Shown in pieces: positions 1 through 64,000 of a stretch of DNA of 64,000 nt. The notes under the pieces are model-generated. The model ran no database searches. It was not told where the DNA came from and saw nothing but the letters and a program-made list of their open reading frames with translations. Position 1 is the stretch's first letter; every line of letters begins with the position of its first letter. Position numbers and translations under genes: made by a program. The DNA is taken from positions 2,170,001-2,234,000 of the forward strand of contig JBLDXI010000001.1 in NCBI GenBank assembly GCA_047495785.1, given 5' to 3'. The DNA comes from Lepidodermella squamata. Taxonomy: Eukaryota; Animalia; Gastrotricha.

Positions 1-731
1 TCTGAGGTTCAGCCATAGATTTTCTCACTTTCAGTCGTGCAAATATTTCGACCCATTTTATTAATGCTTTCTTTCGATGCTACCTCCAAGAAAATAATCA
101 GAGGCTTTTAACTACTATCTCGAATGATGGTAAATGGTAATCAGCTTGCGAAATAGCAGCCACGTGTCTTACAGCCGGTGTGTGCGCGTGGCATGGCGCA
201 AAAAACAACCACACTAGTTTCGCGCGCGAAATCTGGCGACGACACATGACCCAACAGACAAAGCAGGTCGCGCGCCAACCTCTCCTATATAACCCGACGT
301 TAGGTTAACGCTAAACTTGTCGGCGGCAAAGATCTCAATTTTTCACTCTTTCTTTCATCGTTTTACATATATAGTAGCATGTTTTTTCGATAAAAAACTC
401 GATAAAAGCTTCGATAAAAAATCTTTTTATCAACGAAAGATCTCGCTCAGCTTTTTCACTGGAAGAAAAATCAACAAAAGTCTATAAAAAATTCTACCGA
501 CCAGCGTTCGATCGCACTGCCTTCGATTGGAACGGGCGATTTTTTACCGCCCCACTTCCATTCTGTAATTTATCCGAATTTTATACCACCGCCAGAAAAA
601 ATCGATCTCCGATTTGCCGACCGGTCCTTTTTAGGACCACAAGTTTTGCAAAAGTGTGCTATCTATCTAGCAAACCGATATTTTTTATTATGAAATAAAA
701 TTGAGTGTAAAAATATTTTTGAATAATTTTT

Positions 732-1070
732 TCAGCCGTTGAAAACATTTCCGATGACCTCGCCGACACGTTCCGCCTTGTGCGCAGCCAACGAGAGACA
801 AACGTCTTCATTATCGGCGTTGCACTCGGCCCACCTCGCCTTCCAGCACGTTTTCCAACAGCGGGTGACGCATTTTTCTCGGCAAATGATGTTGCAACCG
901 GTGTAGCAATCGCTGGTCAGCACGAGTGCGGCGTAAACAGCGGCGGCGATGAGCAGGGCGAGGATGAGGAGCATGATGAAAACGAGGCAACAGCACCGCG
1001 AACCGGCTCGCCGCGGCTTTTTCGGCTTCACGATTTGCTCGGTGCGATAGTACGTTGGCGGTGGAATCAT
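732..1070 (-). CDS. Small single-pass membrane protein with CxxxC-repeat Cys-rich C-terminal region
   Basis: 112-aa ORF: basic patch and CCC, a long hydrophobic stretch, then CYTGCNIICREKCVTRCWKTCWKARWAEC. Clear paralog at 2636-3049. Confidence 0.75.
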   Translation of the reverse strand: MIPPPTYYRTEQIVKPKKPRRAGSRCCCLVFIMLLILALLIAAAVYAALVLTSDCYTGCNIICREKCVTRCWKTCWKARWAECNADNEDVCLSLAAHKAERVGEVIGNVFNG

Positions 1071-2635
1071 CGGCTGTCGCGATGCGTCATGTCTAGTTAT
1101 TTTTTCAAATTTAAACTGTTATTCCAGAGAATTTTTCCGAAAATTTACTTGGCTGTGTATCCTTGACCACGGTAAATTTGATTAGACATCTTTAAAAAAC
1201 TATTGCTATATGGAAAAAATAAAATATTCAATTTGAAAATTAATCGATGCACCTTTTTGGTGGAATAAATTTCGGAAAATCGATTATGTGTTATTCAATA
1301 TTTCGTGCTATAATATCCCGTAAAATTCCTGTATTACGGGTTAGTTCAGTTTTGAAGCTGAAGAATGGTATCCAAAAGGTCTTTGAACCATGAATATTTC
1401 CAACTTTGATGTTCTTGATAAGAATTTGTACCTTCAATGCTGTTTTCCCGAATTTTAAATTTAAAAAAAATCCGGAAGTTTGGGATCTCGCCACTTCAAG
1501 TTTTGAAGCGTTCCAAGCTAATTTAAGTTGTTTCAAATGAAACCTAAAGCGCGCGTAAAATTATTTAATTTTTTTGCATGAAAATCCCACCTTAAAATAG
1601 ATTCATTATTGTGCATCGCAAGCTCAACTTTTCTCTGACTAAAAAATGGTCATGAAAATTGGTGTAATTACCTATAATTACCTCTCGGGTCGAGAAGTGC
1701 AAAATTTCAGTAACAAAATTGAAACGTAGAAACATGAGTTAGCTAATAGTTAATGGATATCAGAGTTCATAAAAGTCACGAACTCGCTTTAGATTCACTA
1801 CAGAAGTTTCACTATAAGGTGTTGTAAAACTCAGCGCTTGATACTAGGTTATAAAGATGAAAACGATCCAAGTTTGTACTTTTTGGCATTCCATTGACAC
1901 TGCGCATAGAGATGAGCATTACAGATTGAAAAGTTTAGGGCAAAGTAGTAAGTAGAAAAAATGATAATAAAAACATTATGAATACCTGTGAGTGAGTGTT
2001 CATGTGGGATCAAAATAATCCCGAGGAAAAAGTGTTCTTTACACGGCAAACAGACCGAAGAACCAAGTGCCACATAATATATTACGCCGGTCAAAAGGCG
2101 AAAGCTCCGTGCAAATTTCGTCAAACGAGTTTTTTCACATTACAAAAATAAAGAAATAAATACTGATATTTCAACGTTTTTGAGGAGTAAAAAGTATACA
2201 TATATAGCAGTAATAAAACAGCCAAGCGGTGTGTTTTTGGTAGCGCCGATGTACCTGCCTGCTGAAGTTGTGCCTTGTCGCGATTCTATTACATTGTCTG
2301 TATATGTGCCACTAATAATAATAATATTAATATTAATGCCTTTGATGCAAAAAAAACGGCGCAGTATGCGTCATGCCTTCTGGAAGCTGGCTAAAACACG
2401 CCACCGTGTGCACACCTGTGGTAGCAAACTGAAATACAACGACACTATGATTCATCCAAATCAGCTGAAAAATATGCTAAAAAAGATTAATGCGGATAAA
2501 AATTTCGAGAATCATCACCTTCCTAATATTTTATTATACACTGGATATTTAATATCTTCAGACATTAATATTTTTGATGAGTTCGAAAATGATGACTAAT
2601 TGACAAGGTAAAATGGCTAAAATATTTTTATTCCA

Positions 2636-3049
2636 CTAGCCTTCCAATGCTTCTCGCATTCCTGATATAACGTTGTCGATTTTATCTGCTGCAATGCCGA
2701 GACACACATTTTTACCTGTGGCGGGAAAAAAATATTAACAATTTTGTTATGATTGCGTTTTTTTACCATCATCTGGGCATTTAGCCCATCGAGCTTTCCA
2801 GCAGACTTGCCAGCAAGAGTTGACACAGCTTGAGGTGCAGATCTTTTGGCAGCCTCTGAAGCATGGCGAAGTGACAACTAGTACGCAGTAGATAACGGCG
2901 GCGAGGCTGAGCAAAGCGGCGGCGATCGAAAGCCCGATGCAGATAAAGTGCAGCGTACTGCCGAGCGGTTTTGCTACGCGCACGCCGCTGTCCCGAATTA
3001 GGTCAACTTCTTCGGGAATCCGATACCGCTCCATATTGGTATCGTACAT
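2636..3049 (-). CDS. Paralog of 732-1070 (TM + CxxxC repeats), two exons
   Basis: Contains CFRGCQKICTSSCVNSCWQVCWKARWAKC. A 51-nt GT-AG intron (2716-2766) splices to GKNVCLGIAADKIDNVISGMREALEG*, which aligns with the paralog tail EDVCLSLAAHKAERVGEVIGNVFNG. Confidence 0.75.
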
Positions 3050-4134
3050 TCAACCGGGAAAAAAATTAGCAACTATTTGCTATACATATCAGAATATTGC
3101 AAAAAATCAATTAATAACAAGGGATAAAATAATTTTATGCGTTGATTGGGAAAGATGAAGAGAAATAAAAAATTTCTTTAGAAATTAAAAAGACACAAGA
3201 AAACCTTCAACAAAGCTTGGGCTAAAATCCCTCCATGTTTTACAGCTAAACAGAAAAATCTGCCACGACTGATAAATTTGACAAGATTAATGATTTTTCC
3301 GATTCGATTTTTCCTACGCAAGTCGGACAATGCTATGGAGGTGAAATACGAAAGGTGAGAAATGCCAATCAGATTGCTAAAATAACAGATATTACGCCTC
3401 GAATCGAAATTTTATTGCCGAAAATAGCTGAATATTATTGGAAATGCCGCCTGCGCAATAATTTTAGCAAGAATTCGAAAAAAATGTAATCAATATGCGT
3501 AGTTAATAATTGCCAAGGGTCTAAAAATAACAAGCCCCAAGATGAAACGGATGGAGTGGGGTATAACGCCCAACACTACTTTTGTTGTTATATAACGTAA
3601 ATTACCTAGATATGTTTACGAATGATCAGTATTATTTTTTTCTTGCTGATTCAGGAGCTGGCAAAAAATGCGGATTATACGCGCATACTTTCCTATCATT
3701 TGCAAAGCGAAGAGTGACAAATACCAAAACAAGGTAATAACTGGGCTATTGCGGACACAAAAAATTGCCCTATCTTACTCGCAAGTTTAATCAAACATGC
3801 GTTGAATGTTTGGTAAGATGTACTAATTGTTTTATTTTTAAATGAATTTCACGTCATCAAAATTGGCGCTAATATACAAAAAAATATTATTGGCTATTGG
3901 CTTGTCTTCCTCATTGATATTAAAATTTGCGGCAGTTGCCGAGATGAAATGGAAACCGCGTCGATTCGTCTCAGGTCCCATCGCGGCTTCGGATTCGGCT
4001 AAAAACCAACTAATGAAACCGATCAATATTGTGACGCAAATTTATTGTCCATTGCAAAAAATTCCATTTATCTTTGACCGAAGACAAAAAACGGATATAA
4101 AAAACTGAAAGAAAATGAATATGTTGTTAAATAG

Positions 4135-4574
4135 ACGACGTTGAGTTCAACGGACCATTTCTTGGCGGACCACACTTATTACCCCTTATATCCTAGTCAT
4201 GGATACCATCGAAGTGTGCCACTTGAGTGCCAAGTGCGGCAAGGTGTGGCGCTTCTAATGAGACCAATTATGACCCAAATTAGCATTCCATCTTAATAGG
4301 GGGCTGCTTTAAACAGAGCGGTCCGCTAAACCAGGGTCCGCTGAGCTCCAAAAACCCCGGCTTTGTTGAACTTGGCGGACCCAATTTAGCGGACCAAATC
4401 AAGTTGTAGTACTTGGATGTTTGCAACCGCCAGAGTGAGGCTAAATAGCTCAGGTGTGTATAGTAGGTCATTGGATGGCACTTTTCATGGGGAATCGACT
4501 AATCATATGGCACACCTCCGACCTAGTCCGAAACACTGGTCCGCTAAAATTTGGTCCGTTGAACTCAGCGACGT
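4135..4574. mobile_element. MITE with ~23-bp TIRs and 9-bp TSD (Mutator- or Merlin-like by TSD length)
   Basis: Ends acgacgttgagttcaacggacca and tggtccgttgaactcagcgacgt. Direct repeat gttaaatag at 4126-4134 and 4575-4583. Internal gcggacc/ggtccgc repeats. Confidence 0.8.
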
Positions 4575-5277
4575 GTTAAATAGCATAAAATGAGAATAAA
4601 TCTCTGAAAATCCACGTGGAAATTAATCTGCCAACATTTTATGCAACCAAAAGGAATTATAATTTTTGCGCTATTTTATTTGCATTTTTTGCATGTAAAT
4701 CGATCAGTTCAAAACTTGGCGCGCGCGGGAAAATTCTACGTCCATTTGGTAGAATAAGGACTATCTCGCTGCATTCTGAAATTCTTGCAGCCGGAAGAGG
4801 AGGGCGTGGTTTCCCATTCCTATTAATACCTTCTCTGCAAATTTAATTCCTTGAACTCGCTGAGCCTATCACAGATCTAAGCTACATCTCCGTGGGTGTC
4901 TGCTCGAAATATCCTAATCGTCACGCGCCGTTCGTTAAGAGCGGCGCCTAACGTTCGAAAAAACGCAGAATATATCGACTTGTTTACGTAAAAGCGAATC
5001 TTTAGACAGCGCGATGTTCGTGCGAGTCTTTGATCCTATTCGGCTTCAAATGTCACAAGCAGACTATACTTATACCAATCGGCGTTAAGGTTACATTCAT
5101 CTTGTTTGAATAGCTCAAAGTGAAGTTTTGCCGGAAGTTTTTCGCAGCCAACGTGCTCGCGAAGGCGATGACACTTTACACCAGGGGCGGATGAGCGGTT
5201 TCGCCACTAAAACGTCTTTATCAGTTGTGAATATTTTCACGAAAATTTTAGGTTTCATTATTTTGCTCGAAAATAAT

Positions 5278-7783
5278 ATGTTTTTAATTTCACTTTCCCT
5301 GGTCATTTCTGTCTTCGCGTTAAATGTTTTATCAGCTAAGGACTACAAACTCCATGTCCTAGCTATGGTCCCATATACCGGCAACGAGCCTAGGAATGGC
5401 GTGATTTGCGAAGCTGCGATGAAAATCGCTGTCGATAACGTCAACTCAAGGTTGGACATGTTGCCAAATTACGAAATCAAAGTCACATACGTCGATGAAG
5501 CCGCTGAATCGCGAAACGCCCCGCGCCATTTCAGCAACTTCGCTACGTCTTTCATCGACGGAAATCGAAGTGATGGCTTCATGTCACCCGTTTACGTTGG
5601 CAACACGTTCATCTGCGAAAATGTCGCCGGGGTTGTCCGGCAGTTCAACTCGATTCAAATTTCACCGAGTTGCGGCGCGGTTAAATTCACGGCAAATCGT
5701 AAAGAATTCCCGAATTTGTACCGAAATAGGATTTCTTACGAAGCGCTGCCGATTGCTCAGATCGCCTTTATGCAAAAAATAGGCGGATGGCGGGAGTTTG
5801 CGATCATTTCATTCGGCGGAATTCCGAATCAGTTACGTAACGCGTTTTGGTACTACACTGTTAGTTTAAGAGTCGGGGTCGACGTCCTGTGGTACAACAA
5901 CGTCTTACGATATAGATTCGACGATAATCGACTCACTTCGAGCGACAGATGCCAGGATTGTCGTAGTTATGTTTACGGATGTACCGAGACTTGTACGCTT
6001 TCTATGCGCGGCTCATGCTGGCGGGATTAGGGGATCGCAATTCGCCTTTCTCGCACTTCCTACCGCCTACTTTGACGCGGCTGGAAATGACACTGTCCTT
6101 CCCCCTGGGTGTACTCGAAACATGGTGATCGAGCAATTTAGAATCGTGCTATGGTTCGGGCCGTTGGAGGCGGCTTTTCAGAATAATGGAGTTTCGACCC
6201 TGGGCTACGACCTGGTTGAGTTCGAGCAGAAACTTGACGCAATTACGAATAAATCTCGAATTCAAGACTACATAACGCGACACCGATGCCACGATACGAT
6301 TCTCCAGGCTATCGTAACCCTTGACCAGAGTGAGAAAGTCCTGAACTCTAGGTACAATTTGAGTCTAAAAGACTTTAAATCAAACCCGGAGCTGGTGATG
6401 AATGTCGTTAATTCAACAGCTGGTAGCATTAGTATGGTTGGGCTTAGAGCCGGGGCTTTGAAGTACTCGAAGCGGTTAGAGGTCGACTACGAACCTCAAT
6501 ACGTCGGCCAGTGGATAAATGGAACGATTCGGTACACGCATAGCATAACTTACAAGGGCGAGGAATATGGCCGTTACACGGACTTTTCCGCGTTCGAACT
6601 CAAGGAATTCCAGCCGCTGATTTGGTCGACGAAAAACGGCAAACCGCCGAAAGATCTGTCAAATGTTCGCCACTTATTCGAAGGAATCTCGGCTGATCTT
6701 ACGATAGGTATCGTCGTAGTTTCAGTCCTAATAACTGCGGCTCAAATAATCGTTTGCGTTCTATTCCTGAGGAGAAATGTAGCGTCCCAAGTTATCAATT
6801 TCAACTCATTCGTGATTGCGGGGTGTTTAACCCTGAATGGGGCGTCAATTAGTTCAGTTATTCCGGGGAGCACTTCAGGTTCCTGTGTTGCTAAGCCTAT
6901 TCTTATCTCAACCGGATTCGCCCTTATCACGTCTCATATGTTTATTCGAATGATGTCGCTAATGCGATTTGCTTCGAAAAAAGCTTTCGCAAACTCACCT
7001 GGCGCGAGTCTGAAGACGAAATTTCGCTCTGTCCGCTTCCGGCCTATGTCGAAATTAACTACGGCAGCGAAGAAAAGCAGTGGCACTAGTGGGCTGAAGC
7101 GATCAACTGCCTCGTCGTCTACAGTTACAATGGCATCAGACGGAAGCGCTACGGCGAAAGCTGTCTCGCTAAAAATCAAGGCAATTGAATCCGCTGCTTT
7201 TGTCCTACTCAACACGATTGTCCTGATAATCTGGCTAGTTGCCATCGACCCTTTCACCTACGAACTTATCCGAACGCCGAAAATGTTCGACCCCGTTCTG
7301 CTAGATTACTACGATGTAACAACAGGTGTTTGCTCTTCTAAGTTTGAAGCGTTCTGGTTGATTGGCTTTCTAGTCGTTCACGTGATTTTAATGCTGTTCT
7401 CAATATTCAGCGCGTTCAGTTTAAAGCACGTCGCTTTTCACCTACAATCTCTTCAGCGCGAGTACAAATCATTGAGGATTATGATAACGAACGCGACTAC
7501 TCTGTCGCTATGCGGGGTTGCGATCCTCTTCATGTTAAGTAGCTTATCTATTGCGATCAAATCAGCCGTGCTCGCAGCTGGGTTGTTGCTGATATCTGTC
7601 TCAACAACTGCAATTGCGTTTGTCACCGCGGCTTCTGTTAGGGGCGACATAGCGGTTGAAGATATCAATGTCGGGGATGTTACGGTTAATATGACAGGGC
7701 TTAGTAAGCAAACAACGCAAACGAGATACGACACTAATCAACCGTCTGTTTTATCAAAAAGAGGAACAACTTCAGGCTGCTAA
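5278..7783 (+). CDS. Class C GPCR, GABA-B-receptor-like, with an apparent frameshift near 5905
   Basis: Signal peptide, Venus flytrap segments (VNSRLDMLPNYEI, FPNLYR, WREFAII, LRATDARIVVVMF) and a 7TM region (CVAKPILISTGFALITSHMF, CSSKFEAFWL, EYKSLRIMITN). Split across two overlapping frames. Confidence 0.8.
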
Positions 7784-8182
7784 ACTTGTGCTTTTATTGT
7801 TATATCACCAGAAATGTTTTGGCTATCATATAGCTGCCGGTGACACGGGAATTTGAAATAAAATGAAGTTTTTTTAAGGTTGATGAAAAGCTCGATTGTC
7901 CACGATATCGGATTGCCGTGACAACGCACAAATTAAAAAATTAAAAAATCCACCTCAATAATTGTACTAACATTTACATCTCTTGCTAAAAATTATATTG
8001 CACAGCAAATTCAAAGTCTGAAGCCATGTAGAAGGGTCAGGCAAATATAGACCGAACCTCCCACAAGTCTTTCGTCGCTTGACAGTCCGATATGGTTGGC
8101 AATCGAGTTTTTAATCATTATTTATCACACGAAAAACAAGGAGAAGAACTTCACGATTTATTGTTTTGGTATGTGTTGAGTT

Positions 8183-11100
8183 TTAATAGAAACATGTGAA
8201 TAGTTCCAGCCGATTAAAGCCTTCGGATGCATTGATAAGTACGAAGAAGTCTCGACCGACGTCGGTTTTAGCCAACTGTCCTGTTACCCACTCGTCGGAA
8301 TCTAAAAAAATATGAGGTTAAAAGTCAGATTCCAACAGAGTAGATTTAAAGAAAACTTCAAGGCGATTTGAATTAAGCTGGATTTTTAAAAAAATTTGCA
8401 TTTTCTCGGAGACGCTATTTGATAGCAAAATGACTAGCTTCAGCAAAGCTTTTCCCCTCCAATATTCTCATGCCTTATTTATGGTAAAGTTGAACTATTT
8501 ATAAAAGGGCACTCCTTTTACCGGAACCAAGTTTGCTGTAGCGGAACCAAATTTTGAAATTTTCTAGAGGCCTGAAATCACTTTTCAGATATTTCTTGGG
8601 TATCAAGATTGACCACAATAACTCTAGAAGAAAATCACCAGTAAATTCAGCGGAACATTCTCTTTAAGACAGAGTGTTCAATTCAGAAGTCATGCTTCGC
8701 CTAAAATTCGTAGAATTATTCAAAAATGACTCTTAACATATTTCGACTTCGGTTCCGCAAAATGCAAATTTGGTTCCGCTACAGCAAATTAGGTACAGCC
8801 TGATTTCCGCTACAGCATAGGCTCGATTGCCTTTAAACAAGCCGCTTGAATTATTCAAATTTTCGATTTTTTAACGTTTTCATCGCGGGAAAGCAAGTTA
8901 AGCAGTTTTTGTTTTCAGATTTGTACGGTTTCCTTCCACCCTCTGAAAGCCTTTTCTAACCCCGCGGAATCGCTTCATTCGCAGCGGGGGATGGAGTTAA
9001 TGCAGCTGATTTTAAATGGATGAAATTCAAGAATATGTGACGTGCGTAAAAAGCTTATTTTTCATTGCTGAGCTGTTCGAAAGACAACGCTTACATCCTC
9101 TACTTAACATTTGGAGGCAAAAGCCACATATTCAGGGCTGTGAAAGGTGAGTCTTGGAAACATTTGAATGGGCGATCCTGGCGGGCCAATTTTCTTCCAC
9201 AGGTAGCTCTTAGGTATGACTATAACGCCAGATAAAAGTTGACTCTTATGCGTGAGAAAAATGCAAATTTCCTTTGATCACAACCCTCATTGTTTTCAAA
9301 TGAAAATTTTAATTTTTTTTTATTTTTAAATAAAAAAAGCGAATTTTAAAAGTTTTTAAAGCGAATTCTAAAACGGAAATAATATTGCATACCTTCCCAG
9401 AAAGGCGCCCAGTCATATTCGGTCTGGAAAAAAACCGATAAAAATCAAGACATAAAAATTTAGCTATTAATTGTTCTTACCAAAGATGGCGGTTGACCTC
9501 TGCGAACGAACAAATCAGCATCTCCATTATCCGCGTAAATAGCAATATTGAACGAAGTCGCGCCTCTCGGTGCCGTAACAACATATTTCAGGCTATCGCC
9601 CTTCTTCGCCGACAGGTTGGGAATTTGTTCACAATTCGTACTCCGCTTGAAGGATCTTATCGAGTTGCTGCTACTGCTAAGCGCAACGCCGGACGCTCGA
9701 GTTGTAACCGCCGGCTTTCTAGTCGTACTTCTAGTGGTGACCTCATCACCATCATCGTCAGTGTTATCATCGTCTTCTTGCGAAAGTGTTGTCGTTCTTA
9801 CTTTCGTTGTTGATCTTGTGGTCACCCTAGACGACGGTGTAGTTCTAGCAGGTGTTTCCGTATCGTCGTCGGAATCGCAGTCTTTCGACTCGACACAGTC
9901 GGAAATATCGATACCGCCAGCTTTCCAAGCTGAAACTATCCCGTTTACGTCGCCGATTTCGAACTGCTGCGTTATTCTGATGACGTCACAACCAGCTTTG
10001 TACAGGGATGTATTAGGCTGCCACATCATCAGGTTGGCTAGGATCCAAGACCGGCCTGCTTTTTGAACGTTCCAGCCTCTTGCGGTTGCTTGTTTATAGA
10101 AAATGTAATTAGGAACCGCGCTGCAGTAATGCGGATCTTGGCAGCCCTAGAAAAAATGGATTCATTGAGATTTTCACTCAAAAATTTTTTAAGTGGGATC
10201 AAACCGCTTTTCCAAGGTTGCAAACAGTGCTGTCAACGTCCGGAAAAAACTGATCGTATCGCCTCTCCACAGTCATGTCTCGCAAAAAGGGAAGCTATTT
10301 TATAACAAAATGCTATCAAATTGCCAACATGAAATCAGGGGCACTTATATACCGCTTTAGAGCAACCAGAAGCGATTTTGAAATCGTTCTTTTTCGTCAC
10401 ATAGCTTTCAGCCATTTCTGCAACTGCGTCGGAAAATGCTGAGAGAAACCAATCAAATGATTGAAAATTTCGAGCGATAGTTAGATTTTTCTACCTTCAT
10501 TTAAGCAGCCAGATTCGCCCTCGTAAATTAGCTTGGATTTAATTGCTGTAACAGCATGCCCGATTTCATGGGCAACTACGTCGACACATGCCTAAAGATG
10601 AGTTAAAATTAGGCCTTGAATGAAACAGGAAATCTTTCAATCTCACGCTCAGTGGAAAGAATTGCGTGCTAGATCCGTCGCCAAAGTACAGATATCGTCC
10701 CTCCCAAAAGGCTATAATTTTCAATTAAAATTTTCAAACTTCGGAAATGACTGGAAAATACCATTATCATAAGCTGTTCGGTAATGAACGGCCAAATGAA
10801 GCTTTCCCGATGGTGTTAGCTGGGTAATATTATCGATACTGCCCCATTGTGGATCTTTCAACATTTCGGTAACTTTTATTCCGTGATAGAACGCATCTGA
10901 AAAATCGAAATAAAAATAATTGCATCGCGAAATTTCCACGAATTTTACCAGCTAGGGGTCCATCTCCACCTATAAAACATCAAAGAAGCTGAATCAATTT
11001 GAATTTTGTGCCCACTCTCTTACCGTTAATTTGATCGAAAATTCCTTTCGAGCAATCGAATTGAGCTGGGGTGTGCTTTGTCAAGTTGAGAAATTCGCGG

Positions 11101-12754
11101 GAAAATTTCATGTCGTAAACTCTGACGAAATCATCTGGGCTGACCAGCTGCCAAATCACCAGTTAAAATTGTTTCTAAATTTTCGCACTTTATTTACCTG
11201 ACATTTGTCGTTGCCCAACTCTTTAGCGGGAAGGCGATCTTTTGGAGACTGGCCGTAAACGTAACGACCTGCTTTAGGATTTCCACCCTTTGTATTCGCC
11301 ACGGCTACGTGAATGCCAGACCAAGACTTCAAAACCTGAAGAAAGCAATGGAATTTTGAGAAAATTCAAATGAGGCAAATCTATGAAAGATGACAAAATC
11401 GTGAATTTTCGTAATGAGGGCTAATTAAGCTTCGTTTTGAGACTAGATAAAACCGAGGATTTCCGAAGGCTCATAGGTTGGCAAAGTGATTCCGGATTTT
11501 CCTGAATTTTTCGATAATTTACCTGGTTTTCGGCAATTTGACACGTATTTGCTGAACTTTTCGCTTACACGAAACGCCTAAATTTGGGTCCAATTTTGAA
11601 AAGAACTAGGAAAAATAACCCATCAGGTATTTTAAATTCAAGAAAAATGAAACTATTTTTTGATTAATTCATCAAATATCAACAGATTTTATGGCCGAAC
11701 TTTTTCCGTAGATAGCCCTGCTTAAATCGCTGAAACGTGAGGGAATACATACTAGTGTTTATTTTTAGAAACTTCGCTTTGAGACAAATGTCAAACGAAA
11801 GTTGAAATTACCAATCATTTGCGCCAAAAAAATCCCGAAAAATTTAGCGGAATCCTGAAAATCACTAGCAAAAAATCTCAATTACCCAAGGTCACCTAGC
11901 TCAATATAACGCCGCATTATTTACGGAAACAAATTTCGATTCAAGTAATTCCTAAAATATTACCGTGTTGGTGTATGTGTCATACATGCAGTTGTACATG
12001 AACGGCAAAAGCGTTGAGCTATAAGTGCCGCGAAACTCGACCAAATCGACAAAGACGACATCATTCGCCGCATCCGGTGACGTCTGCTTGTCATACAAAA
12101 ATCGCGACGACGAATTCGTAACATCGATACCTTCAATTTTCGACCCTAGAGCTGTCGCGCAACGCGCAATCGAAATCTTCGGGTCAATGATAGCACGAGT
12201 CGAAGCTCCGCCCATAGCGAATTTTCTCGCAATCTCCCGATTCGGCCGGTTGACGCAGTTGTTACTGACAGCGGCCATAGACCGGCTGCTAGCCCGGTCG
12301 GGGATGAACAGAGCTCCGGAACTGCCGAACACTGGAACGCCGTTAATTAAATGATCGACTCGCTTTATTTTCGAACCATCCCCTAGTGTCACCTCAACAC
12401 CACTGTCGGGCAAAGTTTCACTCCGAGACGCCGCGGCCAGGCCGAAAATTTGGTTACGGGACGGGCCAACGACTTCATTCCTTAGACCACGAACTAAAAT
12501 TCGAATCGGTTATTATACATGATGAAATTAAAAAATCTCAGTTGACTTGAACTAAGGTTTGGCTTAGCTTCCTTAATCCTTCCATCCGGTAATTTTGTTA
12601 CAGAAGCACTGGTTGTCACATTTGCGGTGGTTGTTTGCTTAGAGCTTGGCTCGTAATCTTCATACTCATCGCCGTAAATATTGGTTTCGACTGGTTTCGA
12701 CGAAACCGAAGTTGCGGAAGTTGCTAAGGTTAGAAAGAGGATTAAGCCTTTCAT
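8183..12754 (-). CDS. M4 (thermolysin/vibriolysin-like) zinc metalloprotease preproprotein with C-terminal PPC-like domain, multi-exon
   Basis: Signal peptide; FTP-like RVDHLINGVPVFGS; mature start KSWSGIHVAVANTKGGNPKAGRYVYG; YDNAFWEG..FGDG; VVAHEIGH (10556-10570); ESGCLNE|AFSD; DPHYCSAVPNYIFY..GWNVQKAG..ANLMMW; PPC-like GDADLFVRRGQPP. About ten or more GT-AG introns; some exon boundaries are approximate. Confidence 0.85.
8531..8790. repeat. Degenerate inverted-repeat element of a GCGGAACCAAAT family, in the last M4 intron
   Basis: tttgctgtagcggaaccaaattt and its reverse complement aaatttggttccgctacagcaaa. The same motif recurs near 13680, 19300 and 39224-39465. Confidence 0.5.
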
Positions 12755-13154
12755 TTACTTATGGAGGTAATTGAGTGCTGGCTGCTTTGAGCCCTCTGCT
12801 CTGATGTAAGCTTTGAATTGTTTTTTTTTCATATTATCATGCATGACAATCTTTGGAGCATTCGAGTCGCAGTATCATTACAGTGTTTCAACAAAAAAAC
12901 GTGCGCGACAGCTACTGCAGGCAAATAATAATGACGATTAGATGAGTCTTGTTTCCTGTATACATCCTGCTTTTCCAGACTTTTCCAGAAAATAAAGATT
13001 TAAAAAAAAGCGTAAGGGAAAATTTTAATTTTCGCAACGAGCTGATAGTTTTTCGAGAAAATTGCGCTAGAATATGCATAAATTAGCGAAATGATGTGCG
13101 AAAAATTTGAGCATAATTTGAGCATAGTTGAAATTTTAAATTTCTCTTATTCCT

Positions 13155-15231
13155 ATGAAATCTGCAATTTTAATATCCGCAGTAATTTTTTGGCCGAAAT
13201 TATGCGAATCGGCTGAAATCGCGAAGCTTTACGGCGGGAATATATTGACTGGACCTTACGCGTATGGTGAAAACGGAAGGCCTCATCTGCCGATAACACG
13301 TCACCCGAATGGCTCGTGTCAGTTCAAAAGCCGAGACGGGAAAATTGAGGTTTTCAATGCTAAATCGCAATTTATTTTAACCGGAAATATGACATCGGCG
13401 TTCAACTGCTCGACTGGACCGCGCGATGGGATAAACGGCGGATATGGGCCGATGGCCGACGCGTATTACAATGCGTTGAAAACGGTCGAGATGCTAATGC
13501 ACCCGAGATGGGGTGGGCTCGAAAAAGTTGTGGCGAACGATCGGCTGAAAATCTACGCTCACTATGGTCGAAAATTCGACGATGGTAAGAAGTTCCCAAT
13601 AATCAAAGATGGCGATGAATTAAAAAAATGAATAGTGAAAAAGATCAGCCTTGGAATTTATTAAGATGGGTCCTGCTTTTGGCGGAACCAAGAGGGTCTG
13701 TTGCGAAACCATGTTTGACCGTATGTGACCCTGGAACCGGAAAACCGGATTGAAAAAACCGGAAGCGGAACGAAATTTTAAATAATTATACGCCTCTTCT
13801 GAAATTTCTGGAATTTGAAAAATTGTAAATTCAAATATTTTACATTGCAACAATTCTGAACCTTGATTTCCGCAAAAATTATTTTCGAATCGAAATTTCT
13901 AAATTTTGAGAATTTATTTCCACGAATGTTAATTTTAATCTAATTTTAATTTAATTTAATTTCAGCTCAATTTAGGTCCGATACAAAAATTTTGTACGTC
14001 GGTGATGGCGATAGGAAGTTTTACCCGCTTGGAGTAAGTGATTGATTTGAAAGCTCTTTATAAATTTTTTGTTACCTTTTAGTTTTCAGACGTGTCTCGA
14101 CTTGATGGCCCATGAAATTGGGCACAGTGTCACCGACATGTTTTCAAACCTGATCTACGTCGGCGAATCAGGATGCCTAGGAGAGGGTAACATCCTCTTA
14201 TTTTAATCTTAATAAAAATTTTGATTTTTCGGCAATCTTGACCAGCTTTTTCTGACATAATAGCTGAAATGACAAAGTCTTATGTTCACCGGCGAAATGA
14301 TTTCAAAATCGCAACCGGATGTATGAAACAGGTAAGAAAAACCTCAGTACAATCGCATTTTTTCAAGATATTTGAATTTGCAGGATTTATACCTTCGAGA
14401 TATGTCCCTTCCAGTGCAATATTCTGAATTTTTCCCAACATGTGCTGAAGTTGATGGGAAAAAGTGTCAAGAGCCGCATGACTGCGCCTCAATTCCCAAC
14501 TTTATTTTCCACACTTTAGCCACGTCACGCGGCTGGTCGACGCAATTAGCGGGCCGAGCTTTCATTTTGGCAAATAGGCTCTACTGGCATCGCGAAACCT
14601 CGATAGGAGAAGCTGGTTGTAGCTTAAGCCGGGTCGTCCGGCTCAGCCGAATTGCTGGTGGAGATACAACCTCGGTTGTTCGAGCCTGGGCTGCAGTTGG
14701 GCTGAACATCACGCAATGCACTTTTCACGATCCTGAAGTGCCACTCTCTATCGAAGAGCTTCTACTAGCCAGTCGAACTTCGCGGAGGAAACTACCGGCC
14801 AAGGTTCGATATGTCAACAACCAGCTGCATTTTGGCCGGCAACGCATTGCCAGATTATCCAATTGCGAAATTTCCGAAGCCAATAGATTAGACAGGAATA
14901 GGATTATGCATTTCGTGGTTTCTGTGCCAATAGATTCTGCTTCTTTCACTGTCGATATTTTCGCATTTCGAGGCAGCCTAAATTTGTATCTCAAATTCGA
15001 CGAGCCGGCGACAGAGGTAGAATTTCTTGAAATTTAAGGAGTTTCCCATTAATTTTCTCATTATTTTTAAAGGATGGCTCTGATTTCTACGACGAAGGGC
15101 CGTCAGCTAATAAGACTTTAATCGGCCCGGTTAGGAATAGCGGAAAAGATGCTTTCATTATGGTCAAAAATAGGAGCTTATTTAACCTTAATTTTCTGAT
15201 TCACGCCTGTTTTTCCGGAAATTCTGAATAA
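13155..15231 (+). CDS. Second M4 metalloprotease paralog lacking the propeptide, multi-exon
   Basis: Signal peptide runs straight into AEIAKLYGGNILTGPYAYG. Also DGINGGYGPMADAYY, YVGDGD..FYPL, LMAHEIGH (~14102-14125), GESGCLGE|AFSD, EPHDCASIPNFIF..GWSTQLAGRAFILANRLYW and a PPC-like tail. Confidence 0.8.
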
Positions 15232-15512
15232 ATTTTATAAATTATGCATCGATTTTTTTTTTATTTCTGTATATCTATTTCGGTTTTGAGGGATGCGAAG
15301 GCAAACCACACCAAAAACATTGTCTCCTGCCACCATATATACGAGAACATTAGGGTATTGCTTTAATTGTTTAATCGGCGACTCGCAAATTTCAACCAAG
15401 CGAGTGATCGATTTTGAGCATAAATATGCGTTCAGTTGATTTGGGATTTTTCCTGTTCCTATTACTAAAACGCCAATATGTGCATTTCGAATTTTTTCTA
15501 ACTATTTAAATA

Positions 15513-16834
15513 ATGAAAAAATACGGTTGGCTGTTTTTAATTTCAATCCTAATTCCAGTCAGCCATTGCGCGCCGAGGAAAGCTGACAAGGATTACTTCT
15601 GCGATACTCTATACGAAGCATGTCCTTACCTCTCAAGTAAAACTGCGGTTCCCATTGAGGCAGATGGCCAAATGGTTAACGTCACCATGATATTTCTCCC
15701 TTCAAGCTCCATCGAAATACGAGATTCCGAACAAAGGTGCGAAGATTTAAATGCGACCTAAATAAAACTGCTAGAAAATTTATTTCAGCTTTCAAATTCA
15801 AGCGGACATTTTCATTCAATGGAAACTGCCGAAATGCGCTAACTGGGAAGTAGACAGGCCGGATTTGAATGTATCAAACATGTCGAAATTAATGATTGGG
15901 TACTGCACTCAAAGCTCGGATCAAATTTGGATTCCCAACTTGAAACACGCGAACAAGCTGGGCTCGAAAGTAACACCTTTGGACAGGTAGAATTTTTTCA
16001 TCAAAATTAGATTAATTTTTCATGCGGCGTTTTCTTCAGCAAAGGAGATGTCATTATTGCGAAGAGTGGAATTGCAGCATGGCAAATATCCGGAAGATAT
16101 ACTTCATCCTGCCCTCTTTCATTTAGGCGGTTAGTTGTTTAGTTCAAATTACAATTTCGAAATAGAAAAATAATTCCGATTATAGGTTCCCATTCGACAA
16201 GCAAATTTGCTCGATCAAAATCGAAGTAGCTAACTTATGGGAATCATTTATCACCAACATCTCCTCTGTTCCTCGTTTCCCATTAAAAGATGGTGAAATC
16301 CTGGGGGACTCTGATATATGGACCTTAGTGAGCAATTCCTCAATAACTTCTTCGCGCTACGCAAATAATTCTCGATCCGGGGTAGAATTCATATTTGAAG
16401 TAGAGCGGAAGGCTGAAACTTACCTCTACACAATATTTCTACCCATGGCTTTGATCAGTGTTCTTCAACTCAGCACCTTCGCCATGCCCGCTGAAATGCC
16501 AGATCGAGCCGCGTTTTCCATGACAGTTTTTCTCTGCTCATCAGTTTTGTTGTCAGTCATCACGCAAGATTTGCCGACAACGGCTGAATCGCTGTATTTG
16601 ACGCAAAATTTAGCCGCGCAAATGTCTCTCGGAGTTATAATTACAACTTACGCTATGATCACGTGCCGTCTCAGTTGTAACTACGAAGATTACTGGAAGG
16701 CGCCGGGCAAGATTTTCAAGAATTATCTGTCACGAATCGATTTGATGGATCTGGCTGCTTTTTCTGTCGCATTTCTGGCCTACATCATTCTTGACTTTGT
16801 TACTTTTTATTTTATGAAAGTGAAAACTGATTGA
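15513..16834 (+). CDS. Cys-loop ligand-gated ion channel subunit (divergent nAChR/5-HT3-like), four exons
   Basis: Signal peptide, IWIPNL, spliced Cys-loop CPLSFRRFPFDKQIC, ERKAETYLYTIFLP entering M1, four TM helices and a short M3-M4 loop. Confidence 0.85.
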
Positions 16835-17198
16835 CTGAACATCGCTTGAAAATATTTCTAAAATATAATATGGATTAAAATGTTAGGAAATTAAATATTA
16901 TAATTAATATTAAAAATACTAAAGCCTCAAATTTAGTGCTGGAACCAGGGTGGTACCAAGATGAATTTTTTTCAAATTACTTAATGCAACATGTTCGCGA
17001 GTTTCCAACATAAACGTTTATTTCACGGTCAAATTACAAATCGAAAAACAGGAAAGAAATAACATCGAAATCTTACTTTGAATAAAATCTCAGATATATA
17101 AAGAAACATTCCAAATCAAAATCACTTCTTATAAGGAGGATTTTTTTCAAAAAACCAAGAAATAATCACATAATCGCCAGAACTAGGGCATGAGAGTT

Positions 17199-18350
17199 TC
17201 AAATAATCATAGCAACATTATTCGGCGGTGAGATCAAAGCCGCCTGTCGTCTAGCCACCAAACTACTGCCAACCTCAGGTCGCAGAACAGGACTAGCTTT
17301 AAGGTAGACATTCGAATCGCCATTTTTAACCACCCCGCTATCCTCGTCGCTTTTCCGATTGCAACCCAGCGCAATTCTAGCAGCCGATTTAGCCAACAAT
17401 TTCGGCGAAATCAACGCCTTAGTCGCCATTTGCTGGTGGGTGGTGAAGGCCGGCAACTGGCGCCGGTAAGGCAAACCACTACTCGGCTCCTTATTAACAT
17501 TTAAATGAAGCAACAACAAACTGTCGCTATTATCTTCGTTATTATGCAGCCGTTGGTTGTGGCCTTTCAACATAAGGATGTTGTCATTCCTGCAATAGAA
17601 ATAACCATCATCGTCGTAGTTGTTTTCAAACCCACGACGATAACCGATTTGGCTGCCGATGGTGTTCGATCCGTTGTCGATTTTGTTCGAAAGGCTCTTC
17701 AAAGTACTCGCGTCGCCACTACAGGCGCCGATGAAGCCTGAATTATTTCGTTTATCCGATTTCCGATGGCAGCAAACCAGGTAGAAAATTATTCCGAAGC
17801 AAAGTAAAATCGCGAGGATACTCAACGAAAACGCCCAGTAGACAAAACTCGCCATCGATTCGTCGATAATAATTTTCGTAATTACAACCTCGTTAGTTTT
17901 GTTTGATATTTGATTTACCGGCGATCGGGTTACATTTGTAAGGGGTACCATAGTGGAACCGTGGTTATTACCACTGGCTTGCTGCTTAATTTCAGCTCGA
18001 ATTTTGTCGTAGAGGCGTTGCGTTTTCGCCAGTAAATCACCGGCGTCACGCATCATCGGCTCGCATCTAGCCATTGATTTCCAAAGCGATGTAACGTCTC
18101 GCTCGAATTCATTCACTTCATTGTGCAGCCCGACTAAGGATTGCGCGGTCGACTCTTGAAATCCGTAGAATGACGAACGCAACTCGTTGATGGTAGCATT
18201 AATTGCCTCGATTTGCTTCTGATTTTGCCGAACTTCGGCTTCGATCTCGGCGCTGGGTTGCGCTGTCGGCGACACGCTTGACTGCCTCACGATTATGTCC
18301 GCCTTAATAAAGGCTGCGCATTGAGCCAAAATTATCGCTGAAATCAGCAT
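17199..18350 (-). CDS. Type I membrane protein with coiled-coil-like ectodomain, function unknown
   Basis: Intronless 383-aa ORF with signal peptide, heptad-like segment (QIEAINATINELRSSF..LHNEVNEFERDV), a TM helix ending CCHRK and a low-complexity tail. Confidence 0.7.
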   Translation of the reverse strand: MLISAIILAQCAAFIKADIIVRQSSVSPTAQPSAEIEAEVRQNQKQIEAINATINELRSSFYGFQESTAQSLVGLHNEVNEFERDVTSLWKSMARCEPMMRDAGDLLAKTQRLYDKIRAEIKQQASGNNHGSTMVPLTNVTRSPVNQISNKTNEVVITKIIIDESMASFVYWAFSLSILAILLCFGIIFYLVCCHRKSDKRNNSGFIGACSGDASTLKSLSNKIDNGSNTIGSQIGYRRGFENNYDDDGYFYCRNDNILMLKGHNQRLHNNEDNSDSLLLLHLNVNKEPSSGLPYRRQLPAFTTHQQMATKALISPKLLAKSAARIALGCNRKSDEDSGVVKNGDSNVYLKASPVLRPEVGSSLVARRQAALISPPNNVAMII

Positions 18351-18668
18351 ATTTTAAGTTGGCTATAGTGAATCAAAGAATTTAGTTGTATTTAAAAAAT
18401 CACACTCGTGTGAAAAAAAATTAATCGCGGTTCATCCTTCATCCCTAGGGGTGACCAATTAAGGCGGCAGTAATGGCCATTACGTTTTTTAGCCACATAA
18501 TTAATGAAAGCATTTTTAATAAAATTATAAAGGTGGCTTGAATCGAAGAATTTGGATCTCGACATCAACATTATAATTAAATTTTAAATCATCAAATTCG
18601 CTAGAAAAGGCCTTTTTGAAATTTTGGAAATATAATTTTATTTTAAGAAACCAAAATACTTGGGTTAA

Positions 18669-19194
18669 AGTTTTTCACCTGCCATTTCATCAATTCGAGG
18701 AGATTCTCGCGTATCTAAAATAGATCGAAATGTTAATTTTTTATAATCACTCGGATTCGCTTGCCGGCTACTTGTTTGCTGGTCCCATTTAACTTGAAAA
18801 GTCGGTAAAATGCAGTTTTCACGTCTTTCTACCGAAGAGGGCCTTTTATGCCTAAATAGTGAAAATATATGCAAGTTACGATGCCCCCATTTCAAGCAAA
18901 TAAACGAGCTGGAGGTGATAGTGCGAGTCGTTGACATGTTTGCCCTCAGCTCTTCAAATGGCATTTGGAAAAAAATTGCGAACGTCTTTATATGTGTGGG
19001 AAAATGATACCTGCGTAAAAATCGTTGTTTTCAGCTCCCTTAAATAATTGAGTTTGCAGACCTGTTACTTGCCAACCGCTGATCACACGGCAATAGGCGA
19101 TGGTTCGGAAAAAAAACAGACGAGAATCCTCTTTGGAAAGGGTGTAGCCTCGTGGAAAAAGTTTTCGAATTGATGAAATGGCAGGTGAACAATT
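18669..19194. mobile_element. TTAA-flanked MITE (Kolobok-like by TSD and termini)
   Basis: TIRs agtttttcacctgccatttcatcaattcga and tcgaattgatgaaatggcaggtgaacaatt. TTAA at 18665-18668 and 19195-19198. Confidence 0.75.
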
Positions 19195-20615
19195 TTAACC
19201 TAAATTTTTTTTGGGCACGCTGTAGAAAAATTCCTTAAAATTCACAATTATTCGAAAAATGACCCTTTTAATAGGGTGCTTTGTTGCCAAGGTTTGAAAT
19301 TTGGTTCCGCTCCGGATACTAAATCAAAAATATCTACCATGCCACATTAATAATTGGTTACCAATTTCTCAGCATTTCTCGGAAATTCGGAGTAATTTTG
19401 ACAGAAACCGAAACTAAAAACGTTCATTTAATAACGAAAACAGAAGGGGATGAAAATGTGGGTATTTACAACGGCATTCCTAAGGGCCGAAAGCCCGCGG
19501 TGAGTAGATGGATTTTTTTTGTTCCAACCTTGCGAATACCCCTCGAGTGAGCTCCATAGTATCAATTAATTATATGTGCGCAAGAGGGCTGTAATAAAGA
19601 AGTCGCGGTGAATTATATTATCCTTTTTCACCGCATGGCCGAGAAATCGATGACACTCGACAAAGGAGCAAAGCGGTGGCGATCGTTCTATATATAATTG
19701 GTAAATTGTCATGTTGTCTTTACGCGAAAACTTTCAAGCGTTATATACATTAAAATAGAGACGTGCTTTTAATCGCAAGTTATGAATACTTAAACTATCT
19801 TTACAATCGACTTATTCCGCTGAAGAGAGGCGGCTCTTTCATATAATGAAAAATTAAGGAGGAAAATAGCCGATAGCTATACTACTATTTTGGATAGTGT
19901 CCACCTTAAGCTCTCTACATGAAATATTTTGCCCAAGGACACGCACTTATTTCGCATAATATCTTCCTTAAAAATTATACGTAAATAACAGAGCTATCTT
20001 GGGTGATTAATTTAATTTTCTCGATGACATGCAGCCAAAGTTTAATCATCCTAAAAAATCTCGAGTTAACGATACACTTGAAAAATTTGCGGTCGGACAA
20101 ATAATAACAGTCGATAAATAGAAAAAGCAAAAAGCAAACATCGAGTGCCCTCGGGCTGATTTAATCACTTTGGCCTGATAAAATTATCAAAATAATACGG
20201 GCATATAGGTATATAGGGAAAAAATTGAAATTTCGCGACGACAGGTAAACAACAGCCTCATTTGGCCGCGGCCGCGACAGGCGCATTACGACCGCGCGCG
20301 CATTTGTTTACACATTAATCGGTTGCTAAGGCGTGCAGAGAGATTTATGGTCTCGCTCATTTTCTGCTGCTGGACAAGAACTATCGTTTCGCACTGGTCG
20401 CTAAATATTCTGCCACAGAAAAAAAATCAAAATTGTCTTTCCGGGTCAATACCGCGACCAAAAGTTGCAATATCCCGATTTCCGGAATTTTATTTAATAA
20501 AAAAATCCTGAAAGTTTCATATTGTCAGAAAAATAATTTAAGTCGGATTCAGCTTATTGAAAATAAAAATCAGAAATATTTTTTCGGTCATTTAGCGAGG
20601 TAAATTTCGGCGACA

Positions 20616-22183
20616 TCAAACATTGGCGCCGTGATCGAGCAGGAAATTCGCCAAATCGGTGAAATTGTTCTTCGACGCGTTGAGAAGCGCCGTTTGGCCG
20701 TAATTCGACCTCGCATTGATATCCGCGCCTCGCAGCAGCAACAGCGTGACCATGTCGATATAGCCGTAATAAGCGGCACGCATCAGCGGCGTCACCGCGT
20801 CGTAATTAGCCGCATTCGCCAGGCCGCCCCGGTCTAGCAGGTACTGAGCTGCGTTCAACCGCGTCGCAGCCGGCGAAACCGTGTTTGAACTAACAAGCAG
20901 CAACGGCGAGCTTCCGTCTCGAGTTCTAACATTCGGATCAACGCCAACATCGAGCAACAATTTTATCATCGGCGTATTTGCGTTCATAGCCGCGAAGTGG
21001 AGCGCGTTATATCGGTCGTTAGTCGTGCCATTTCTATCAACTCCGCGGTCTAGAAGTAGTTTGACAGTGTCCGTTCGGTTGTGATAGGCCGCTAAAGATA
21101 ACACAGTGCCGTTAGTGTAGTTATAAGGGTCTTGTTTAGCGACGACTGAAGTGATATAGGCGACTCGAGTATTTTGCCACTCCGCTCCTTTATCCATCAA
21201 AAATCTGTAAAAAAAAACGGTAAAAATCGTTTTTCATCTTATTAATTTTCCTCACCTCACGACTTCAGTTCGCCCGTACTCAGCAGCTACGGCCAGGGCA
21301 GTAAACCCGTCAACATCTTTCGCGTTTAGGAACACACGCCGGAAGTACATGAGCCTGACCGCCGCCAGGTGGCCACCCTGCGCCGCGAAATGCAGCGCCG
21401 TCCATCGCCTCGAGTTCGTATCGTTAATCCGAGCGCCGAAATCAAGAAATAAATCAAGAATCGCCGTGTTGCCAAACGTAGCCGCCGCGCTCAAGGCAGT
21501 AAAACCGAGCACAGTTCGCGAATTCACCTGAGCTTGACGGGTGATTAACAGTCGTATCATGTCGTCGTAATTAGTCTCAGCCGCGTAAATTAATGGTGTA
21601 TAGCCCTGGCTGCAAATTGCGTTTACATCGGCACTGGCGTCGAGAAGAGCTCGAGCCGCGGCTAGTTTTCGATTTTTCGCCGCCAGGCAGAGTGGCGTGT
21701 CTCCGGCTTGAGTTCGAACATCGACCGGGGCTCGTTTGTCTAACAAAACTCTGAGAAGTTCCATATTACCGCGTTCCGCAGCCAAACTCAGTGAAGCGTA
21801 ACCATTCGGACCACGCTGATTAATGTATAGGCAGCTATCAGTAAAGTCGCATGATGGCCCTAGAAGTTCGACGTTTCGGGTACTGTTTAGCAGGGAAATA
21901 ACCGTGCTGATATCGCTACGATTCGCCGCATCGAATAGGTCTTTGTTATGCGACTCGTGCTTATGGAAAATAATTAAAAAAATCCAGCTTAAAATATTTG
22001 AGTTAAGGAAAAAAAACTCACTGAGTCCTCCTCGCTGGAATGATGATGATGACGACCAATGCCCCACAGCCAATTGATGCTTCCGCCGCCGCCGCCACCA
22101 CCGCCACCTCCGTAAACGAGTTCCGCGGCCAAAACCACAGCGACGATAGCAACGTGAGCTGTAAACCTTGAAAACAACTTCAT
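20616..22183 (-). CDS. Ankyrin-repeat protein with N-terminal signal peptide, three exons
   Basis: Exon 1 MKLFSRFTAHVAIVAVVLAAELVYG-G9-SINWLWGIGRHHHHSSEEDS. Intron 21960-22021 joins it in frame to about 12 ankyrin repeats (TPLxxAA..G). Second intron ~21205-21255. Confidence 0.85.
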
Positions 22184-23025
22184 TTTTTTTCAAGACGTCG
22201 ACTGAGGTAAAAAAGCTTTTCTACCGACGTCAAGTGCACATGGACGAACATCATGTCGTGGCGACATTAGCCCGGTGTAATCCTTAGGTTAATGCATCGA
22301 TGTTAACATCATGAAAGCACGAGTATCTGTGGGTTAACATCGCTGGCACAGGACATTACGGAACAAAAGCTGAGAAATAAATTAAAAAAATCCACCCTAA
22401 TTGGAAAAATCTTGTTCTTACAAGCAAATGACCTTGCAGCGGCATTGGTGTAATAAAATTTCAGTGCGCGCGCGAAAGGGGCTACGCACGCACATTTGCA
22501 GTGCAACCCCAATTTTTCGCGTTTGGTGCGTAATTTTTTTCAACGGGTGCAGCTAACCCAAGAGCAAGTTACAAATTCTTAAAGCTCTGTCTTTCAGCTA
22601 TCAGAATATCTAAACATTATACTTAAATTCGACAAAATAAGGTATTTAACACGGTGCAAACAAAAACAGGTAAGCACACAGTGTGACATGCTTAATTTGA
22701 CTTTTCCACGCAACATGATGAGTTTTGAAAATCATAAATCAGCAAATTTTATATCAGTTTATTGCCTTGTTTTTAGGCTTTCTGAAAATATATTGATTGT
22801 GGGAAAATTTGCCACGATCGCGGAGAAATCGATAGAAAATCGAAGCTAGGTAGGGACAAAAGTGTGTGTGCGAGAGGGCACGCACATAATCCCTCGGCGA
22901 GGTCCGTTTGTGGCAAACGCGAGGTCAGTCGACGCACACACTCACTTTCATATCTACAAGTTTGCTCTCTCGCATTCACTTGCTTTTGTTACATTTGTTT
23001 CTTCCTCTCAACGTAAATTTTCATC

Positions 23026-23722
23026 ATGACTGACGCTGCTCCCGCTACAACTGCCTCGCCCAAGACCGTCAAGAAGGCCAAGACTGCCAAGCCGAAGGCG
23101 GCCGCTGCCCATCCGAAGTACGCCGACATGATCGTCGCTGCGATTACTGCTCTGAAGGAACGCGGCGGATCGTCTCGCCAGGCCATCGCCAAGTACATCA
23201 CCTCGCATTTCAACGTTGGCAAGGACGACAAGAAGATCAACGCCCACCTGCGTCTCGCTTTCAAGCGCCTCGTCACGTCGAAAGCTCTTGTTCAAGTGAA
23301 AGGCTCGTTCAAGGTTGGCGAAAAGAAGGTCGAGAAGAAGGTGAAGAAGGCCAAGGTCGCGAAGCCGAAGTCGCCGAAGAAGGCCGGTGCTAAGAAGACT
23401 GGCGCCAAGAAAGCTGTCAAGAAGGCCGCCGCTGCCCCAGCTGCTGCTGGTGGAGACGCTGCAGCTGCCCCGGCCGCCGCTGCTAAGCCTGCTAAGGTAA
23501 ATTGAATTATTATTGACCAATTCAAGTAATTATTTCTTGTTTTCAATTCAGGCCAAGAAAGCCGCGAAACCGAAAGCTGCTAAGAAGGCCGCGTCACCCA
23601 AGAAGCCCAAGTCGCCCAAGGTGAAGAAAGCAGCAGCTGCGAAACCGAAGAAGGCCGCTGCGGCGAAGAAACCGAAAGCTGCGAAGAAGGCGTCGCCGAA
23701 GAAAGCCGCTGCCAAGGCGTGA
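23026..23722 (+). CDS. Linker histone H1, intron-containing (replication-independent type)
   Basis: [30 protein letters not shown] globular domain and a K/A/P-rich tail with SPKK motifs. Intron 23497-23551; AATAAA at ~23825. Confidence 0.95.
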
Positions 23723-23910
23723 AAACTGACACTGTTGATTGTGTCTCTTGTCTCTGTTTTTTCTACTCGTTTTTTTGTGAATCACCCGATGCTAGTTCAA
23801 CTATTGTAAGCCGCTTTTGTGCTCAATAAAATGATCAAACGGTTTTTGTAATTGATTTATTTGATTGTCGGTGTAATAAGGCAGTTACAACAATTCCACC
23901 TTAATTTTCT

Positions 23911-25802
23911 TCAGTTTCTTCGAGATCTCAAAAACTCCAGCACAGCCTGTTGCTGATTAGCCGCTGCTCGTTGATGCGGTAATTCGCCGCTGGCATTTTT
24001 CATCAACGCAAGCGGGCTTTTAACCTTGCAAAAGTACTTGACGACCTCAAGGTGGCCGAAATACGCAGCCAAGTGTATCGCTGAGTCGCCGTAGTGTTCC
24101 GGATCACTCTGCGCCATCGTTTTCGCGCCCTTGTCGACTAATATTTCAACAGTGGCGAGCTGACCGGCGGCAGCTGCTGACATGAGAGGAGTGCGGCCCT
24201 GGAATCCGCGCGCTTCAATATCGGCGCCGCGGGTGATGAGAGCTAACATCACGGAATTTTGACCATTTAACGCCGCAACGTGAACTGCCTGGTCGCTGTT
24301 GACATTAATAGCATTCATCAAACTAGGAACCGTGTCGAGCAGCGCGTGAATAACTGGCACAGACCCAACGCCAGCAGCGATGTGAATACACTGCAAAATA
24401 ATGGTTTTTTTTTTGACAAATAAAATTCGGATTAAAAATACCATGGCCATGTCATCATCTTCGCCACTCCTCGCGCCAGTATCGGCCTTTTTCTCGATTA
24501 AATGCTGCACCATAACAGCATCGCCCTTACCGCAGGCATTTAGCAGAGGGGTGCGGCCGTTAAAGCCGCGCGTTTCCAGGTTGGCGCCCTTTTTAACGAG
24601 AAAGTCAACAACTTCGATGCGACCACTTAACGCGGCAACGTTAATCGGATGATTTCCGTTACTGTCTTTTGTTGCCATGAAGTTTGGGTCTATTGATAAC
24701 AAGTAGGAGACCATGTCCATGTGACCGAATTCACACGCCAGATGAATAGCGCTGCCTGAAAAAATATAAACATAATTTAATTTAATAATTTAATTTTTTT
24801 AAATTTTACAGTTCAATTTGGGTTATCCTATTTTGTCACCCAGGTGAAATTTTAGAAAATATTAGGCGAATACAAAATTATAGAAGAGTTCTTGGGCTAT
24901 CGAATGCCGGTTTCCGCAAGTCCGGACGATTTTACCTTGAATTTTGGCTAATTTTTTAGTTACCTAAACTTCTGGCCGGAACAAAGGAACCAGCTGACCT
25001 AATTTCGGACACCTCATCCAGTAACGCGAGTATAATTAGGAAGTGGCCGAAATTAGAGATTTTTACTTCACAATCGATTCAATAAAATCATTAAAAAAAA
25101 ACGATTTTACTTTTAATAAATCAATTTTTCGTATATTTTACCTTCTCCGTCCTCCTTGCTGCTGATTGCGTGAATATTGGCGCCAGCTTTAATAAGGCCC
25201 TGGACGGTGTCTAGAGCGCCCTTTGACACGGCGCATAGAAACGGGGTCCTCGCAAACTGGCCTTTCGACTCCAAACCAACGCCTTTACTCAGCAGCAAGT
25301 CCACAACATCGATGTAGCCTTTCAGCGCAGCTCGGTGGATCGGCTGATCGCCGTCCTTATCCGGCCACGTGACACAGTCCGGCCGCGCCTCAATCAACGC
25401 CCGGACGCACTCGGTGTGACCGAAAGATGCCGCTAGATGAATCGCACAGCTCTCGTCATCCGCCGCGAAACTCCGCTCGTCAACTTTCGCGCCCCGCGAC
25501 AACAACGCTGTAATTACCTTGACCTGGCCTTTGCACGCCGCGTGCATCAATGGCGTCCGGCCTAGATAACCGCGCTCGTCCACATTCGCGCCCTTTTCCA
25601 GCAGCATTGTGACAACGTTGACCTGGCCGTAGAGCGAGGCCGCGTGTAACAGGGTGTCGCCATTTGCGTCTCGAACTCGCATCAATGGTTTCACGCCGTA
25701 TTTCGAGAGAATTTTTTCGAAATCCAACACATTGCCGCGTCTCGCATCGCTGAACAGCGCTGCAAGCTTTTCATTTGCAGAATCGTAAGTTATAACACTC
25801 AT
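23911..25802 (-). CDS. Ankyrin-repeat protein (about 12 repeats), possibly the C-terminal part of the upstream kinase gene
   Basis: Repeating unit GDQPIHxAA..G / RGFxGRTPLMxA / xAIHLAAxFGH across three GT-AG-joined exons. Confidence 0.85.
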
Positions 25803-26457
25803 GATATAATGCCCATAGCTCGAATTAATATCGAAAACATGGAATTGAAATTTAAGACTGTGATATCTAGCTTAATTTTTGGGAAAAATGAAATTATTTA
25901 AAAAATATAGTAATAGCATGGTTTTTTTCCTATTCCAAAAGCGGGTCTAAAAATAAAAGAATCGACCGATATAACCTAATTGCTCATGGCCAGAAAAATA
26001 ATTAAAATGCTTTCAGAATGGACCTTGCCTATAATATGATTAAAAAATCGGAGAAACTCGGCCCAACCGGGTAAAATCACGAGATCTAATAATCGAACCA
26101 GTAACATCGGGTTTTTTTCCTGGTTTTCAACGGTAATTTCAAATTTCTACACAAATTATGTATAAAAATGGTTGCTTAACTTTTGGGGAACGTTCTAGCC
26201 TTTTGAAAATGGGGCGGGTATAGCTGCTAAATGGGATAAAAAAGCCTCACAAAAGCTCGAAATTTGGGGTAAGGTAGCCAAATTTTCGGGATCGGTTGAG
26301 GGTAAGGGCTGACTTTTAAATGAGGAAAATTTAGCAAATTTATATAGTCAATAAAAAAATAAAACCCAAAAAAATATCTTATCATAAATGATGAAAGTTG
26401 ATTTATAATTTATAATTTGATTAGGAATATGATATGCAGTTTTTGGAGAGATATTAT

Positions 26458-29400
26458 TTAACCTGGTAAAAATCTAGAACAAAAGCGTATAAAAACCTCG
26501 TTATCTGAAAATGTTTCATCCTTAGGCGCCGTATCGGCTGTGCTCGCGTTGCTACCCCGTTTAGCCGTCTGTTGCGAGATGCGAAGGAAAACAGAGTGAC
26601 TCAGCACTTCAGTTGAATCGGGCCGCGTCTCCTGGTCTTTGCTCAACAGCTTCAGCGTTATTAAACCGCGCACCTCCTGGCTCAATGTGCCCGGCAGCTC
26701 TTTAGGTTCTTTGCTGTGGGACACATTCAAAGGTCACGCCTCGACGTGTCTCAATCAAGGTTTTTTCACACTTACGTTAAAATGGCCTTGAACAGCGCGT
26801 CGTGGTCGTCATTCACGCAAATAAACTGCGCATTTTTTACAATTATTATTATAAAACAAGTGTTAATCAGTCTGCATACCGGCAGCTCAAGACTGGCGAT
26901 GTGATACAACAAGACGCCGAACGCCCACATTTCGGACTTGTAGTCGTACCGCTTGTCATTGACAACTTCGGGCGCCATGTGGGTCGCCGTTCCAAGCATG
27001 CTCTTTGCGACCTTTTTTCTAGATGAATGACAAAATAGGACGATTTGAAGAGGCCGGCGAGACTTACTCAGAGCTGAGCATTTTTACGATTCCGAAATTG
27101 CCCAACTTCGGTACTTGGCCTTTGTCGGTCAGGAAAACATTCTGTAAGTACGGAAATGAGATCTCAGGTCCACTACAGACGCTAATAAAGTGACCCAAAA
27201 TGTAGAAAAACAAGAAAATTCGAAATGGAATGCGGAATTAAAAAAATGGGGTGACATATTGCGCGGTCACGTGACCAATTTTACACTGGGTTATCTCTGT
27301 GACGCTAGATAGTAAAAATACGAGGTTTTCAAATTCTTACTCCCCGTTTTTTTGTGGCGCGTGTCATCATGGATAGAAAAATATAACGCTTTTTCCGATA
27401 ATATTCTGGGCAATTCATGACAATTTATTCGAAAGCCATAATAACGGCATCTACGGCAGCACGAACGGAAACTCCAATTTCAATGTAGACTTGGTGATTT
27501 TCCAAAATATTATGTTAGAATTGTGATTTATGTCAGGTTCCCTCGTTTGGCAACTAGGTACTACTGGACTACTACTGGACTACTTGCCTAAATTGTAGAA
27601 ATCCGTCAATATTCAGTGTGCAATTTGGCGTGGGTGTGCATGAAACTTGGCTCTCCCACTGTCAAAAGTTGCTGTCGTTCTAGCCCTTCTCTTCGTAGTT
27701 GCTAGCAGCCTAGGTAAATGTTCCAGTGCTAATCTTGTAACTAACGATGAGCTCTTTTCAAAACAGACTTGACGAAGTTCACCAAGTTGGACCCTTTCGA
27801 CATAGTATGGGTTCTGCTGAAGATCGGTCCCACAAATATCGACGTGTGTTCGTCGTATTGCGTGCAACATGCTGAATGTACTGGTTTCACATTCCGTGAC
27901 GGTCTCTGCAATATCATCACCCATCGGCCAGAAGCTATTTACAGGAAGAATTGAGTAGCACGACAAAAACGCCCAGGAGAGTTGAGTGAAGCTTCAATTT
28001 GAAAAGGATGAGACGAGATGTTGCCATATGATAGGCTCTGATGTTCAAATAAAGCAATGATGCTTTTGGCTAAAAATCAGCTTAGTCTGCGAACCTAGCT
28101 TTAATGAAGGTGAATCTTCGGGCAACTGCAACTTGTGCTTGCTGAATAATCAGCTGATTCAATTCTTATGGCGCATTTTTCCGAGCGAAATCTTTTAGGT
28201 AGCCATGCATTTTTTCGGGCGCTGAATTCATTCATCAAGAATCAAGAAAACTGTGCTTGAAAATGAATGGCTTCATCGCTTGCACATGCATGGATCTTAC
28301 TCATTGGCTCGAAAAATAGTGAAAAATTCACGGCAGGAAGTTTCCGCACTTGTTCGAACAGAACTTGCGTTGAGCATTGGTTCAATGTTCAATCATTAAT
28401 ACTATTGATATTATCAGCCGTGGCGAATTCCCGATGGATGCGCGAAAAAATCGTTCTGGCCTACAAAATTTATCTCAAATTTCACTCCGTTAAACGCCAC
28501 CTGAAGTTAAACGAATGACCATTTTGCCCATAGTTTAAAAAAAAAACAACGACAGATTGTACTGGCTGAAACCGCCAAAAAATCGGGTGCTTCCTATTGT
28601 ATCCTATTCGGTTCCTATTCGGGTGCACAAATAAACCAAATTTGCAGACATAACGGCCATACTGTTGATTTTTTATTTTAAATTAATTTTTCGATTACAT
28701 GCGAAATTCATGAGCACACTAGGTCATGACCCGGTAAACGCGATTATTACCTTGCTGTATTTATTATTACCCTCAATAAAATTTCATTGCGCACCAACGA
28801 GAGTTCGCATTTTCCCCCTCAACCGCGTGGCATAAAAAAATGAATGGAAAATTATGAATCGATTCAAATACAAATGGAGCGAGAGGGTTACTCTCCTCTA
28901 CTTGACATTTTTAAACCCACGAAACACAACACGGCTGGTATTTCTGAATAATTTCGAAAATTCATTTATAGGCGAATTATTAAAAAATAAATATTTCGAA
29001 AAATAGCACTTTTTACTCTATGGGCTCTATGATCTGGGTGTTTAGCCCGCCACCGTTGATGAGTTGGAATAATTATTTATCACAAATAATTCAGCCAATT
29101 TAATTTTCGAATGGCAAAATCAAACGGCCATTACTTTGCATAATTTGTTGTCTGGTTATTCCCGTGATATTAAAAATTACCTCAGCTTTGATGTCACGAT
29201 GCAGAACCTCCTTCATTGTGTGAAGATAATTCACAGCATGAACTAGCTGATTCGCCAGCACTAGCAGTTCCATTTCAGCAAAAGCTCGATTTTTAGCCCG
29301 CCGTGTCTGAATGACCTGTGCAAGCGTTCCCATTTTGCAATCGTCCATCACGATGTGAAGCAGGCCGTCCTCCTCAAACGAGCTGTAAACTCGAATTAAA

Positions 29401-29633
29401 TTCGGATGCCCGATAGATTCTAGAATTTTCGCATCGCGTTGAATCATCTCGAGCATCGTGTTTTCTTCGTCCTTGTTACTGCTGTTGCTGATGACTTTTT
29501 TCAGCTCCACCTGTTTGACCGTGAATTCGGTGCCGTCGGCGACTGATTTTACGCGAACAAGCTTGCCGAAATAACCCCGGTCGATCGCATCTCCAACTTG
29601 AACGAACGATTTTACCGAATTTAACGACGACAT
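26458..29633 (-). CDS. NEK-like Ser/Thr kinase domain, probable pseudokinase
   Basis: DRGYFG, VKQV, HPNLIRVYSSF, LHIVMDDC, LHRDIKAE|NVFL, KLGNFG (exon ~27068-27142), GTATHMAPE..RYDYKSEMWAFG. The 3' end is uncertain. Confidence 0.8.
27647..27954 (+). CDS. Small secreted PAN/apple-like protein gene nested antisense in the kinase intron; no ATG seen
   Basis: Signal-like LSKVAVVLALLFVVASSL, a 53-nt intron (27714-27766) with taactaac branch point, then in frame CSSYCVQHAECTGFTFRDGLC. Confidence 0.55.
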
Positions 29634-30910
29634 TTTCCTTATTTAGCTAACAATTGAAAAGGTATCAACCGAATTAAATCGAAAAAAAACGGGAGAAATT
29701 TAGCAGGTGGAGTTATTCTGCCTTTTGGCTCAAAGTTTTATGGTTTATGAAAAAATAAGCCTTCTGTTAACTTTCTTCGTAAAAGTGAAGCGAGGTATCA
29801 AAATTTGAAGATCCAATCAAGCTTTTAATCGCCATGGTCTTCTTGTCTGAACGCTGAGGAGGGAGAAAATATGCGAATAAAAAATCCGAAATGAAAATTT
29901 TCGATGAATTGAAAATTTCGATGAGCAAAAAATTTCAAATTCAAATTCTTTTAGAATACCTAACAAAATAAACGAAAAAATTCGAAAATTTCTTAGCCTT
30001 ATTGGTACAACACATAATGAGAAATGAGAACGGTCGGTAGAAGAGATGAATTTTCGATTTACCGGACAGAAAACGGAAAGGCGGGATTAATTTTAGACCG
30101 CTGGATTTTTGTTTTTTTTCTCGAATTTTTCCATTTCTGAATGAAAAAAATGGCAAAGGCCGAAAAATTCCGCCACGTTCCAATTTATGAATTAAGATGG
30201 CGAAATTTTTGACCTCATCGAGAAAAGCGGCCGTGCCAGCTGGACAAATCGAATATTCGCAAGAACTAATTAGCCGCTGATTTCCCCAGAATTCCAAAAA
30301 TAAGGAAAAACGCAGAAAAATCTTAGAAAACTTGCGCGAAGAAGATGAAATTGCGAAAAAAACAGATTAACGGCCAAGAATTTAGCAGTAAAAACAGGGC
30401 ATAGACAATTTTAAGCGGAATGCCGATAAGAGTCGCGGTGGCTAAATTGGATGCGAACACCCACGCGCATTTCGAGGTAGGTGGCCAGGCACGCGCGCAT
30501 TCGCAATTTGCTGCTGTCACCCCGCGTCAATGGCCGCAACTATTCACGTCAAATCTGCAACTTTTTGTGCCCAATCAAGCGTAACCGCCAAGAGCCCGGC
30601 GGTTGCCTATGACATGACACTTCTGTACTCGTCAGCATCGCAGCAGTTTCACACCGGCTTTTTTTCGCGCAGGGGTGACAAAATTGACGGGACGCGGTCA
30701 ATGGCGGTCGACTTTTTTCTAATTAACCAACGCAATTCAGGTGCAAAATTTCACCTTTGAACTTTTATAAATAACCCAACCGGTAAAAAAAGTCAAGGAC
30801 AAAAAAACGCATTATTTTATTGAATTAATCGCGGATATCATAATATATTTTGATAATATTTGAGAAATTTATATTTTTTATAAAAAACGAGCAAATTTTC
30901 AGAAGTAGAG

Positions 30911-31799
30911 TCAGCAGTCGATATTGAGCGAGCGCAGGAACAGAAATTCGAAATACTTGGCAATAACGAGCAAATTTAGGGCTTGATTGTAGTCGGTCGG
31001 GTTGAGGTCGAAGTCCAGCGAAAAATTCGCCTCGACCAGCGGGCGTGCAAAATCGGAGAAGCGTTGAAAGTCGGCAATTCGCATGAAATCATCCGGCTTG
31101 TAGCTGAGCTCGAACAAGCTGTACGAAGACCAGTTTTCGTCGCCAGTGTCGCTAGTAAGCAGCGTCGAGGCGGTCCACGATTTTTCACCGGCAGGTTTTT
31201 TCGCCTGCGGGCAGTCAGAAATGTCGTCGATTTTACGCTTTCGATCACTGGCCGAAGACGCCGCCAGGGCTAAATCGACCAGCCCGCGGGAAAAGTTGAC
31301 CGAGGGGGCGGGTTCTGCGATTTCGGCGAGTGTATTCGTGCCAACGTCGATGGTTAGCGGCGTTGAAATGCCGATTTGAGACGACGAATGACGCGCAATA
31401 GATCGGTCGGGATTTTCGGCGTGTGGAACCGATGATTCATCGCTCATTTCGCTGGGAGGAACTGGCGTAGATGGGCGGTCATTTTCGTCATTTTCGGCAG
31501 ACCAGGTGTCGTCATCACTAGAGTCGGCGAGTTCGAAACCTGAGATGGCAATCTCGCTTTCCTCGTCCACGTCGGTCCTAAAAAAATAAAAAAAAAGTTT
31601 AACAAATTGCGCGAAAATAAAAAAAATAGAAAAATTCTCCAGTGTGCAAAATATTAAGCTGGAATTAACATAAAAAGAGCTAAATTTACCATTCAAGATG
31701 AAAACTGGGTGTGTGAGGCACTACAAAATTGGCACTCGCTTCTTCGGGGTCGTCCTCAGGAAAACTGGTCAAAGAAATCTCCCATGCAAGGTCAGGCAT
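30911..31799 (-). CDS. Acidic low-complexity protein of unknown function, two exons
   Basis: Exon 1 MPDLAWEISL..HLEW splices (intron ~31578-31689) in frame to TDVDEESEI... Contains an NLS-like RKRK. Confidence 0.6.
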
Positions 31800-32393
31800 T
31801 TCAAGCCGAACGAAAATTCTAAATATATTAATAAAACAGCACTAAATAAACATAAAAAAAACATTAATTTCCCAACAAGTTAAGAGAAATCACTCGGATG
31901 AAAATCGAAGGATGAAGATGAACGCGTGTCTCTTTGCCGCGATAATAAAACAGACGCCGCGATATGATATAAATGACGAGTGTGCTGTGTATTCGATAAC
32001 ACCTGATGACTGCGCGTTAATGACTCATCATCATCATTATCAGTGAGCGCGGCGGCAAGTGCGCTCAATTAAGCCGCCGCCGCCTCATGAGCGCACACTT
32101 TGCCGGCGCGCGCACCGCCTCCAATATTGCATCACACACATGCAATGTAGGTCAGGCTCATCGGTGCTGCGCGATGACCTTGGCTGTACTGATTTTATTA
32201 CCCGGGTCATGGCAGATCAAAAATGATAGTGCCGCAGAATAAAATTGATGAGGAGATAAATGCGACAACAATACAAGAAAAAACTTGGATCAATTCAACA
32301 CGTCATTTATTCTTCAAGAGAGATAAATTGGATGACAAATTGTAATGATTAAAAAATATCAGTTAGCATTGATTTTTCAAATCGAAAATAAGA

Positions 32394-33053
32394 TCAGGCC
32401 TCCAACTCTGGTGCGAAATGATTTTTTTTCAAATGCCTATGCATTTCAGAGGCACTTCGAAACAGCCTGCTACAATCAGGCCGGCTGCATTTGAGCAGTG
32501 GTCCAAATTTATGCCTGTTTTGATGACCTCTGGCCGAATGTGGATCACGTGATACCTTCGGACAAAATGGGCATTTGACTGGATGCTCTTCATGGTGCTT
32601 TCGTTCATGCTTAACCAAATCGTTTTGATTGAAGAACGCTTGTTCGCATGTTAGGCATTGAAATTCTCTTCGGCCGTAATGGACACCATCGATGTGTCTT
32701 TTAAGCGCCCCTGTCGATCCCAATATTTTCTCGCACAAATGACATGGAGATTCTTTTTTTATTTGCGAGGTATGAGCTGATCTAATGTGAACTGCAAGAG
32801 AAAAGCGACCCGGTTGAAGCGACCCACACACATGGCAGGGCAGGAACGGGCTAGGTCGATGGTAGCGAATTATATGCTGATGGAGGTACACAGAGCACCC
32901 CAAAGCATGTTTGCAGACAGGGCACTGAGACAGCTCGTCCCTCGGGCCATGCATAGACTGGACATGACGCCCAAAATTCGACTGGCAGTCGAAACTTTTG
33001 CCGCAATGTTGGCAATGCCATAGCTTTTTGTTCTTAACCATTCTTGATAACAT
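32394..33053 (-). CDS. Multi-C2H2 zinc finger protein (about 7 fingers, ends HFAPELEA)
   Basis: Tandem CxxC..H..H fingers; paralog of 33848 and 54715. Confidence 0.85.
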   Translation of the reverse strand: MLSRMVKNKKLWHCQHCGKSFDCQSNFGRHVQSMHGPRDELSQCPVCKHALGCSVYLHQHIIRYHRPSPFLPCHVCGSLQPGRFSLAVHIRSAHTSQIKKESPCHLCEKILGSTGALKRHIDGVHYGRREFQCLTCEQAFFNQNDLVKHERKHHEEHPVKCPFCPKVSRDPHSARGHQNRHKFGPLLKCSRPDCSRLFRSASEMHRHLKKNHFAPELEA

Positions 33054-33274
33054 AAAAAATTGGAATATTAATGATGTGATTCCGTCTACGAATTAAACCA
33101 ATTTATTTTTGGAATATCAAGCCTCATGATAAATGCGACATTGGAATAAAAAAAATCAGGAAATTTTGGACGATCCGCCTAACCTCTATTTTTAGGCACA
33201 TTTGGGAATGCCAATAAAAAATCCGCTATTTTAGCCTGAAAGATCAGCTTTTCAGAGGTACGAAATATGAAGTA

Positions 33275-33502
33275 CCGTAGAGCGGTACAATTTTGAACAG
33301 GGTACAACTTCGAACATTTTTTCAAAAGTACAATTTTGAACGAACGTTTGCATTGAAAATTTCGTTAATGTTCAAAATTGTACTTCAAAAAAAAGTACAA
33401 TTTTGAACATTAACGAAATTTTCAATGCAAACGTTCGTTCAAAATTGTACTTTTGAAAAAATGTTCAACTTTGTACTTGTTCAAAATTGTACCGCTCTAC
33501 GG
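33275..33502. mobile_element. Near-perfect palindromic MITE with TA TSD (Tc1/mariner-pogo type)
   Basis: TA-ccgtagagcggtacaattttgaac ... gttcaaaattgtaccgctctacgg-TA. About 110-bp arms fold back; internal gtacaattttgaac repeats. Confidence 0.85.
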
Positions 33503-33847
33503 TACTCTAAATTATATCTGATTTTACTAAATTAATTATCCAAGTGTCTCTAAATTAAAACTTCATTTTGCATTACGCTACTAAATAAATCTAGAATTTT
33601 CCCGCGCGCGCCAAGTTTTGATGCAAAAAATATCAAAAAAATAGCACGAGAATTCTAGCTTTTCTGCAAACGCAAGTTCTTTCAATTTTCAAGGACCCGA
33701 AAAAACACGTTTTTCTTCAAAAATAAGAGCTTTCAAGGTATCGAGGTACTTTATTACGATTCAAGTGATGACCTAGGGACATTTTTTGCCAAATAAGACA
33801 TCGATGAAAAATAGTGATTTTTCGAGTGTTCCACATCGAAATTGAGC

Positions 33848-34486
33848 TCAGACCTCGAGTTCTGGTGCGAAATGATTGTTTTCCACGTGTTTCTGCATCA
33901 GATTAGCGTTTCGAAACATTCGCTTACAATGAGGCCGGCTGCATTTGAGCAGTGGTCCAAATTTATGAATACGTCGATGTTCCATAGCTGAATTAGGATC
34001 GCCAAAGACCTTGAGACATATTGGGCATTTGACTTTGTGCTTTTCGTGCTTCCTCCTTTCATGCCTAATACAATCTGATTTAGTGAAAAACGCTTTTTCA
34101 CATTTCAGGCACGTAAATTTTCTTCGGCGGTAATGAACAATTTCAACATGATGGAAAAGCGATGATGACGAACCCAAAATTTTCCCGCACAAATTACAGA
34201 GATGTTCTTTCTTTCCATGGCGCATTCGAATATGACATTGAAGAGAATAACGAGACGGGATCAGCGATCCGCAAATATTACAAGGCAAAAGTGGACTAGG
34301 CCGATGGTAGCGATTCAAATGCTGTTGCAAGTAATACCGACATTGGATAACGATACTGCAGACAGGACATTGATGCAGATCATCCTTAGGGCCATGAGTC
34401 GTTTTGACGTGCCGCCCATAATTAGCCTGAGAACCGAAAATTTTGCCGCAATATTGGCACGTCCATTTTTTCTCAGATATAATCAT
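33848..34486 (-). CDS. Multi-C2H2 zinc finger protein (about 7 fingers, ends HFAPELEV)
   Basis: Finger-by-finger paralog of 32394-33053. Confidence 0.85.
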   Translation of the reverse strand: MIISEKKWTCQYCGKIFGSQANYGRHVKTTHGPKDDLHQCPVCSIVIQCRYYLQQHLNRYHRPSPLLPCNICGSLIPSRYSLQCHIRMRHGKKEHLCNLCGKILGSSSSLFHHVEIVHYRRRKFTCLKCEKAFFTKSDCIRHERRKHEKHKVKCPICLKVFGDPNSAMEHRRIHKFGPLLKCSRPHCKRMFRNANLMQKHVENNHFAPELEV

Positions 34487-34558
34487 TCTTTGAGAAAAAA
34501 TTGAGAATTAAAACATTTCGAAATTTGATAAAAAAAATTTAATTTTCGTTTTTTTTTC

Positions 34559-35062
34559 TCAAGTCTCATGGGAAGTTTTCACGTGACGAGCCAGGCTTCG
34601 AGGATGAACATAAGCTCTGCCACAAATGTCACAAGCGTACTTCCCGGAATCAGCCTCATCATCAGAGTTTGAAGATTCGACGACTTTCCGATTTTTCGAC
34701 TCATTTCCGCCGGTTTTTCCTGATTTCTTCTCCGTTTTATCCGATGAAAAAAACGCGCTGTAGTCGGGCTGCTCGCCAGGTACGTAAAAGTACGCGCCGT
34801 CCGAAACAATGTCACTGTCGACAGCTTTTTCTTCATGGTTCGATGATGAATCTTCCGAAGTCGAGTTCCCATTTTCGATAGGTTCTGGGGGCGGAGGCGA
34901 TTCTTCTTCGTGGAATTCGGACGAAACAATGTCATGGATAAAGGTCACATTAGCCAGGCACAGCTTCAAATACGCGGCTGAGGGTTCGCGAACAGGCGCT
35001 TTCAGAAGTTCAACAAGGGAACTGGAAACATGCCTTACAAGTGCCAAGTCATTTTCATCCAT
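34559..35062 (-). CDS. Type-A N-terminal domain + 1 C2H2 finger
   Basis: LVELLKAPVREPSAAYLKLCLANVTFIHDIV, acidic linker, then YACDICGRAYVHPRSLARHVKTSH. Confidence 0.8.
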   Translation of the reverse strand: MDENDLALVRHVSSSLVELLKAPVREPSAAYLKLCLANVTFIHDIVSSEFHEEESPPPPEPIENGNSTSEDSSSNHEEKAVDSDIVSDGAYFYVPGEQPDYSAFFSSDKTEKKSGKTGGNESKNRKVVESSNSDDEADSGKYACDICGRAYVHPRSLARHVKTSHET

Positions 35063-35164
35063 TTTCAAATTTTGAAGTTAAAAATTCTAAAAAATTAAGA
35101 AATTAATTGGATTTATAGGCCATAAAATTGAACGAAAATGTGAAACTATAAAAAGTTCGGAAAG

Positions 35165-35665
35165 TCAAAAGGTTCCATGCGCATTTCTCACGTGGCGGTT
35201 CAGGTCGGAAGGGCCGCGGTACGCTTTTTCACACTGATCACAAGAAAACTGAGGCGCCCCGTGGGATCGAAGGTGCACTTTCAGGCTCTTTCCTCCGCGC
35301 GTTGGAACATAGCCACAAATTTCGCACGACTTCGGGCTGGGTTTCGGTTCCTCGAGATCGGGAGTTTCTTCTGTTTCTTCAACCTGCGGTTTATTTTGAT
35401 CTCCTACAATGTCGATTTCCACATCAGAGTAAGAATAGCGAGGCATTTTAGCCTGAGGTTGAGCTGCGATTTCTAGGACTCGAGGTTCGTCGGCTTCATC
35501 GGAATCTTTTGGGTGATAATTAGCTTCGACCAATTCGTGAATGAAGGTCACATTTGCGAGGCAAAGTTTCAAGAAAGCAGCCGAAGGTTCCCGAATTCGT
35601 GATTTTAAAAGTTTAACCAAAGCCCCTGCGGCGTTAGCTATCAAACTAGCTTCGATCGGATCCAT
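35165..35665 (-). CDS. Type-A N-terminal domain + 2 C2H2 fingers
   Basis: LVKLLKSRIREPSAAFLKLCLANVTFIHELV followed by two fingers. Confidence 0.8.
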   Translation of the reverse strand: MDPIEASLIANAAGALVKLLKSRIREPSAAFLKLCLANVTFIHELVEANYHPKDSDEADEPRVLEIAAQPQAKMPRYSYSDVEIDIVGDQNKPQVEETEETPDLEEPKPSPKSCEICGYVPTRGGKSLKVHLRSHGAPQFSCDQCEKAYRGPSDLNRHVRNAHGTF

Positions 35666-35765
35666 TATTCATTAATATAGAAACTATGTATTATCAATAA
35701 AAATCTCAAATCCTAAAACAGTTTTTCATTTCAGCTGAAAAATTGCGATTCCGTAAATTCTACGT

Positions 35766-36052
35766 TCAATGTTTTCGTTTCATGTGGGCGTAGAGATGGT
35801 CGGATCTCGTGTAGGACGACTCGCACAAGTTACATCTGAACATTTTCGTAGCAGAATGAACCGATATTCGATGACGATTCATCTTGGAGCTGTCGCAGAA
35901 ATTTTGCAGACATATCGGGCACGTTTTGGGTGATATCGTGGGAGCAGGTTCGAAGTTGTACGAACTTGAAGATGAGATTTGAATAGACTGATCTAACTTT
36001 CGCAACGCTTCAACTATTTTCGATGGAACATTCGCCTCGTCGCGGAAAACTT
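35766..36052 (-). CDS. Last exon of a type-B-like 2-finger C2H2 gene; 5' exons uncertain
   Basis: NVPSKIVEALRKLDQSIQI..SYNFEPAPTISPKTCPIC, matching the SYSF..PNTCPIC motif of neighbouring genes. Confidence 0.65.
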
Positions 36053-36542
36053 CTAAAAATAATCATAAAATAAATCTAATATCTAATAATTACTTAATAA
36101 GCTCAATTATTCCATATTTCAAGGTACGTTTCTGGAAATCTGAAAATCGACCATTTTTACGAATTTTCCAGGTATTTCCTGGCTGGTAACGAAATTTCGA
36201 AGCAGTTACAGTACCTAGTATCAAATTTTTCGCGTCCACACAAAGACTAGCTGCATTGGATGCCCCTGCGCCTGAAACAAAAACCATAACATTCAAGGCT
36301 AAGATTCATATTAAATTTACCGGAAGTCATGGATCGAAATTCTCGGACTAGTGTTATTAAAGACCCTAAAAAGTGTTGAACCAATCTGTTAGGAGAAATT
36401 CAATTAAAAAACTGAAATTGTGACTCGTGAAATCACTAGGCCACAGGAATACTCGAAAATATAACGAAAAATATCGCCCATATACAGTGTTTCCTGCATT
36501 AGGGCGTGAACTATTTTGTTTCACTGTGAGATTCAATGCTCC

Positions 36543-36857
36543 TCAGGGGCTGCTAGATTGCTGCTGCCTTTTCTGCGACTTTTTCGATTTCGTCGCTAGA
36601 ACCTGAAAGATGATGATGATTACTAAAAATGACCCTGGAACCTTGACCATCTATACCTGATCGCGAGGGAAATCATCCTGGTCCATTTCATGCGGCTCGA
36701 GACCAGATTCACTGGACGTGGCCAAATCTTGAATGAAAGTAGCATGGGCGAGGCACAAGTTCATGAAAGCCGCAGAATGCTTAGGAACGGGCGATTTCAG
36801 AAGGCCGATAAGTGCCTTAGAAACACTCAAAATAAGCTCGACATTCTCCTGATCCAT
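36543..36857 (-). CDS. Type-A domain gene apparently without a zinc finger
   Basis: LIGLLKSPVPKHSAAFMNLCLAHATFIQDL. A predicted splice (intron ~36603-36656) leads to VLATKSKKSQKRQQQSSSP*. Confidence 0.55.
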
Positions 36858-36964
36858 TGCGAAAAAATCCTCCTTAAAAATTAGCTAAATTCTGAAAAAA
36901 TCAAACAAGTAAGGTAGATTTCGAAATGTATTCGATATAATTTTTCACGAACTGAGCTTCCTCA

Positions 36965-37451
36965 CTAAGTCCCGTGTACATCAATTTCGTGGCGCCTAAG
37001 ATTATCAGCTCGGTTGTAAGATGAAGAGCACAAACTGCACTTGAAATGTTTCGAATTCGCCATGTGCATAGTCGTTTGATGCCGCAGCAGGTTATATTTC
37101 GAGTGGCAACTTACAAGACATATCGGACAGGTATTCGGCTCCAAATTAGGCCCAGCAGCGAATGAATAAGGTTCTGCTACTGCCGGTATAACATTCGAAT
37201 TTCCGATCATTTTTTGAATTTCCAACACCCTGCCGAGAGACTTCAACATTTCATTCTTTACTAGTTGCGGCAGAACTTGGCCTATATCAAATAAAATAAT
37301 TTAAAACCGGTCGGAAATTTCGCAAAACCCACTTGAAATTTGCTGCCCGATTTTTAAACACAGCTCTTCCGCTTCGATTAGTAATGCACCTGTATCTTTC
37401 GAGCTATAACTTTCAAAATTGGCTGGAAATTGCCGAGTTACCGTGATTCAT
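36965..37451 (-). CDS. Type-B N-terminal domain + 2 C2H2 fingers, three exons
   Basis: MNH|GALLIEAEELCLKIGQQIS|..LPQLVKNEMLKSLGRVLEIQKMI..PNTCPIC. Confidence 0.7.
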
Positions 37452-37513
37452 TCAATCGACTAGACCGGTTAAGTGACGAAAAATCAATTATCCCTAAAAC
37501 CGATATCTTTCGA

Positions 37514-37977
37514 TTAATATTCATCTTTAATCGCCTTCAAGCTCCCATGAACGCCATGGACATTTCGCTCGTGACGCATCACAGAGTCTTTACGGGTGAA
37601 ACTTGCTGAACACGAGTTGCATTTATAATTTTTCGACCTAGCGGCGTGAACAGTCTCTTGATGCCGCCCCATCGTCGATTTGTCTTTGAAGGCTACCAAG
37701 CAAATCGGGCAAGTATTCGGCGCAAGGTTGGGCCCAGAATCGAATGAGTACGATGTGCTGGCTGATTTGTTCGAATTCGAAATTTTAAGATATACCAGGC
37801 ACAAATTGTCGATTTCTGAAATAACAGCAGCTTTCTCGGCAGGGGAAATAGTCTTGCAATCTAAGGACAATTATTTCGACGGATTTGTTCCTTCTAGACT
37901 GAATTACCTTCCAACTTCTGAATGACTCGCCGATAGACCTTGTCAGCCTCATTCAGCAATTGCTCCGAAGTCGACAT
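37514..37977 (-). CDS. Type-B-like N-terminal domain + 2 C2H2 fingers, two exons
   Basis: MSTSEQLLNEADKVYRRVIQKLE|DCKTISPAEKAAVISEIDNLC..PNTCPIC. Confidence 0.7.
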
Positions 37978-38030
37978 AATTTACGGAAACTAAGCTTGAA
38001 AAATTACAGCAAACATATTTTCCAAGAAAT

Positions 38031-38466
38031 TCAATTTTTTATCAAATTATCAGCCGGGTGTTTTTCGAATTTGTGAGCTTCGAATTCATCGAACCGCGAG
38101 AAAGAAGTGGCACAAGTCGAGCACTCAAATTGCATCGTAAGGTTGTCATTATGAAACTTTGCAGCATGCTGATGTAAGCCTGACTCGCTGCGGAATTTTC
38201 TCCCACAAATCGGACAAATCTGGAAATAAACACGTCTCGTCGCCGATTTAGTTTTTAGCATGGTTAATATTTCTGAAATTCTTTCAATGCAGGCTAGAGC
38301 TCTGATGGCAGATTCTGGTAGTTGGGCTGCATTCGCATCGTAACAGATAGCTGGAAAAATCCGACTGATTAAAAACTTCAAAGGACCGATTCATACCATA
38401 AATCTGGGCGCTGGTGAGCTTACAATGAAAGTAAGCTTCTTTTCTCAATTTGGCTGAAAATTGCAT
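38031..38466 (-). CDS. Type-B domain + 2 C2H2 fingers; start uncertain
   Basis: AKLRKEAYFHCKLTSAQIY|AICYDANAAQLPESAIRALACIERISEIL. Confidence 0.7.
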
Positions 38467-38588
38467 GTCAGAGCATTACTTAGTTGAATCCAACAAAAAT
38501 AAAATACAAACCAGATTCCATACAGAAGTATATCAGTGACTAGTTAACAAGATGCATCCTAAAAAATGGCGAAATTTGATCTTAAGAT

Positions 38589-39087
38589 TCATTCAGGCTT
38601 GGGCAATCCGTCATTTCCTGGTCTATCATGAGACAAAGCGTAGTGATCTTTCAGGTCATATTTTCTGGCGTAAGATCGTTGACAGATTGTGCAGATATAA
38701 CGGGGTCTAACAGAGTGGACTGCGAATTCATGCCGATGCAACATATTCTTGTTTGAGAAAGCTTTTCCACAAAGAGGGCAGATTGTTGCCGAGGCAGCTT
38801 CGCTTTCCGCAACTTTGGAAAAAGCCGTCATAATTTTCTTGATTTTTTCGATCGAGGCGATAGCCGACAGGCCGGATTCTGGGATATCCGATAAACGCAC
38901 ATCGATACAGATTGCTATTAAAAATAGAAGCCTGAACAGCAGCGAAAATAAGGAATAAATTGATACCATGAATTTGAGAATTGGCGACTTCGCAAAGAGC
39001 CCCAGCTTCTTTGATCAGCTTAGCTGAAATTCGAGAACATCTACCACAAATAATCTTCGATATCATATCACACCTACCTCTTCTCAT
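38589..39087 (-). CDS. Type-B domain + 2 C2H2 fingers, three exons
   Basis: MRR|AKLIKEAGALCEVANSQIH|AICIDVRLSDIPESGLSAIASIEKIKKIM. Confidence 0.75.
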
Positions 39088-39223
39088 TTATAAATGCAAA
39101 TTATGAAGATAAAAATGGTGGAGTCGGAAAATTCTAAGACAAGAAAAAATAAATTAAGGAATTTCGGCCGAAATAATTCGATTCCTGCTACCACATGATC
39201 AACTATTAAAAAAGCAGAATATC

Positions 39224-39465
39224 TTTTAGCGGAACCAAATCGGCACTTTGCGGGACCTAATTTTGGGTAATCGAAAGGTGGCTTTTTGAATATTTCTACG
39301 AAATTGAGGCAATGCATGAATTTTATAGGGAAAAATGCGTCTTTTACAGAATTTTACGCTGAACTTAATGATGATTTATTTCAAGTTGAGCTGATAAATC
39401 ATGATAAGTTTCAAAGCTCTAAAAATGAGGCCCATTAAAAATTCCAAAATTTGGTTCCGCTAAAA
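39224..39465. repeat. Degenerate inverted-repeat element, GCGGAACCAAAT family
   Basis: ttttagcggaaccaaat ... atttggttccgctaaaa. Confidence 0.5.
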
Positions 39466-39761
39466 ATAAGAAGACCCTTAAAAGTTAACCTTAAAAATCG
39501 TTTAACAAATTCTTCTAATTTACATTCTCTTTTCAAATCGATCGATTTTCGCACGGAATTACCATTTTGGTCTCATTTATTTCCAATGTCATGCGAATTA
39601 GGGACGATAAAATTGGAGTTTAGAAATTTAGACGGTACGAATCGTGCACGGAGAACGCAGATAATTTTTTATATCATAAAATATCTGATTTAACGTATTC
39701 AGTCATATACAACAATGTCGACCAAAACAACAGTTCTATCATCTGTTCATCAAGTGTCGAT

Positions 39762-40612
39762 TCAGTGTGCTTTCATATGCTTGCTCAGACTTTCCTTGCG
39801 GCTATAAACTTTGGGGCACAGTTTACATTCCCACTTGACATTTTCATGCTTTGCCAGCTCATGAGCTTTAGTGGTGGAACTCTAGGTGAAAGATTTGCCG
39901 CAAGTCAAGCACGGGAATCTCAAAGATTGATGCACTCGCTTGTCGTGTTGATTCAAGCTGACTCGATTTCCAAACTTTAACGGACATTTCATGCATTCGA
40001 CGTTTCTGCCATGAAGGACATTTACATGTCTCTTCCAGCCATCTAACGAGGTGTAGATTTTGGAGCAATATTCACACTGCTGCGAAATCGTGGGGCGATG
40101 ATTTTGGGACATGTGATAGTAAAGGTATCTTGAGCAACGTAATTTGATGTGACATACAGGGCATTCCTTTGAACCATCCTTGCCAACGTGAACTGATTCC
40201 ATATGAACCTTCAAAGCGCGCCTATCGAAGCATTCCAGACCGCACATGGCACATCGATGACCGTGAAAGCTGGAATTCTTTTCATGTGAAAACCGGCAGA
40301 TAAATTATAAGGAAAACATCTCAACTCACGGCAAAGCTTCTCATGGTAATGAAGTCTCCCTGGCGTCAAAAAAGTATTGGGACATAGGGCGCATTGGAAG
40401 ATGGGCGACTCGTTGTGACAATGCACGTGTTCTTGCAGATAGCTGACTGAACTCAACAGCTTAGCGCAAAATGGGCAGGTGCGGCTGTCAAGCGAGGCAT
40501 CCTCGTGTGAATATTTCTTCTTCCCTGAGACGCGAGAAATACGAAGCAAACGTATTTAACAATTTTCGAAAAAATTTCAATTACCAGGCCCCTTCGAGTC
40601 TTCCATGGCCAT
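39762..40612 (-). pseudogene. Multi-ZF gene (HRPTISQQCE family), probably disabled
   Basis: In-frame TAG at 39882-39884 where paralogs have TCG, and the intron-2 acceptor reads ttttcac instead of the ttttcag of paralogs (~40286). Confidence 0.7.
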
Positions 40613-40709
40613 TTTGCGAAAAAATTTCAGCTTCACTATATTATACTATAATGGGCAACTAGAAGAGTAATTAAAATCTACGCGAAATACTACCGTCATT
40701 TGGGTCATT

Positions 40710-41095
40710 GGGGCTATTCGGACGAATGTTCATGCAAACAGGAGAATGAGCATGGCTCAAAAACTACCCGGGCGTTGGCAATGAAATTTTGCACAGAGTT
40801 AGGTGAAAAGACGCCTACCCTAAAACACGCATACCCTACACACATACCCTAAAAATTTCATGGCCTGAGAGTAAGTGGTTGTGAAGATATGAGCTTACCT
40901 TTCAGGTGTTTCAGGTGTTTCAGTTTAACTCAGTTTAAGCACTGTTCTTCGTTGAATTACCTGGACCCGAAGAGAATTTTGCTAGACCTGCGCCCAATTT
41001 TTTCTGAATCTACATACGCTCGGGCACCCATGAAAATTGAAAACGTCCCGACCCGACTCATACTTTTTTCTAATTAATTGCGTCCGAATAGCCCC
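40710..41095. mobile_element. MITE with 15-bp TIR GGGGCTATTCGGACG
   Basis: ggggctattcggacg ... cgtccgaatagcccc; no clear TSD. Confidence 0.7.
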
Positions 41096-41113
41096 ATCAA
41101 CAAGTGAACTTGA

Positions 41114-41516
41114 GGGGCTATTCGGTCTGCCCTTTGAATATGCCAATGAACTACGCTGTTCAAACGTTCCTTGCTGATTAAAGCGGACTTCAATTTCATT
41201 TACATTTCAATTTTTGAAAAAGCTGGAAATGCTGGAAAAGACTAATTTACTGCGGTGTCACACGACATTGCCAATTGATTAAATACGACTATAATTGACA
41301 AATAATTCAACTAAAAATCAGTGCGATATATTGCTTAAATCCTTGTGCATAAAAATAATTCGAAAATTTTGCGGAAAAATTGTTCCGCGGCGTGGACTCG
41401 AACCCTCGTTTCGTACTTAGTTATGCTCTCTAGAAGCACATCCAAAGCCACTCGACCACTGAACACAACATATCAGTAATTTTTGAATTGAATATTTATG
41501 TATCATTAATAGCCCC
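41114..41516. mobile_element. Second GGGGCTATT...AATAGCCCC element, carrying a tRNA-like sequence
   Basis: Nine-bp terminal inverted match shared with 40710-41095, but an unrelated interior. Confidence 0.5.
41381..41466 (-). pseudogene. tRNA-like sequence (Leu/Ser type II), pseudo-tRNA or SINE head
   Basis: Minus strand has box A tggtcgagtgg, a gtgct-tctagag-agcat arm, a long variable region, box B ggttcgagtcc and a T5 run downstream. The acceptor stem pairs poorly. Confidence 0.6.
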
Positions 41517-41765
41517 ATCAGGATTCCAAAATTATGACCATCTGTGGTAATCCTGGTTCCATTGGAATCAGGACCTTATGAAACGTGTAAAAATGCAAAA
41601 AAAATCAGGAGGTAATTTTTTTCGCCGTCTGGATAGCCCCAACTGACGGTGCCAAAAAGGCTCTATTTGTAAATTTACTAATAATATCTCGCACGCAATC
41701 GGCTTAAAATCAGCGTATTCACTATTCACTATGCCCGACCTTTGCTGTGGCAAGAAAAGTGCAAG

Positions 41766-42082
41766 CAGAGTTGTCCTCGGGTCTGAAATTTTGGACCCGA
41801 TCCGAACCGGACTTCGGAATCCAAAACCCGGATCCGATCCGATCCGATCCGAGGTCAAACCAGGCGCTTTTTCTGGGGGTTTTCCTGGTCGGATAAGTTA
41901 CTTATTCAGGAAATTTTCACCGAAACCTCGCGGAAATAGGGTTGTCTTCAATTTTCCTGGTGATAAGTGACATTTAAGACATAGAATTTTACGGTAATGT
42001 GAGTTTTCAGCTGTGCCTTGCTTACACGTACTCAATGTCGGGTCGACGGGGAAGACCCGGATCCGACCCGGGGACAACTCTG
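41766..42082. mobile_element. hAT-type MITE
   Basis: TIRs cagagttgtcctcgggtc and gacccggggacaactctg. Eight-bp TSD agtgcaag at 41758-41765 and 42083-42090. Subterminal (gatcc)n repeats. Confidence 0.9.
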
Positions 42083-42368
42083 AGTGCAAGACAAGTACAA
42101 CGCTAACGTTGAGGTTGACGGCTTATGATAGGCTCCTCATCTCCAAAAATGCGATCCTAGTTCTCATTGACGTGAGAATTCCAGACCAGGGTCCGGAATA
42201 TTATTATAGAGTGAAATTCAGTATTAATTGGAGGCATTGACAAAATCGTGCACGAGGAGAAGAGTGAGGCTTCAACATAATTTGTTTTATCAGATAATAT
42301 TATATACTCAGCCATATAACAATTCCGACCGGGAAAACAAGGCTATCATCAGTTCAACAAGTATCGAT

Positions 42369-43228
42369 TCAGTGTGCTTTCATAATATGCTTGCTCAGAC
42401 TTCCATTGTGGTTATAAACTTTAGGGCACAGTGTACATTTCCATTTGACATTTTCGTGATTGACCAGCTCGTGAACTTTAGCTGCATAACTCGAGGAGAA
42501 CGATTTTTCGCAATTCAAGCACGGAAATCTCAAAGATTGATGCACTAGCCTGTCGTGGTGGTTCAAATTGGATCGATTTCGGTAAGTTGCAGAACATTTC
42601 ACGCATTCGAGGCCCTGCCCATGCACGGCTATGGCATGACTCTTCAAGCTGATCAACGAGATGAATATTTTATAGCAATTTTCACATTGCTGCGAAATCG
42701 TGGGGCGGTGACATCGCGTCATGTGATAGATAAGGTATCTTGAGCAACTCATTTTCTTGTGGCAGACAGGGCAGTCTCTCGAATCGTCCTTGCCGGCGTG
42801 AACTGACTTGAGATGCACAGCCAAAGTGTGCTTATCGACGAATTCCAGAACGCACATGGAACAGAAATATTCAGATTGATAACCTTGAATCCTGAAAGCC
42901 TTTATACCTGAAAATAGGCAGATAAATCATACGGCAAAAGATCTCAACTCACGGCAACGCTTCTCGTGGCAATCAAGTCTTCTTTGCGTGACAAAGGTTT
43001 TGGGACATAGGGCGCATTTGAAGCTGGTCGATTCGTCGTGCATATGTGCGTGTTCTCGCAGATAGTGGAATGAACTCAACACCTTAGCGCAAATTGGGCA
43101 CGTGCGGCTGTCCTGGTGTGATTTCTTCTTCTTCTCTAGGGCTCAAAAAACAAGAAGCATACGTGTATGAAAGTTCCGAATAGTTTCCAATTACCAGGTT
43201 TCCTCGATTTAGAGCCTTCCACGGCCAT
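42369..43228 (-). CDS. Multi-C2H2 ZF protein (HRPTISQQCE family, about 8 fingers, three exons)
   Basis: MAVEGSKSRKP first exon, DSRTCPIC exon and a six-finger terminal exon. Confidence 0.8.
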
Positions 43229-43765
43229 GTTGAGATACACGTTCAGCTTCGTCACTATATTTTACTATAAAGGGCGACTAAAGGAGTAATTAAAATCTAT
43301 AGAAGCTACGCGAAATACCACCAAAAGACTCGTTGTAATTTATTACGATTACGATTACGATTCCGACAGAGGTATTATCAATTTATTAATAATCAGCGTA
43401 AATTCACTATGAACGACCTTTGTTGTAGCCAGACAGAAGTATAACACTAAACACTGACGTTGAGCTGGACGGCTTATTATTAGGTACCAAGCTTGCACAT
43501 CCGTTAGACCTGTCCCTTCTATCATCTCCGATAATGCGATATTAGTTCTCATCTACATGAGAATTCCAGACCCGGGTCTGGAATTTTATCGCAGGGTGTA
43601 ATTCAGTATTAATTGGATGCGGTGTCCAAATCGCGCACTGAGATAACACAGTGAGGCTTCAACATGATTTGTAATATCAGGTAATATCTATCCCGCCAGT
43701 TAACGATGTCGACCGAGAAAACAAGGCTAACATCAGTTCAACAATTTTCGATTCAGGGAGCTTGC

Positions 43766-44490
43766 TCATGCTTTCACGTGTGATTTCACGTGCTTGCGCA
43801 GACGTTCGGGGCAGTTATAAAATTCAGGGCACAATTTACATTTCCACTTGACATTGTCGTGCATCGCTAGCTCATGGACTTTAGCTTTGTGACTCGAGAA
43901 GAACGATTTGTCGCAATTCAAGCACGAAAAGCTCACTGATTAATGCACTCGCCTGTCGTGGTGTTTCAAGGAGGATCGATCTCGAAAAGTTGCAGAACAT
44001 TTCGCGCATCTGTGTTCTCGTTCATGCACGATTCTCATGTGTCTCTTCCAGCTTTCCAACGAGGTGAAAACTTTACAACAATATTCACATTGCTGCGAAA
44101 CAATGGGACGATGATTTATGGACAAGTGAAGGGTAAGGTATCTTGAGCAACGAAGTGTTAGGTGACATACAGGGCATTCTTTTAAATCTTCCTTGCCGGC
44201 GTGAACTGATTAGGTGAACTGATAAGGGACACAAACATTCAGATCGATACCCGTGAATCCAGAAAGCCTTTATACCTAAAAACGGGTAGATGAAACATAG
44301 GCCAAAGTATCTCAACTTACGACAACGCCTCTAATGGTCTTCAAATCTCCTTTTTGTAGGAAGTGTCTTCGGACATAAATCGCATTTGAAGCTAGGCGAT
44401 TATTCGTCTTGCATATGTCGAAGATAGATGCAGAAATGTATGCCTTGGCACAAATTGGACAAACGTGGATATCAAGCGCGAGAACCTGAA
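43766..44490 (-). pseudogene. Multi-ZF pseudogene
   Basis: Homologous to neighbours, with a premature TAA at ~43940, a deletion near 44220 and a degenerate 5' part. Confidence 0.7.
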
Positions 44491-44835
44491 TTATTCGTTG
44501 CTAATACCAAGAAATCATCTTGATATTTGAAGCATCTTCTTTAGATACCAGCATTATTCAAGACAATGGCAGCCAGTTGAAAGATGAACTACGAATTTAG
44601 AAACCAATTATCCACTCTAAATACAAATTTCGTTTAAAATTTAAAATAACTCCAATTTGTCGATGAGTCAGTGAAATGGAAAAGGCAAATAACAGAAAAA
44701 GCAACGAGCACACAAGTATTTTCACCGCAGTTCACGTTGTTTCTTCATGAAAAACTATGGGCCGTAGATTAGACTGCGTAGACTGGGAGGTTGAAAATGC
44801 ACAATTAATATCGAGTTTCTGTACATTTTGACCTA

Positions 44836-45294
44836 CCGTAAATACCGAATTACTAGGCATCACCTAAATTTAAGGCAGGACCGGAATTGAGGGCACAGGT
44901 CCGAGGTCAATTGAAATAATATAAGGCAGAACCGAAATATAAGGCACGTGCCTCTTATTCCGGCTTGAGTGAGCGTCAGCTGTGCAAATGGAAGAAGCTT
45001 AATCTCGCGCACTTGATAGAGCGTAAGTAGTACTTAATCCACCTGTGAGGAATTTAATCCCTTGTTTACACACAGTCGCTAGCAGCAAAGGAGGTAAAGA
45101 ACGCAGGCGCCTCCCAGGTGCGGGTCGATGAGGTTGAAATTATAACTGGTGATGATGATGAATGAATTTCTCGTGCTCGGTAAAAATAAATATAAGGCAG
45201 ACCCGAAATAAAAGGCAGACCCGTTTTACAAGGCAGGACTTTTGGGGCATTTGAAATTATTATAAGGCACTCTCTTATAATTCGGTATTTACGG
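44836..45294. mobile_element. Tc2/pogo-like MITE with TA TSD
   Basis: TA-ccgtaaataccgaatta ... taattcggtatttacgg-TA, with many internal taaggca motifs. Confidence 0.85.
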
Positions 45295-45575
45295 TATTCC
45301 CTTCACTCCAGCTTTAAAATTGAGAACATTGAAAATGGTGAATGGCTGCTTTAATTATTTTGATTTTCTGCGTGCCTTTCATTGCGAAGTGTGATCTTCA
45401 TGACACAATTGAACGAGGCAATTGATTGCCATGTTTTTTCAAATGTTGCCACAAACCTGATAACTAGTGAACATTCCCGGACACAATCTACATTCCCAAC
45501 GGAAATTTTCTGACAGATGTAAGTCTATCATTAGTTCTATCAGACAGTTCTATCATTAGTTCAACAAGGTTCGAT

Positions 45576-46440
45576 TCAGTGTGCTTTCAAATGCTTGCTC
45601 AGACTCTCGGAGAAGTTATAAACTCTGGGGCACAACGTGCATTTCCACTTGACATTGTCATGCTTCGCCAGCTCGTGCTTCCTAGCGTATTGGCTGGAGG
45701 AAAATGACTTGTTGCATGTCAAACACGCATGTCTCACATTTTTATGCACGTGACTGTCGTGGGCATTCAAGCTCCTTCGACTTCGGAAAGTCAAAGAGCA
45801 TTTCAAGCATTCGTTGTCTCCGCGATGGAAGTCTCTTACATGACATTTCCAGCTTAACAATGAAGTGAAGAGTTTAGAGCAATACTCACACTGCTGCGAA
45901 ATCGTGGGGCGATGACATTGAGACAAGTGAAGAGTAAGGTATCTTGAACAACGTAGTTTGATGCTGCAAACAGGGCATTCTTTTGTATCTTCCTTGCCAG
46001 CGTGAACTGATTTCAGGTGTCTGGTCCAACCGCTCTTGGTGAAACACTCCAGTGAGCACATGGGGCACAAGTATTCAGTTCGGTAACCGTGAATCTTCAA
46101 AGCACTTTGACCTGGCAATAGGCAGATAAATCAAGCTGCAAAACATCACAGGTAACTCACAGATCCTCTCATGGCTACGAAGTCTCCATGACGTATAAAA
46201 TGTTTTGGGACATTGGGCACATTTGAAGCTGGGCGATTCGCCGTGCAAATATACGTGTTCTCGCAGAAAGTAGATTGAATTCAACACCTTATAGCAAAAT
46301 GGGCACGTGCGGCTGTCAAGCGAGGCATCCTCGTGTGAATATTTCTTCTTTCCTGAGACGCAAAAAATACGAAGCAAACGTATTTAACAAGTTTCGAACA
46401 ATTTTCAATTACCAGGCTTCTTCGAGTCTTGCGCGGCCAT
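45576..46440 (-). CDS. Multi-C2H2 ZF protein (HRPTISQQCE family)
   Basis: Same three-exon layout as 42369-43228. Confidence 0.8.
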
Positions 46441-46490
46441 TTTGAGATACACGTTCAGCTTCACTATATATTACTCTACAATGTGCAACT

Positions 46491-47022
46491 CGTTAGCGTT
46501 TCGGTATAACTCTCCATTTGACGGTAACTCCGCCTCGCCATTGTTCCCTAGTTGCGGTAAACAATTTACCGTAAACGGCACTACCTCGACGCTGAAGCAT
46601 GCAAATACTCGCGCGCGGTAAAATTAATTTTTCTGCGGTAAGTCGCGTCTTGGCTCGCGTACTTACAATAGGGCTTGTTACGCAACCGCCGCAGAGCCTG
46701 AGTATAACAGATAAATTGCCTGTTCGTTTAAGGTGTTACAAAATGACGCGTTACCATGGTGTGTGCGCGGGATTCCTCCATGGCTCATATTCAGCATGCT
46801 TCTTGCGCTCGCTGTGTCAGCCTTACAGTAAGTGGAAAGACAAAGGCTTACGTTATATAGTAACTGCCGCAAGTGCTATCCACGGTAAAACTAACGCCGC
46901 GTGCGGTAAAAATTTACAAACGCGGCGGCGTTAGTTTACCGCAAAAGCATTAAGGTGACCTTGTTTGCGGGCCGCGGTAAAATAATTACCGTCAAATGGA
47001 GAGTTATACCGAAACGCTAGCG
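46491..47022. mobile_element. MITE with ~37-bp TIRs and 4-bp TSD AACT (Sola-like by TSD length)
   Basis: cgttagcgtttcggtataactctccatttgacggtaa ... ttaccgtcaaatggagagttataccgaaacgctagcg, with aact on both sides. The paralogous empty site gcaactagaagag is at ~40655-40667. Confidence 0.9.
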
Positions 47023-47251
47023 AACTAGAAGAGTAATTAAAATCGATAGAAGCTCGGCACATGTACAGGGTCCGGAATTTTATCCGGGCGGAAAGGAATT
47101 CAGTATTACTTGGAGGCAGAGACCAAATCGTGCACGGAAAGAACACAGTGAGGTTTCAACATAATTTGTTTTATCAGGTAATGTCTGTTCAGCCAAATAT
47201 AACAATGTCGACCGAGAAAACAAGGTTATCATTAGTTCAACAAGTTTCGAT

Positions 47252-48124
47252 TCAGTGTGCTTTCATATGCTTGCGCAGACTTCCATGGTAGTTATAAACT
47301 TTAGGGCACAATTTACATCTCCACTTGACATTTTCGTGATTCGCCAGCTCGTGAACTTTAGCCGCACAACTCGAGGAGAACGATTTTTCGCAAATCAAGC
47401 ACGGAATTCTCACAGGTTGGTGCACTACCCTGTCGTGTCGGTTCAAGCTGATTAGATTTCGAAATTTTAACGAACATTTCACGCATTCGTGGTCCTGCCC
47501 ATGCACGGCTATAGCATGCCTCTTCAAGGTAATCAACGAGGTGAAGATTTTATTAGAGCAATTTTCACACTGCTGCGAAATCGTGGGGCGATGATATTTG
47601 GACATGTGATAGCTAAGGTATCTTGCGCAACGAAATTTCATGTGGCATACAGGGCATTCTCTCAGATCTTCCTTGCCGGCGTGAACTGATTTCAAATGCC
47701 GAGTCCAAGCGCTCTTATCGAAGCATCCCAGACCGCACATGGGACACAAATATTCAGATTGATACCCTTGAATCCTGAGAGCCTTTATACCTGAAAACAG
47801 GCAGATAAATCATACCGCAAAATATCTCAACTTACGACAACGCTTCTCGTGGTATGCAAGTCTCCATTTCGTGAGAAGTGTCTTCGGACATGAATCGCAT
47901 TCGAAGCTGGGGGATTCATCGTGCAAATGTGCATGTTGTTGCAGCATTTTGACCGTATCAAACACCTTGACGCAAAGTGTGCACGTGCGGCTGTCAAGCG
48001 AGGCATCCTTGTGGGAATTTTCCTTCTTCCCTGAGACTCGAAAAAAGCGAAGCAAACGTATTTTGAAAGTAACGAATAATTTTCAATTACCAGGCTTCAC
48101 TAACTTTGAGCCTTCCGCGGCCAT
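47252..48124 (-). CDS. Multi-C2H2 ZF protein (HRPTISQQCE family)
   Basis: Same three-exon layout as its paralogs; reading frames intact. Confidence 0.8.
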
Positions 48125-48708
48125 TTGAAGATAGAAGTTTAGCTTCCCCCTATTATATTATAAAATGCGTCTAAAAGAATAATTAAAATTGATAGAATAT
48201 TCGACACTCAGCCAAAAAAGAATTATCTTTTCACTTTATCTACTCGTAATCAAAGTTAAACGTCCGTTTTCACTATGCCAAAATTTTGTTGAAACCCGAC
48301 AACTACACCACTAATTAACGTTGAGATAGACGGTTTAGTATAGGTTCCTAGCCTCGCTGTGTTTACGTGCCTGTCTGCTTTCGATAAATCATCCATCACC
48401 CCGCCCACTTGTGTGCACAGCGCACTGCCGCCGGCAAACGCATATAATCTCGCGACCCCGCGTCATTGATATCTTTACTTATTTCGTCTCCCCTGTTTAT
48501 GTGATATCAATGAACAATAAATATTTGAATTTAGAATTTAGAATTTAACTTCAATTTCACCCCAGAAATTCATCCGGCGACGGAAGAGACATTTCTGAAG
48601 TTAACGAAGTTCGGTCGCGATTTGAACTATCGATTTACGGTCACCCCTTTGAAAGGTCACAGAAAAATACCCAGTAGAGCGTTATTACCATATTGATGAA
48701 TTGTTTTA

Positions 48709-49179
48709 TTATGGCTTGAGCGTTTCTTGACACGCATGGATCGAAGCATAGTGACAGTTTAACTGATGTTTTGTCGTAAATGACTGAAGACAGAGATCGC
48801 AAACAACACGGGGCCTTTCAGGATTGTGAATCGTACTTTTGTGATGCCGCAAATATTTCATGTGTTTGAAAGTTTTTCCACACTCGGGGCAATCAGCTTT
48901 AGGGGACTTGAAGGTCGATATTATTTCACTGATTCTAGCAATTGAAGCTAGAGCTGAGACAGCCGATTCGGGAATGTCCAATAGACTCACATCTCTACAC
49001 GTTGCTAGAATAAAAATAAAATTCGAACCAATTTTACAATAAAATAATAATTCAAGAAGTACCATGAATATGCGCGCCCGCTGCCTTGGTAAGACTTTCA
49101 GCTTCTTTGATAAGTCTGGCTGAAATAACCGAATTTATTTAGGGCCATTTCACGCATTTCAATTACTTCTCTCATTCAT
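48709..49179 (-). CDS. Type-B domain + 2 C2H2 fingers
   Basis: MNER|TRLIKEAESLTKAAGAHIH|ATCRDVSLLDIPESAVSALASIARISEII. Confidence 0.75.
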
Positions 49180-49328
49180 TTTACCAACTTCTGGGACAAT
49201 TAAATATTCGAAAATTTATAACTAAAAATTTAACGAAGTATAGCGATTGAATTTATGTGTTTTATAGGGCGTTACTTTTAACAACTGCAACAATAAAATG
49301 AATCATAGTCAATTCGTTGTCTTCATAC

Positions 49329-49829
49329 TCAGTGTTTCTTTAGCAGATGTAATTTCAAAGTATCGGATCTCGTGTAAACCGCTGGGCAGAGATCGCACGG
49401 GTAGTTCGGCCTCACGGAAGCATGCGAGGAATGATGGCGCATCATATTGTTCTTAGATGTGAAATTCATGAGGCATACCGGACAGGTATTAGGCGGAAGG
49501 TCTTTCTTAGCCTCGAAGCTGTACGAACTGACCATGGGTGGCAAATCTTTCTTCAGTGATGACAAAATTTCGGAAATTCGGTCAAACGACGCGACTGTTT
49601 GAAGAATTGCATCAGGAACTTGGGTGTGTTGGAAGAAGAACGAAGCTGAAATAAATGAAGTCACTACAAATTAAAATTAGTTCGATTCGAAAATTCATCA
49701 CGAGACCAGCGAGCTTGGCTTTAGAATCGGCGCAGATCACTTCACCTTCTTCGATCAGTTTTGCTATCATTTTGATCGATAATATATTTGAAACCACAGC
49801 AGTCAACAAATTAACTAACCCTTGTCCAT
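49329..49829 (-). CDS. Type-B domain + 2 C2H2 fingers
   Basis: MDK|AKLIEEGEVICADSKAKLA|..QVPDAILQTVASFDRISEIL..SYSFEAKKDLPPNTCPVC. Confidence 0.75.
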
Positions 49830-49916
49830 AAATTCAAAAAAACTAAAATTCAATTCAAATAAAATTTCGAAATTTATCGAAAAATCAGAAAACAAATTCA
49901 CGAAGAAATACTCATT

Positions 49917-50449
49917 TCAGATCGTTTCCTCAATTTTTACATAATCAGGCACCAGAGGATCGTCCCCTATATATGGTCCGTTCGGTGGATGGATGCGCTG
50001 ATGAGTTTTCAGTTTATCAATGCGGGTGTAGGAAGCATGACACGTTTCGCAAGTGAACTTGGGCTTCACAGCCGCGTGACAGACTTCAACGTGGCGACGT
50101 AAATTTCTCGTGTCTTTGACAGTTCTCATGCATTCAGGGCAACTGACTCGAGGTTTCGGACACTCATCACGCAGTTTTCGCGACTTGAGAATTGAAACGA
50201 TTTCTATTATTCGGTCTAGCGAAATCAGGGCGGTAATGACAGAGTCAGGTAGGCTATCCAGTTTCAGCTGGAAGAAAGCAGCTACAAGAATTTTAAACGA
50301 TCGGGGAATCTTGGGGGAAACGGTCATCTCACCATGGGTTTCTGTTTTGACGACATCACTAAGTTTACCCAATTCATCCACCAATTGTGCTGAACAGGAC
50401 AAACAACCATTAAATTATGACCCCAAAAATATGTCAAACCTGTTTGCAT
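49917..50449 (-). CDS. Type-B domain + 2 C2H2 fingers
   Basis: MQT|AQLVDELGKLSDVVKTETH|AAFFQLKLDSLPDSVITALISLDRIIEIV. Confidence 0.75.
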
Positions 50450-50878
50450 ATTGAGAATTTATTCAGCTTAGCCTTCGCAGAAGCTCAAATTTAGTTCAAG
50501 TAAATCTATTTCAATTGGAGAAAGTCGAAAAATCGGGATGATTACTGACAAAAATTCAAGTTTCAATTCTCGACAGCTGGGAATTGTTGCATTTTCTTCA
50601 ATTAATGCCGAATTTTTCACAATACAGCCGAGTCCTTAAACCAGTGAGATTCGTGATGGCAATTTGATTTTATGGGGGATTTTTTCGCATTCATAACTGG
50701 ATCAAATTTCTCTTTCAATCAGGCAAAAATTCAACAATCATTAAAAATAGGAAAATTTGTAATCACCGACAGACATCAAATTAAATTTAGCTGCTTATCA
50801 CTGACCAAAATCTCTAATTCACGCACAATTTTCCCGGTGAGTGAGCTAAGCTCGTATTATAAATTTCGATTTCTTCTA

Positions 50879-53189
50879 ATGGAGTCGGGGATACCTTTGC
50901 AAGTAGGCCAGCTATTCCAGCTCAACGAAACGGTTCAAGGATTGAATCTGGGTGCCATTTTTTCCAAGAGCTCGATCAACATAACGGAGAAGTACACCCT
51001 ATTGGCAGCTGCAATTTTCCTTAACACCTTGTCTTGGGCTAAGAATAAGGGCCGAGATGACGCTTGTTGGCTGCGAAGACCTTACAACATGTCGGCGAGA
51101 TTTATGCTAGGTTGGGAAGACAACGCTTATCTAAGAAGAAATCTAGCCACAGACGGGGTTACGGAGGGCTGCTATGCGATCATGGAGATGACCTACAAAT
51201 GCATATGCACAACCCCTGCGCCCGATAATGAGCTAGGATGTCGAGCGAATGACACAATCAGGCCTTGTATCAGGCTCGAGATTGAGCTGCAAACCCCGAC
51301 GGTGACCAGGAGTAATGAGGCAATAACTTGGCGGGGTTATGCATCGGCCGGTTTGAACATTCTAACATCGTTGGTTACAGTTATTTGTAAGTTTCGAACT
51401 TCGAATCTCACTTAATTTGTTGTCTCTTCAGTAAATAGCGCTGTGATCTACGTTTGGGCGAGGAATCCTCAGCTGCAAACAGTGACTAACACTTTCGTAA
51501 TCAACTTAGTCCCAGCTAACTTGGCACTCGTGGTTTTGACTTTACCCATTAAGGTGGGTTGATTATTCCAGCTTTTATATTTTATAATTCACAGTTTTCA
51601 ATTTCAATCAGGCCTATGGAACTTTGTCGCAATTCGGAGAGTTAAATTGGTTTACAACTGATCCATATTGGATAGCCGACGTGTTTTGCAAAATCTACTC
51701 CATCATACCGACACTTGCGATGATCATTTCAGCAAATATGTTGGCTCTAATAGGTTACGAGAGGTATCAGGCCATTTGCAACCCACTGAATAGCCAGCGC
51801 CAGCTGTCTCGAAAACGGGCTTATAAGCTGATTGCGATTGTATGGCTTTGGTCTCTTGTATCCTGTACCCCAGTCATTGTATACAACGTAAGAACCATTG
51901 CCTTGTAAAAATTATCAAATCATTTTATAAACGGATTTCGTGAACTTTTCCAAGCTCAACTCGGACGATTTATTTAGAAATGGGTCGTCTTCAAGAGGAA
52001 TCGCACTTTTCCATCTTATATCAAATTTTCAATATTTAATTAGTCAAACAAGCATTACATTTTTTCAATTTTCTTCATGATCCCAAAATTATGAAATTAA
52101 AATTATGAAAATTAAAATAAAAAATTTGAGAAAAAGTTCAAATGAATTACAATTAAATTTAGCGTGATGTCCTGCACGCAGCCCATGATTACTTCGGGTA
52201 AAGAGAATAATCAATCATCATTCAGCCAAATTTACAGGTCTTGCTCCGCTGAGAGCTTTGAAAATTTGATTCGAGTCGAATTTAAAAACGAGATACAAGA
52301 ATATGCTGAATGCTGATTCAACTCCGAATTCGACTCCATTTTCCAAAATTTAATGAAGAACTAAAAAAGACGCTAGGTGAAATTTTTTGGTTTTCTGGCT
52401 GTAGGGTATTTTTCTCAGCGGAACTACCGAAGGGTACCAACTTTTCTGCGGGGTGACATTTGATCAGTTCTTGATTGAAAACATCTCAACTCTACATGCC
52501 GTCTATCGCATCACAATCGTGATTTCACAGTTTTTCATACCCGCCATCGTCCTCAGCGTTGTCTACGCCAGAATTCTAATGGTCCTAAGGCTTCGCGTAA
52601 GCATTGATAAGCCTCAATCGGCCAGCGGATCGGGAATTGGTCGCTTTTTGCCAAAAAGACTGTTGCTCGCATCCAAGAAACCAGAGTAAGAATTTCGTAA
52701 TTTTTCTCGTAATTTCCGTGAATTTCTTTCCATAGGCCAACTGCAATGAAGTTGTCTCTAGACGAACGCGAGCGCATTCGTGAGAAAACCGCCCGACTAA
52801 CTCGCCGGGCTACAATGACTTGTTTCTACTGTTTAGCCGCGTTCGTTCTACTCTGGCTGCCGTACGCAGTGGCTGAAGTTATAACTTGTATCAGCTTCTA
52901 CTCTCCAAGATTGATGCTGGGACTTGTTTGGTACACAACGTTTGGCTCTTTCGACACGCTAGGGCTTTACCATTCGATAGCAATGACTTTCTCGTTTTTC
53001 TCGACGCTGATCTATTGCGGTGGAAATCAACAGTGGTTTAGTTTGGTAAAGCAACTCCTTCTATGTAACCGTTCACCGAGCAAGGAAGGCTCACCTATTG
53101 CCGATGTTCGCGAAGTTTCATCCACCTCAACTTCGCATGACCATGTAGCAAACAAATCTTCGAAAGCTTCCAATTTCTCTATTTCATGA
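50879..53189 (+). CDS. Rhodopsin-family (class A) GPCR, neuropeptide-receptor-like, multi-exon
   Basis: LQTVTNTFVINL, FCKIY..GYERYQAICNPL, IVWLWSLVSCTP, FFIPAIVLSVVYARI and FVLLWLPY, plus a long Cys-containing N-terminus. Confidence 0.85.
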
Positions 53190-53440
53190 AATCTTGTTTG
53201 AATCACGAAACCGAAATTTTTTTTCTAACAATATTCCGAATAAGAATTTAATCCCCTTTAAGAGCATCAATTTTAGAGTAAAATCTAAATAGTAAAAATA
53301 ATTGAAAATTGTCAATAAATTCCAAATTGACAGCCCCTATTATTCACTATTGATAAATAAAAGTCCCTATAATAAAGATTCAATAAAATTGAAAATAGCC
53401 TAGACTTTCGAAAACAATTTTTGCATCCAAGTCATTTCCA

Positions 53441-54686
53441 TCACCCAGCATTCTCTAAATGCTTTCGGAAAGTTCGCCTAGTCTGAAAACGTCTTCTACA
53501 ATAAACACAGAACAATTTAGGCGGCAAATGCCGTAGCGCCATATGCCGGACCAGCGAGTTCCGCCATACAAAGATTCTTGAGCATACTTTGCAAGGAAAC
53601 CCAGTCTTTTTCGAGTGCTTAGTTCTCAGATGATGGTCCAGCGTTTGTTTGTACCTAAATTTAGTCGGGCATTGGTTACAATGGAAGTCGGGTGATTTTG
53701 TATGAACAGTTTGATGCTTCAACAATTTCGACGCTGATCGCCATGAAGTGGAACAGACTTGGCACCATAATTTCCTCCAAGTTACCTGTTCAAAAAAGTC
53801 AGTTTCAACGACAAATGAGGATTAATAGCTCGTACATGACCGTGCTGAATGGCCTCGAGGTATTCGGTGAAGCCGACGCTACATTTCCGGCAATTATACG
53901 ACAAATAAGTCTGATGATTCCGAGATAAATGCTCCGACAGCAAGGATTCGGTGGCGAGAGATTCCGAACAGACTTCGAATGGGCACTTTGGCGTGATAGG
54001 ATGGACCAAACATCCCAAAACAGCCGCGAAAAATTTTCGGTGACAACGGATCTTCAAACTACAGCTAATACATTCATTTTTTGCCCGATTTGTTTGAACC
54101 TTCGGAATCTTTTGAGCCAACTTCTTTTTTAACAATTTCATTCCTTAATATTGAGAAAAATTGTAGATATCGAATCTCATACTTTCAGATGGTTTATGAC
54201 GTGGATCTTCCACGAGTTTAGATTCTGAACATCTTCAGAGCAAATGCAGCATTGCCACGGAATCGTTCTATTGATTCCTCTATTATGACGATATTTTATA
54301 TGACTGTTCACAGAGGAGTATTTCGAGAATTTTTCTCCACACAGGCCGCAAGTCCATAAATTGGCCAAGCTCCTGGGTAACCGGCGCCGGTCGTGCCTGA
54401 GGGCGTGATCGAAGAATGAAACCGGCGATGAGAATAGCCTTCTGCAAACGACGCATTTCACAGAGGGCGAGGGGCGATGTTTCCGACCCAAATGCAACCG
54501 CAGGCCTTCCGAGGTTGTAGATGCGAAGCTGCAAACTGGGCAATCGAAGTAAATTATCTCAGGAGAATGCATCAATTCATGATGGAACCACAGGCTCTCC
54601 GCCGAGTCGAAATTCCGGCCACAAGTTGGACAAGCACAAAAAGCGGGTATCAAATCGCCGAATTCAAACATTCTAAAATCAATCAC
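53441..54686 (-). CDS. Multi-C2H2 ZF protein, three exons
   Basis: ORFs 54177-54686, 53782-54141 and 53441-53725 join through short GT-AG introns. About 12 fingers, including an HRPSP linker. Confidence 0.75.
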
Positions 54687-54714
54687 CTTTCAATTTAAAA
54701 AATTATCGATATTT

Positions 54715-55374
54715 TCAGACTTCAAGTTCAGGGTTGAAATGGTTATTGGCCAAATGTCTCTTCATGGCCAACTCATTTCTGAAAGTTTTTCGACAATTCG
54801 GGCGCAGGCATTTCACAGGCGGGCCTCGAGCACCCAAAGCATGAGTCTTCAGATGCTGTCGCCTACCGAAGGGAGAGCTCAACTCTTTCGGACACAGCGT
54901 ACATTTCCACGTGGCGTTGAAATGGAGCCTGTTTTCGTGAACTTTCAAATCGCCGGTTGTACGAAACTTCTGACCACAAGTCATACACTCACAAGTCTTG
55001 AAGTAGTGAGCATACCGCATATGATGAAACAGCAAATGATTAGTCAAATAATAGTTGCTGCACACCGGGCATATAAACTGTTTAGTTTCCGGCTTCGGCT
55101 TGAGACACAAATTGCCGTGGTTCCTTTTAGCAGTCCACGAAGGAAATAACCGCCCACATTTTTCGCACGCTAGGTAAGGGGATGGGCGATGGAAACGCGT
55201 TAGGTGTTGCTGGAGGTACAAAAAACAATTGAATAAATGCGGGCAGACCGGGCATTTCAAAGGTTCAGCTTCCGTGCGATGCATCGCCTTCATGTGAGCG
55301 TTCAAATTCGTTTTACACGTAAATTCCCGTCCGCATTCACCGCATTTAATCAGAACTCTTTTTCTTGCCATCAT
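54715..55374 (-). CDS. Multi-C2H2 ZF protein ending HFNPELEV
   Basis: Paralog of 32394 and 33848. Confidence 0.85.
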   Translation of the reverse strand: MMARKRVLIKCGECGREFTCKTNLNAHMKAMHRTEAEPLKCPVCPHLFNCFLYLQQHLTRFHRPSPYLACEKCGRLFPSWTAKRNHGNLCLKPKPETKQFICPVCSNYYLTNHLLFHHMRYAHYFKTCECMTCGQKFRTTGDLKVHENRLHFNATWKCTLCPKELSSPFGRRQHLKTHALGARGPPVKCLRPNCRKTFRNELAMKRHLANNHFNPELEV

Positions 55375-55949
55375 GTCACCAAGTAAAACCTAAGAAGATG
55401 GGTTTATATTATTATAATCTGTTCACAGGGTTCAGAGCTAAATTTCAACGGCAACGAGATGAGTGATTTCGAAGTCCGGCAGGCTGGAAAAATCGTTTCG
55501 AGCAATTCTGGCACTGAAATTTGGGCGTAGGATCGTGCAGTAACATGTGATTCTTCTTGCCAGCTTCAGTTTTGAACACAGCTGCACACACGTGGCAGCT
55601 CAGAGGATCTACTGCAGGCGGGGCACTGAACGAATACGAATTATTCGACCCTTTTCCACAAACACAATTTTTTTCTGAAGTTGAAAATTATCCTCCTTAA
55701 TAAATTTTTCGATATGGATAAAACGCTAACTGAATTCTTCGAGTTGCTTCTCCAGCTGAGCGATTTTTATCTCGGCAACAATCGATTCCATCTGGCCTCT
55801 AATTTCGGTAAATTAATTAATAGTCTAACTACGATCAAAAATGCATCAAATATCGCAAAAAATTGTGAATCGTAAGCCTAACACGAATCTATATAGACGG
55901 CAGCAAAAATTATTCTAAATTAATTCCAAATTCAGGGCGTAACCTGGTA

Positions 55950-56372
55950 CTATTGGATTTCACGATGAGGACGTCTCATGTGGGCACGTAGATTTTTGTG
56001 GTTACCAAACGACTTCGGGCAGCGATCGCATTTGAAAGGTTTCGAAGTCTCGTCTTCTGAAGCTGCGAAATTTTGAAGCGTTTCTAAGCCGTCATCCTTC
56101 CTTTTCTCATTCGCAATTTCGAAACTTGGCCTCTTAGAGGGAGCCGTTTTATTCATATCACGTTGAACCATTTCTCTGATAAAATCTTTCCAATCATCGT
56201 CCACATCAACGATTTCATCTTGAGGAGGCGCGATCGCTTCGACAAGATCTTGAAGGTAGTTGACTTGAGCGTAGCACATCGCTAAATATGGATTCGTCGA
56301 GGCTTCATTGTGCGTCAAAATGGTTCGGACGAGTAACACAACTGCTTGCTTAATGGCACGAATTTTTTCCAT
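55950..56372 (-). CDS. Type-A domain + 1 C2H2 finger
   Basis: VLLVRTILTHNEASTNPYLAMCYAQVNYLQDLV, then KPFKCDRC..HMRRPH. Confidence 0.8.
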   Translation of the reverse strand: MEKIRAIKQAVVLLVRTILTHNEASTNPYLAMCYAQVNYLQDLVEAIAPPQDEIVDVDDDWKDFIREMVQRDMNKTAPSKRPSFEIANEKRKDDGLETLQNFAASEDETSKPFKCDRCPKSFGNHKNLRAHMRRPHREIQ

Positions 56373-56443
56373 CGAAAAATCGAAATTTTATAAACAAAAG
56401 AGAGTCCTAGAAAAATGAGGTTTTCGAATGGATGTTTTACTGA

Positions 56444-56962
56444 TTAGTGAATAGTTTTCAGAGTTTCAGATGTCTGGAAGAGTTCAGGATGGTAATATTT
56501 ACGGTGATAGCTCCAGCTGATCTTAGAACTGTACGTTCGAGGGCATACCTGACAGCCGTAAGGTTTGACTCGATGAGGTAGTTTTCGATGGTTCCTGAGA
56601 TTGGCCCGGGTAGTGAATGTCTTCCAGCACTGATCACATTGGATGGTTCCCGAAGTATTGGCTCCAGCCGATTTGATAGGCTGAACAGCCGGTACGGTCA
56701 GCAAATCATTAGGATCTATGTTTCTATGCGGAGAATTCACAAATTCGCCCATGTGAGGATGCGGAACGATTTCCTTGGCCAAGTTGCGGGGTGAGCTAGC
56801 TTCGCGAGATATTGAATCAAGGATTTCTTGGAGATAAATCAACTGAGCCCGGCACATGACCAAAAAGGAATTGGTATGAGCTTCATCATGGGTCTCAAAC
56901 AGGCAGACAAGTAATTCCACGGTATGCTGCGCTGCTTTGAGCTGTTTTTCAAATTCCATCAA
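56444..56962 (-). CDS. Type-A domain + 2 C2H2 fingers
   Basis: VELLVCLFETHDEAHTNSFLVMCRAQLIYLQEIL followed by two fingers. Confidence 0.8.
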   Translation of the reverse strand: MMEFEKQLKAAQHTVELLVCLFETHDEAHTNSFLVMCRAQLIYLQEILDSISREASSPRNLAKEIVPHPHMGEFVNSPHRNIDPNDLLTVPAVQPIKSAGANTSGTIQCDQCWKTFTTRANLRNHRKLPHRVKPYGCQVCPRTYSSKISWSYHRKYYHPELFQTSETLKTIH

Positions 56963-57176
56963 GTTTTAGTTGTAATGAGACCTAAAAATAGACAAATCGG
57001 CCGCATCGAACGTGTAGAACTTTACCCATTCGTAACTCAAAAAACTGAAAATGTAATCGAATTAGATCAAGTAACACAGGTTGACCGATTGGACCCGGGA
57101 GAATTTTATGTCTTTTCAGATGATCAGACAGATTGCTTAAGTCTTCGGGCACAATGTGCATTTCCACTTGACAATT

Positions 57177-58177
57177 TCATGCTTCGCCAGCTTGTGATAC
57201 CTCATCCTTACTAGCATGCACTGATCGTATGTGTTTGGTCAAACGCCGTCTAGAGAGGTTGTTCAGACCGCATATCGTACATGGGAATTCAGGCTGACAA
57301 TCCTCAACATCGGCGACGGTTCCGTGTACTTTCATATGCCTCCGAAGACTGCAAGACTGGATATAAACTTTAGGGCACAATGTGCATTTCCACTCGCCTT
57401 GATCGCGCTTCGCCGGGTCATGAAATTTCATATGCTTTTGAAGAGTATTAGGCCAGGTGAAAACTTTAGGGCACAATGTGCATTTCCACTTGACATTTTC
57501 ATGCTTCGCCAGCTCATGATTCTTAGCACCCCAACTGGAGGTGAATGATTTTCCACAAACCAAGCACGGAAATCGCACAGATTGATGTACTTGCATGTCA
57601 TGTGAATACAAGGAACTTTGATTCCGGTAAGTCATTGAGCACTTCATGCATTTCACGTTGCCGCCATGCATTTCTCTCACATGTTTCCTCCAGGCTTTCA
57701 ACGAGTTGAACATTTTACAGCAATTTTCACACGGCTGCGAAGGTGTGGGGCGATGCTTCTGAGTCAAGTGTTGTTGGAGGTATTCTTCGCAACGTAGTTT
57801 GATGTGGCAGACAGGGCATTCTTTTGAATCTTCCCTGCTAGCATGTACCCCTTGAATGTGTCGGGTCAACATCTGTCTATTGGAGGTATTCAAGCCGCAA
57901 ATCGAACAAAGGAACTTAGGCTGATAACCCTCAATATCGCTAGCGATTGTACCTGGGAATCATATGGAGAAATAGTGTAGTAGAGTAAACAACAGTACTT
58001 ACATCGGTTCTGATGTCTCCAAACTTCTGATGGCGTGTAGAAAGACTTATGACATCTCTTGCATTCGAAATGGGGAGATGCGGCGTGTAAATGCACGTGA
58101 TCTCGCTTACTTTCTATTCTCTCGAAAACAGCAGCGCAAATCGGACAGGTCAGGCTATCCAGCGGCTTCACAGCCAT
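57177..58177 (-). CDS. Multi-C2H2 ZF protein with a rearranged 3' end
   Basis: MAVKPLDSLTCPIC exon and a terminal exon with duplicated WKCTLCPKV fingers; an out-of-frame finger remnant follows downstream. Confidence 0.7.
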
Positions 58178-58516
58178 TCAAGCAAAAATGTCAAGCTTCA
58201 AAAATGATTTAACAGGGAAAAATCAGAATTTCAGGCTACTATTCAGTCTAAGTTTACAGCTTCATACAAGGGTTTCAAAGGTGAGCTTACATCATGACCG
58301 AATTGAATTAGCAATCTTCGAAAAATCATTTAATTAGAACAACATTAGAAAATCGTACAAGAAAATTAATTGCCAAGTTCCTTCAAATTATGTCCAAAAC
58401 GTGCCTTTTATCTATTTCTTATTATCCAAAATATTTGAGCATCATCTTCATTCCCAATGGAAATTATCTTTCACTCCATTATTAACGTCGACGAATAAAA
58501 AAAGCTAATAATCAAT

Positions 58517-59491
58517 TTATCTAGGGACGGATCCGTGTACTTTCATATGCCTCCGAAGATTGAAAGACTGGTTATAAACTTTAGGGCACAATGTGCATTT
58601 CCACTCGCCATGATCGCGCTTCATCGGGTGAAATTTCATATGCTTTTGAAGACTATTAGGCCGGGTGAAAACTTTAGGGCACAATGTGCATTTCCACCTG
58701 ACTTTTTCATGCTCCACCAGCTCATGATTCTTAGCCCCCGAACTGGAGGTGAATGATTTTCCACAAACCAAGCACGGAAATCGCACAGATTGATGCACTC
58801 GCATGTCATGTAGATACAAAGAACTTTGGTTGCGGTAAGTCATTGAGCACTTGTTGCATTTCATGCATTTCATGTTGCTGCCATGCACTTCTCTCACATG
58901 TTTCCTCCAGGCTCTCAACGAGGTGAAAATTTTACAGCAATATTCACACTGCTGTGAAGGCAAAGGGCGATGCTTCTGAGCCAAGTGTCGTTGGAGGTAT
59001 TCTTTGCAACGGGATTTGATGTGGCAGACAGGGCATTCCCTTGAATCTTCCATACTAGCATGAACCGCTTGTACGTGTCTGGACAAATATTGTCTAGAGA
59101 AGGCATTCAGACCGCATATTGTACAAAGGAATTCAGGCTGATAACCCTCAACATCGGTGACGAATGCACCTGGGAATCATACGGTGAAATTGTGTAGCAG
59201 AGTAAGCAACATGACTTACATCTGTTCCGATGTCTCCGAACTCCCGATGGCTTGTAGAAAGCCATATGACATCTCTTACATTCGAACTGGGGAGATGCGT
59301 CGTGTAAATGCACGTGATCTCGCTTGGCGTCAATTCTCTTGAAAACAGCGGCACAAATTGGACAGGTCAGGCTATCCAGCGGCTTAGCCCGAGATGAGCC
59401 ATGTTTCCTGTCTTTTACCAGTTAGTCGAATATTTACAGAGGATATATTTTGGGGAGCACAAAGTGACTCACCATCGGGCTTCAAATCCAT
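58517..59491 (-). CDS. Multi-C2H2 ZF protein, recent duplicate of 57177-58177
   Basis: Long stretches of near-identical DNA with 57320-58170. Confidence 0.75.
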
Positions 59492-59845
59492 TCAACACAA
59501 ATCCGTAGATTCGAAAATGCTACGACACCAAAAATAAATGGAAAAATTGAGGCAAATTTTTAGTTCAGCTACACCAGCTTTATACTCAACAGTCAGCTGA
59601 CAACATGACCGAAGTGGATTAGAAAACTTTGAAAAATCCCAGCAAATTGTAAATAAGGGCTATAGGTTACGGTATAGGAATCGAATTAACATTCATTACA
59701 AAACTGAACGAGACAATTCATTGCCATGCTCCTTCCTATAATCGCATGATGAGCTGCTGATCATTTGCGAGCATAATCGACCTTCCCAACGGAAATATTA
59801 TGACAGCCCTCATCAATGGCGACCAATAACAAGTTAATCATCAGT

Positions 59846-60737
59846 TTATCCAGGGAAGATTCCGTGTACTTTCATATGCCTCCGAAAACTGGCAGAGTGA
59901 TTGAAAAATTTAGGGCAAAGGTTGCAATTCCACTTGACATTGTCGTGTTTTGCCAGCTCATGAATCTTAGCGTTTTCACTCGATACGAATAATTTGCCAC
60001 AAGTCAAGCATGAAAATCGCACAGACTGATGCACTCGCTTGTCGTGATGATTCAGTACGATTTGATTTCGAAAATTCAGAGAGCATTTCGTGCATTCGAA
60101 GTCTCTGCCATGCATTCGTCTAACATGTCTACTCAAGGTTTTCAACGAGGAGTAGATTTTACAGCAATATTCACACTGCTGCGAAATCGTGGGGCGATGA
60201 TTTTGGGACATGTGATAGTAAAGGTATCTTGAGCAACGGCATTTCAGGTGGCATACAGGGCATTCTCTTGAATCTTCCTTGCGGGCGTGAACTGATTTCA
60301 GATGCGCAGTCAAATCACGCTTATCGAATAATTCCAGACCGCATATGGGGCACACATATTCAGATAGACAACCTTGAATCCTGAAAGCTTTTTCATCTGA
60401 AAACCGGCAGATAAATCGTATGGTAAATTATCTCAGCTTACGACAACGCTCCACATGGTATTTAAGTCTCCCTTTCGTGAGAAGTGTCTTGGGACATGAA
60501 TCGCATTTGAAACTGGGGGATTCATCGTGAAAATGCAAGGTTTTTGCAGAAAGCGGACTGAACTCAAAACCTTGGCGCAAAATGGGCAGGTGCGGCTGTC
60601 AAGCGACGCATTCTTGTGTGAATTTTTCTTCTTCCCTGAGACTTGAAAAATTCGAAACAAATGTATTTTATCAGTACCAAATATTTTTCAACTACCAGGT
60701 GTCATTAATTGAGCCTTTTTGAGCCTTTCGCGGCCAT
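59846..60737 (-). pseudogene. Multi-ZF gene (HRPTISQQCE family) with an apparent exon-2 frameshift
   Basis: Terminal exon is intact, but exon 2 reads QKPCIFTMNP where paralogs read QEHVHxHDESP (small deletion ~60540). Confidence 0.6.
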
Positions 60738-60985
60738 ATGAAGATACAAGTTTAGCTTCCCCCTATTATATTATGAAAGGCCTCTAAAGGAATAATTTAA
60801 ATTGGTATAGAATCTATTTGAAACTCAACCGAAAAAGAATCTTCTTTTACTTACTTTTACTACTTAATTAACAATACCTCTTTGTGATCGTTGTGATCGT
60901 CAAGGTATTTAAAACAACGTAGTTTGACGTGACAGACAGAGCATTCAATTGAATCTTTCTTGGCGGCATGAACCGATATCTGGTT

Positions 60986-61077
60986 GATGGCCGCAGCCTG
61001 GTGTTGACGCAATGTGATTTCTGCCCAGTGCTTTGAATGTCGAAGTGAAGAAATTCAACCAAGCTCGGGTAAACGGT

Positions 61078-61111
<34 letters not shown>
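60986..61111 (+). rRNA. 28S rRNA fragment (~126 nt) including the R2 / I-PpoI target site; not a functional rRNA gene
   Basis: gtgttgacgcaatgtgatttctgcccagtgc..gtgaagaaattcaa..gggtaaacgg.gggagtaactatgactctcttaaggtagccaaat matches the conserved eukaryotic LSU rRNA core. Confidence 0.9.
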
Positions 61112-61326
61112 TAAGATGAAACGCCGCCTTTTTATTTTTTCAAATTTTTAAATGGATGTGGCTATGTGAACACAGGAAAAGTGTATCGCGCATTGGCTAT
61201 GCGTACACAATATGCGTGACACACAGCCATGGCCTTTTTAAATGATCAAAAAGTATTTTTTGTTAATAATACTAGGTACGGCTCACATGCTCACTCCGTT
61301 CGCATGGTATACTGGATACTGGATAC
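60986..61326 (+). mobile_element. Putative 28S-headed retroposed insertion (SINE-like)
   Basis: 28S head, about 190 nt of unknown body and an (atactgg)x3 tail, interrupting a ZF recognition helix. Confidence 0.5.
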
Positions 61327-61708
61327 TGGAAATTATTGATACGGTTGTGACCATTGCTGATCACATGTCGTACGTCGTACAAATGTACTTCGGTCGATCA
61401 CATTCACCATCGCCTGCACCATGTAATTATAGGGTTTAATGCCGTAGTCAGTTGAAATAATAAAACTCACGATGCCTTACATGGCGCGGAGCTCTTCCGA
61501 GATCGAAATTAAACTGGGAACATTTTTTGCATTCGAACTGGGGAGATGCGTCGTGTAAATGCACGTGATCTCGCTTGTTTGCAGATTTCTTGAAAACAGT
61601 AGCGCAAATCGGACAAGTCAGGCTATCCAGCGGCTTCAAAGCCATTCAAGCAGATATTTCAAGCTTCAAAAATGATATAGCAAGGAAAACATCAGAACTT
61701 CAGGCTAC

Positions 61709-62427
61709 CTAGCACGGAAATTGCACAGATTGATGTACTCGCATGTCATGTAGATACAAAGAACTTTGGTTTCGGTAAGTCATCGAGCACTTCATGCATT
61801 TCACGTCGCCGCCGTGCACTTCTCTCACGTGATCCTTCCAGGTTTTCAACGAGGTAAAGATTTTACAACAACATTCACACTGCTGCGAAATCGTGGGGCG
61901 ATGATATTTGGACATATGATAGCTAAGGTATCTTGCGCAACGCAATTTGACGTGGCAGACAGGGCAGTCTCTTGCATCTCCCTTGCCGGCGTGCACCGAT
62001 TTTAGGTGAGCACAAACTTCGCTTTTACGCGAGCAATGCTTGCCACATATCGTACACAATAAATTTGGTCGATAATCTTCAACATTGCCTGCACCTGTGA
62101 ATTAAACAGTAAATGATGTAGCAAGGAAAAACGTAACCAAAACTGACAGTGCTTCTCATGGTGCCCAGCTCTCCCGAGCTTAGAATACATATGTTCACAT
62201 TTTCCGCATTTGAAGAGGGACGATTCGTCGTGCATGTGTTCCTGCTGACAAGTGACCGATTCGAAGACCCTAGCGCAAACTTGACACGTGCGGCTGCTTA
62301 GCGAGAGAGTCGAATCATCCTTCTCTCCTAGTACCCAGCAAATTACAAACGAAACAGGATATGGAGAAAATGTAGAATATTGCAACTTACTGACTTCATC
62401 AACTCCGAAGCTACTCACCTCAGCCAT
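61709..62427 (-). CDS. Multi-C2H2 ZF gene, 3'-truncated
   Basis: Ends VQFPC* at a junction with sequence duplicated from the upstream region of 58177. Confidence 0.65.
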
Positions 62428-62526
62428 GCAATAGATTCAGCTTTCAGCTTTAGAAAATCATTCAATCTAGAAGAAAACTACAGCTGAAAATTTCAAGAAA
62501 AAAGTTTGCTTTTCTTCGAAAAAAGT

Positions 62527-63000
62527 TCACGATGCAACGCTACGACGTTTCCTCACTATATCAGGATGAAATTTCGAACGATGCAAACTCCAGTGCGATT
62601 GGTGGGCAAATTTTATCGAACAAATAGTACAGATGTAATTTTTCAGCGGCTCAGCTCTCTTGGCCCGCTTTCTATTACGATTCGAACTAATAGGCTTCGC
62701 GCGCTCACGTTTTGTCCCATCCTGACCTTGAAGCGAAAAAACTGGCAGATCGTGAGCTTCTTGCTTGACATGATGGGAAGAAGTTCCAATTTTTTCGGCA
62801 GAGAGACCGGATACAGGAACGATTCCTCGGCTGTTTGACTGAGCAGCTGAGTCAATCAAATCTCGAAGGTACAAGACCTGAGCCTGGCACATCTTTACAA
62901 ACGACGCCAGTTTCTCGTCTTCATTCATTGTGAAAGTGAACAGCAACAGATCGACGTAATCTTTCGCCTTATCGAGTTTGCTCGACAATTCCATCGTCAA
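62527..63000 (-). CDS. Type-A domain + 1 C2H2 finger
   Basis: VDLLLFTFTMNEDEKLASFVKMCQAQVLYLRDLI, a basic NLS-like stretch, then YICTICSIKFAHQSHWSLHRSKFH. Confidence 0.8.
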   Translation of the reverse strand: MTMELSSKLDKAKDYVDLLLFTFTMNEDEKLASFVKMCQAQVLYLRDLIDSAAQSNSRGIVPVSGLSAEKIGTSSHHVKQEAHDLPVFSLQGQDGTKRERAKPISSNRNRKRAKRAEPLKNYICTICSIKFAHQSHWSLHRSKFHPDIVRKRRSVAS

Positions 63001-63095
63001 TAAAACTTAAAAGTAGCTAAAATGTCGTTAAAGCAACAATAACTGATTTTCGTTGATTGACAAGTTGAAACCTTCACGCAGGAAATGCAGGACTA

Positions 63096-63900
63096 TTAAG
63101 CCTCAATACCACCTCTGTGTATTTTCATATGTCTCCAAAGACTTCGAGAACGGTCAAAAATTTTAGGGCACAGTTTGCATTTCCACTTGACATTGTCGTG
63201 TTTCGCCAGCTCGTGATCCTTAGCGCTTCGACTCGAGGAGAATGATTTGTCACAAGTCAAGCATGAAAATCGCATAGGTTGATGTACTTCTTTGACATGG
63301 TTGTACAACGCTCTTTCACTTCGAAAAGGCAAAGTGCATTCGATGCATTCGTGGTCACCGCCATGCACGCCTCTAACATGTCTCTTCCAGCTTCTCAATG
63401 ACGAATAGATTATACAGCAATATTCACACTGCTGCCAAATCGTGGGACGATGGCTATGAAACAAGCGATCGTTAAGGTAACGTGCGCAACGAATTTTGAT
63501 GTGGCAGACAGGGCATTCTCGTGAATCGTCCTTTCCTGCGTGCACCGATTTTATGTGAGTATTCATATCACATTTCAATGTCCATTGCAGCCCACACATC
63601 GTACATGTGTAATTCGGATGATCCCATTTACCATTGCCTGCACCAAGTAATTATAGGGTTGTCGTCATTAAAAATCGTACAACTTACAATGCTTCTCATG
63701 GTGCCGAACTCCCCCGAGCGTTGAATAAGTCTGGGCACATTTTGCGCATTCGAAACCGGACGATTCGTAGTGGAAATGCACGTGTTCTCGCAAATAGGTG
63801 GCTGATTTGAAGACCCTAGCGCAAATTTGACATTTACGGCGGCCAAGCGAGAGGTCCTGGAATGAATCTCTCTTGTCATCTAATACTCGAAACCACGAAA
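63096..63900 (-). CDS. Multi-C2H2 ZF protein (HRPTIWQQCE); first exon uncertain or beyond the window
   Basis: Two-finger exon (63685-63890) plus a six-finger terminal exon. Confidence 0.75.
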
Positions 63901-64000
63901 AGGCAATGGTTTTGAAGTTCAATAAATTTCCGATTACCAGTTTTGCTCGATATCGAGTCGTCTGCGGCCATGTAGTGATAATATAGAGCGTCACGATTTA

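Follow-up and report, generated by a model that had tools for sequence, protein, structure and literature searches.

The 64,000-nucleotide stretch of the Lepidodermella squamata assembly analysed here in full (GCA_047495785.1 JBLDXI010000001.1:2170001-2234000; hereafter, the window) has a GC content of ~42%. On its minus strand lie six genes, g1 to g6, that begin with the same N-terminal module of ~50 residues, here called the type A head, and that carry between zero and two C2H2 zinc fingers. The genes and their parts are as follows.

34559..35062, minus strand: g1, single exon, 167 aa; head, 91-aa acidic linker, one C2H2 finger
34913..35062, minus strand: type A head of g1, aa 1-50 (HMM, 82.9 bits)
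~34568-34639, minus strand: finger of g1 (Pfam zf-C2H2, E 3.4e-5)
35165..35665, minus strand: g2, single exon, 166 aa; head, acidic linker, two fingers
35516..35665, minus strand: type A head of g2, aa 1-50 (HMM, 77.5 bits, and alignment)
~35177-35326, minus strand: fingers of g2, the first with C-x2-C-x13-H spacing
36657..36857, minus strand: exon 1 of g3, 67 codons, phase 0; head and an acidic stretch
36708-36857, minus strand: type A head of g3, inside exon 1
36603..36656, minus strand: intron of g3, 54 nt, GT..AG; spliced joint in run X1
36543..36602, minus strand: exon 2 of g3, a 19-aa basic tail (VLATKSKKSQKRQQQSSSP) and the stop
55950..56372, minus strand: g4, single exon, 140 aa; head, acidic linker, one finger
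56223-56372, minus strand: type A head of g4 (HMM of six heads)
~55965-56036, minus strand: finger of g4 (zf-C2H2, 27.8 bits, over the cut-off)
56444..56959, minus strand: g5, single exon, 171 aa; head, linker, two fingers
56810-56959, minus strand: type A head of g5 (HMM of six heads and full-length AlphaFold2 model)
~56489-56644, minus strand: fingers of g5 (zf-C2H2, 33.6 bits)
62527..62994, minus strand: g6, single exon, 155 aa; head, basic linker, one weak finger
62845-62994, minus strand: type A head of g6 (HMM of six heads)
~62566-62637, minus strand: finger of g6 (zf-C2H2, E 0.034, weak)

An earlier sequence-only reading had described six genes that start with a two-helix module, and six minus-strand reading frames with that module are indeed present. 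Four of the gene starts that it gave are retained (35062, 35665, 36857, and 56372); the other two, 56962 and 63000, are in-frame TTG codons, and the ATGs of g5 and g6 lie at 56959 and 62994. Each of the six ATGs is preceded by an in-frame stop 1 to 9 codons upstream (stop-to-stop fragments), and the type A module is therefore the extreme N terminus. By eye, a signal peptide or mitochondrial presequence can be dismissed, as the N termini are acidic and contain no 20-residue hydrophobic stretch. An HMM built from the six heads finds exactly six matches in the six-frame translation of the window (E 1e-23 to 1e-25), with the next-best match at E 0.33, and in the same search ~25 other zinc-finger genes of the window have no type A head. 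The type A genes in the window are a small local gene family.

In the alignment of the six heads, M1, L17, C36, and A38 are invariant, and the pattern proposed earlier for helix 2, [YF][LMV]x[LM]CxA[NHQ][VAL]x[FY][IL]x[DE][LI], describes all six correctly. With a single conserved cysteine (C36), a zinc site in the head is ruled out. The heads fall into two subfamilies of three, g1-3 and g4-6, with 18-27% identity across them; two polar positions of helix 2 (N/H/Q at column 39 and D/E at column 45) are kept in both. An LxxLL box occurs in g1-3 only (LVELL, LVKLL, and LIGLL) and was rejected as a family feature. Profile comparison nevertheless joins the two subfamilies in one family: the top nonself matches of a g1-3 HMM include g4, g6, and g5 (E 6e-4, 7e-3, and 0.24), the reverse search with a g4-6 HMM returns g2, g1, and g3 (E 4e-4, 1e-3, and 0.07), and hhalign places 37 columns of the two profiles in register (probability 88.7, E 2.6e-6). 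The same comparison between the type A head and the type B head, which is also found in the window, gives a probability of 0.2, and the two are unrelated.

What follows the head is far more variable. Finger counts for g1 to g6 are 1, 2, 0, 1, 2, and 1, in agreement with the 0-2 fingers of the earlier reading. Scored with the PF00096 profile (C-x2-C-x12-H-x3-4-H; cut-off, 25.2 bits), the fingers of g4 (27.8) and g5 (33.6) pass, those of g1 (24.5) and g2 (24.8) fall just under, g6 reaches 15.0, and g3 has none. The linkers of g1, g2, and g4 are acidic (net charge -7 to -13, with g1 at -13), the g6 linker is basic (+8), and the g5 linker is likewise not acidic. Otherwise unalignable, all five finger-bearing linkers keep one IV dipeptide (shuffle p 1.5e-4, a post hoc statistic on paralogues that are not independent), and in three genes the surrounding [DE]-I-V peptide resembles a SUMO-interaction motif. 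Head, linker, and fingers share a single exon in five of the six genes. The exception is g3, whose spliced protein is 86 aa long and lacks a finger.

A cDNA-like run, X1, shows transcription of g1-g3; joints in it are spliced GT..AG and SMART cDNA adapter sequence is present, and its label as RNA is an index guess only. Its contigs cover 34668-34935 on g1, 35287-35626 on g2 (depth 17-25), and 36656-36845 on g3. One joint, 36600>36655 (CT..AC, cut +2), skips 54 nucleotides and agrees with the predicted intron of g3. As a spliced, transcribed gene with no finger, g3 shows that fingers are not required for use of the head.

Which part of these proteins has been preserved? Within subfamilies, pN is 0.30-0.46 against a pS of 0.67-0.88, which is saturated; the head is still recognisable between paralogues whose synonymous sites are saturated and is thus under constraint. 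Among variants seen in the runs, 7 of 9 are synonymous. Between g1 and g2, the head core is ~80% identical, the fingers retain 37% identity at nonligand positions, and the linkers cannot be aligned. By these comparisons no other part of the proteins is nearly as well conserved as the head, and the earlier claim of an invariant C-x-A core (C36 and A38 in all six heads) amid diverging linkers and fingers is sustained. Among the window's 113 fingers, those of g1 and g2, and those of g4 and g5, are reciprocal best matches, which points to duplication of whole genes and not to movement of the head onto other architectures. It was through tandem duplication of whole genes that the family expanded and split into g1-3 and g4-6. 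The proposal that the head is a KRAB/ZAD analogue therefore stands in part: it is a structured (by prediction), conserved, and unmatched N-terminal module, but it has spread with whole-gene duplicates and is not a domain mobile across finger arrays.

The head is confidently predicted to be an antiparallel alpha-helical hairpin (pLDDT 83-95), with the caveat that the AlphaFold2 alignment holds six related rows only and that high confidence is easily reached on amphipathic helices. For the g1 head with the six-row alignment, the model has helices at 5-22 and 31-51 (pLDDT 85, pTM 0.62; residues are numbered along a 61-aa query beginning at 35068, two codons upstream of the ATG). In full-length g5, residues 1-50 reach a pLDDT of 83-95, with helices at 2-23 and 31-55, and the linker falls below 50, in keeping with the disorder ascribed to it earlier. 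Columns hydrophobic in at least five of the six sequences form an arc of ~200 degrees on helix 1 and ~220 degrees on helix 2, a width that serves as a sequence-derived proxy for surface beyond what the hairpin can bury within itself. C36 and A38, both small and invariant, lie within the helix 2 arc. As hydrophobic residues take up more than half of the circumference of each helix, a lone hairpin should be unable to bury the two helices. Fold searches (Foldseek against the PDB, ESM Atlas, and VIA-align wide) return generic hairpins only: 706 PDB chains have Z of at least 5, none reaches Z 8, and Foldseek gives no match below E 1. As the fold is a generic hairpin, no function can be assigned from structure.

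Searches for relatives were carried out at several levels. In Pfam, KRAB, SCAN, BTB, and ZAD are absent from the whole proteins at E ≤1 and from the isolated heads at E ≤10; the head has no sequence match among known families, and the earlier view that the head resembles none of the four is upheld. In whole proteins, the finger region matches families of C2H2 and related zinc fingers, and the few other matches (Longin_2 and Adeno_terminal) are at chance level (E ≥0.14). The sole Pfam match of an isolated head at E ≤10, Opiods_neuropep (E 0.076), was also put down to chance. A PDB sequence profile search with the head gives 0 matches at E ≤10, word-index homologue searches with g2 and g5 find no relative, the g2 and g5 heads have no usable match by features in the ESM Atlas, and none of 34 pattern matches of the g1-3 profile in JGI metagenome contigs was confirmed. 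An exhaustive head profile search of 1.84 billion representative proteins yields no true relative. Its single match, P0001 (E 8e-4), is a tandem saposin-repeat protein whose score sums over three repeats with 10/31 identities each, and we regard it as chance; saposins are secreted and disulfide rich, whereas a single cysteine and an acidic N terminus characterise the type A head.

Two considerations limit how far the head can be called lineage specific. A 50-aa profile needs ~35 bits against 1.84 billion proteins, and the two subfamilies score each other at 8-16 bits. In addition, an exact look-up of g1, g2, g4, g5, g6, and three neighbouring open reading frames in protein collections found none of them, so the libraries were searched without this genome's proteome. 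Within those libraries, profile searches suggest no detectable relatives outside the window, and in the literature searched no C2H2 protein is described with a head of this kind.

The closest organizational parallels are the N-terminal domains of the large C2H2 families. The ZAD (PF07776) of arthropods, like the type A head, occupies the N terminus of C2H2 proteins whose genes are clustered and have expanded within a lineage, and a disordered linker follows it. ZADs form homodimers, and heterodimers only with close paralogues (PMC7913770), which is the behaviour that we propose for type A heads. However, the ZAD is ~80 aa long and binds zinc through four invariant cysteines, whereas the type A head has C36 only, no conserved histidine, and two predicted helices, and the zf-AD profile matches neither the whole proteins nor the isolated heads. 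Finger arrays of ZAD proteins are also usually long, and a genome has ~90+ such proteins, against 0-2 fingers and six copies in the window here.

SCAN (PF02023), which is vertebrate specific, sits at the N terminus of C2H2 proteins and serves in oligomerisation; it is all-helical, with ~84 aa, five helices, and a domain-swapped dimer. SCAN-only proteins such as SCAND1 are finger-less, can act through heterodimers, and in this sense are analogous to g3. At half the size of SCAN, the type A head has two predicted helices and no SCAN profile match. KRAB (PF01352) is similarly placed, as an effector module at the N terminus of C2H2 proteins whose genes arose by tandem duplication, but it recruits TRIM28, occupies its own exon(s), precedes long arrays, and occurs in families of hundreds, whereas the type A head shares its exon with linker and fingers in most of the genes and does not match the KRAB A-box profile. 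BTB/POZ (PF00651) is an alpha/beta domain of ~120 aa, and the head has no predicted strands, no room for such a fold, and no profile match. In predicted shape, the head resembles dimerising alpha-hairpins. ROP-like and designed hairpins (PDB 1rpo, 1nkd, and 1ec5) and Tsi2 are antiparallel two-helix hairpins of ~50-60 residues whose hydrophobic faces are too wide for a monomer and which dimerise as four-helix bundles; both the ROP-like hairpins and Tsi2 are among the nearest structural neighbours of the type A head, which has the same predicted topology and likewise wide arcs. They are bacterial or designed and unrelated to it (Foldseek E >1, Z 6.5-7.5, within background), and the modelled likeness is one of generic fold that implies no homology.

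Could the six genes be artefacts, that is, chance reading frames or pseudogenes? Small gene size is all that speaks for this, and it is scarcely credible given six intact frames with saturated synonymous divergence, cDNA-like coverage, a confirmed g3 intron, mostly synonymous polymorphism, and a confident fold prediction; for g1-g3, these observations refute it. Could the head instead be a known helical domain, one associated with zinc fingers or with dimerisation (SCAN, RIIa/Dpy-30, or LisH type), that has diverged too far to be recognised from sequence at this length? The weakness of a 50-aa profile allows for it, and many structural neighbours (ROP, Tsi2, and the designed four-helix bundle 1ec5) are dimerising hairpins. 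We nonetheless consider it very improbable, as isolated heads match nothing in Pfam beyond the chance hit described above, the PDB sequence search is empty, two predicted helices are far from the five of SCAN, and no structural match rises above generic background.

Two further explanations are each unlikely but deserve fuller weighing. One holds that the head is a plain conserved N terminus, a structural cap without a modular role of the KRAB/ZAD type, in a small paralogue family of a young phylum, and that it looks like a domain only because the six genes are copies made by whole-gene duplication. That the window has six copies only, that the genes were duplicated whole, and that ~25 other zinc-finger genes of the window do without the head all fit this idea, which we doubt given that the head is by far the best-conserved part despite saturated synonymous sites, persists in g3 without fingers, and has hydrophobic arcs too wide for a solvent-exposed cap. 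The other, which we would not favor either, posits docking on one common cofactor (a corepressor, coactivator, or chromatin protein), as KRAB docks on TRIM28, with no self-association and with the acidic linker and [DE]IV peptide as the effector part. The wide hydrophobic faces would also suit a heterologous helical partner, and conservation of columns 39 and 45 in both subfamilies, the negative linkers of g1, g2, and g4, the IV dipeptide in every finger-bearing linker, and retention of the head by finger-less g3 are consistent with it. Against it, the heads match no known cofactor-binding motif or domain in Pfam, the g5 and g6 linkers are not acidic, and the IV statistic is post hoc and drawn from nonindependent paralogues.

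Arcs of at least 200 degrees would fit burial in a helical bundle, whether by self-association or by partner binding, and the head is probably a protein-binding or self-pairing handle. We therefore favor a model in which the type A head, a real unit of ~50 residues that is predicted to form a hairpin and is transcribed in g1-3, serves as a protein-protein interaction handle, probably for self-association; we put the chances of this account as a whole at about even. In this model, a four-helix-type bundle would most probably form, either from at least two heads or from one head packed against a helical partner, and a flexible, mostly acidic linker with its conserved [DE]-I-V peptide would tie each head to its zero to two fingers. 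Head pairing would thus assemble two to four fingers, and g3, having no finger of its own, could cap or titrate partners. What we infer from these features is that the heads oligomerise, along with whatever regulatory output may follow. More speculatively, type A may be one of several unrelated, lineage-invented heads (type B being another) on mini zinc-finger genes, forming a KRAB/ZAD-like system in which head-directed homo- and heterodimerisation gives one- and two-finger proteins their DNA specificity, with subfamily pairing rules and g3-like dominant negatives; we hold this broader scheme to be unlikely.

In the large vertebrate and insect C2H2 families, KRAB, SCAN, BTB, and ZAD decide partner choice and output, and for small, poorly sampled spiralian phyla there is almost no knowledge of C2H2 N-terminal modules. 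On present evidence, the six-gene family has in the type A head an orphan module that is well documented and whose putative role is plausible, and the tiny size of the proteins makes the pairing idea biochemically easy to test. If that idea is true, pairing of one- and two-finger proteins through a minimal hairpin of 50 residues would solve the problem of partner choice and output independently and in an unusually simple way.

The type A head, a module of about 50 aa on six minus-strand mini zinc-finger genes (g1 to g6), is a genuine, structured, conserved and transcribed orphan module. In the stop-to-stop fragments of all six genes an in-frame stop lies 1 to 9 codons 5' of the ATG, so the head is the extreme N terminus and not an internal exon. 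The starts proposed in the sequence-only reading stand at 35062, 35665, 36857 and 56372; the other two, 56962 and 63000, proved to be in-frame TTG codons just 5' of the ATGs of g5 and g6.

Features of the type A genes and their surroundings
g1, minus strand: ATG at 35062; pyrimidine tract plus AG within 35063-35110; linker IV element DSDIVSD, about 34790-34810
g2, minus strand: ATG at 35665; pyrimidine tract plus AG within 35666-35715; linker IV element EIDIVGD, about 35390-35410
g3, minus strand: ATG at 36857; pyrimidine tract plus AG within 36858-36900; intron 36603-36656, 54 nt, GT..AG
g4, minus strand: ATG at 56372; pyrimidine tract plus AG within 56373-56410; linker IV element DEIVDVDD, about 56190-56215
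g5, minus strand: ATG at 56959; pyrimidine tract plus AG within 56960-57000; linker IV element KEIVPH, about 56750-56770
g6, minus strand: ATG at 62994; pyrimidine tract plus AG within 62995-63030; linker IV element RGIVPV, about 62805-62825
32394-33053, 33848-34486 and 54715-55374: three paralogs, each a single exon encoding 212-219 aa and several C2H2 fingers
35766-38969 and 48709-50402: eight mini zinc-finger genes with a different head, type B
39800-48100 and 57100-64000: about 10 multi-exon genes with five to six fingers (ORF translations)
50672-53189, plus strand: multi-exon rhodopsin-type GPCR-like gene (ORF translations alone)

That these six genes share an N-terminal module, as had been proposed, is borne out by a profile built from the six heads, which matches exactly g1 to g6 among 1,613 six-frame window fragments (6/6 recovered, 77-83 bits; best nonmember, E 0.33) and none of the remaining zinc-finger genes of the window. 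Heads of g1-3 and g4-6 are only 18-27% identical, and the link between them was tested with HMMs blind to the other subfamily. The g1-3 HMM places g4, g6 and g5 within its first four nonself matches (E 6e-4, 7e-3 and 0.24), and the top nonself matches of the g4-6 HMM are g2, g1 and g3 (E 4e-4, 1e-3 and 0.07). Profile-profile alignment pairs 37 columns of the two in exact register, with a probability of 88.7% and an E of 2.6e-6. These comparisons show type A to be one head family comprising two subfamilies.

The proposed two-helix architecture agrees with AlphaFold2, which, given the six-row alignment, predicts one helix at 5-22 and another at 31-51, with a loop of eight residues between them (mean pLDDT 85, pTM 0.62). 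For full-length g5, residues 1-50 are predicted at pLDDT 83-95 (helices 2-23 and 31-55), the linker at 62-128 is disordered (pLDDT < 50) and the final finger is predicted with confidence. On helix 1, the columns with a hydrophobic residue in five or more of the six sequences form an arc of ~200 degrees, and on helix 2 one of ~220 degrees. Within the latter lie the small residues Cys36 and Ala38, unchanged in all six heads, as the reported C-x-A core requires.

Sequence comparison shows the head to be better conserved than any other part of these proteins. Synonymous sites are saturated among the paralogs (pS 0.61-0.88), nonsynonymous differences in the head stand at 0.30-0.46 within subfamilies, and seven of nine sequence variants in two sequencing runs are synonymous. 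Between g1 and g2 the core is ~80% identical, 37% of nonligand finger positions are shared and the linkers are unalignable. Among 113 window fingers, g1-g2 and g4-g5 (finger 1) are reciprocal best matches, which means that whole genes were duplicated; no case of the head joined to another kind of finger array was found in the window.

The earlier description of 0-2 fingers behind a variable disordered linker also fits: g1 to g6 carry 1, 2, 0, 1, 2 and 1, and linkers span 55-91 aa with net charges of -7 to -13 (g1, g2 and g4), neutral (g5) and +8 (g6). The finger-less g3 has two exons, the first (67 codons) carrying the head and the second a 19-aa basic tail and stop, for a product of 86 aa. 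One sequencing run (X1), indexed merely as "RNA?", is placed on one stretch covering g1, g2 and g3 at 95-100% identity. Loose ends of its contigs bear SMART cDNA adapter sequence, and the contigs make two GT..AG-type skips on the strand of the genes, of 54 nt (exactly the predicted g3 intron) and 51 nt; given the adapter and the skips, g1-g3 are taken as transcribed, with g3 spliced as predicted. The 51-nt skip confirms an intron at ~37281-37331 in the type B gene region. Many "opposite strands" joints ~100 nt apart over 34711-38024 are put down to fold-back cDNA, an artefact of the library or the assembly, rather than to biology. A second run (X2) has two contig versions ~7% apart (22 differences in 302 bases; regions 37052-37352, 36033-36153 and 34796-34847), pointing to either a pair of diverged haplotypes or very high heterozygosity. 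All six ATGs have a pyrimidine tract and AG ~18-50 nt 5', with an in-frame stop between tract and ATG; such tracts might serve as acceptors for a 5'-UTR intron or for trans-splicing.

The window is eukaryotic (GC ~42%, introns of 51-54 nt, gene spacing of 70-100 bp), and its minus-strand C2H2 zinc-finger genes are densely clustered from ~32 kb to its end. For comparison, GC stands at 43% in the published assembly of Lepidodermella squamata (PMC11660948). Intergenic gaps of just 71-100 bp (g5 to g4, g2 to g1) would also fit operon-like transcription. The three single-exon paralogs share the C terminus NHF(A/N)PELE(V/A) and flank both type A gene groups. A third gene type is formed by the ~10 five- to six-finger genes, with the common first coding exon ...SGKKKxSHxDASLDSRTCPFC, and the GPCR-like gene lies mid-cluster on the opposite strand. 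The type B head is a single helix (PESxxxALxSIxRIxEI) behind micro-exons, and profile comparison with type A finds the two unrelated (hhalign probability 0.2).

The head had been said to resemble no known domain, and the searches agree. Pfam, searched at E <= 1 with whole proteins and at E <= 10 with the heads alone, returned zinc-finger families on the finger region and otherwise chance-level matches (E 0.076 or weaker). Profile search of all PDB sequences gave no match at E <= 10, and word-index searches gave no relative. When 1.84 billion cluster representatives were searched exhaustively with the profile, a single match emerged (E 8e-4), a tandem saposin-repeat protein, rejected as chance with its score summed over three repeats of 10/31 identities each. 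Foldseek against PDB found nothing below E 1, VIA-align gave 706 chains at Z of at least 5 and 0 at Z of at least 8, and ESM Atlas matches were mixed bacterial and viral hairpins; for the predicted fold, such matches are generic alpha-hairpin background only. Significance against 1.84 billion proteins needs ~35 bits for a 50-60-position profile, and g1-3 and g4-6 reach only 8-16 bits when each is scored with the profile of the other; remote relatives would therefore escape such a search. Because none of eight intact window ORFs is present in the protein collections, the proteome of this genome is absent from the libraries, and close relatives have probably not been sampled either. The absence of relatives thus means none at close range in well-sampled organisms.

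What might such a head do? A single partner helix covers some 100-140 degrees of the helix it packs on, so a lone hairpin with arcs of ~200 and ~220 degrees would leave a large hydrophobic surface exposed, which favours a self-association or protein-binding handle. In the simplest solution, two heads, or a head and a helical partner, would pack as a bundle, and proteins of one or two fingers would thereby be brought together; g3, transcribed and finger-less, would be a possible competitor. Alternatively, the head might recruit a common cofactor, a reading to which the acidic linkers of g1, g2 and g4 point, together with an I-V dipeptide found exactly once per linker in all five genes with fingers, although these linkers otherwise do not align; in four it takes the form [DE]IV between acidic flanks. 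Composition-preserving shuffles reproduce 5/5 in 0.015% of trials (p 1.5e-4). The test was framed post hoc, on paralogs that are not independent of one another. The IV element may be a short linear motif; three of the five match the usual SUMO-interaction-motif pattern, a lead only.

The suggestion of a KRAB/ZAD analogue is only partly supported and not yet justified: the N-terminal position and likely interaction role are alike, whereas type A numbers six genes in this window and was spread by whole-gene duplication. The type A head would belong with a known kind, the N-terminal zinc-finger-associated interaction modules.

Follow-up and report, generated by a model that had tools for sequence, protein, structure and literature searches.

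A tiny tandem family of two-finger zinc-finger genes with an unrecognized N-terminal region in the gastrotrich Lepidodermella squamata

Introduction

Animal lineages have repeatedly fitted N-terminal modules of their own to C2H2 zinc fingers (KRAB, SCAN, ZAD, and FiNZ), and each of these modules defines the workings of one fast-evolving transcription-factor family. SCAN is an all-helical dimerization domain, KRAB binds TRIM28 and recruits a co-repressor, and the BTB/POZ domain spans about 120 residues. KRAB and SCAN (about 75 and 84 residues, respectively) lie on small exons of their own before a single finger exon, and both head long finger arrays. ZAD domains, found N-terminally on C2H2 proteins of arthropods encoded in lineage-specific tandem clusters, are documented homodimerizers (PMC7913770). 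FiNZ, from cyprinid fish, is a short, lineage-specific N-terminal module without similarity to known domains, encoded on its own exon, with the fingers on a separate exon further downstream, in C2H2 genes arranged in tandem clusters; it is 28 residues long and glutamate-rich, precedes long finger arrays, and reaches about 700 copies in zebrafish (PMC10547256).

Here we describe eight C2H2 genes of Lepidodermella squamata, hereafter type B (B1 to B8), within a window of 64,000 nt, i.e., the whole stretch of DNA analyzed (contig JBLDXI010000001.1, positions 2,170,001 to 2,234,000). The N-terminal region of type B shares with FiNZ its shortness, lineage restriction, position upstream of a separate finger exon, tandem clustering, and lack of similarity to known domains, while the published description of FiNZ sets the two apart: the type-B region comprises about 55–65 hydrophobic-helical residues on two or three exons, ahead of two fingers, in eight copies. 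Its N-terminal position and lineage-specific tandem clustering recall ZAD, whose homodimerization corresponds to the role proposed for type B below, yet ZAD is a zinc-binding fold of about 75–90 residues with four conserved cysteines in two pairs, a set that type B lacks. As with KRAB and SCAN, small exons precede a single finger exon, but length and sequence differ. Type B is unusual in two respects: its proteins have just two fingers, and its domain, being divided among micro-exons, would escape ORF-based or automated annotation. Type B would add a small case from a poorly studied phylum, of practical value as a caution for annotators and as a compact candidate for a dimerization unit; with eight copies in one genome, known at the level of sequence, it has limited wider significance at present.

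Results and discussion

Eight old tandem paralogues

All eight two-finger genes listed in an earlier note on this DNA were recovered at the ends given there, from the stop codon of B1 (35766) to the start codon of B8 (50449; Table 1). Their interleaving with type-A genes (34559, 35165, 36651), which carry a predicted helical hairpin of another kind, and with multi-finger genes (39882–48055) was likewise seen as noted. The predicted models are 117–143 codons long (n = 8), and intergenic gaps are only 53–149 nt. Each predicted protein, small and of nuclear type, consists of a short helix 1, a linker of ~10 residues, a hydrophobic helix 2 of ~26 residues, and two classical C2H2 fingers (PF00096, PF13894). 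Two fingers were found in each of the eight genes by regular expression (C-x2-C-x12-H-x3-5-H), and all five main exons scanned with Pfam pass the PF00096 curated cut-off. The base-contact residues of the fingers vary among copies.

Table 1 Predicted type-B gene models and leave-one-out HMM results
Gene	Span	Strand	Exons	Codons	Subgroup	Predicted introns	Leave-one-out E	Remarks
All eight	35766-39087 and 48709-50449	minus						Models built from DNA
B1	35766..36330	minus	36330-36321, 36271-36215, 36052-35766	117	II	49 and 162 nt, phase 1	0.35	
B2	36965..37451	minus	Helix-1 exon 37422-37333 (90 nt), main exon 37281-36965		II	Intron 2, 51 nt, phase 1	0.0024	
B3	37514..37977	minus	37977-37908, 37860-37514	138	II	47 nt, phase 1	0.004	Helix-1 exon carries start codon
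B4	38031..38521	minus	38521-38512, 38453-38397, 38350-38031	128	I	58 and 46 nt, phase 1	7e-7	
B5	38589..39087	minus	39087-39078, 39023-38967, 38914-38589	130	I	54 and 52 nt, phase 1	5e-4 (helix 2), 1e-3 (helix 1)	
B6	48709..49179	minus	49179-49167, 49119-49063, 49004-48709	121	I	47 and 58 nt, phase 1	1e-7 (helix 2), 4e-3 (helix 1)	
B7	49329..49770	minus	49770-49707, 49645-49329	126	II	61 nt, phase 1	3e-9	Helix-1 exon carries start codon
B8	49917..50449	minus	50449-50440, 50389-50333, 50281-49917	143	I	50 and 51 nt, phase 1	1e-5	

A genome-wide profile search returned these eight copies only. For 28 of 28 type-B gene pairs, pN was lower than pS, which indicates that the N-terminal region evolves as coding sequence; pS was saturated (0.52–0.89), hence we consider the family old. 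Overall, type B is a genuine, tiny, and lineage-restricted gene family of eight old tandem paralogues.

Micro-exons and phase-1 introns

Five of the eight genes are predicted to open with a start micro-exon of 10–13 nt, which comprises ATG plus two codons and a single base in B1, B4, B5, and B8, with a third codon added in B6. In the same five genes, the predicted helix-1 exon measures exactly 57 nt and is flanked by GT..AG introns, with intron 1 spanning 46–58 nt and the phase-1 intron 2 also 46–58 nt, except for 162 nt in B1. All predicted type-B introns are in phase 1 with GT..AG borders, and most are 46–61 nt long. Since a comparable start micro-exon lies upstream of only 3.2% of the YAG sites in the window, the probability of five or more cases in six is 1.8e-7, and the layout is not due to chance. 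The micro-exon first exons and phase-1 introns reported in the earlier note are thus present in the gene models, the joins being predicted from DNA. The intron models of B2 and B4 are further supported by a divergent copy of the locus (run X2): both 1-nt indels seen there within type-B genes, i.e., insertions at 37292 (B2 intron 2) and 38354 (B4 intron 2), fall inside predicted introns. The predicted intron 2 of B8 is in frame and contains no stop codon.

Other observations would fit gene models that are partly wrong, with transcripts starting in or just before the main exon (e.g., by trans-splicing in an operon-like array), the micro-exon and 57-nt exon absent from the mRNA, and the module reduced to helix 2. 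The short intergenic gaps resemble those of operons, and helix 1 is weakly conserved in half of the genes (see below). The putative start micro-exon of B2 (37451-37442) has the ATG-plus-7-nt-plus-GT pattern, but its acceptor is only 19 nt away, so that it is not spliceable as modeled. In addition, the patchy, short read contigs of X1, a data set whose RNA status is a guess, listed no joints at type-B introns; depth in these data was highest at B4. We nevertheless consider this reading unlikely: an exact length of 57 nt, an intact frame, and phase 1 at both boundaries are kept in five old paralogues whose flanking intron lengths differ, the micro-exon pattern is very improbable by chance, and most main exons have no suitably placed start codon ahead of helix 2. 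A search of the genome with a putative bdelloid rotifer spliced-leader sequence found no match, a result that carries no weight because the query is unreliable.

Helix motifs and subgroups

We next considered how far the helices are shared, searching 10,638 six-frame segments with leave-one-out HMMs. Every left-out gene was the first non-training match, through its helix-2 region, with E values from 3e-9 to 4e-3, except for B1, the weakest member, which still ranked first at E = 0.35. The earlier note had described two motifs shared by about eight genes; both vary in strength among them. The helix-2 motif ([IL]P[ED]S...AL.S[IL].RI.EI) is clear in B4–B8 and weak in B1–B3. The helix-1 motif (A.LI.EA..LC......IH) is complete only in B5, which matches both motifs in full, near-complete in B6, B4, B7, and B2, and faint in B8, B1, and B3. 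When helix 1 alone was evaluated in a position-restricted test, four of the eight genes were significant (B5 and B6, p < 0.001; B2, p = 0.003; B7, p = 0.017), and B4, B8, B1, and B3 were not. The subgroup singled out in the earlier note, which carries SY[SN]F...P[NK]TCP[IV]C ahead of the fingers, was recovered as B1, B2, B3, and B7. The tree places B7 with B1–B3, and this gene bridges subgroups I and II.

Absence of known relatives

Searches of the exons against Pfam matched zinc fingers only, and the helix-2 pieces matched nothing at E values up to 10. For ZAD (PF07776) specifically, the N-terminal pieces had no Pfam match at E up to 10 and hold 0–2 cysteines, with no paired CxxC. The KRAB A-box profile (PF01352) was not matched by type-B sequences, nor were there Pfam matches to SCAN (PF02023) or BTB/POZ (PF00651), the type-B region being only about 55–65 residues long. 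A profile search of PDB sequences gave nothing below E = 0.08; its top match, FliS (E = 0.085), was judged not credible. The ESM Atlas yielded no relative of the N-terminal region, and an exhaustive search of 1.84 billion protein representatives with the helix-2 profile found no convincing relative. The sole match among these representatives (P0001, E = 1.3e-4) is a repetitive 170-residue ORF without fingers, which we judged spurious. A word-based protein search with B5 exon 3 matched nothing, and a metagenome scan with B6 exon 3 as a single-protein query found no relative. As no convincing relative was found in the databases searched, i.e., Pfam, PDB sequences, the ESM Atlas, the protein representatives, and the metagenome scan, the description of type B as an unrecognized zinc-finger-associated module stands.

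Predicted structure and possible roles

Helix 1 is predicted to be short and amphipathic, with about 16–18 residues, and an [IL]P[ED]S helix cap closes the linker. The second helix (about 26 residues) is very hydrophobic over more than one face and is followed by a short spacer before the fingers. Because of this distribution, a hydrophobic-moment test on single helices was mostly not significant. For the unspliced ORF of B8, AlphaFold2 predicted a helix at residues 3–18 (pLDDT about 55), a helix at residues 53–78 (pLDDT about 86), and two confident fingers, with no packing between the helices (pTM 0.32). A complex prediction for two copies of B8 residues 5–85, again from the unspliced ORF, scored 0.00, an outcome that weighs neither for nor against self-association.

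On composition and by analogy, self-association or binding to a shared partner appears the most likely role. A two-helix unit of this size, hydrophobic on several faces, would be unlikely to be stable alone, which would favor either a dimer of the four-helix-bundle type or binding to a shared partner. Two-finger proteins would read only about 6 bp each, and dimers could reach longer sites; such pairing would resemble the role of ZAD, SCAN, or BTB on other zinc-finger proteins. We therefore propose, with about even confidence, that the type-B N-terminus may be a module for self-association or partner binding that resembles ZAD, SCAN, KRAB, and FiNZ in role and not in sequence.

Within the core group, the N-terminal region is conserved at least as well as the fingers, with identities of 43 vs 27% for B4/B6, 48 vs 39% for B5/B6, and 37 vs 31% for B4/B5. 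A higher conservation of the N-terminus than of the fingers is the pattern expected when paralogues keep one common partner, and would also suit effector recruitment, in which the helices all bind a single cofactor (a co-repressor or co-activator), as KRAB does with TRIM28 and as has been proposed for FiNZ, and form no pairs among themselves. Small N-terminal exon(s) before one finger exon, as in KRAB and FiNZ genes (PMC10547256), point the same way. We regard recruitment of this kind as possible though rather unlikely, since the family comprises just eight two-finger genes, in contrast to the extensive multi-finger arrays of the KRAB and FiNZ families, and since most conserved positions hold hydrophobic residues of core type and do not form a charged surface patch.

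The self-association or partner-binding reading also has to be weighed against there being no autonomous domain at all, the N-terminal likeness then being residual paralogue identity in a flexible leader, e.g., a localization or turnover signal. The model does not pack the two helices with confidence, and the searches found no relatives outside this tiny family, both of which would be consistent with such a leader. We consider it very improbable, given that helix 2 retains its hydrophobic register and P[ED]S cap despite saturated synonymous sites and is confidently modeled in B8.

Relationship to type A

Types A and B had been proposed in the earlier note as distant homologues or heterodimer partners. 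Both are predicted to form a short helix and then a longer one, both contain an "LC......IH"-like string, and their genes are interleaved, all of which could fit a common origin. The HMM–HMM comparison (hhalign) did not bear this out, with probabilities of 0.7% and 0.2% by exon and 0.1% with the B exons joined, and column-shuffle tests were not significant (p = 0.17 and 0.36). A circular permutation, in which B helix 1 corresponds to A helix 2 and B helix 2 to A helix 1, was equally unsupported by column-shuffle tests and hhalign. Intron layouts are also unlike: the type-A hairpin lies within a single exon along with the rest of its gene, whereas the type-B helices are split over exons. The likeness in helix order is too generic to count as homology, and we deem it extremely improbable that type B descends from the type-A hairpin by divergence or circular permutation and that the two heterodimerize.

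A broader scenario, which we consider quite improbable, would make types A and B undescribed helical-hairpin pairing modules that let one- and two-finger proteins, encoded in operon-like arrays, form longer DNA readers as combinatorial homo- or heterodimers. If true, the modular zinc-finger repressor logic familiar from KRAB, ZAD, and FiNZ would have been invented independently here, in a compact form. The type-A hairpin genes (34559, 35165, 36651, 55950, 56444, 62527) share their cluster and strand with type B; they are likewise small, with one or two fingers and a predicted two-helix N-terminus, and type A likewise has only eight copies genome-wide.

Predicted gene models of type-B two-finger proteins

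Type-B genes, which encode an N-terminal helix 1, a linker and a helix 2 ahead of two C2H2 fingers, were proposed in an earlier note from sequence inspection. The ORF list and three-frame translations confirmed eight minus-strand two-finger ORFs (B1–B8), with stops at 35766, 36965, 37514, 38031, 38589, 48709, 49329 and 49917, and reading the upstream DNA, with exons assembled by script, yielded predicted complete reading frames of 117–143 codons. The last (main) exon encodes, in order, linker, helix 2, spacer and both fingers. All predicted introns are GT..AG, in phase 1 and 46–61 nt long, except one of 162 nt in B1; introns here measure ~50 nt, have GT..AG ends and use (t)ttcag-type acceptors. 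The pattern of micro-exon starts and phase-1 introns anticipated in that note was present in these models, with a start micro-exon in five genes. Since 3.2% of the window's YAG sites have a start micro-exon of such form 40–65 nt upstream, the chance probability of the pattern in five of six was 1.8e-7.

Predicted exon features of type-B genes and position of the finger-less type-A gene
Gene or feature	Position	Strand	Description
B1, B4, B5, B8		minus	first exon 10 nt: ATG, two codons and one base
B6		minus	first exon 13 nt
B1, B4, B5, B6, B8		minus	second exon exactly 57 nt, coding helix 1
B3, B7		minus	start codon within helix-1 exon
B2	37423-37451	minus	ATG + 7 nt + GT as in family; 19 nt to helix-1 acceptor
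B8 intron 2	50282-50332	minus	51 nt, in frame, without stop codon
Finger-less type-A gene	36540-36857	minus	hairpin exon to GT donor after ...RDQ

B2 is the exception: its donor-to-acceptor spacing is too short for a believable intron, so that the model does not fix its 5' end. Its reading frame is intact further downstream, and the locus looks like the result of a deletion in intron 1, which may have disabled the normal start. If intron 2 of B8 were retained, 17 residues would be added precisely between helix 1 and helix 2 and the protein would be unbroken. Joined exons were used only for translation, MAFFT alignment, pN/pS, the tree and one hhalign run; otherwise exons were analyzed singly.

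Sequencing run X1, only guessed to be RNA, covers the stretch unevenly, with its greatest depth over B4 and over two type-A genes, i.e., neighboring small finger genes with a different N-terminal hairpin. As there was no run with an RNA record, and no joint at B-gene introns among the X1 joints listed, the exon joins stay predictions. Beyond 38112 (+), which lies within the B4 finger-coding exon on the antisense strand, one X1 contig reads into 22 A residues absent from the genome; either an antisense transcript with a poly(A) tail or an artefact of assembly could account for this.

A conserved N-terminal region without known relatives

We evaluated the N-terminal region through leave-one-out HMM tests, with 10,638 six-frame segments from the window and 190 kb of flanking cluster as the search space. 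For helix 2, the excluded gene was the top non-training match in all eight tests (E-values: B7 3e-9, B6 1e-7, B4 7e-7, B8 1e-5, with weaker members B5 5e-4, B2 2e-3, B3 4e-3 and B1 0.35), and across the genome the profile matched exactly B1–B8 and nothing further. Helix 1 alone (an 18-residue exon) was far weaker, reaching significance only for B5 and B6 against the same background. Limiting the search to the 250 nt that precede the main exon added B2 (p 0.003) and B7 (p 0.017) and gave no significant match for B4, B8, B1 and B3, where position, exon size and phase suggest helix-1 homology.

A maximum-likelihood tree separated B4/B5/B6/B8 from B7+(B1,B2,B3), the latter corresponding to the SY[SN]F...P[NK]TCP[IV]C subgroup. 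All 28 pairs of B genes displayed pN < pS, and pS was saturated (0.52–0.89), indicating that the duplications are old. Within the core group, conservation of the N-terminal region was no lower than that of the fingers (identities of 43 vs 27% for B4/B6, 48 vs 39% for B5/B6 and 37 vs 31% for B4/B5), and the base-contact positions of the fingers vary among copies. Run X2, probably the DNA data behind the assembly, includes a copy diverged by ~7% that has single-base insertions at 37292 (B2) and 38354 (B4), both within predicted second introns; the remaining X2 indels of the 5.9-kb stretch all lie between genes.

Searches with the B exons returned only zinc-finger families in Pfam, and the helix-2 pieces had no Pfam match at E up to 10. 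We found no credible match among PDB sequences and none in the ESM Atlas, in a word-based search of 5.8 billion clusters or in a metagenome scan, nor any description of such a module in rotifers in the literature. When 1.84 billion representatives were searched exhaustively with a profile, the sole match was a repetitive ORF, which we judged unconvincing. An unrecognised zinc-finger-associated module encoded by micro-exons, as originally suggested, is supported in silico, with no known-domain match in Pfam or PDB sequences.

AlphaFold2 structure prediction was run on the unspliced B8 ORF, in which the in-frame, stop-free second intron leaves a contiguous reference, and the remaining main exons served as rows of the alignment. 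Helix 2 (53–78, pLDDT ~86) and both fingers were confident, helix 1 (3–18) was of low confidence, and no confident helix packing was obtained (pTM 0.32).

Overall, these analyses show that B1–B8 are a real, old, lineage-restricted family of eight two-finger proteins, whose N-terminal helical region is conserved, split by phase-1 introns and without match to described domains. A two-helix unit of ~45 residues is unlikely to be stable by itself, and two fingers read only ~6 bp. Given this, and a helix 2 hydrophobic on more than one face, the most economical mechanism would be that the helices mediate either self-association or contact with a common partner. Such a role would parallel those of ZAD, a documented homodimeriser (PMC7913770), SCAN, KRAB and FiNZ (PMC10547256), none of which matches type B in sequence; type B is a variation on the well-known theme of N-terminal modules on zinc-finger proteins.

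Relationship between type A and type B

The genome has eight type-A copies, of which the window contains six and the remaining two lie near 1.95 Mb; the type-A N-terminus is predicted to fold as a two-helix hairpin (helices 3–20 and 26–49, pLDDT 80). The two types had been proposed as distant homologues or heterodimer partners in a putative repressor system. The HMM-HMM comparison gave hhalign probabilities of 0.7%, 0.2% and 0.1%, and column-shuffle tests p-values of 0.17 and 0.36; the sole aligned feature, an "LC......IH" string, was not significant. We found no evidence for homology, collinear or permuted, by either method. As to partners, a B homodimer would be likelier than an A–B heterodimer.

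In the finger-less type-A gene, a 57-nt intron is followed by a short exon encoding a basic NLS-like tail and stop; its product could be a competitor or regulator of type-A proteins. A substitution cluster at 34796–34847, in the coding part of type-A gene 34559–35068, occurs in both X1 and X2 and is a second allele or close copy.

Genomic setting

Within the assembly (151 contigs, 121 Mb), the B genes sit in a big same-strand C2H2 cluster, at ~1.91–2.30 Mb of contig JBLDXI010000001.1 as judged from finger matches. A putative spliced-leader pattern of bdelloid rotifers had no match in the genome. Along the minus strand, 39087–34559 holds B5, B4, B3, B2, an A-only gene, B1 and two type-A genes, and a multi-finger gene at 34486 is next, totaling nine small same-strand zinc-finger genes. 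Stop-to-start gaps in the 34559–39087 row are mostly 53–107 nt among those measured, and B8, B7 and B6 (48709–50449, minus) are spaced by 146–149 nt. This tight packing would fit an operon-like arrangement, compatible with co-transcription or trans-splicing.

A 242-bp element (39224–39465) with perfect 17-nt terminal inverted repeats separates B5 from the following multi-finger gene. Over this element, X2 summed contig depth rises from ~80 to 3000–3700 with many variant joints, so that the element is probably a high-copy MITE-like repeat.
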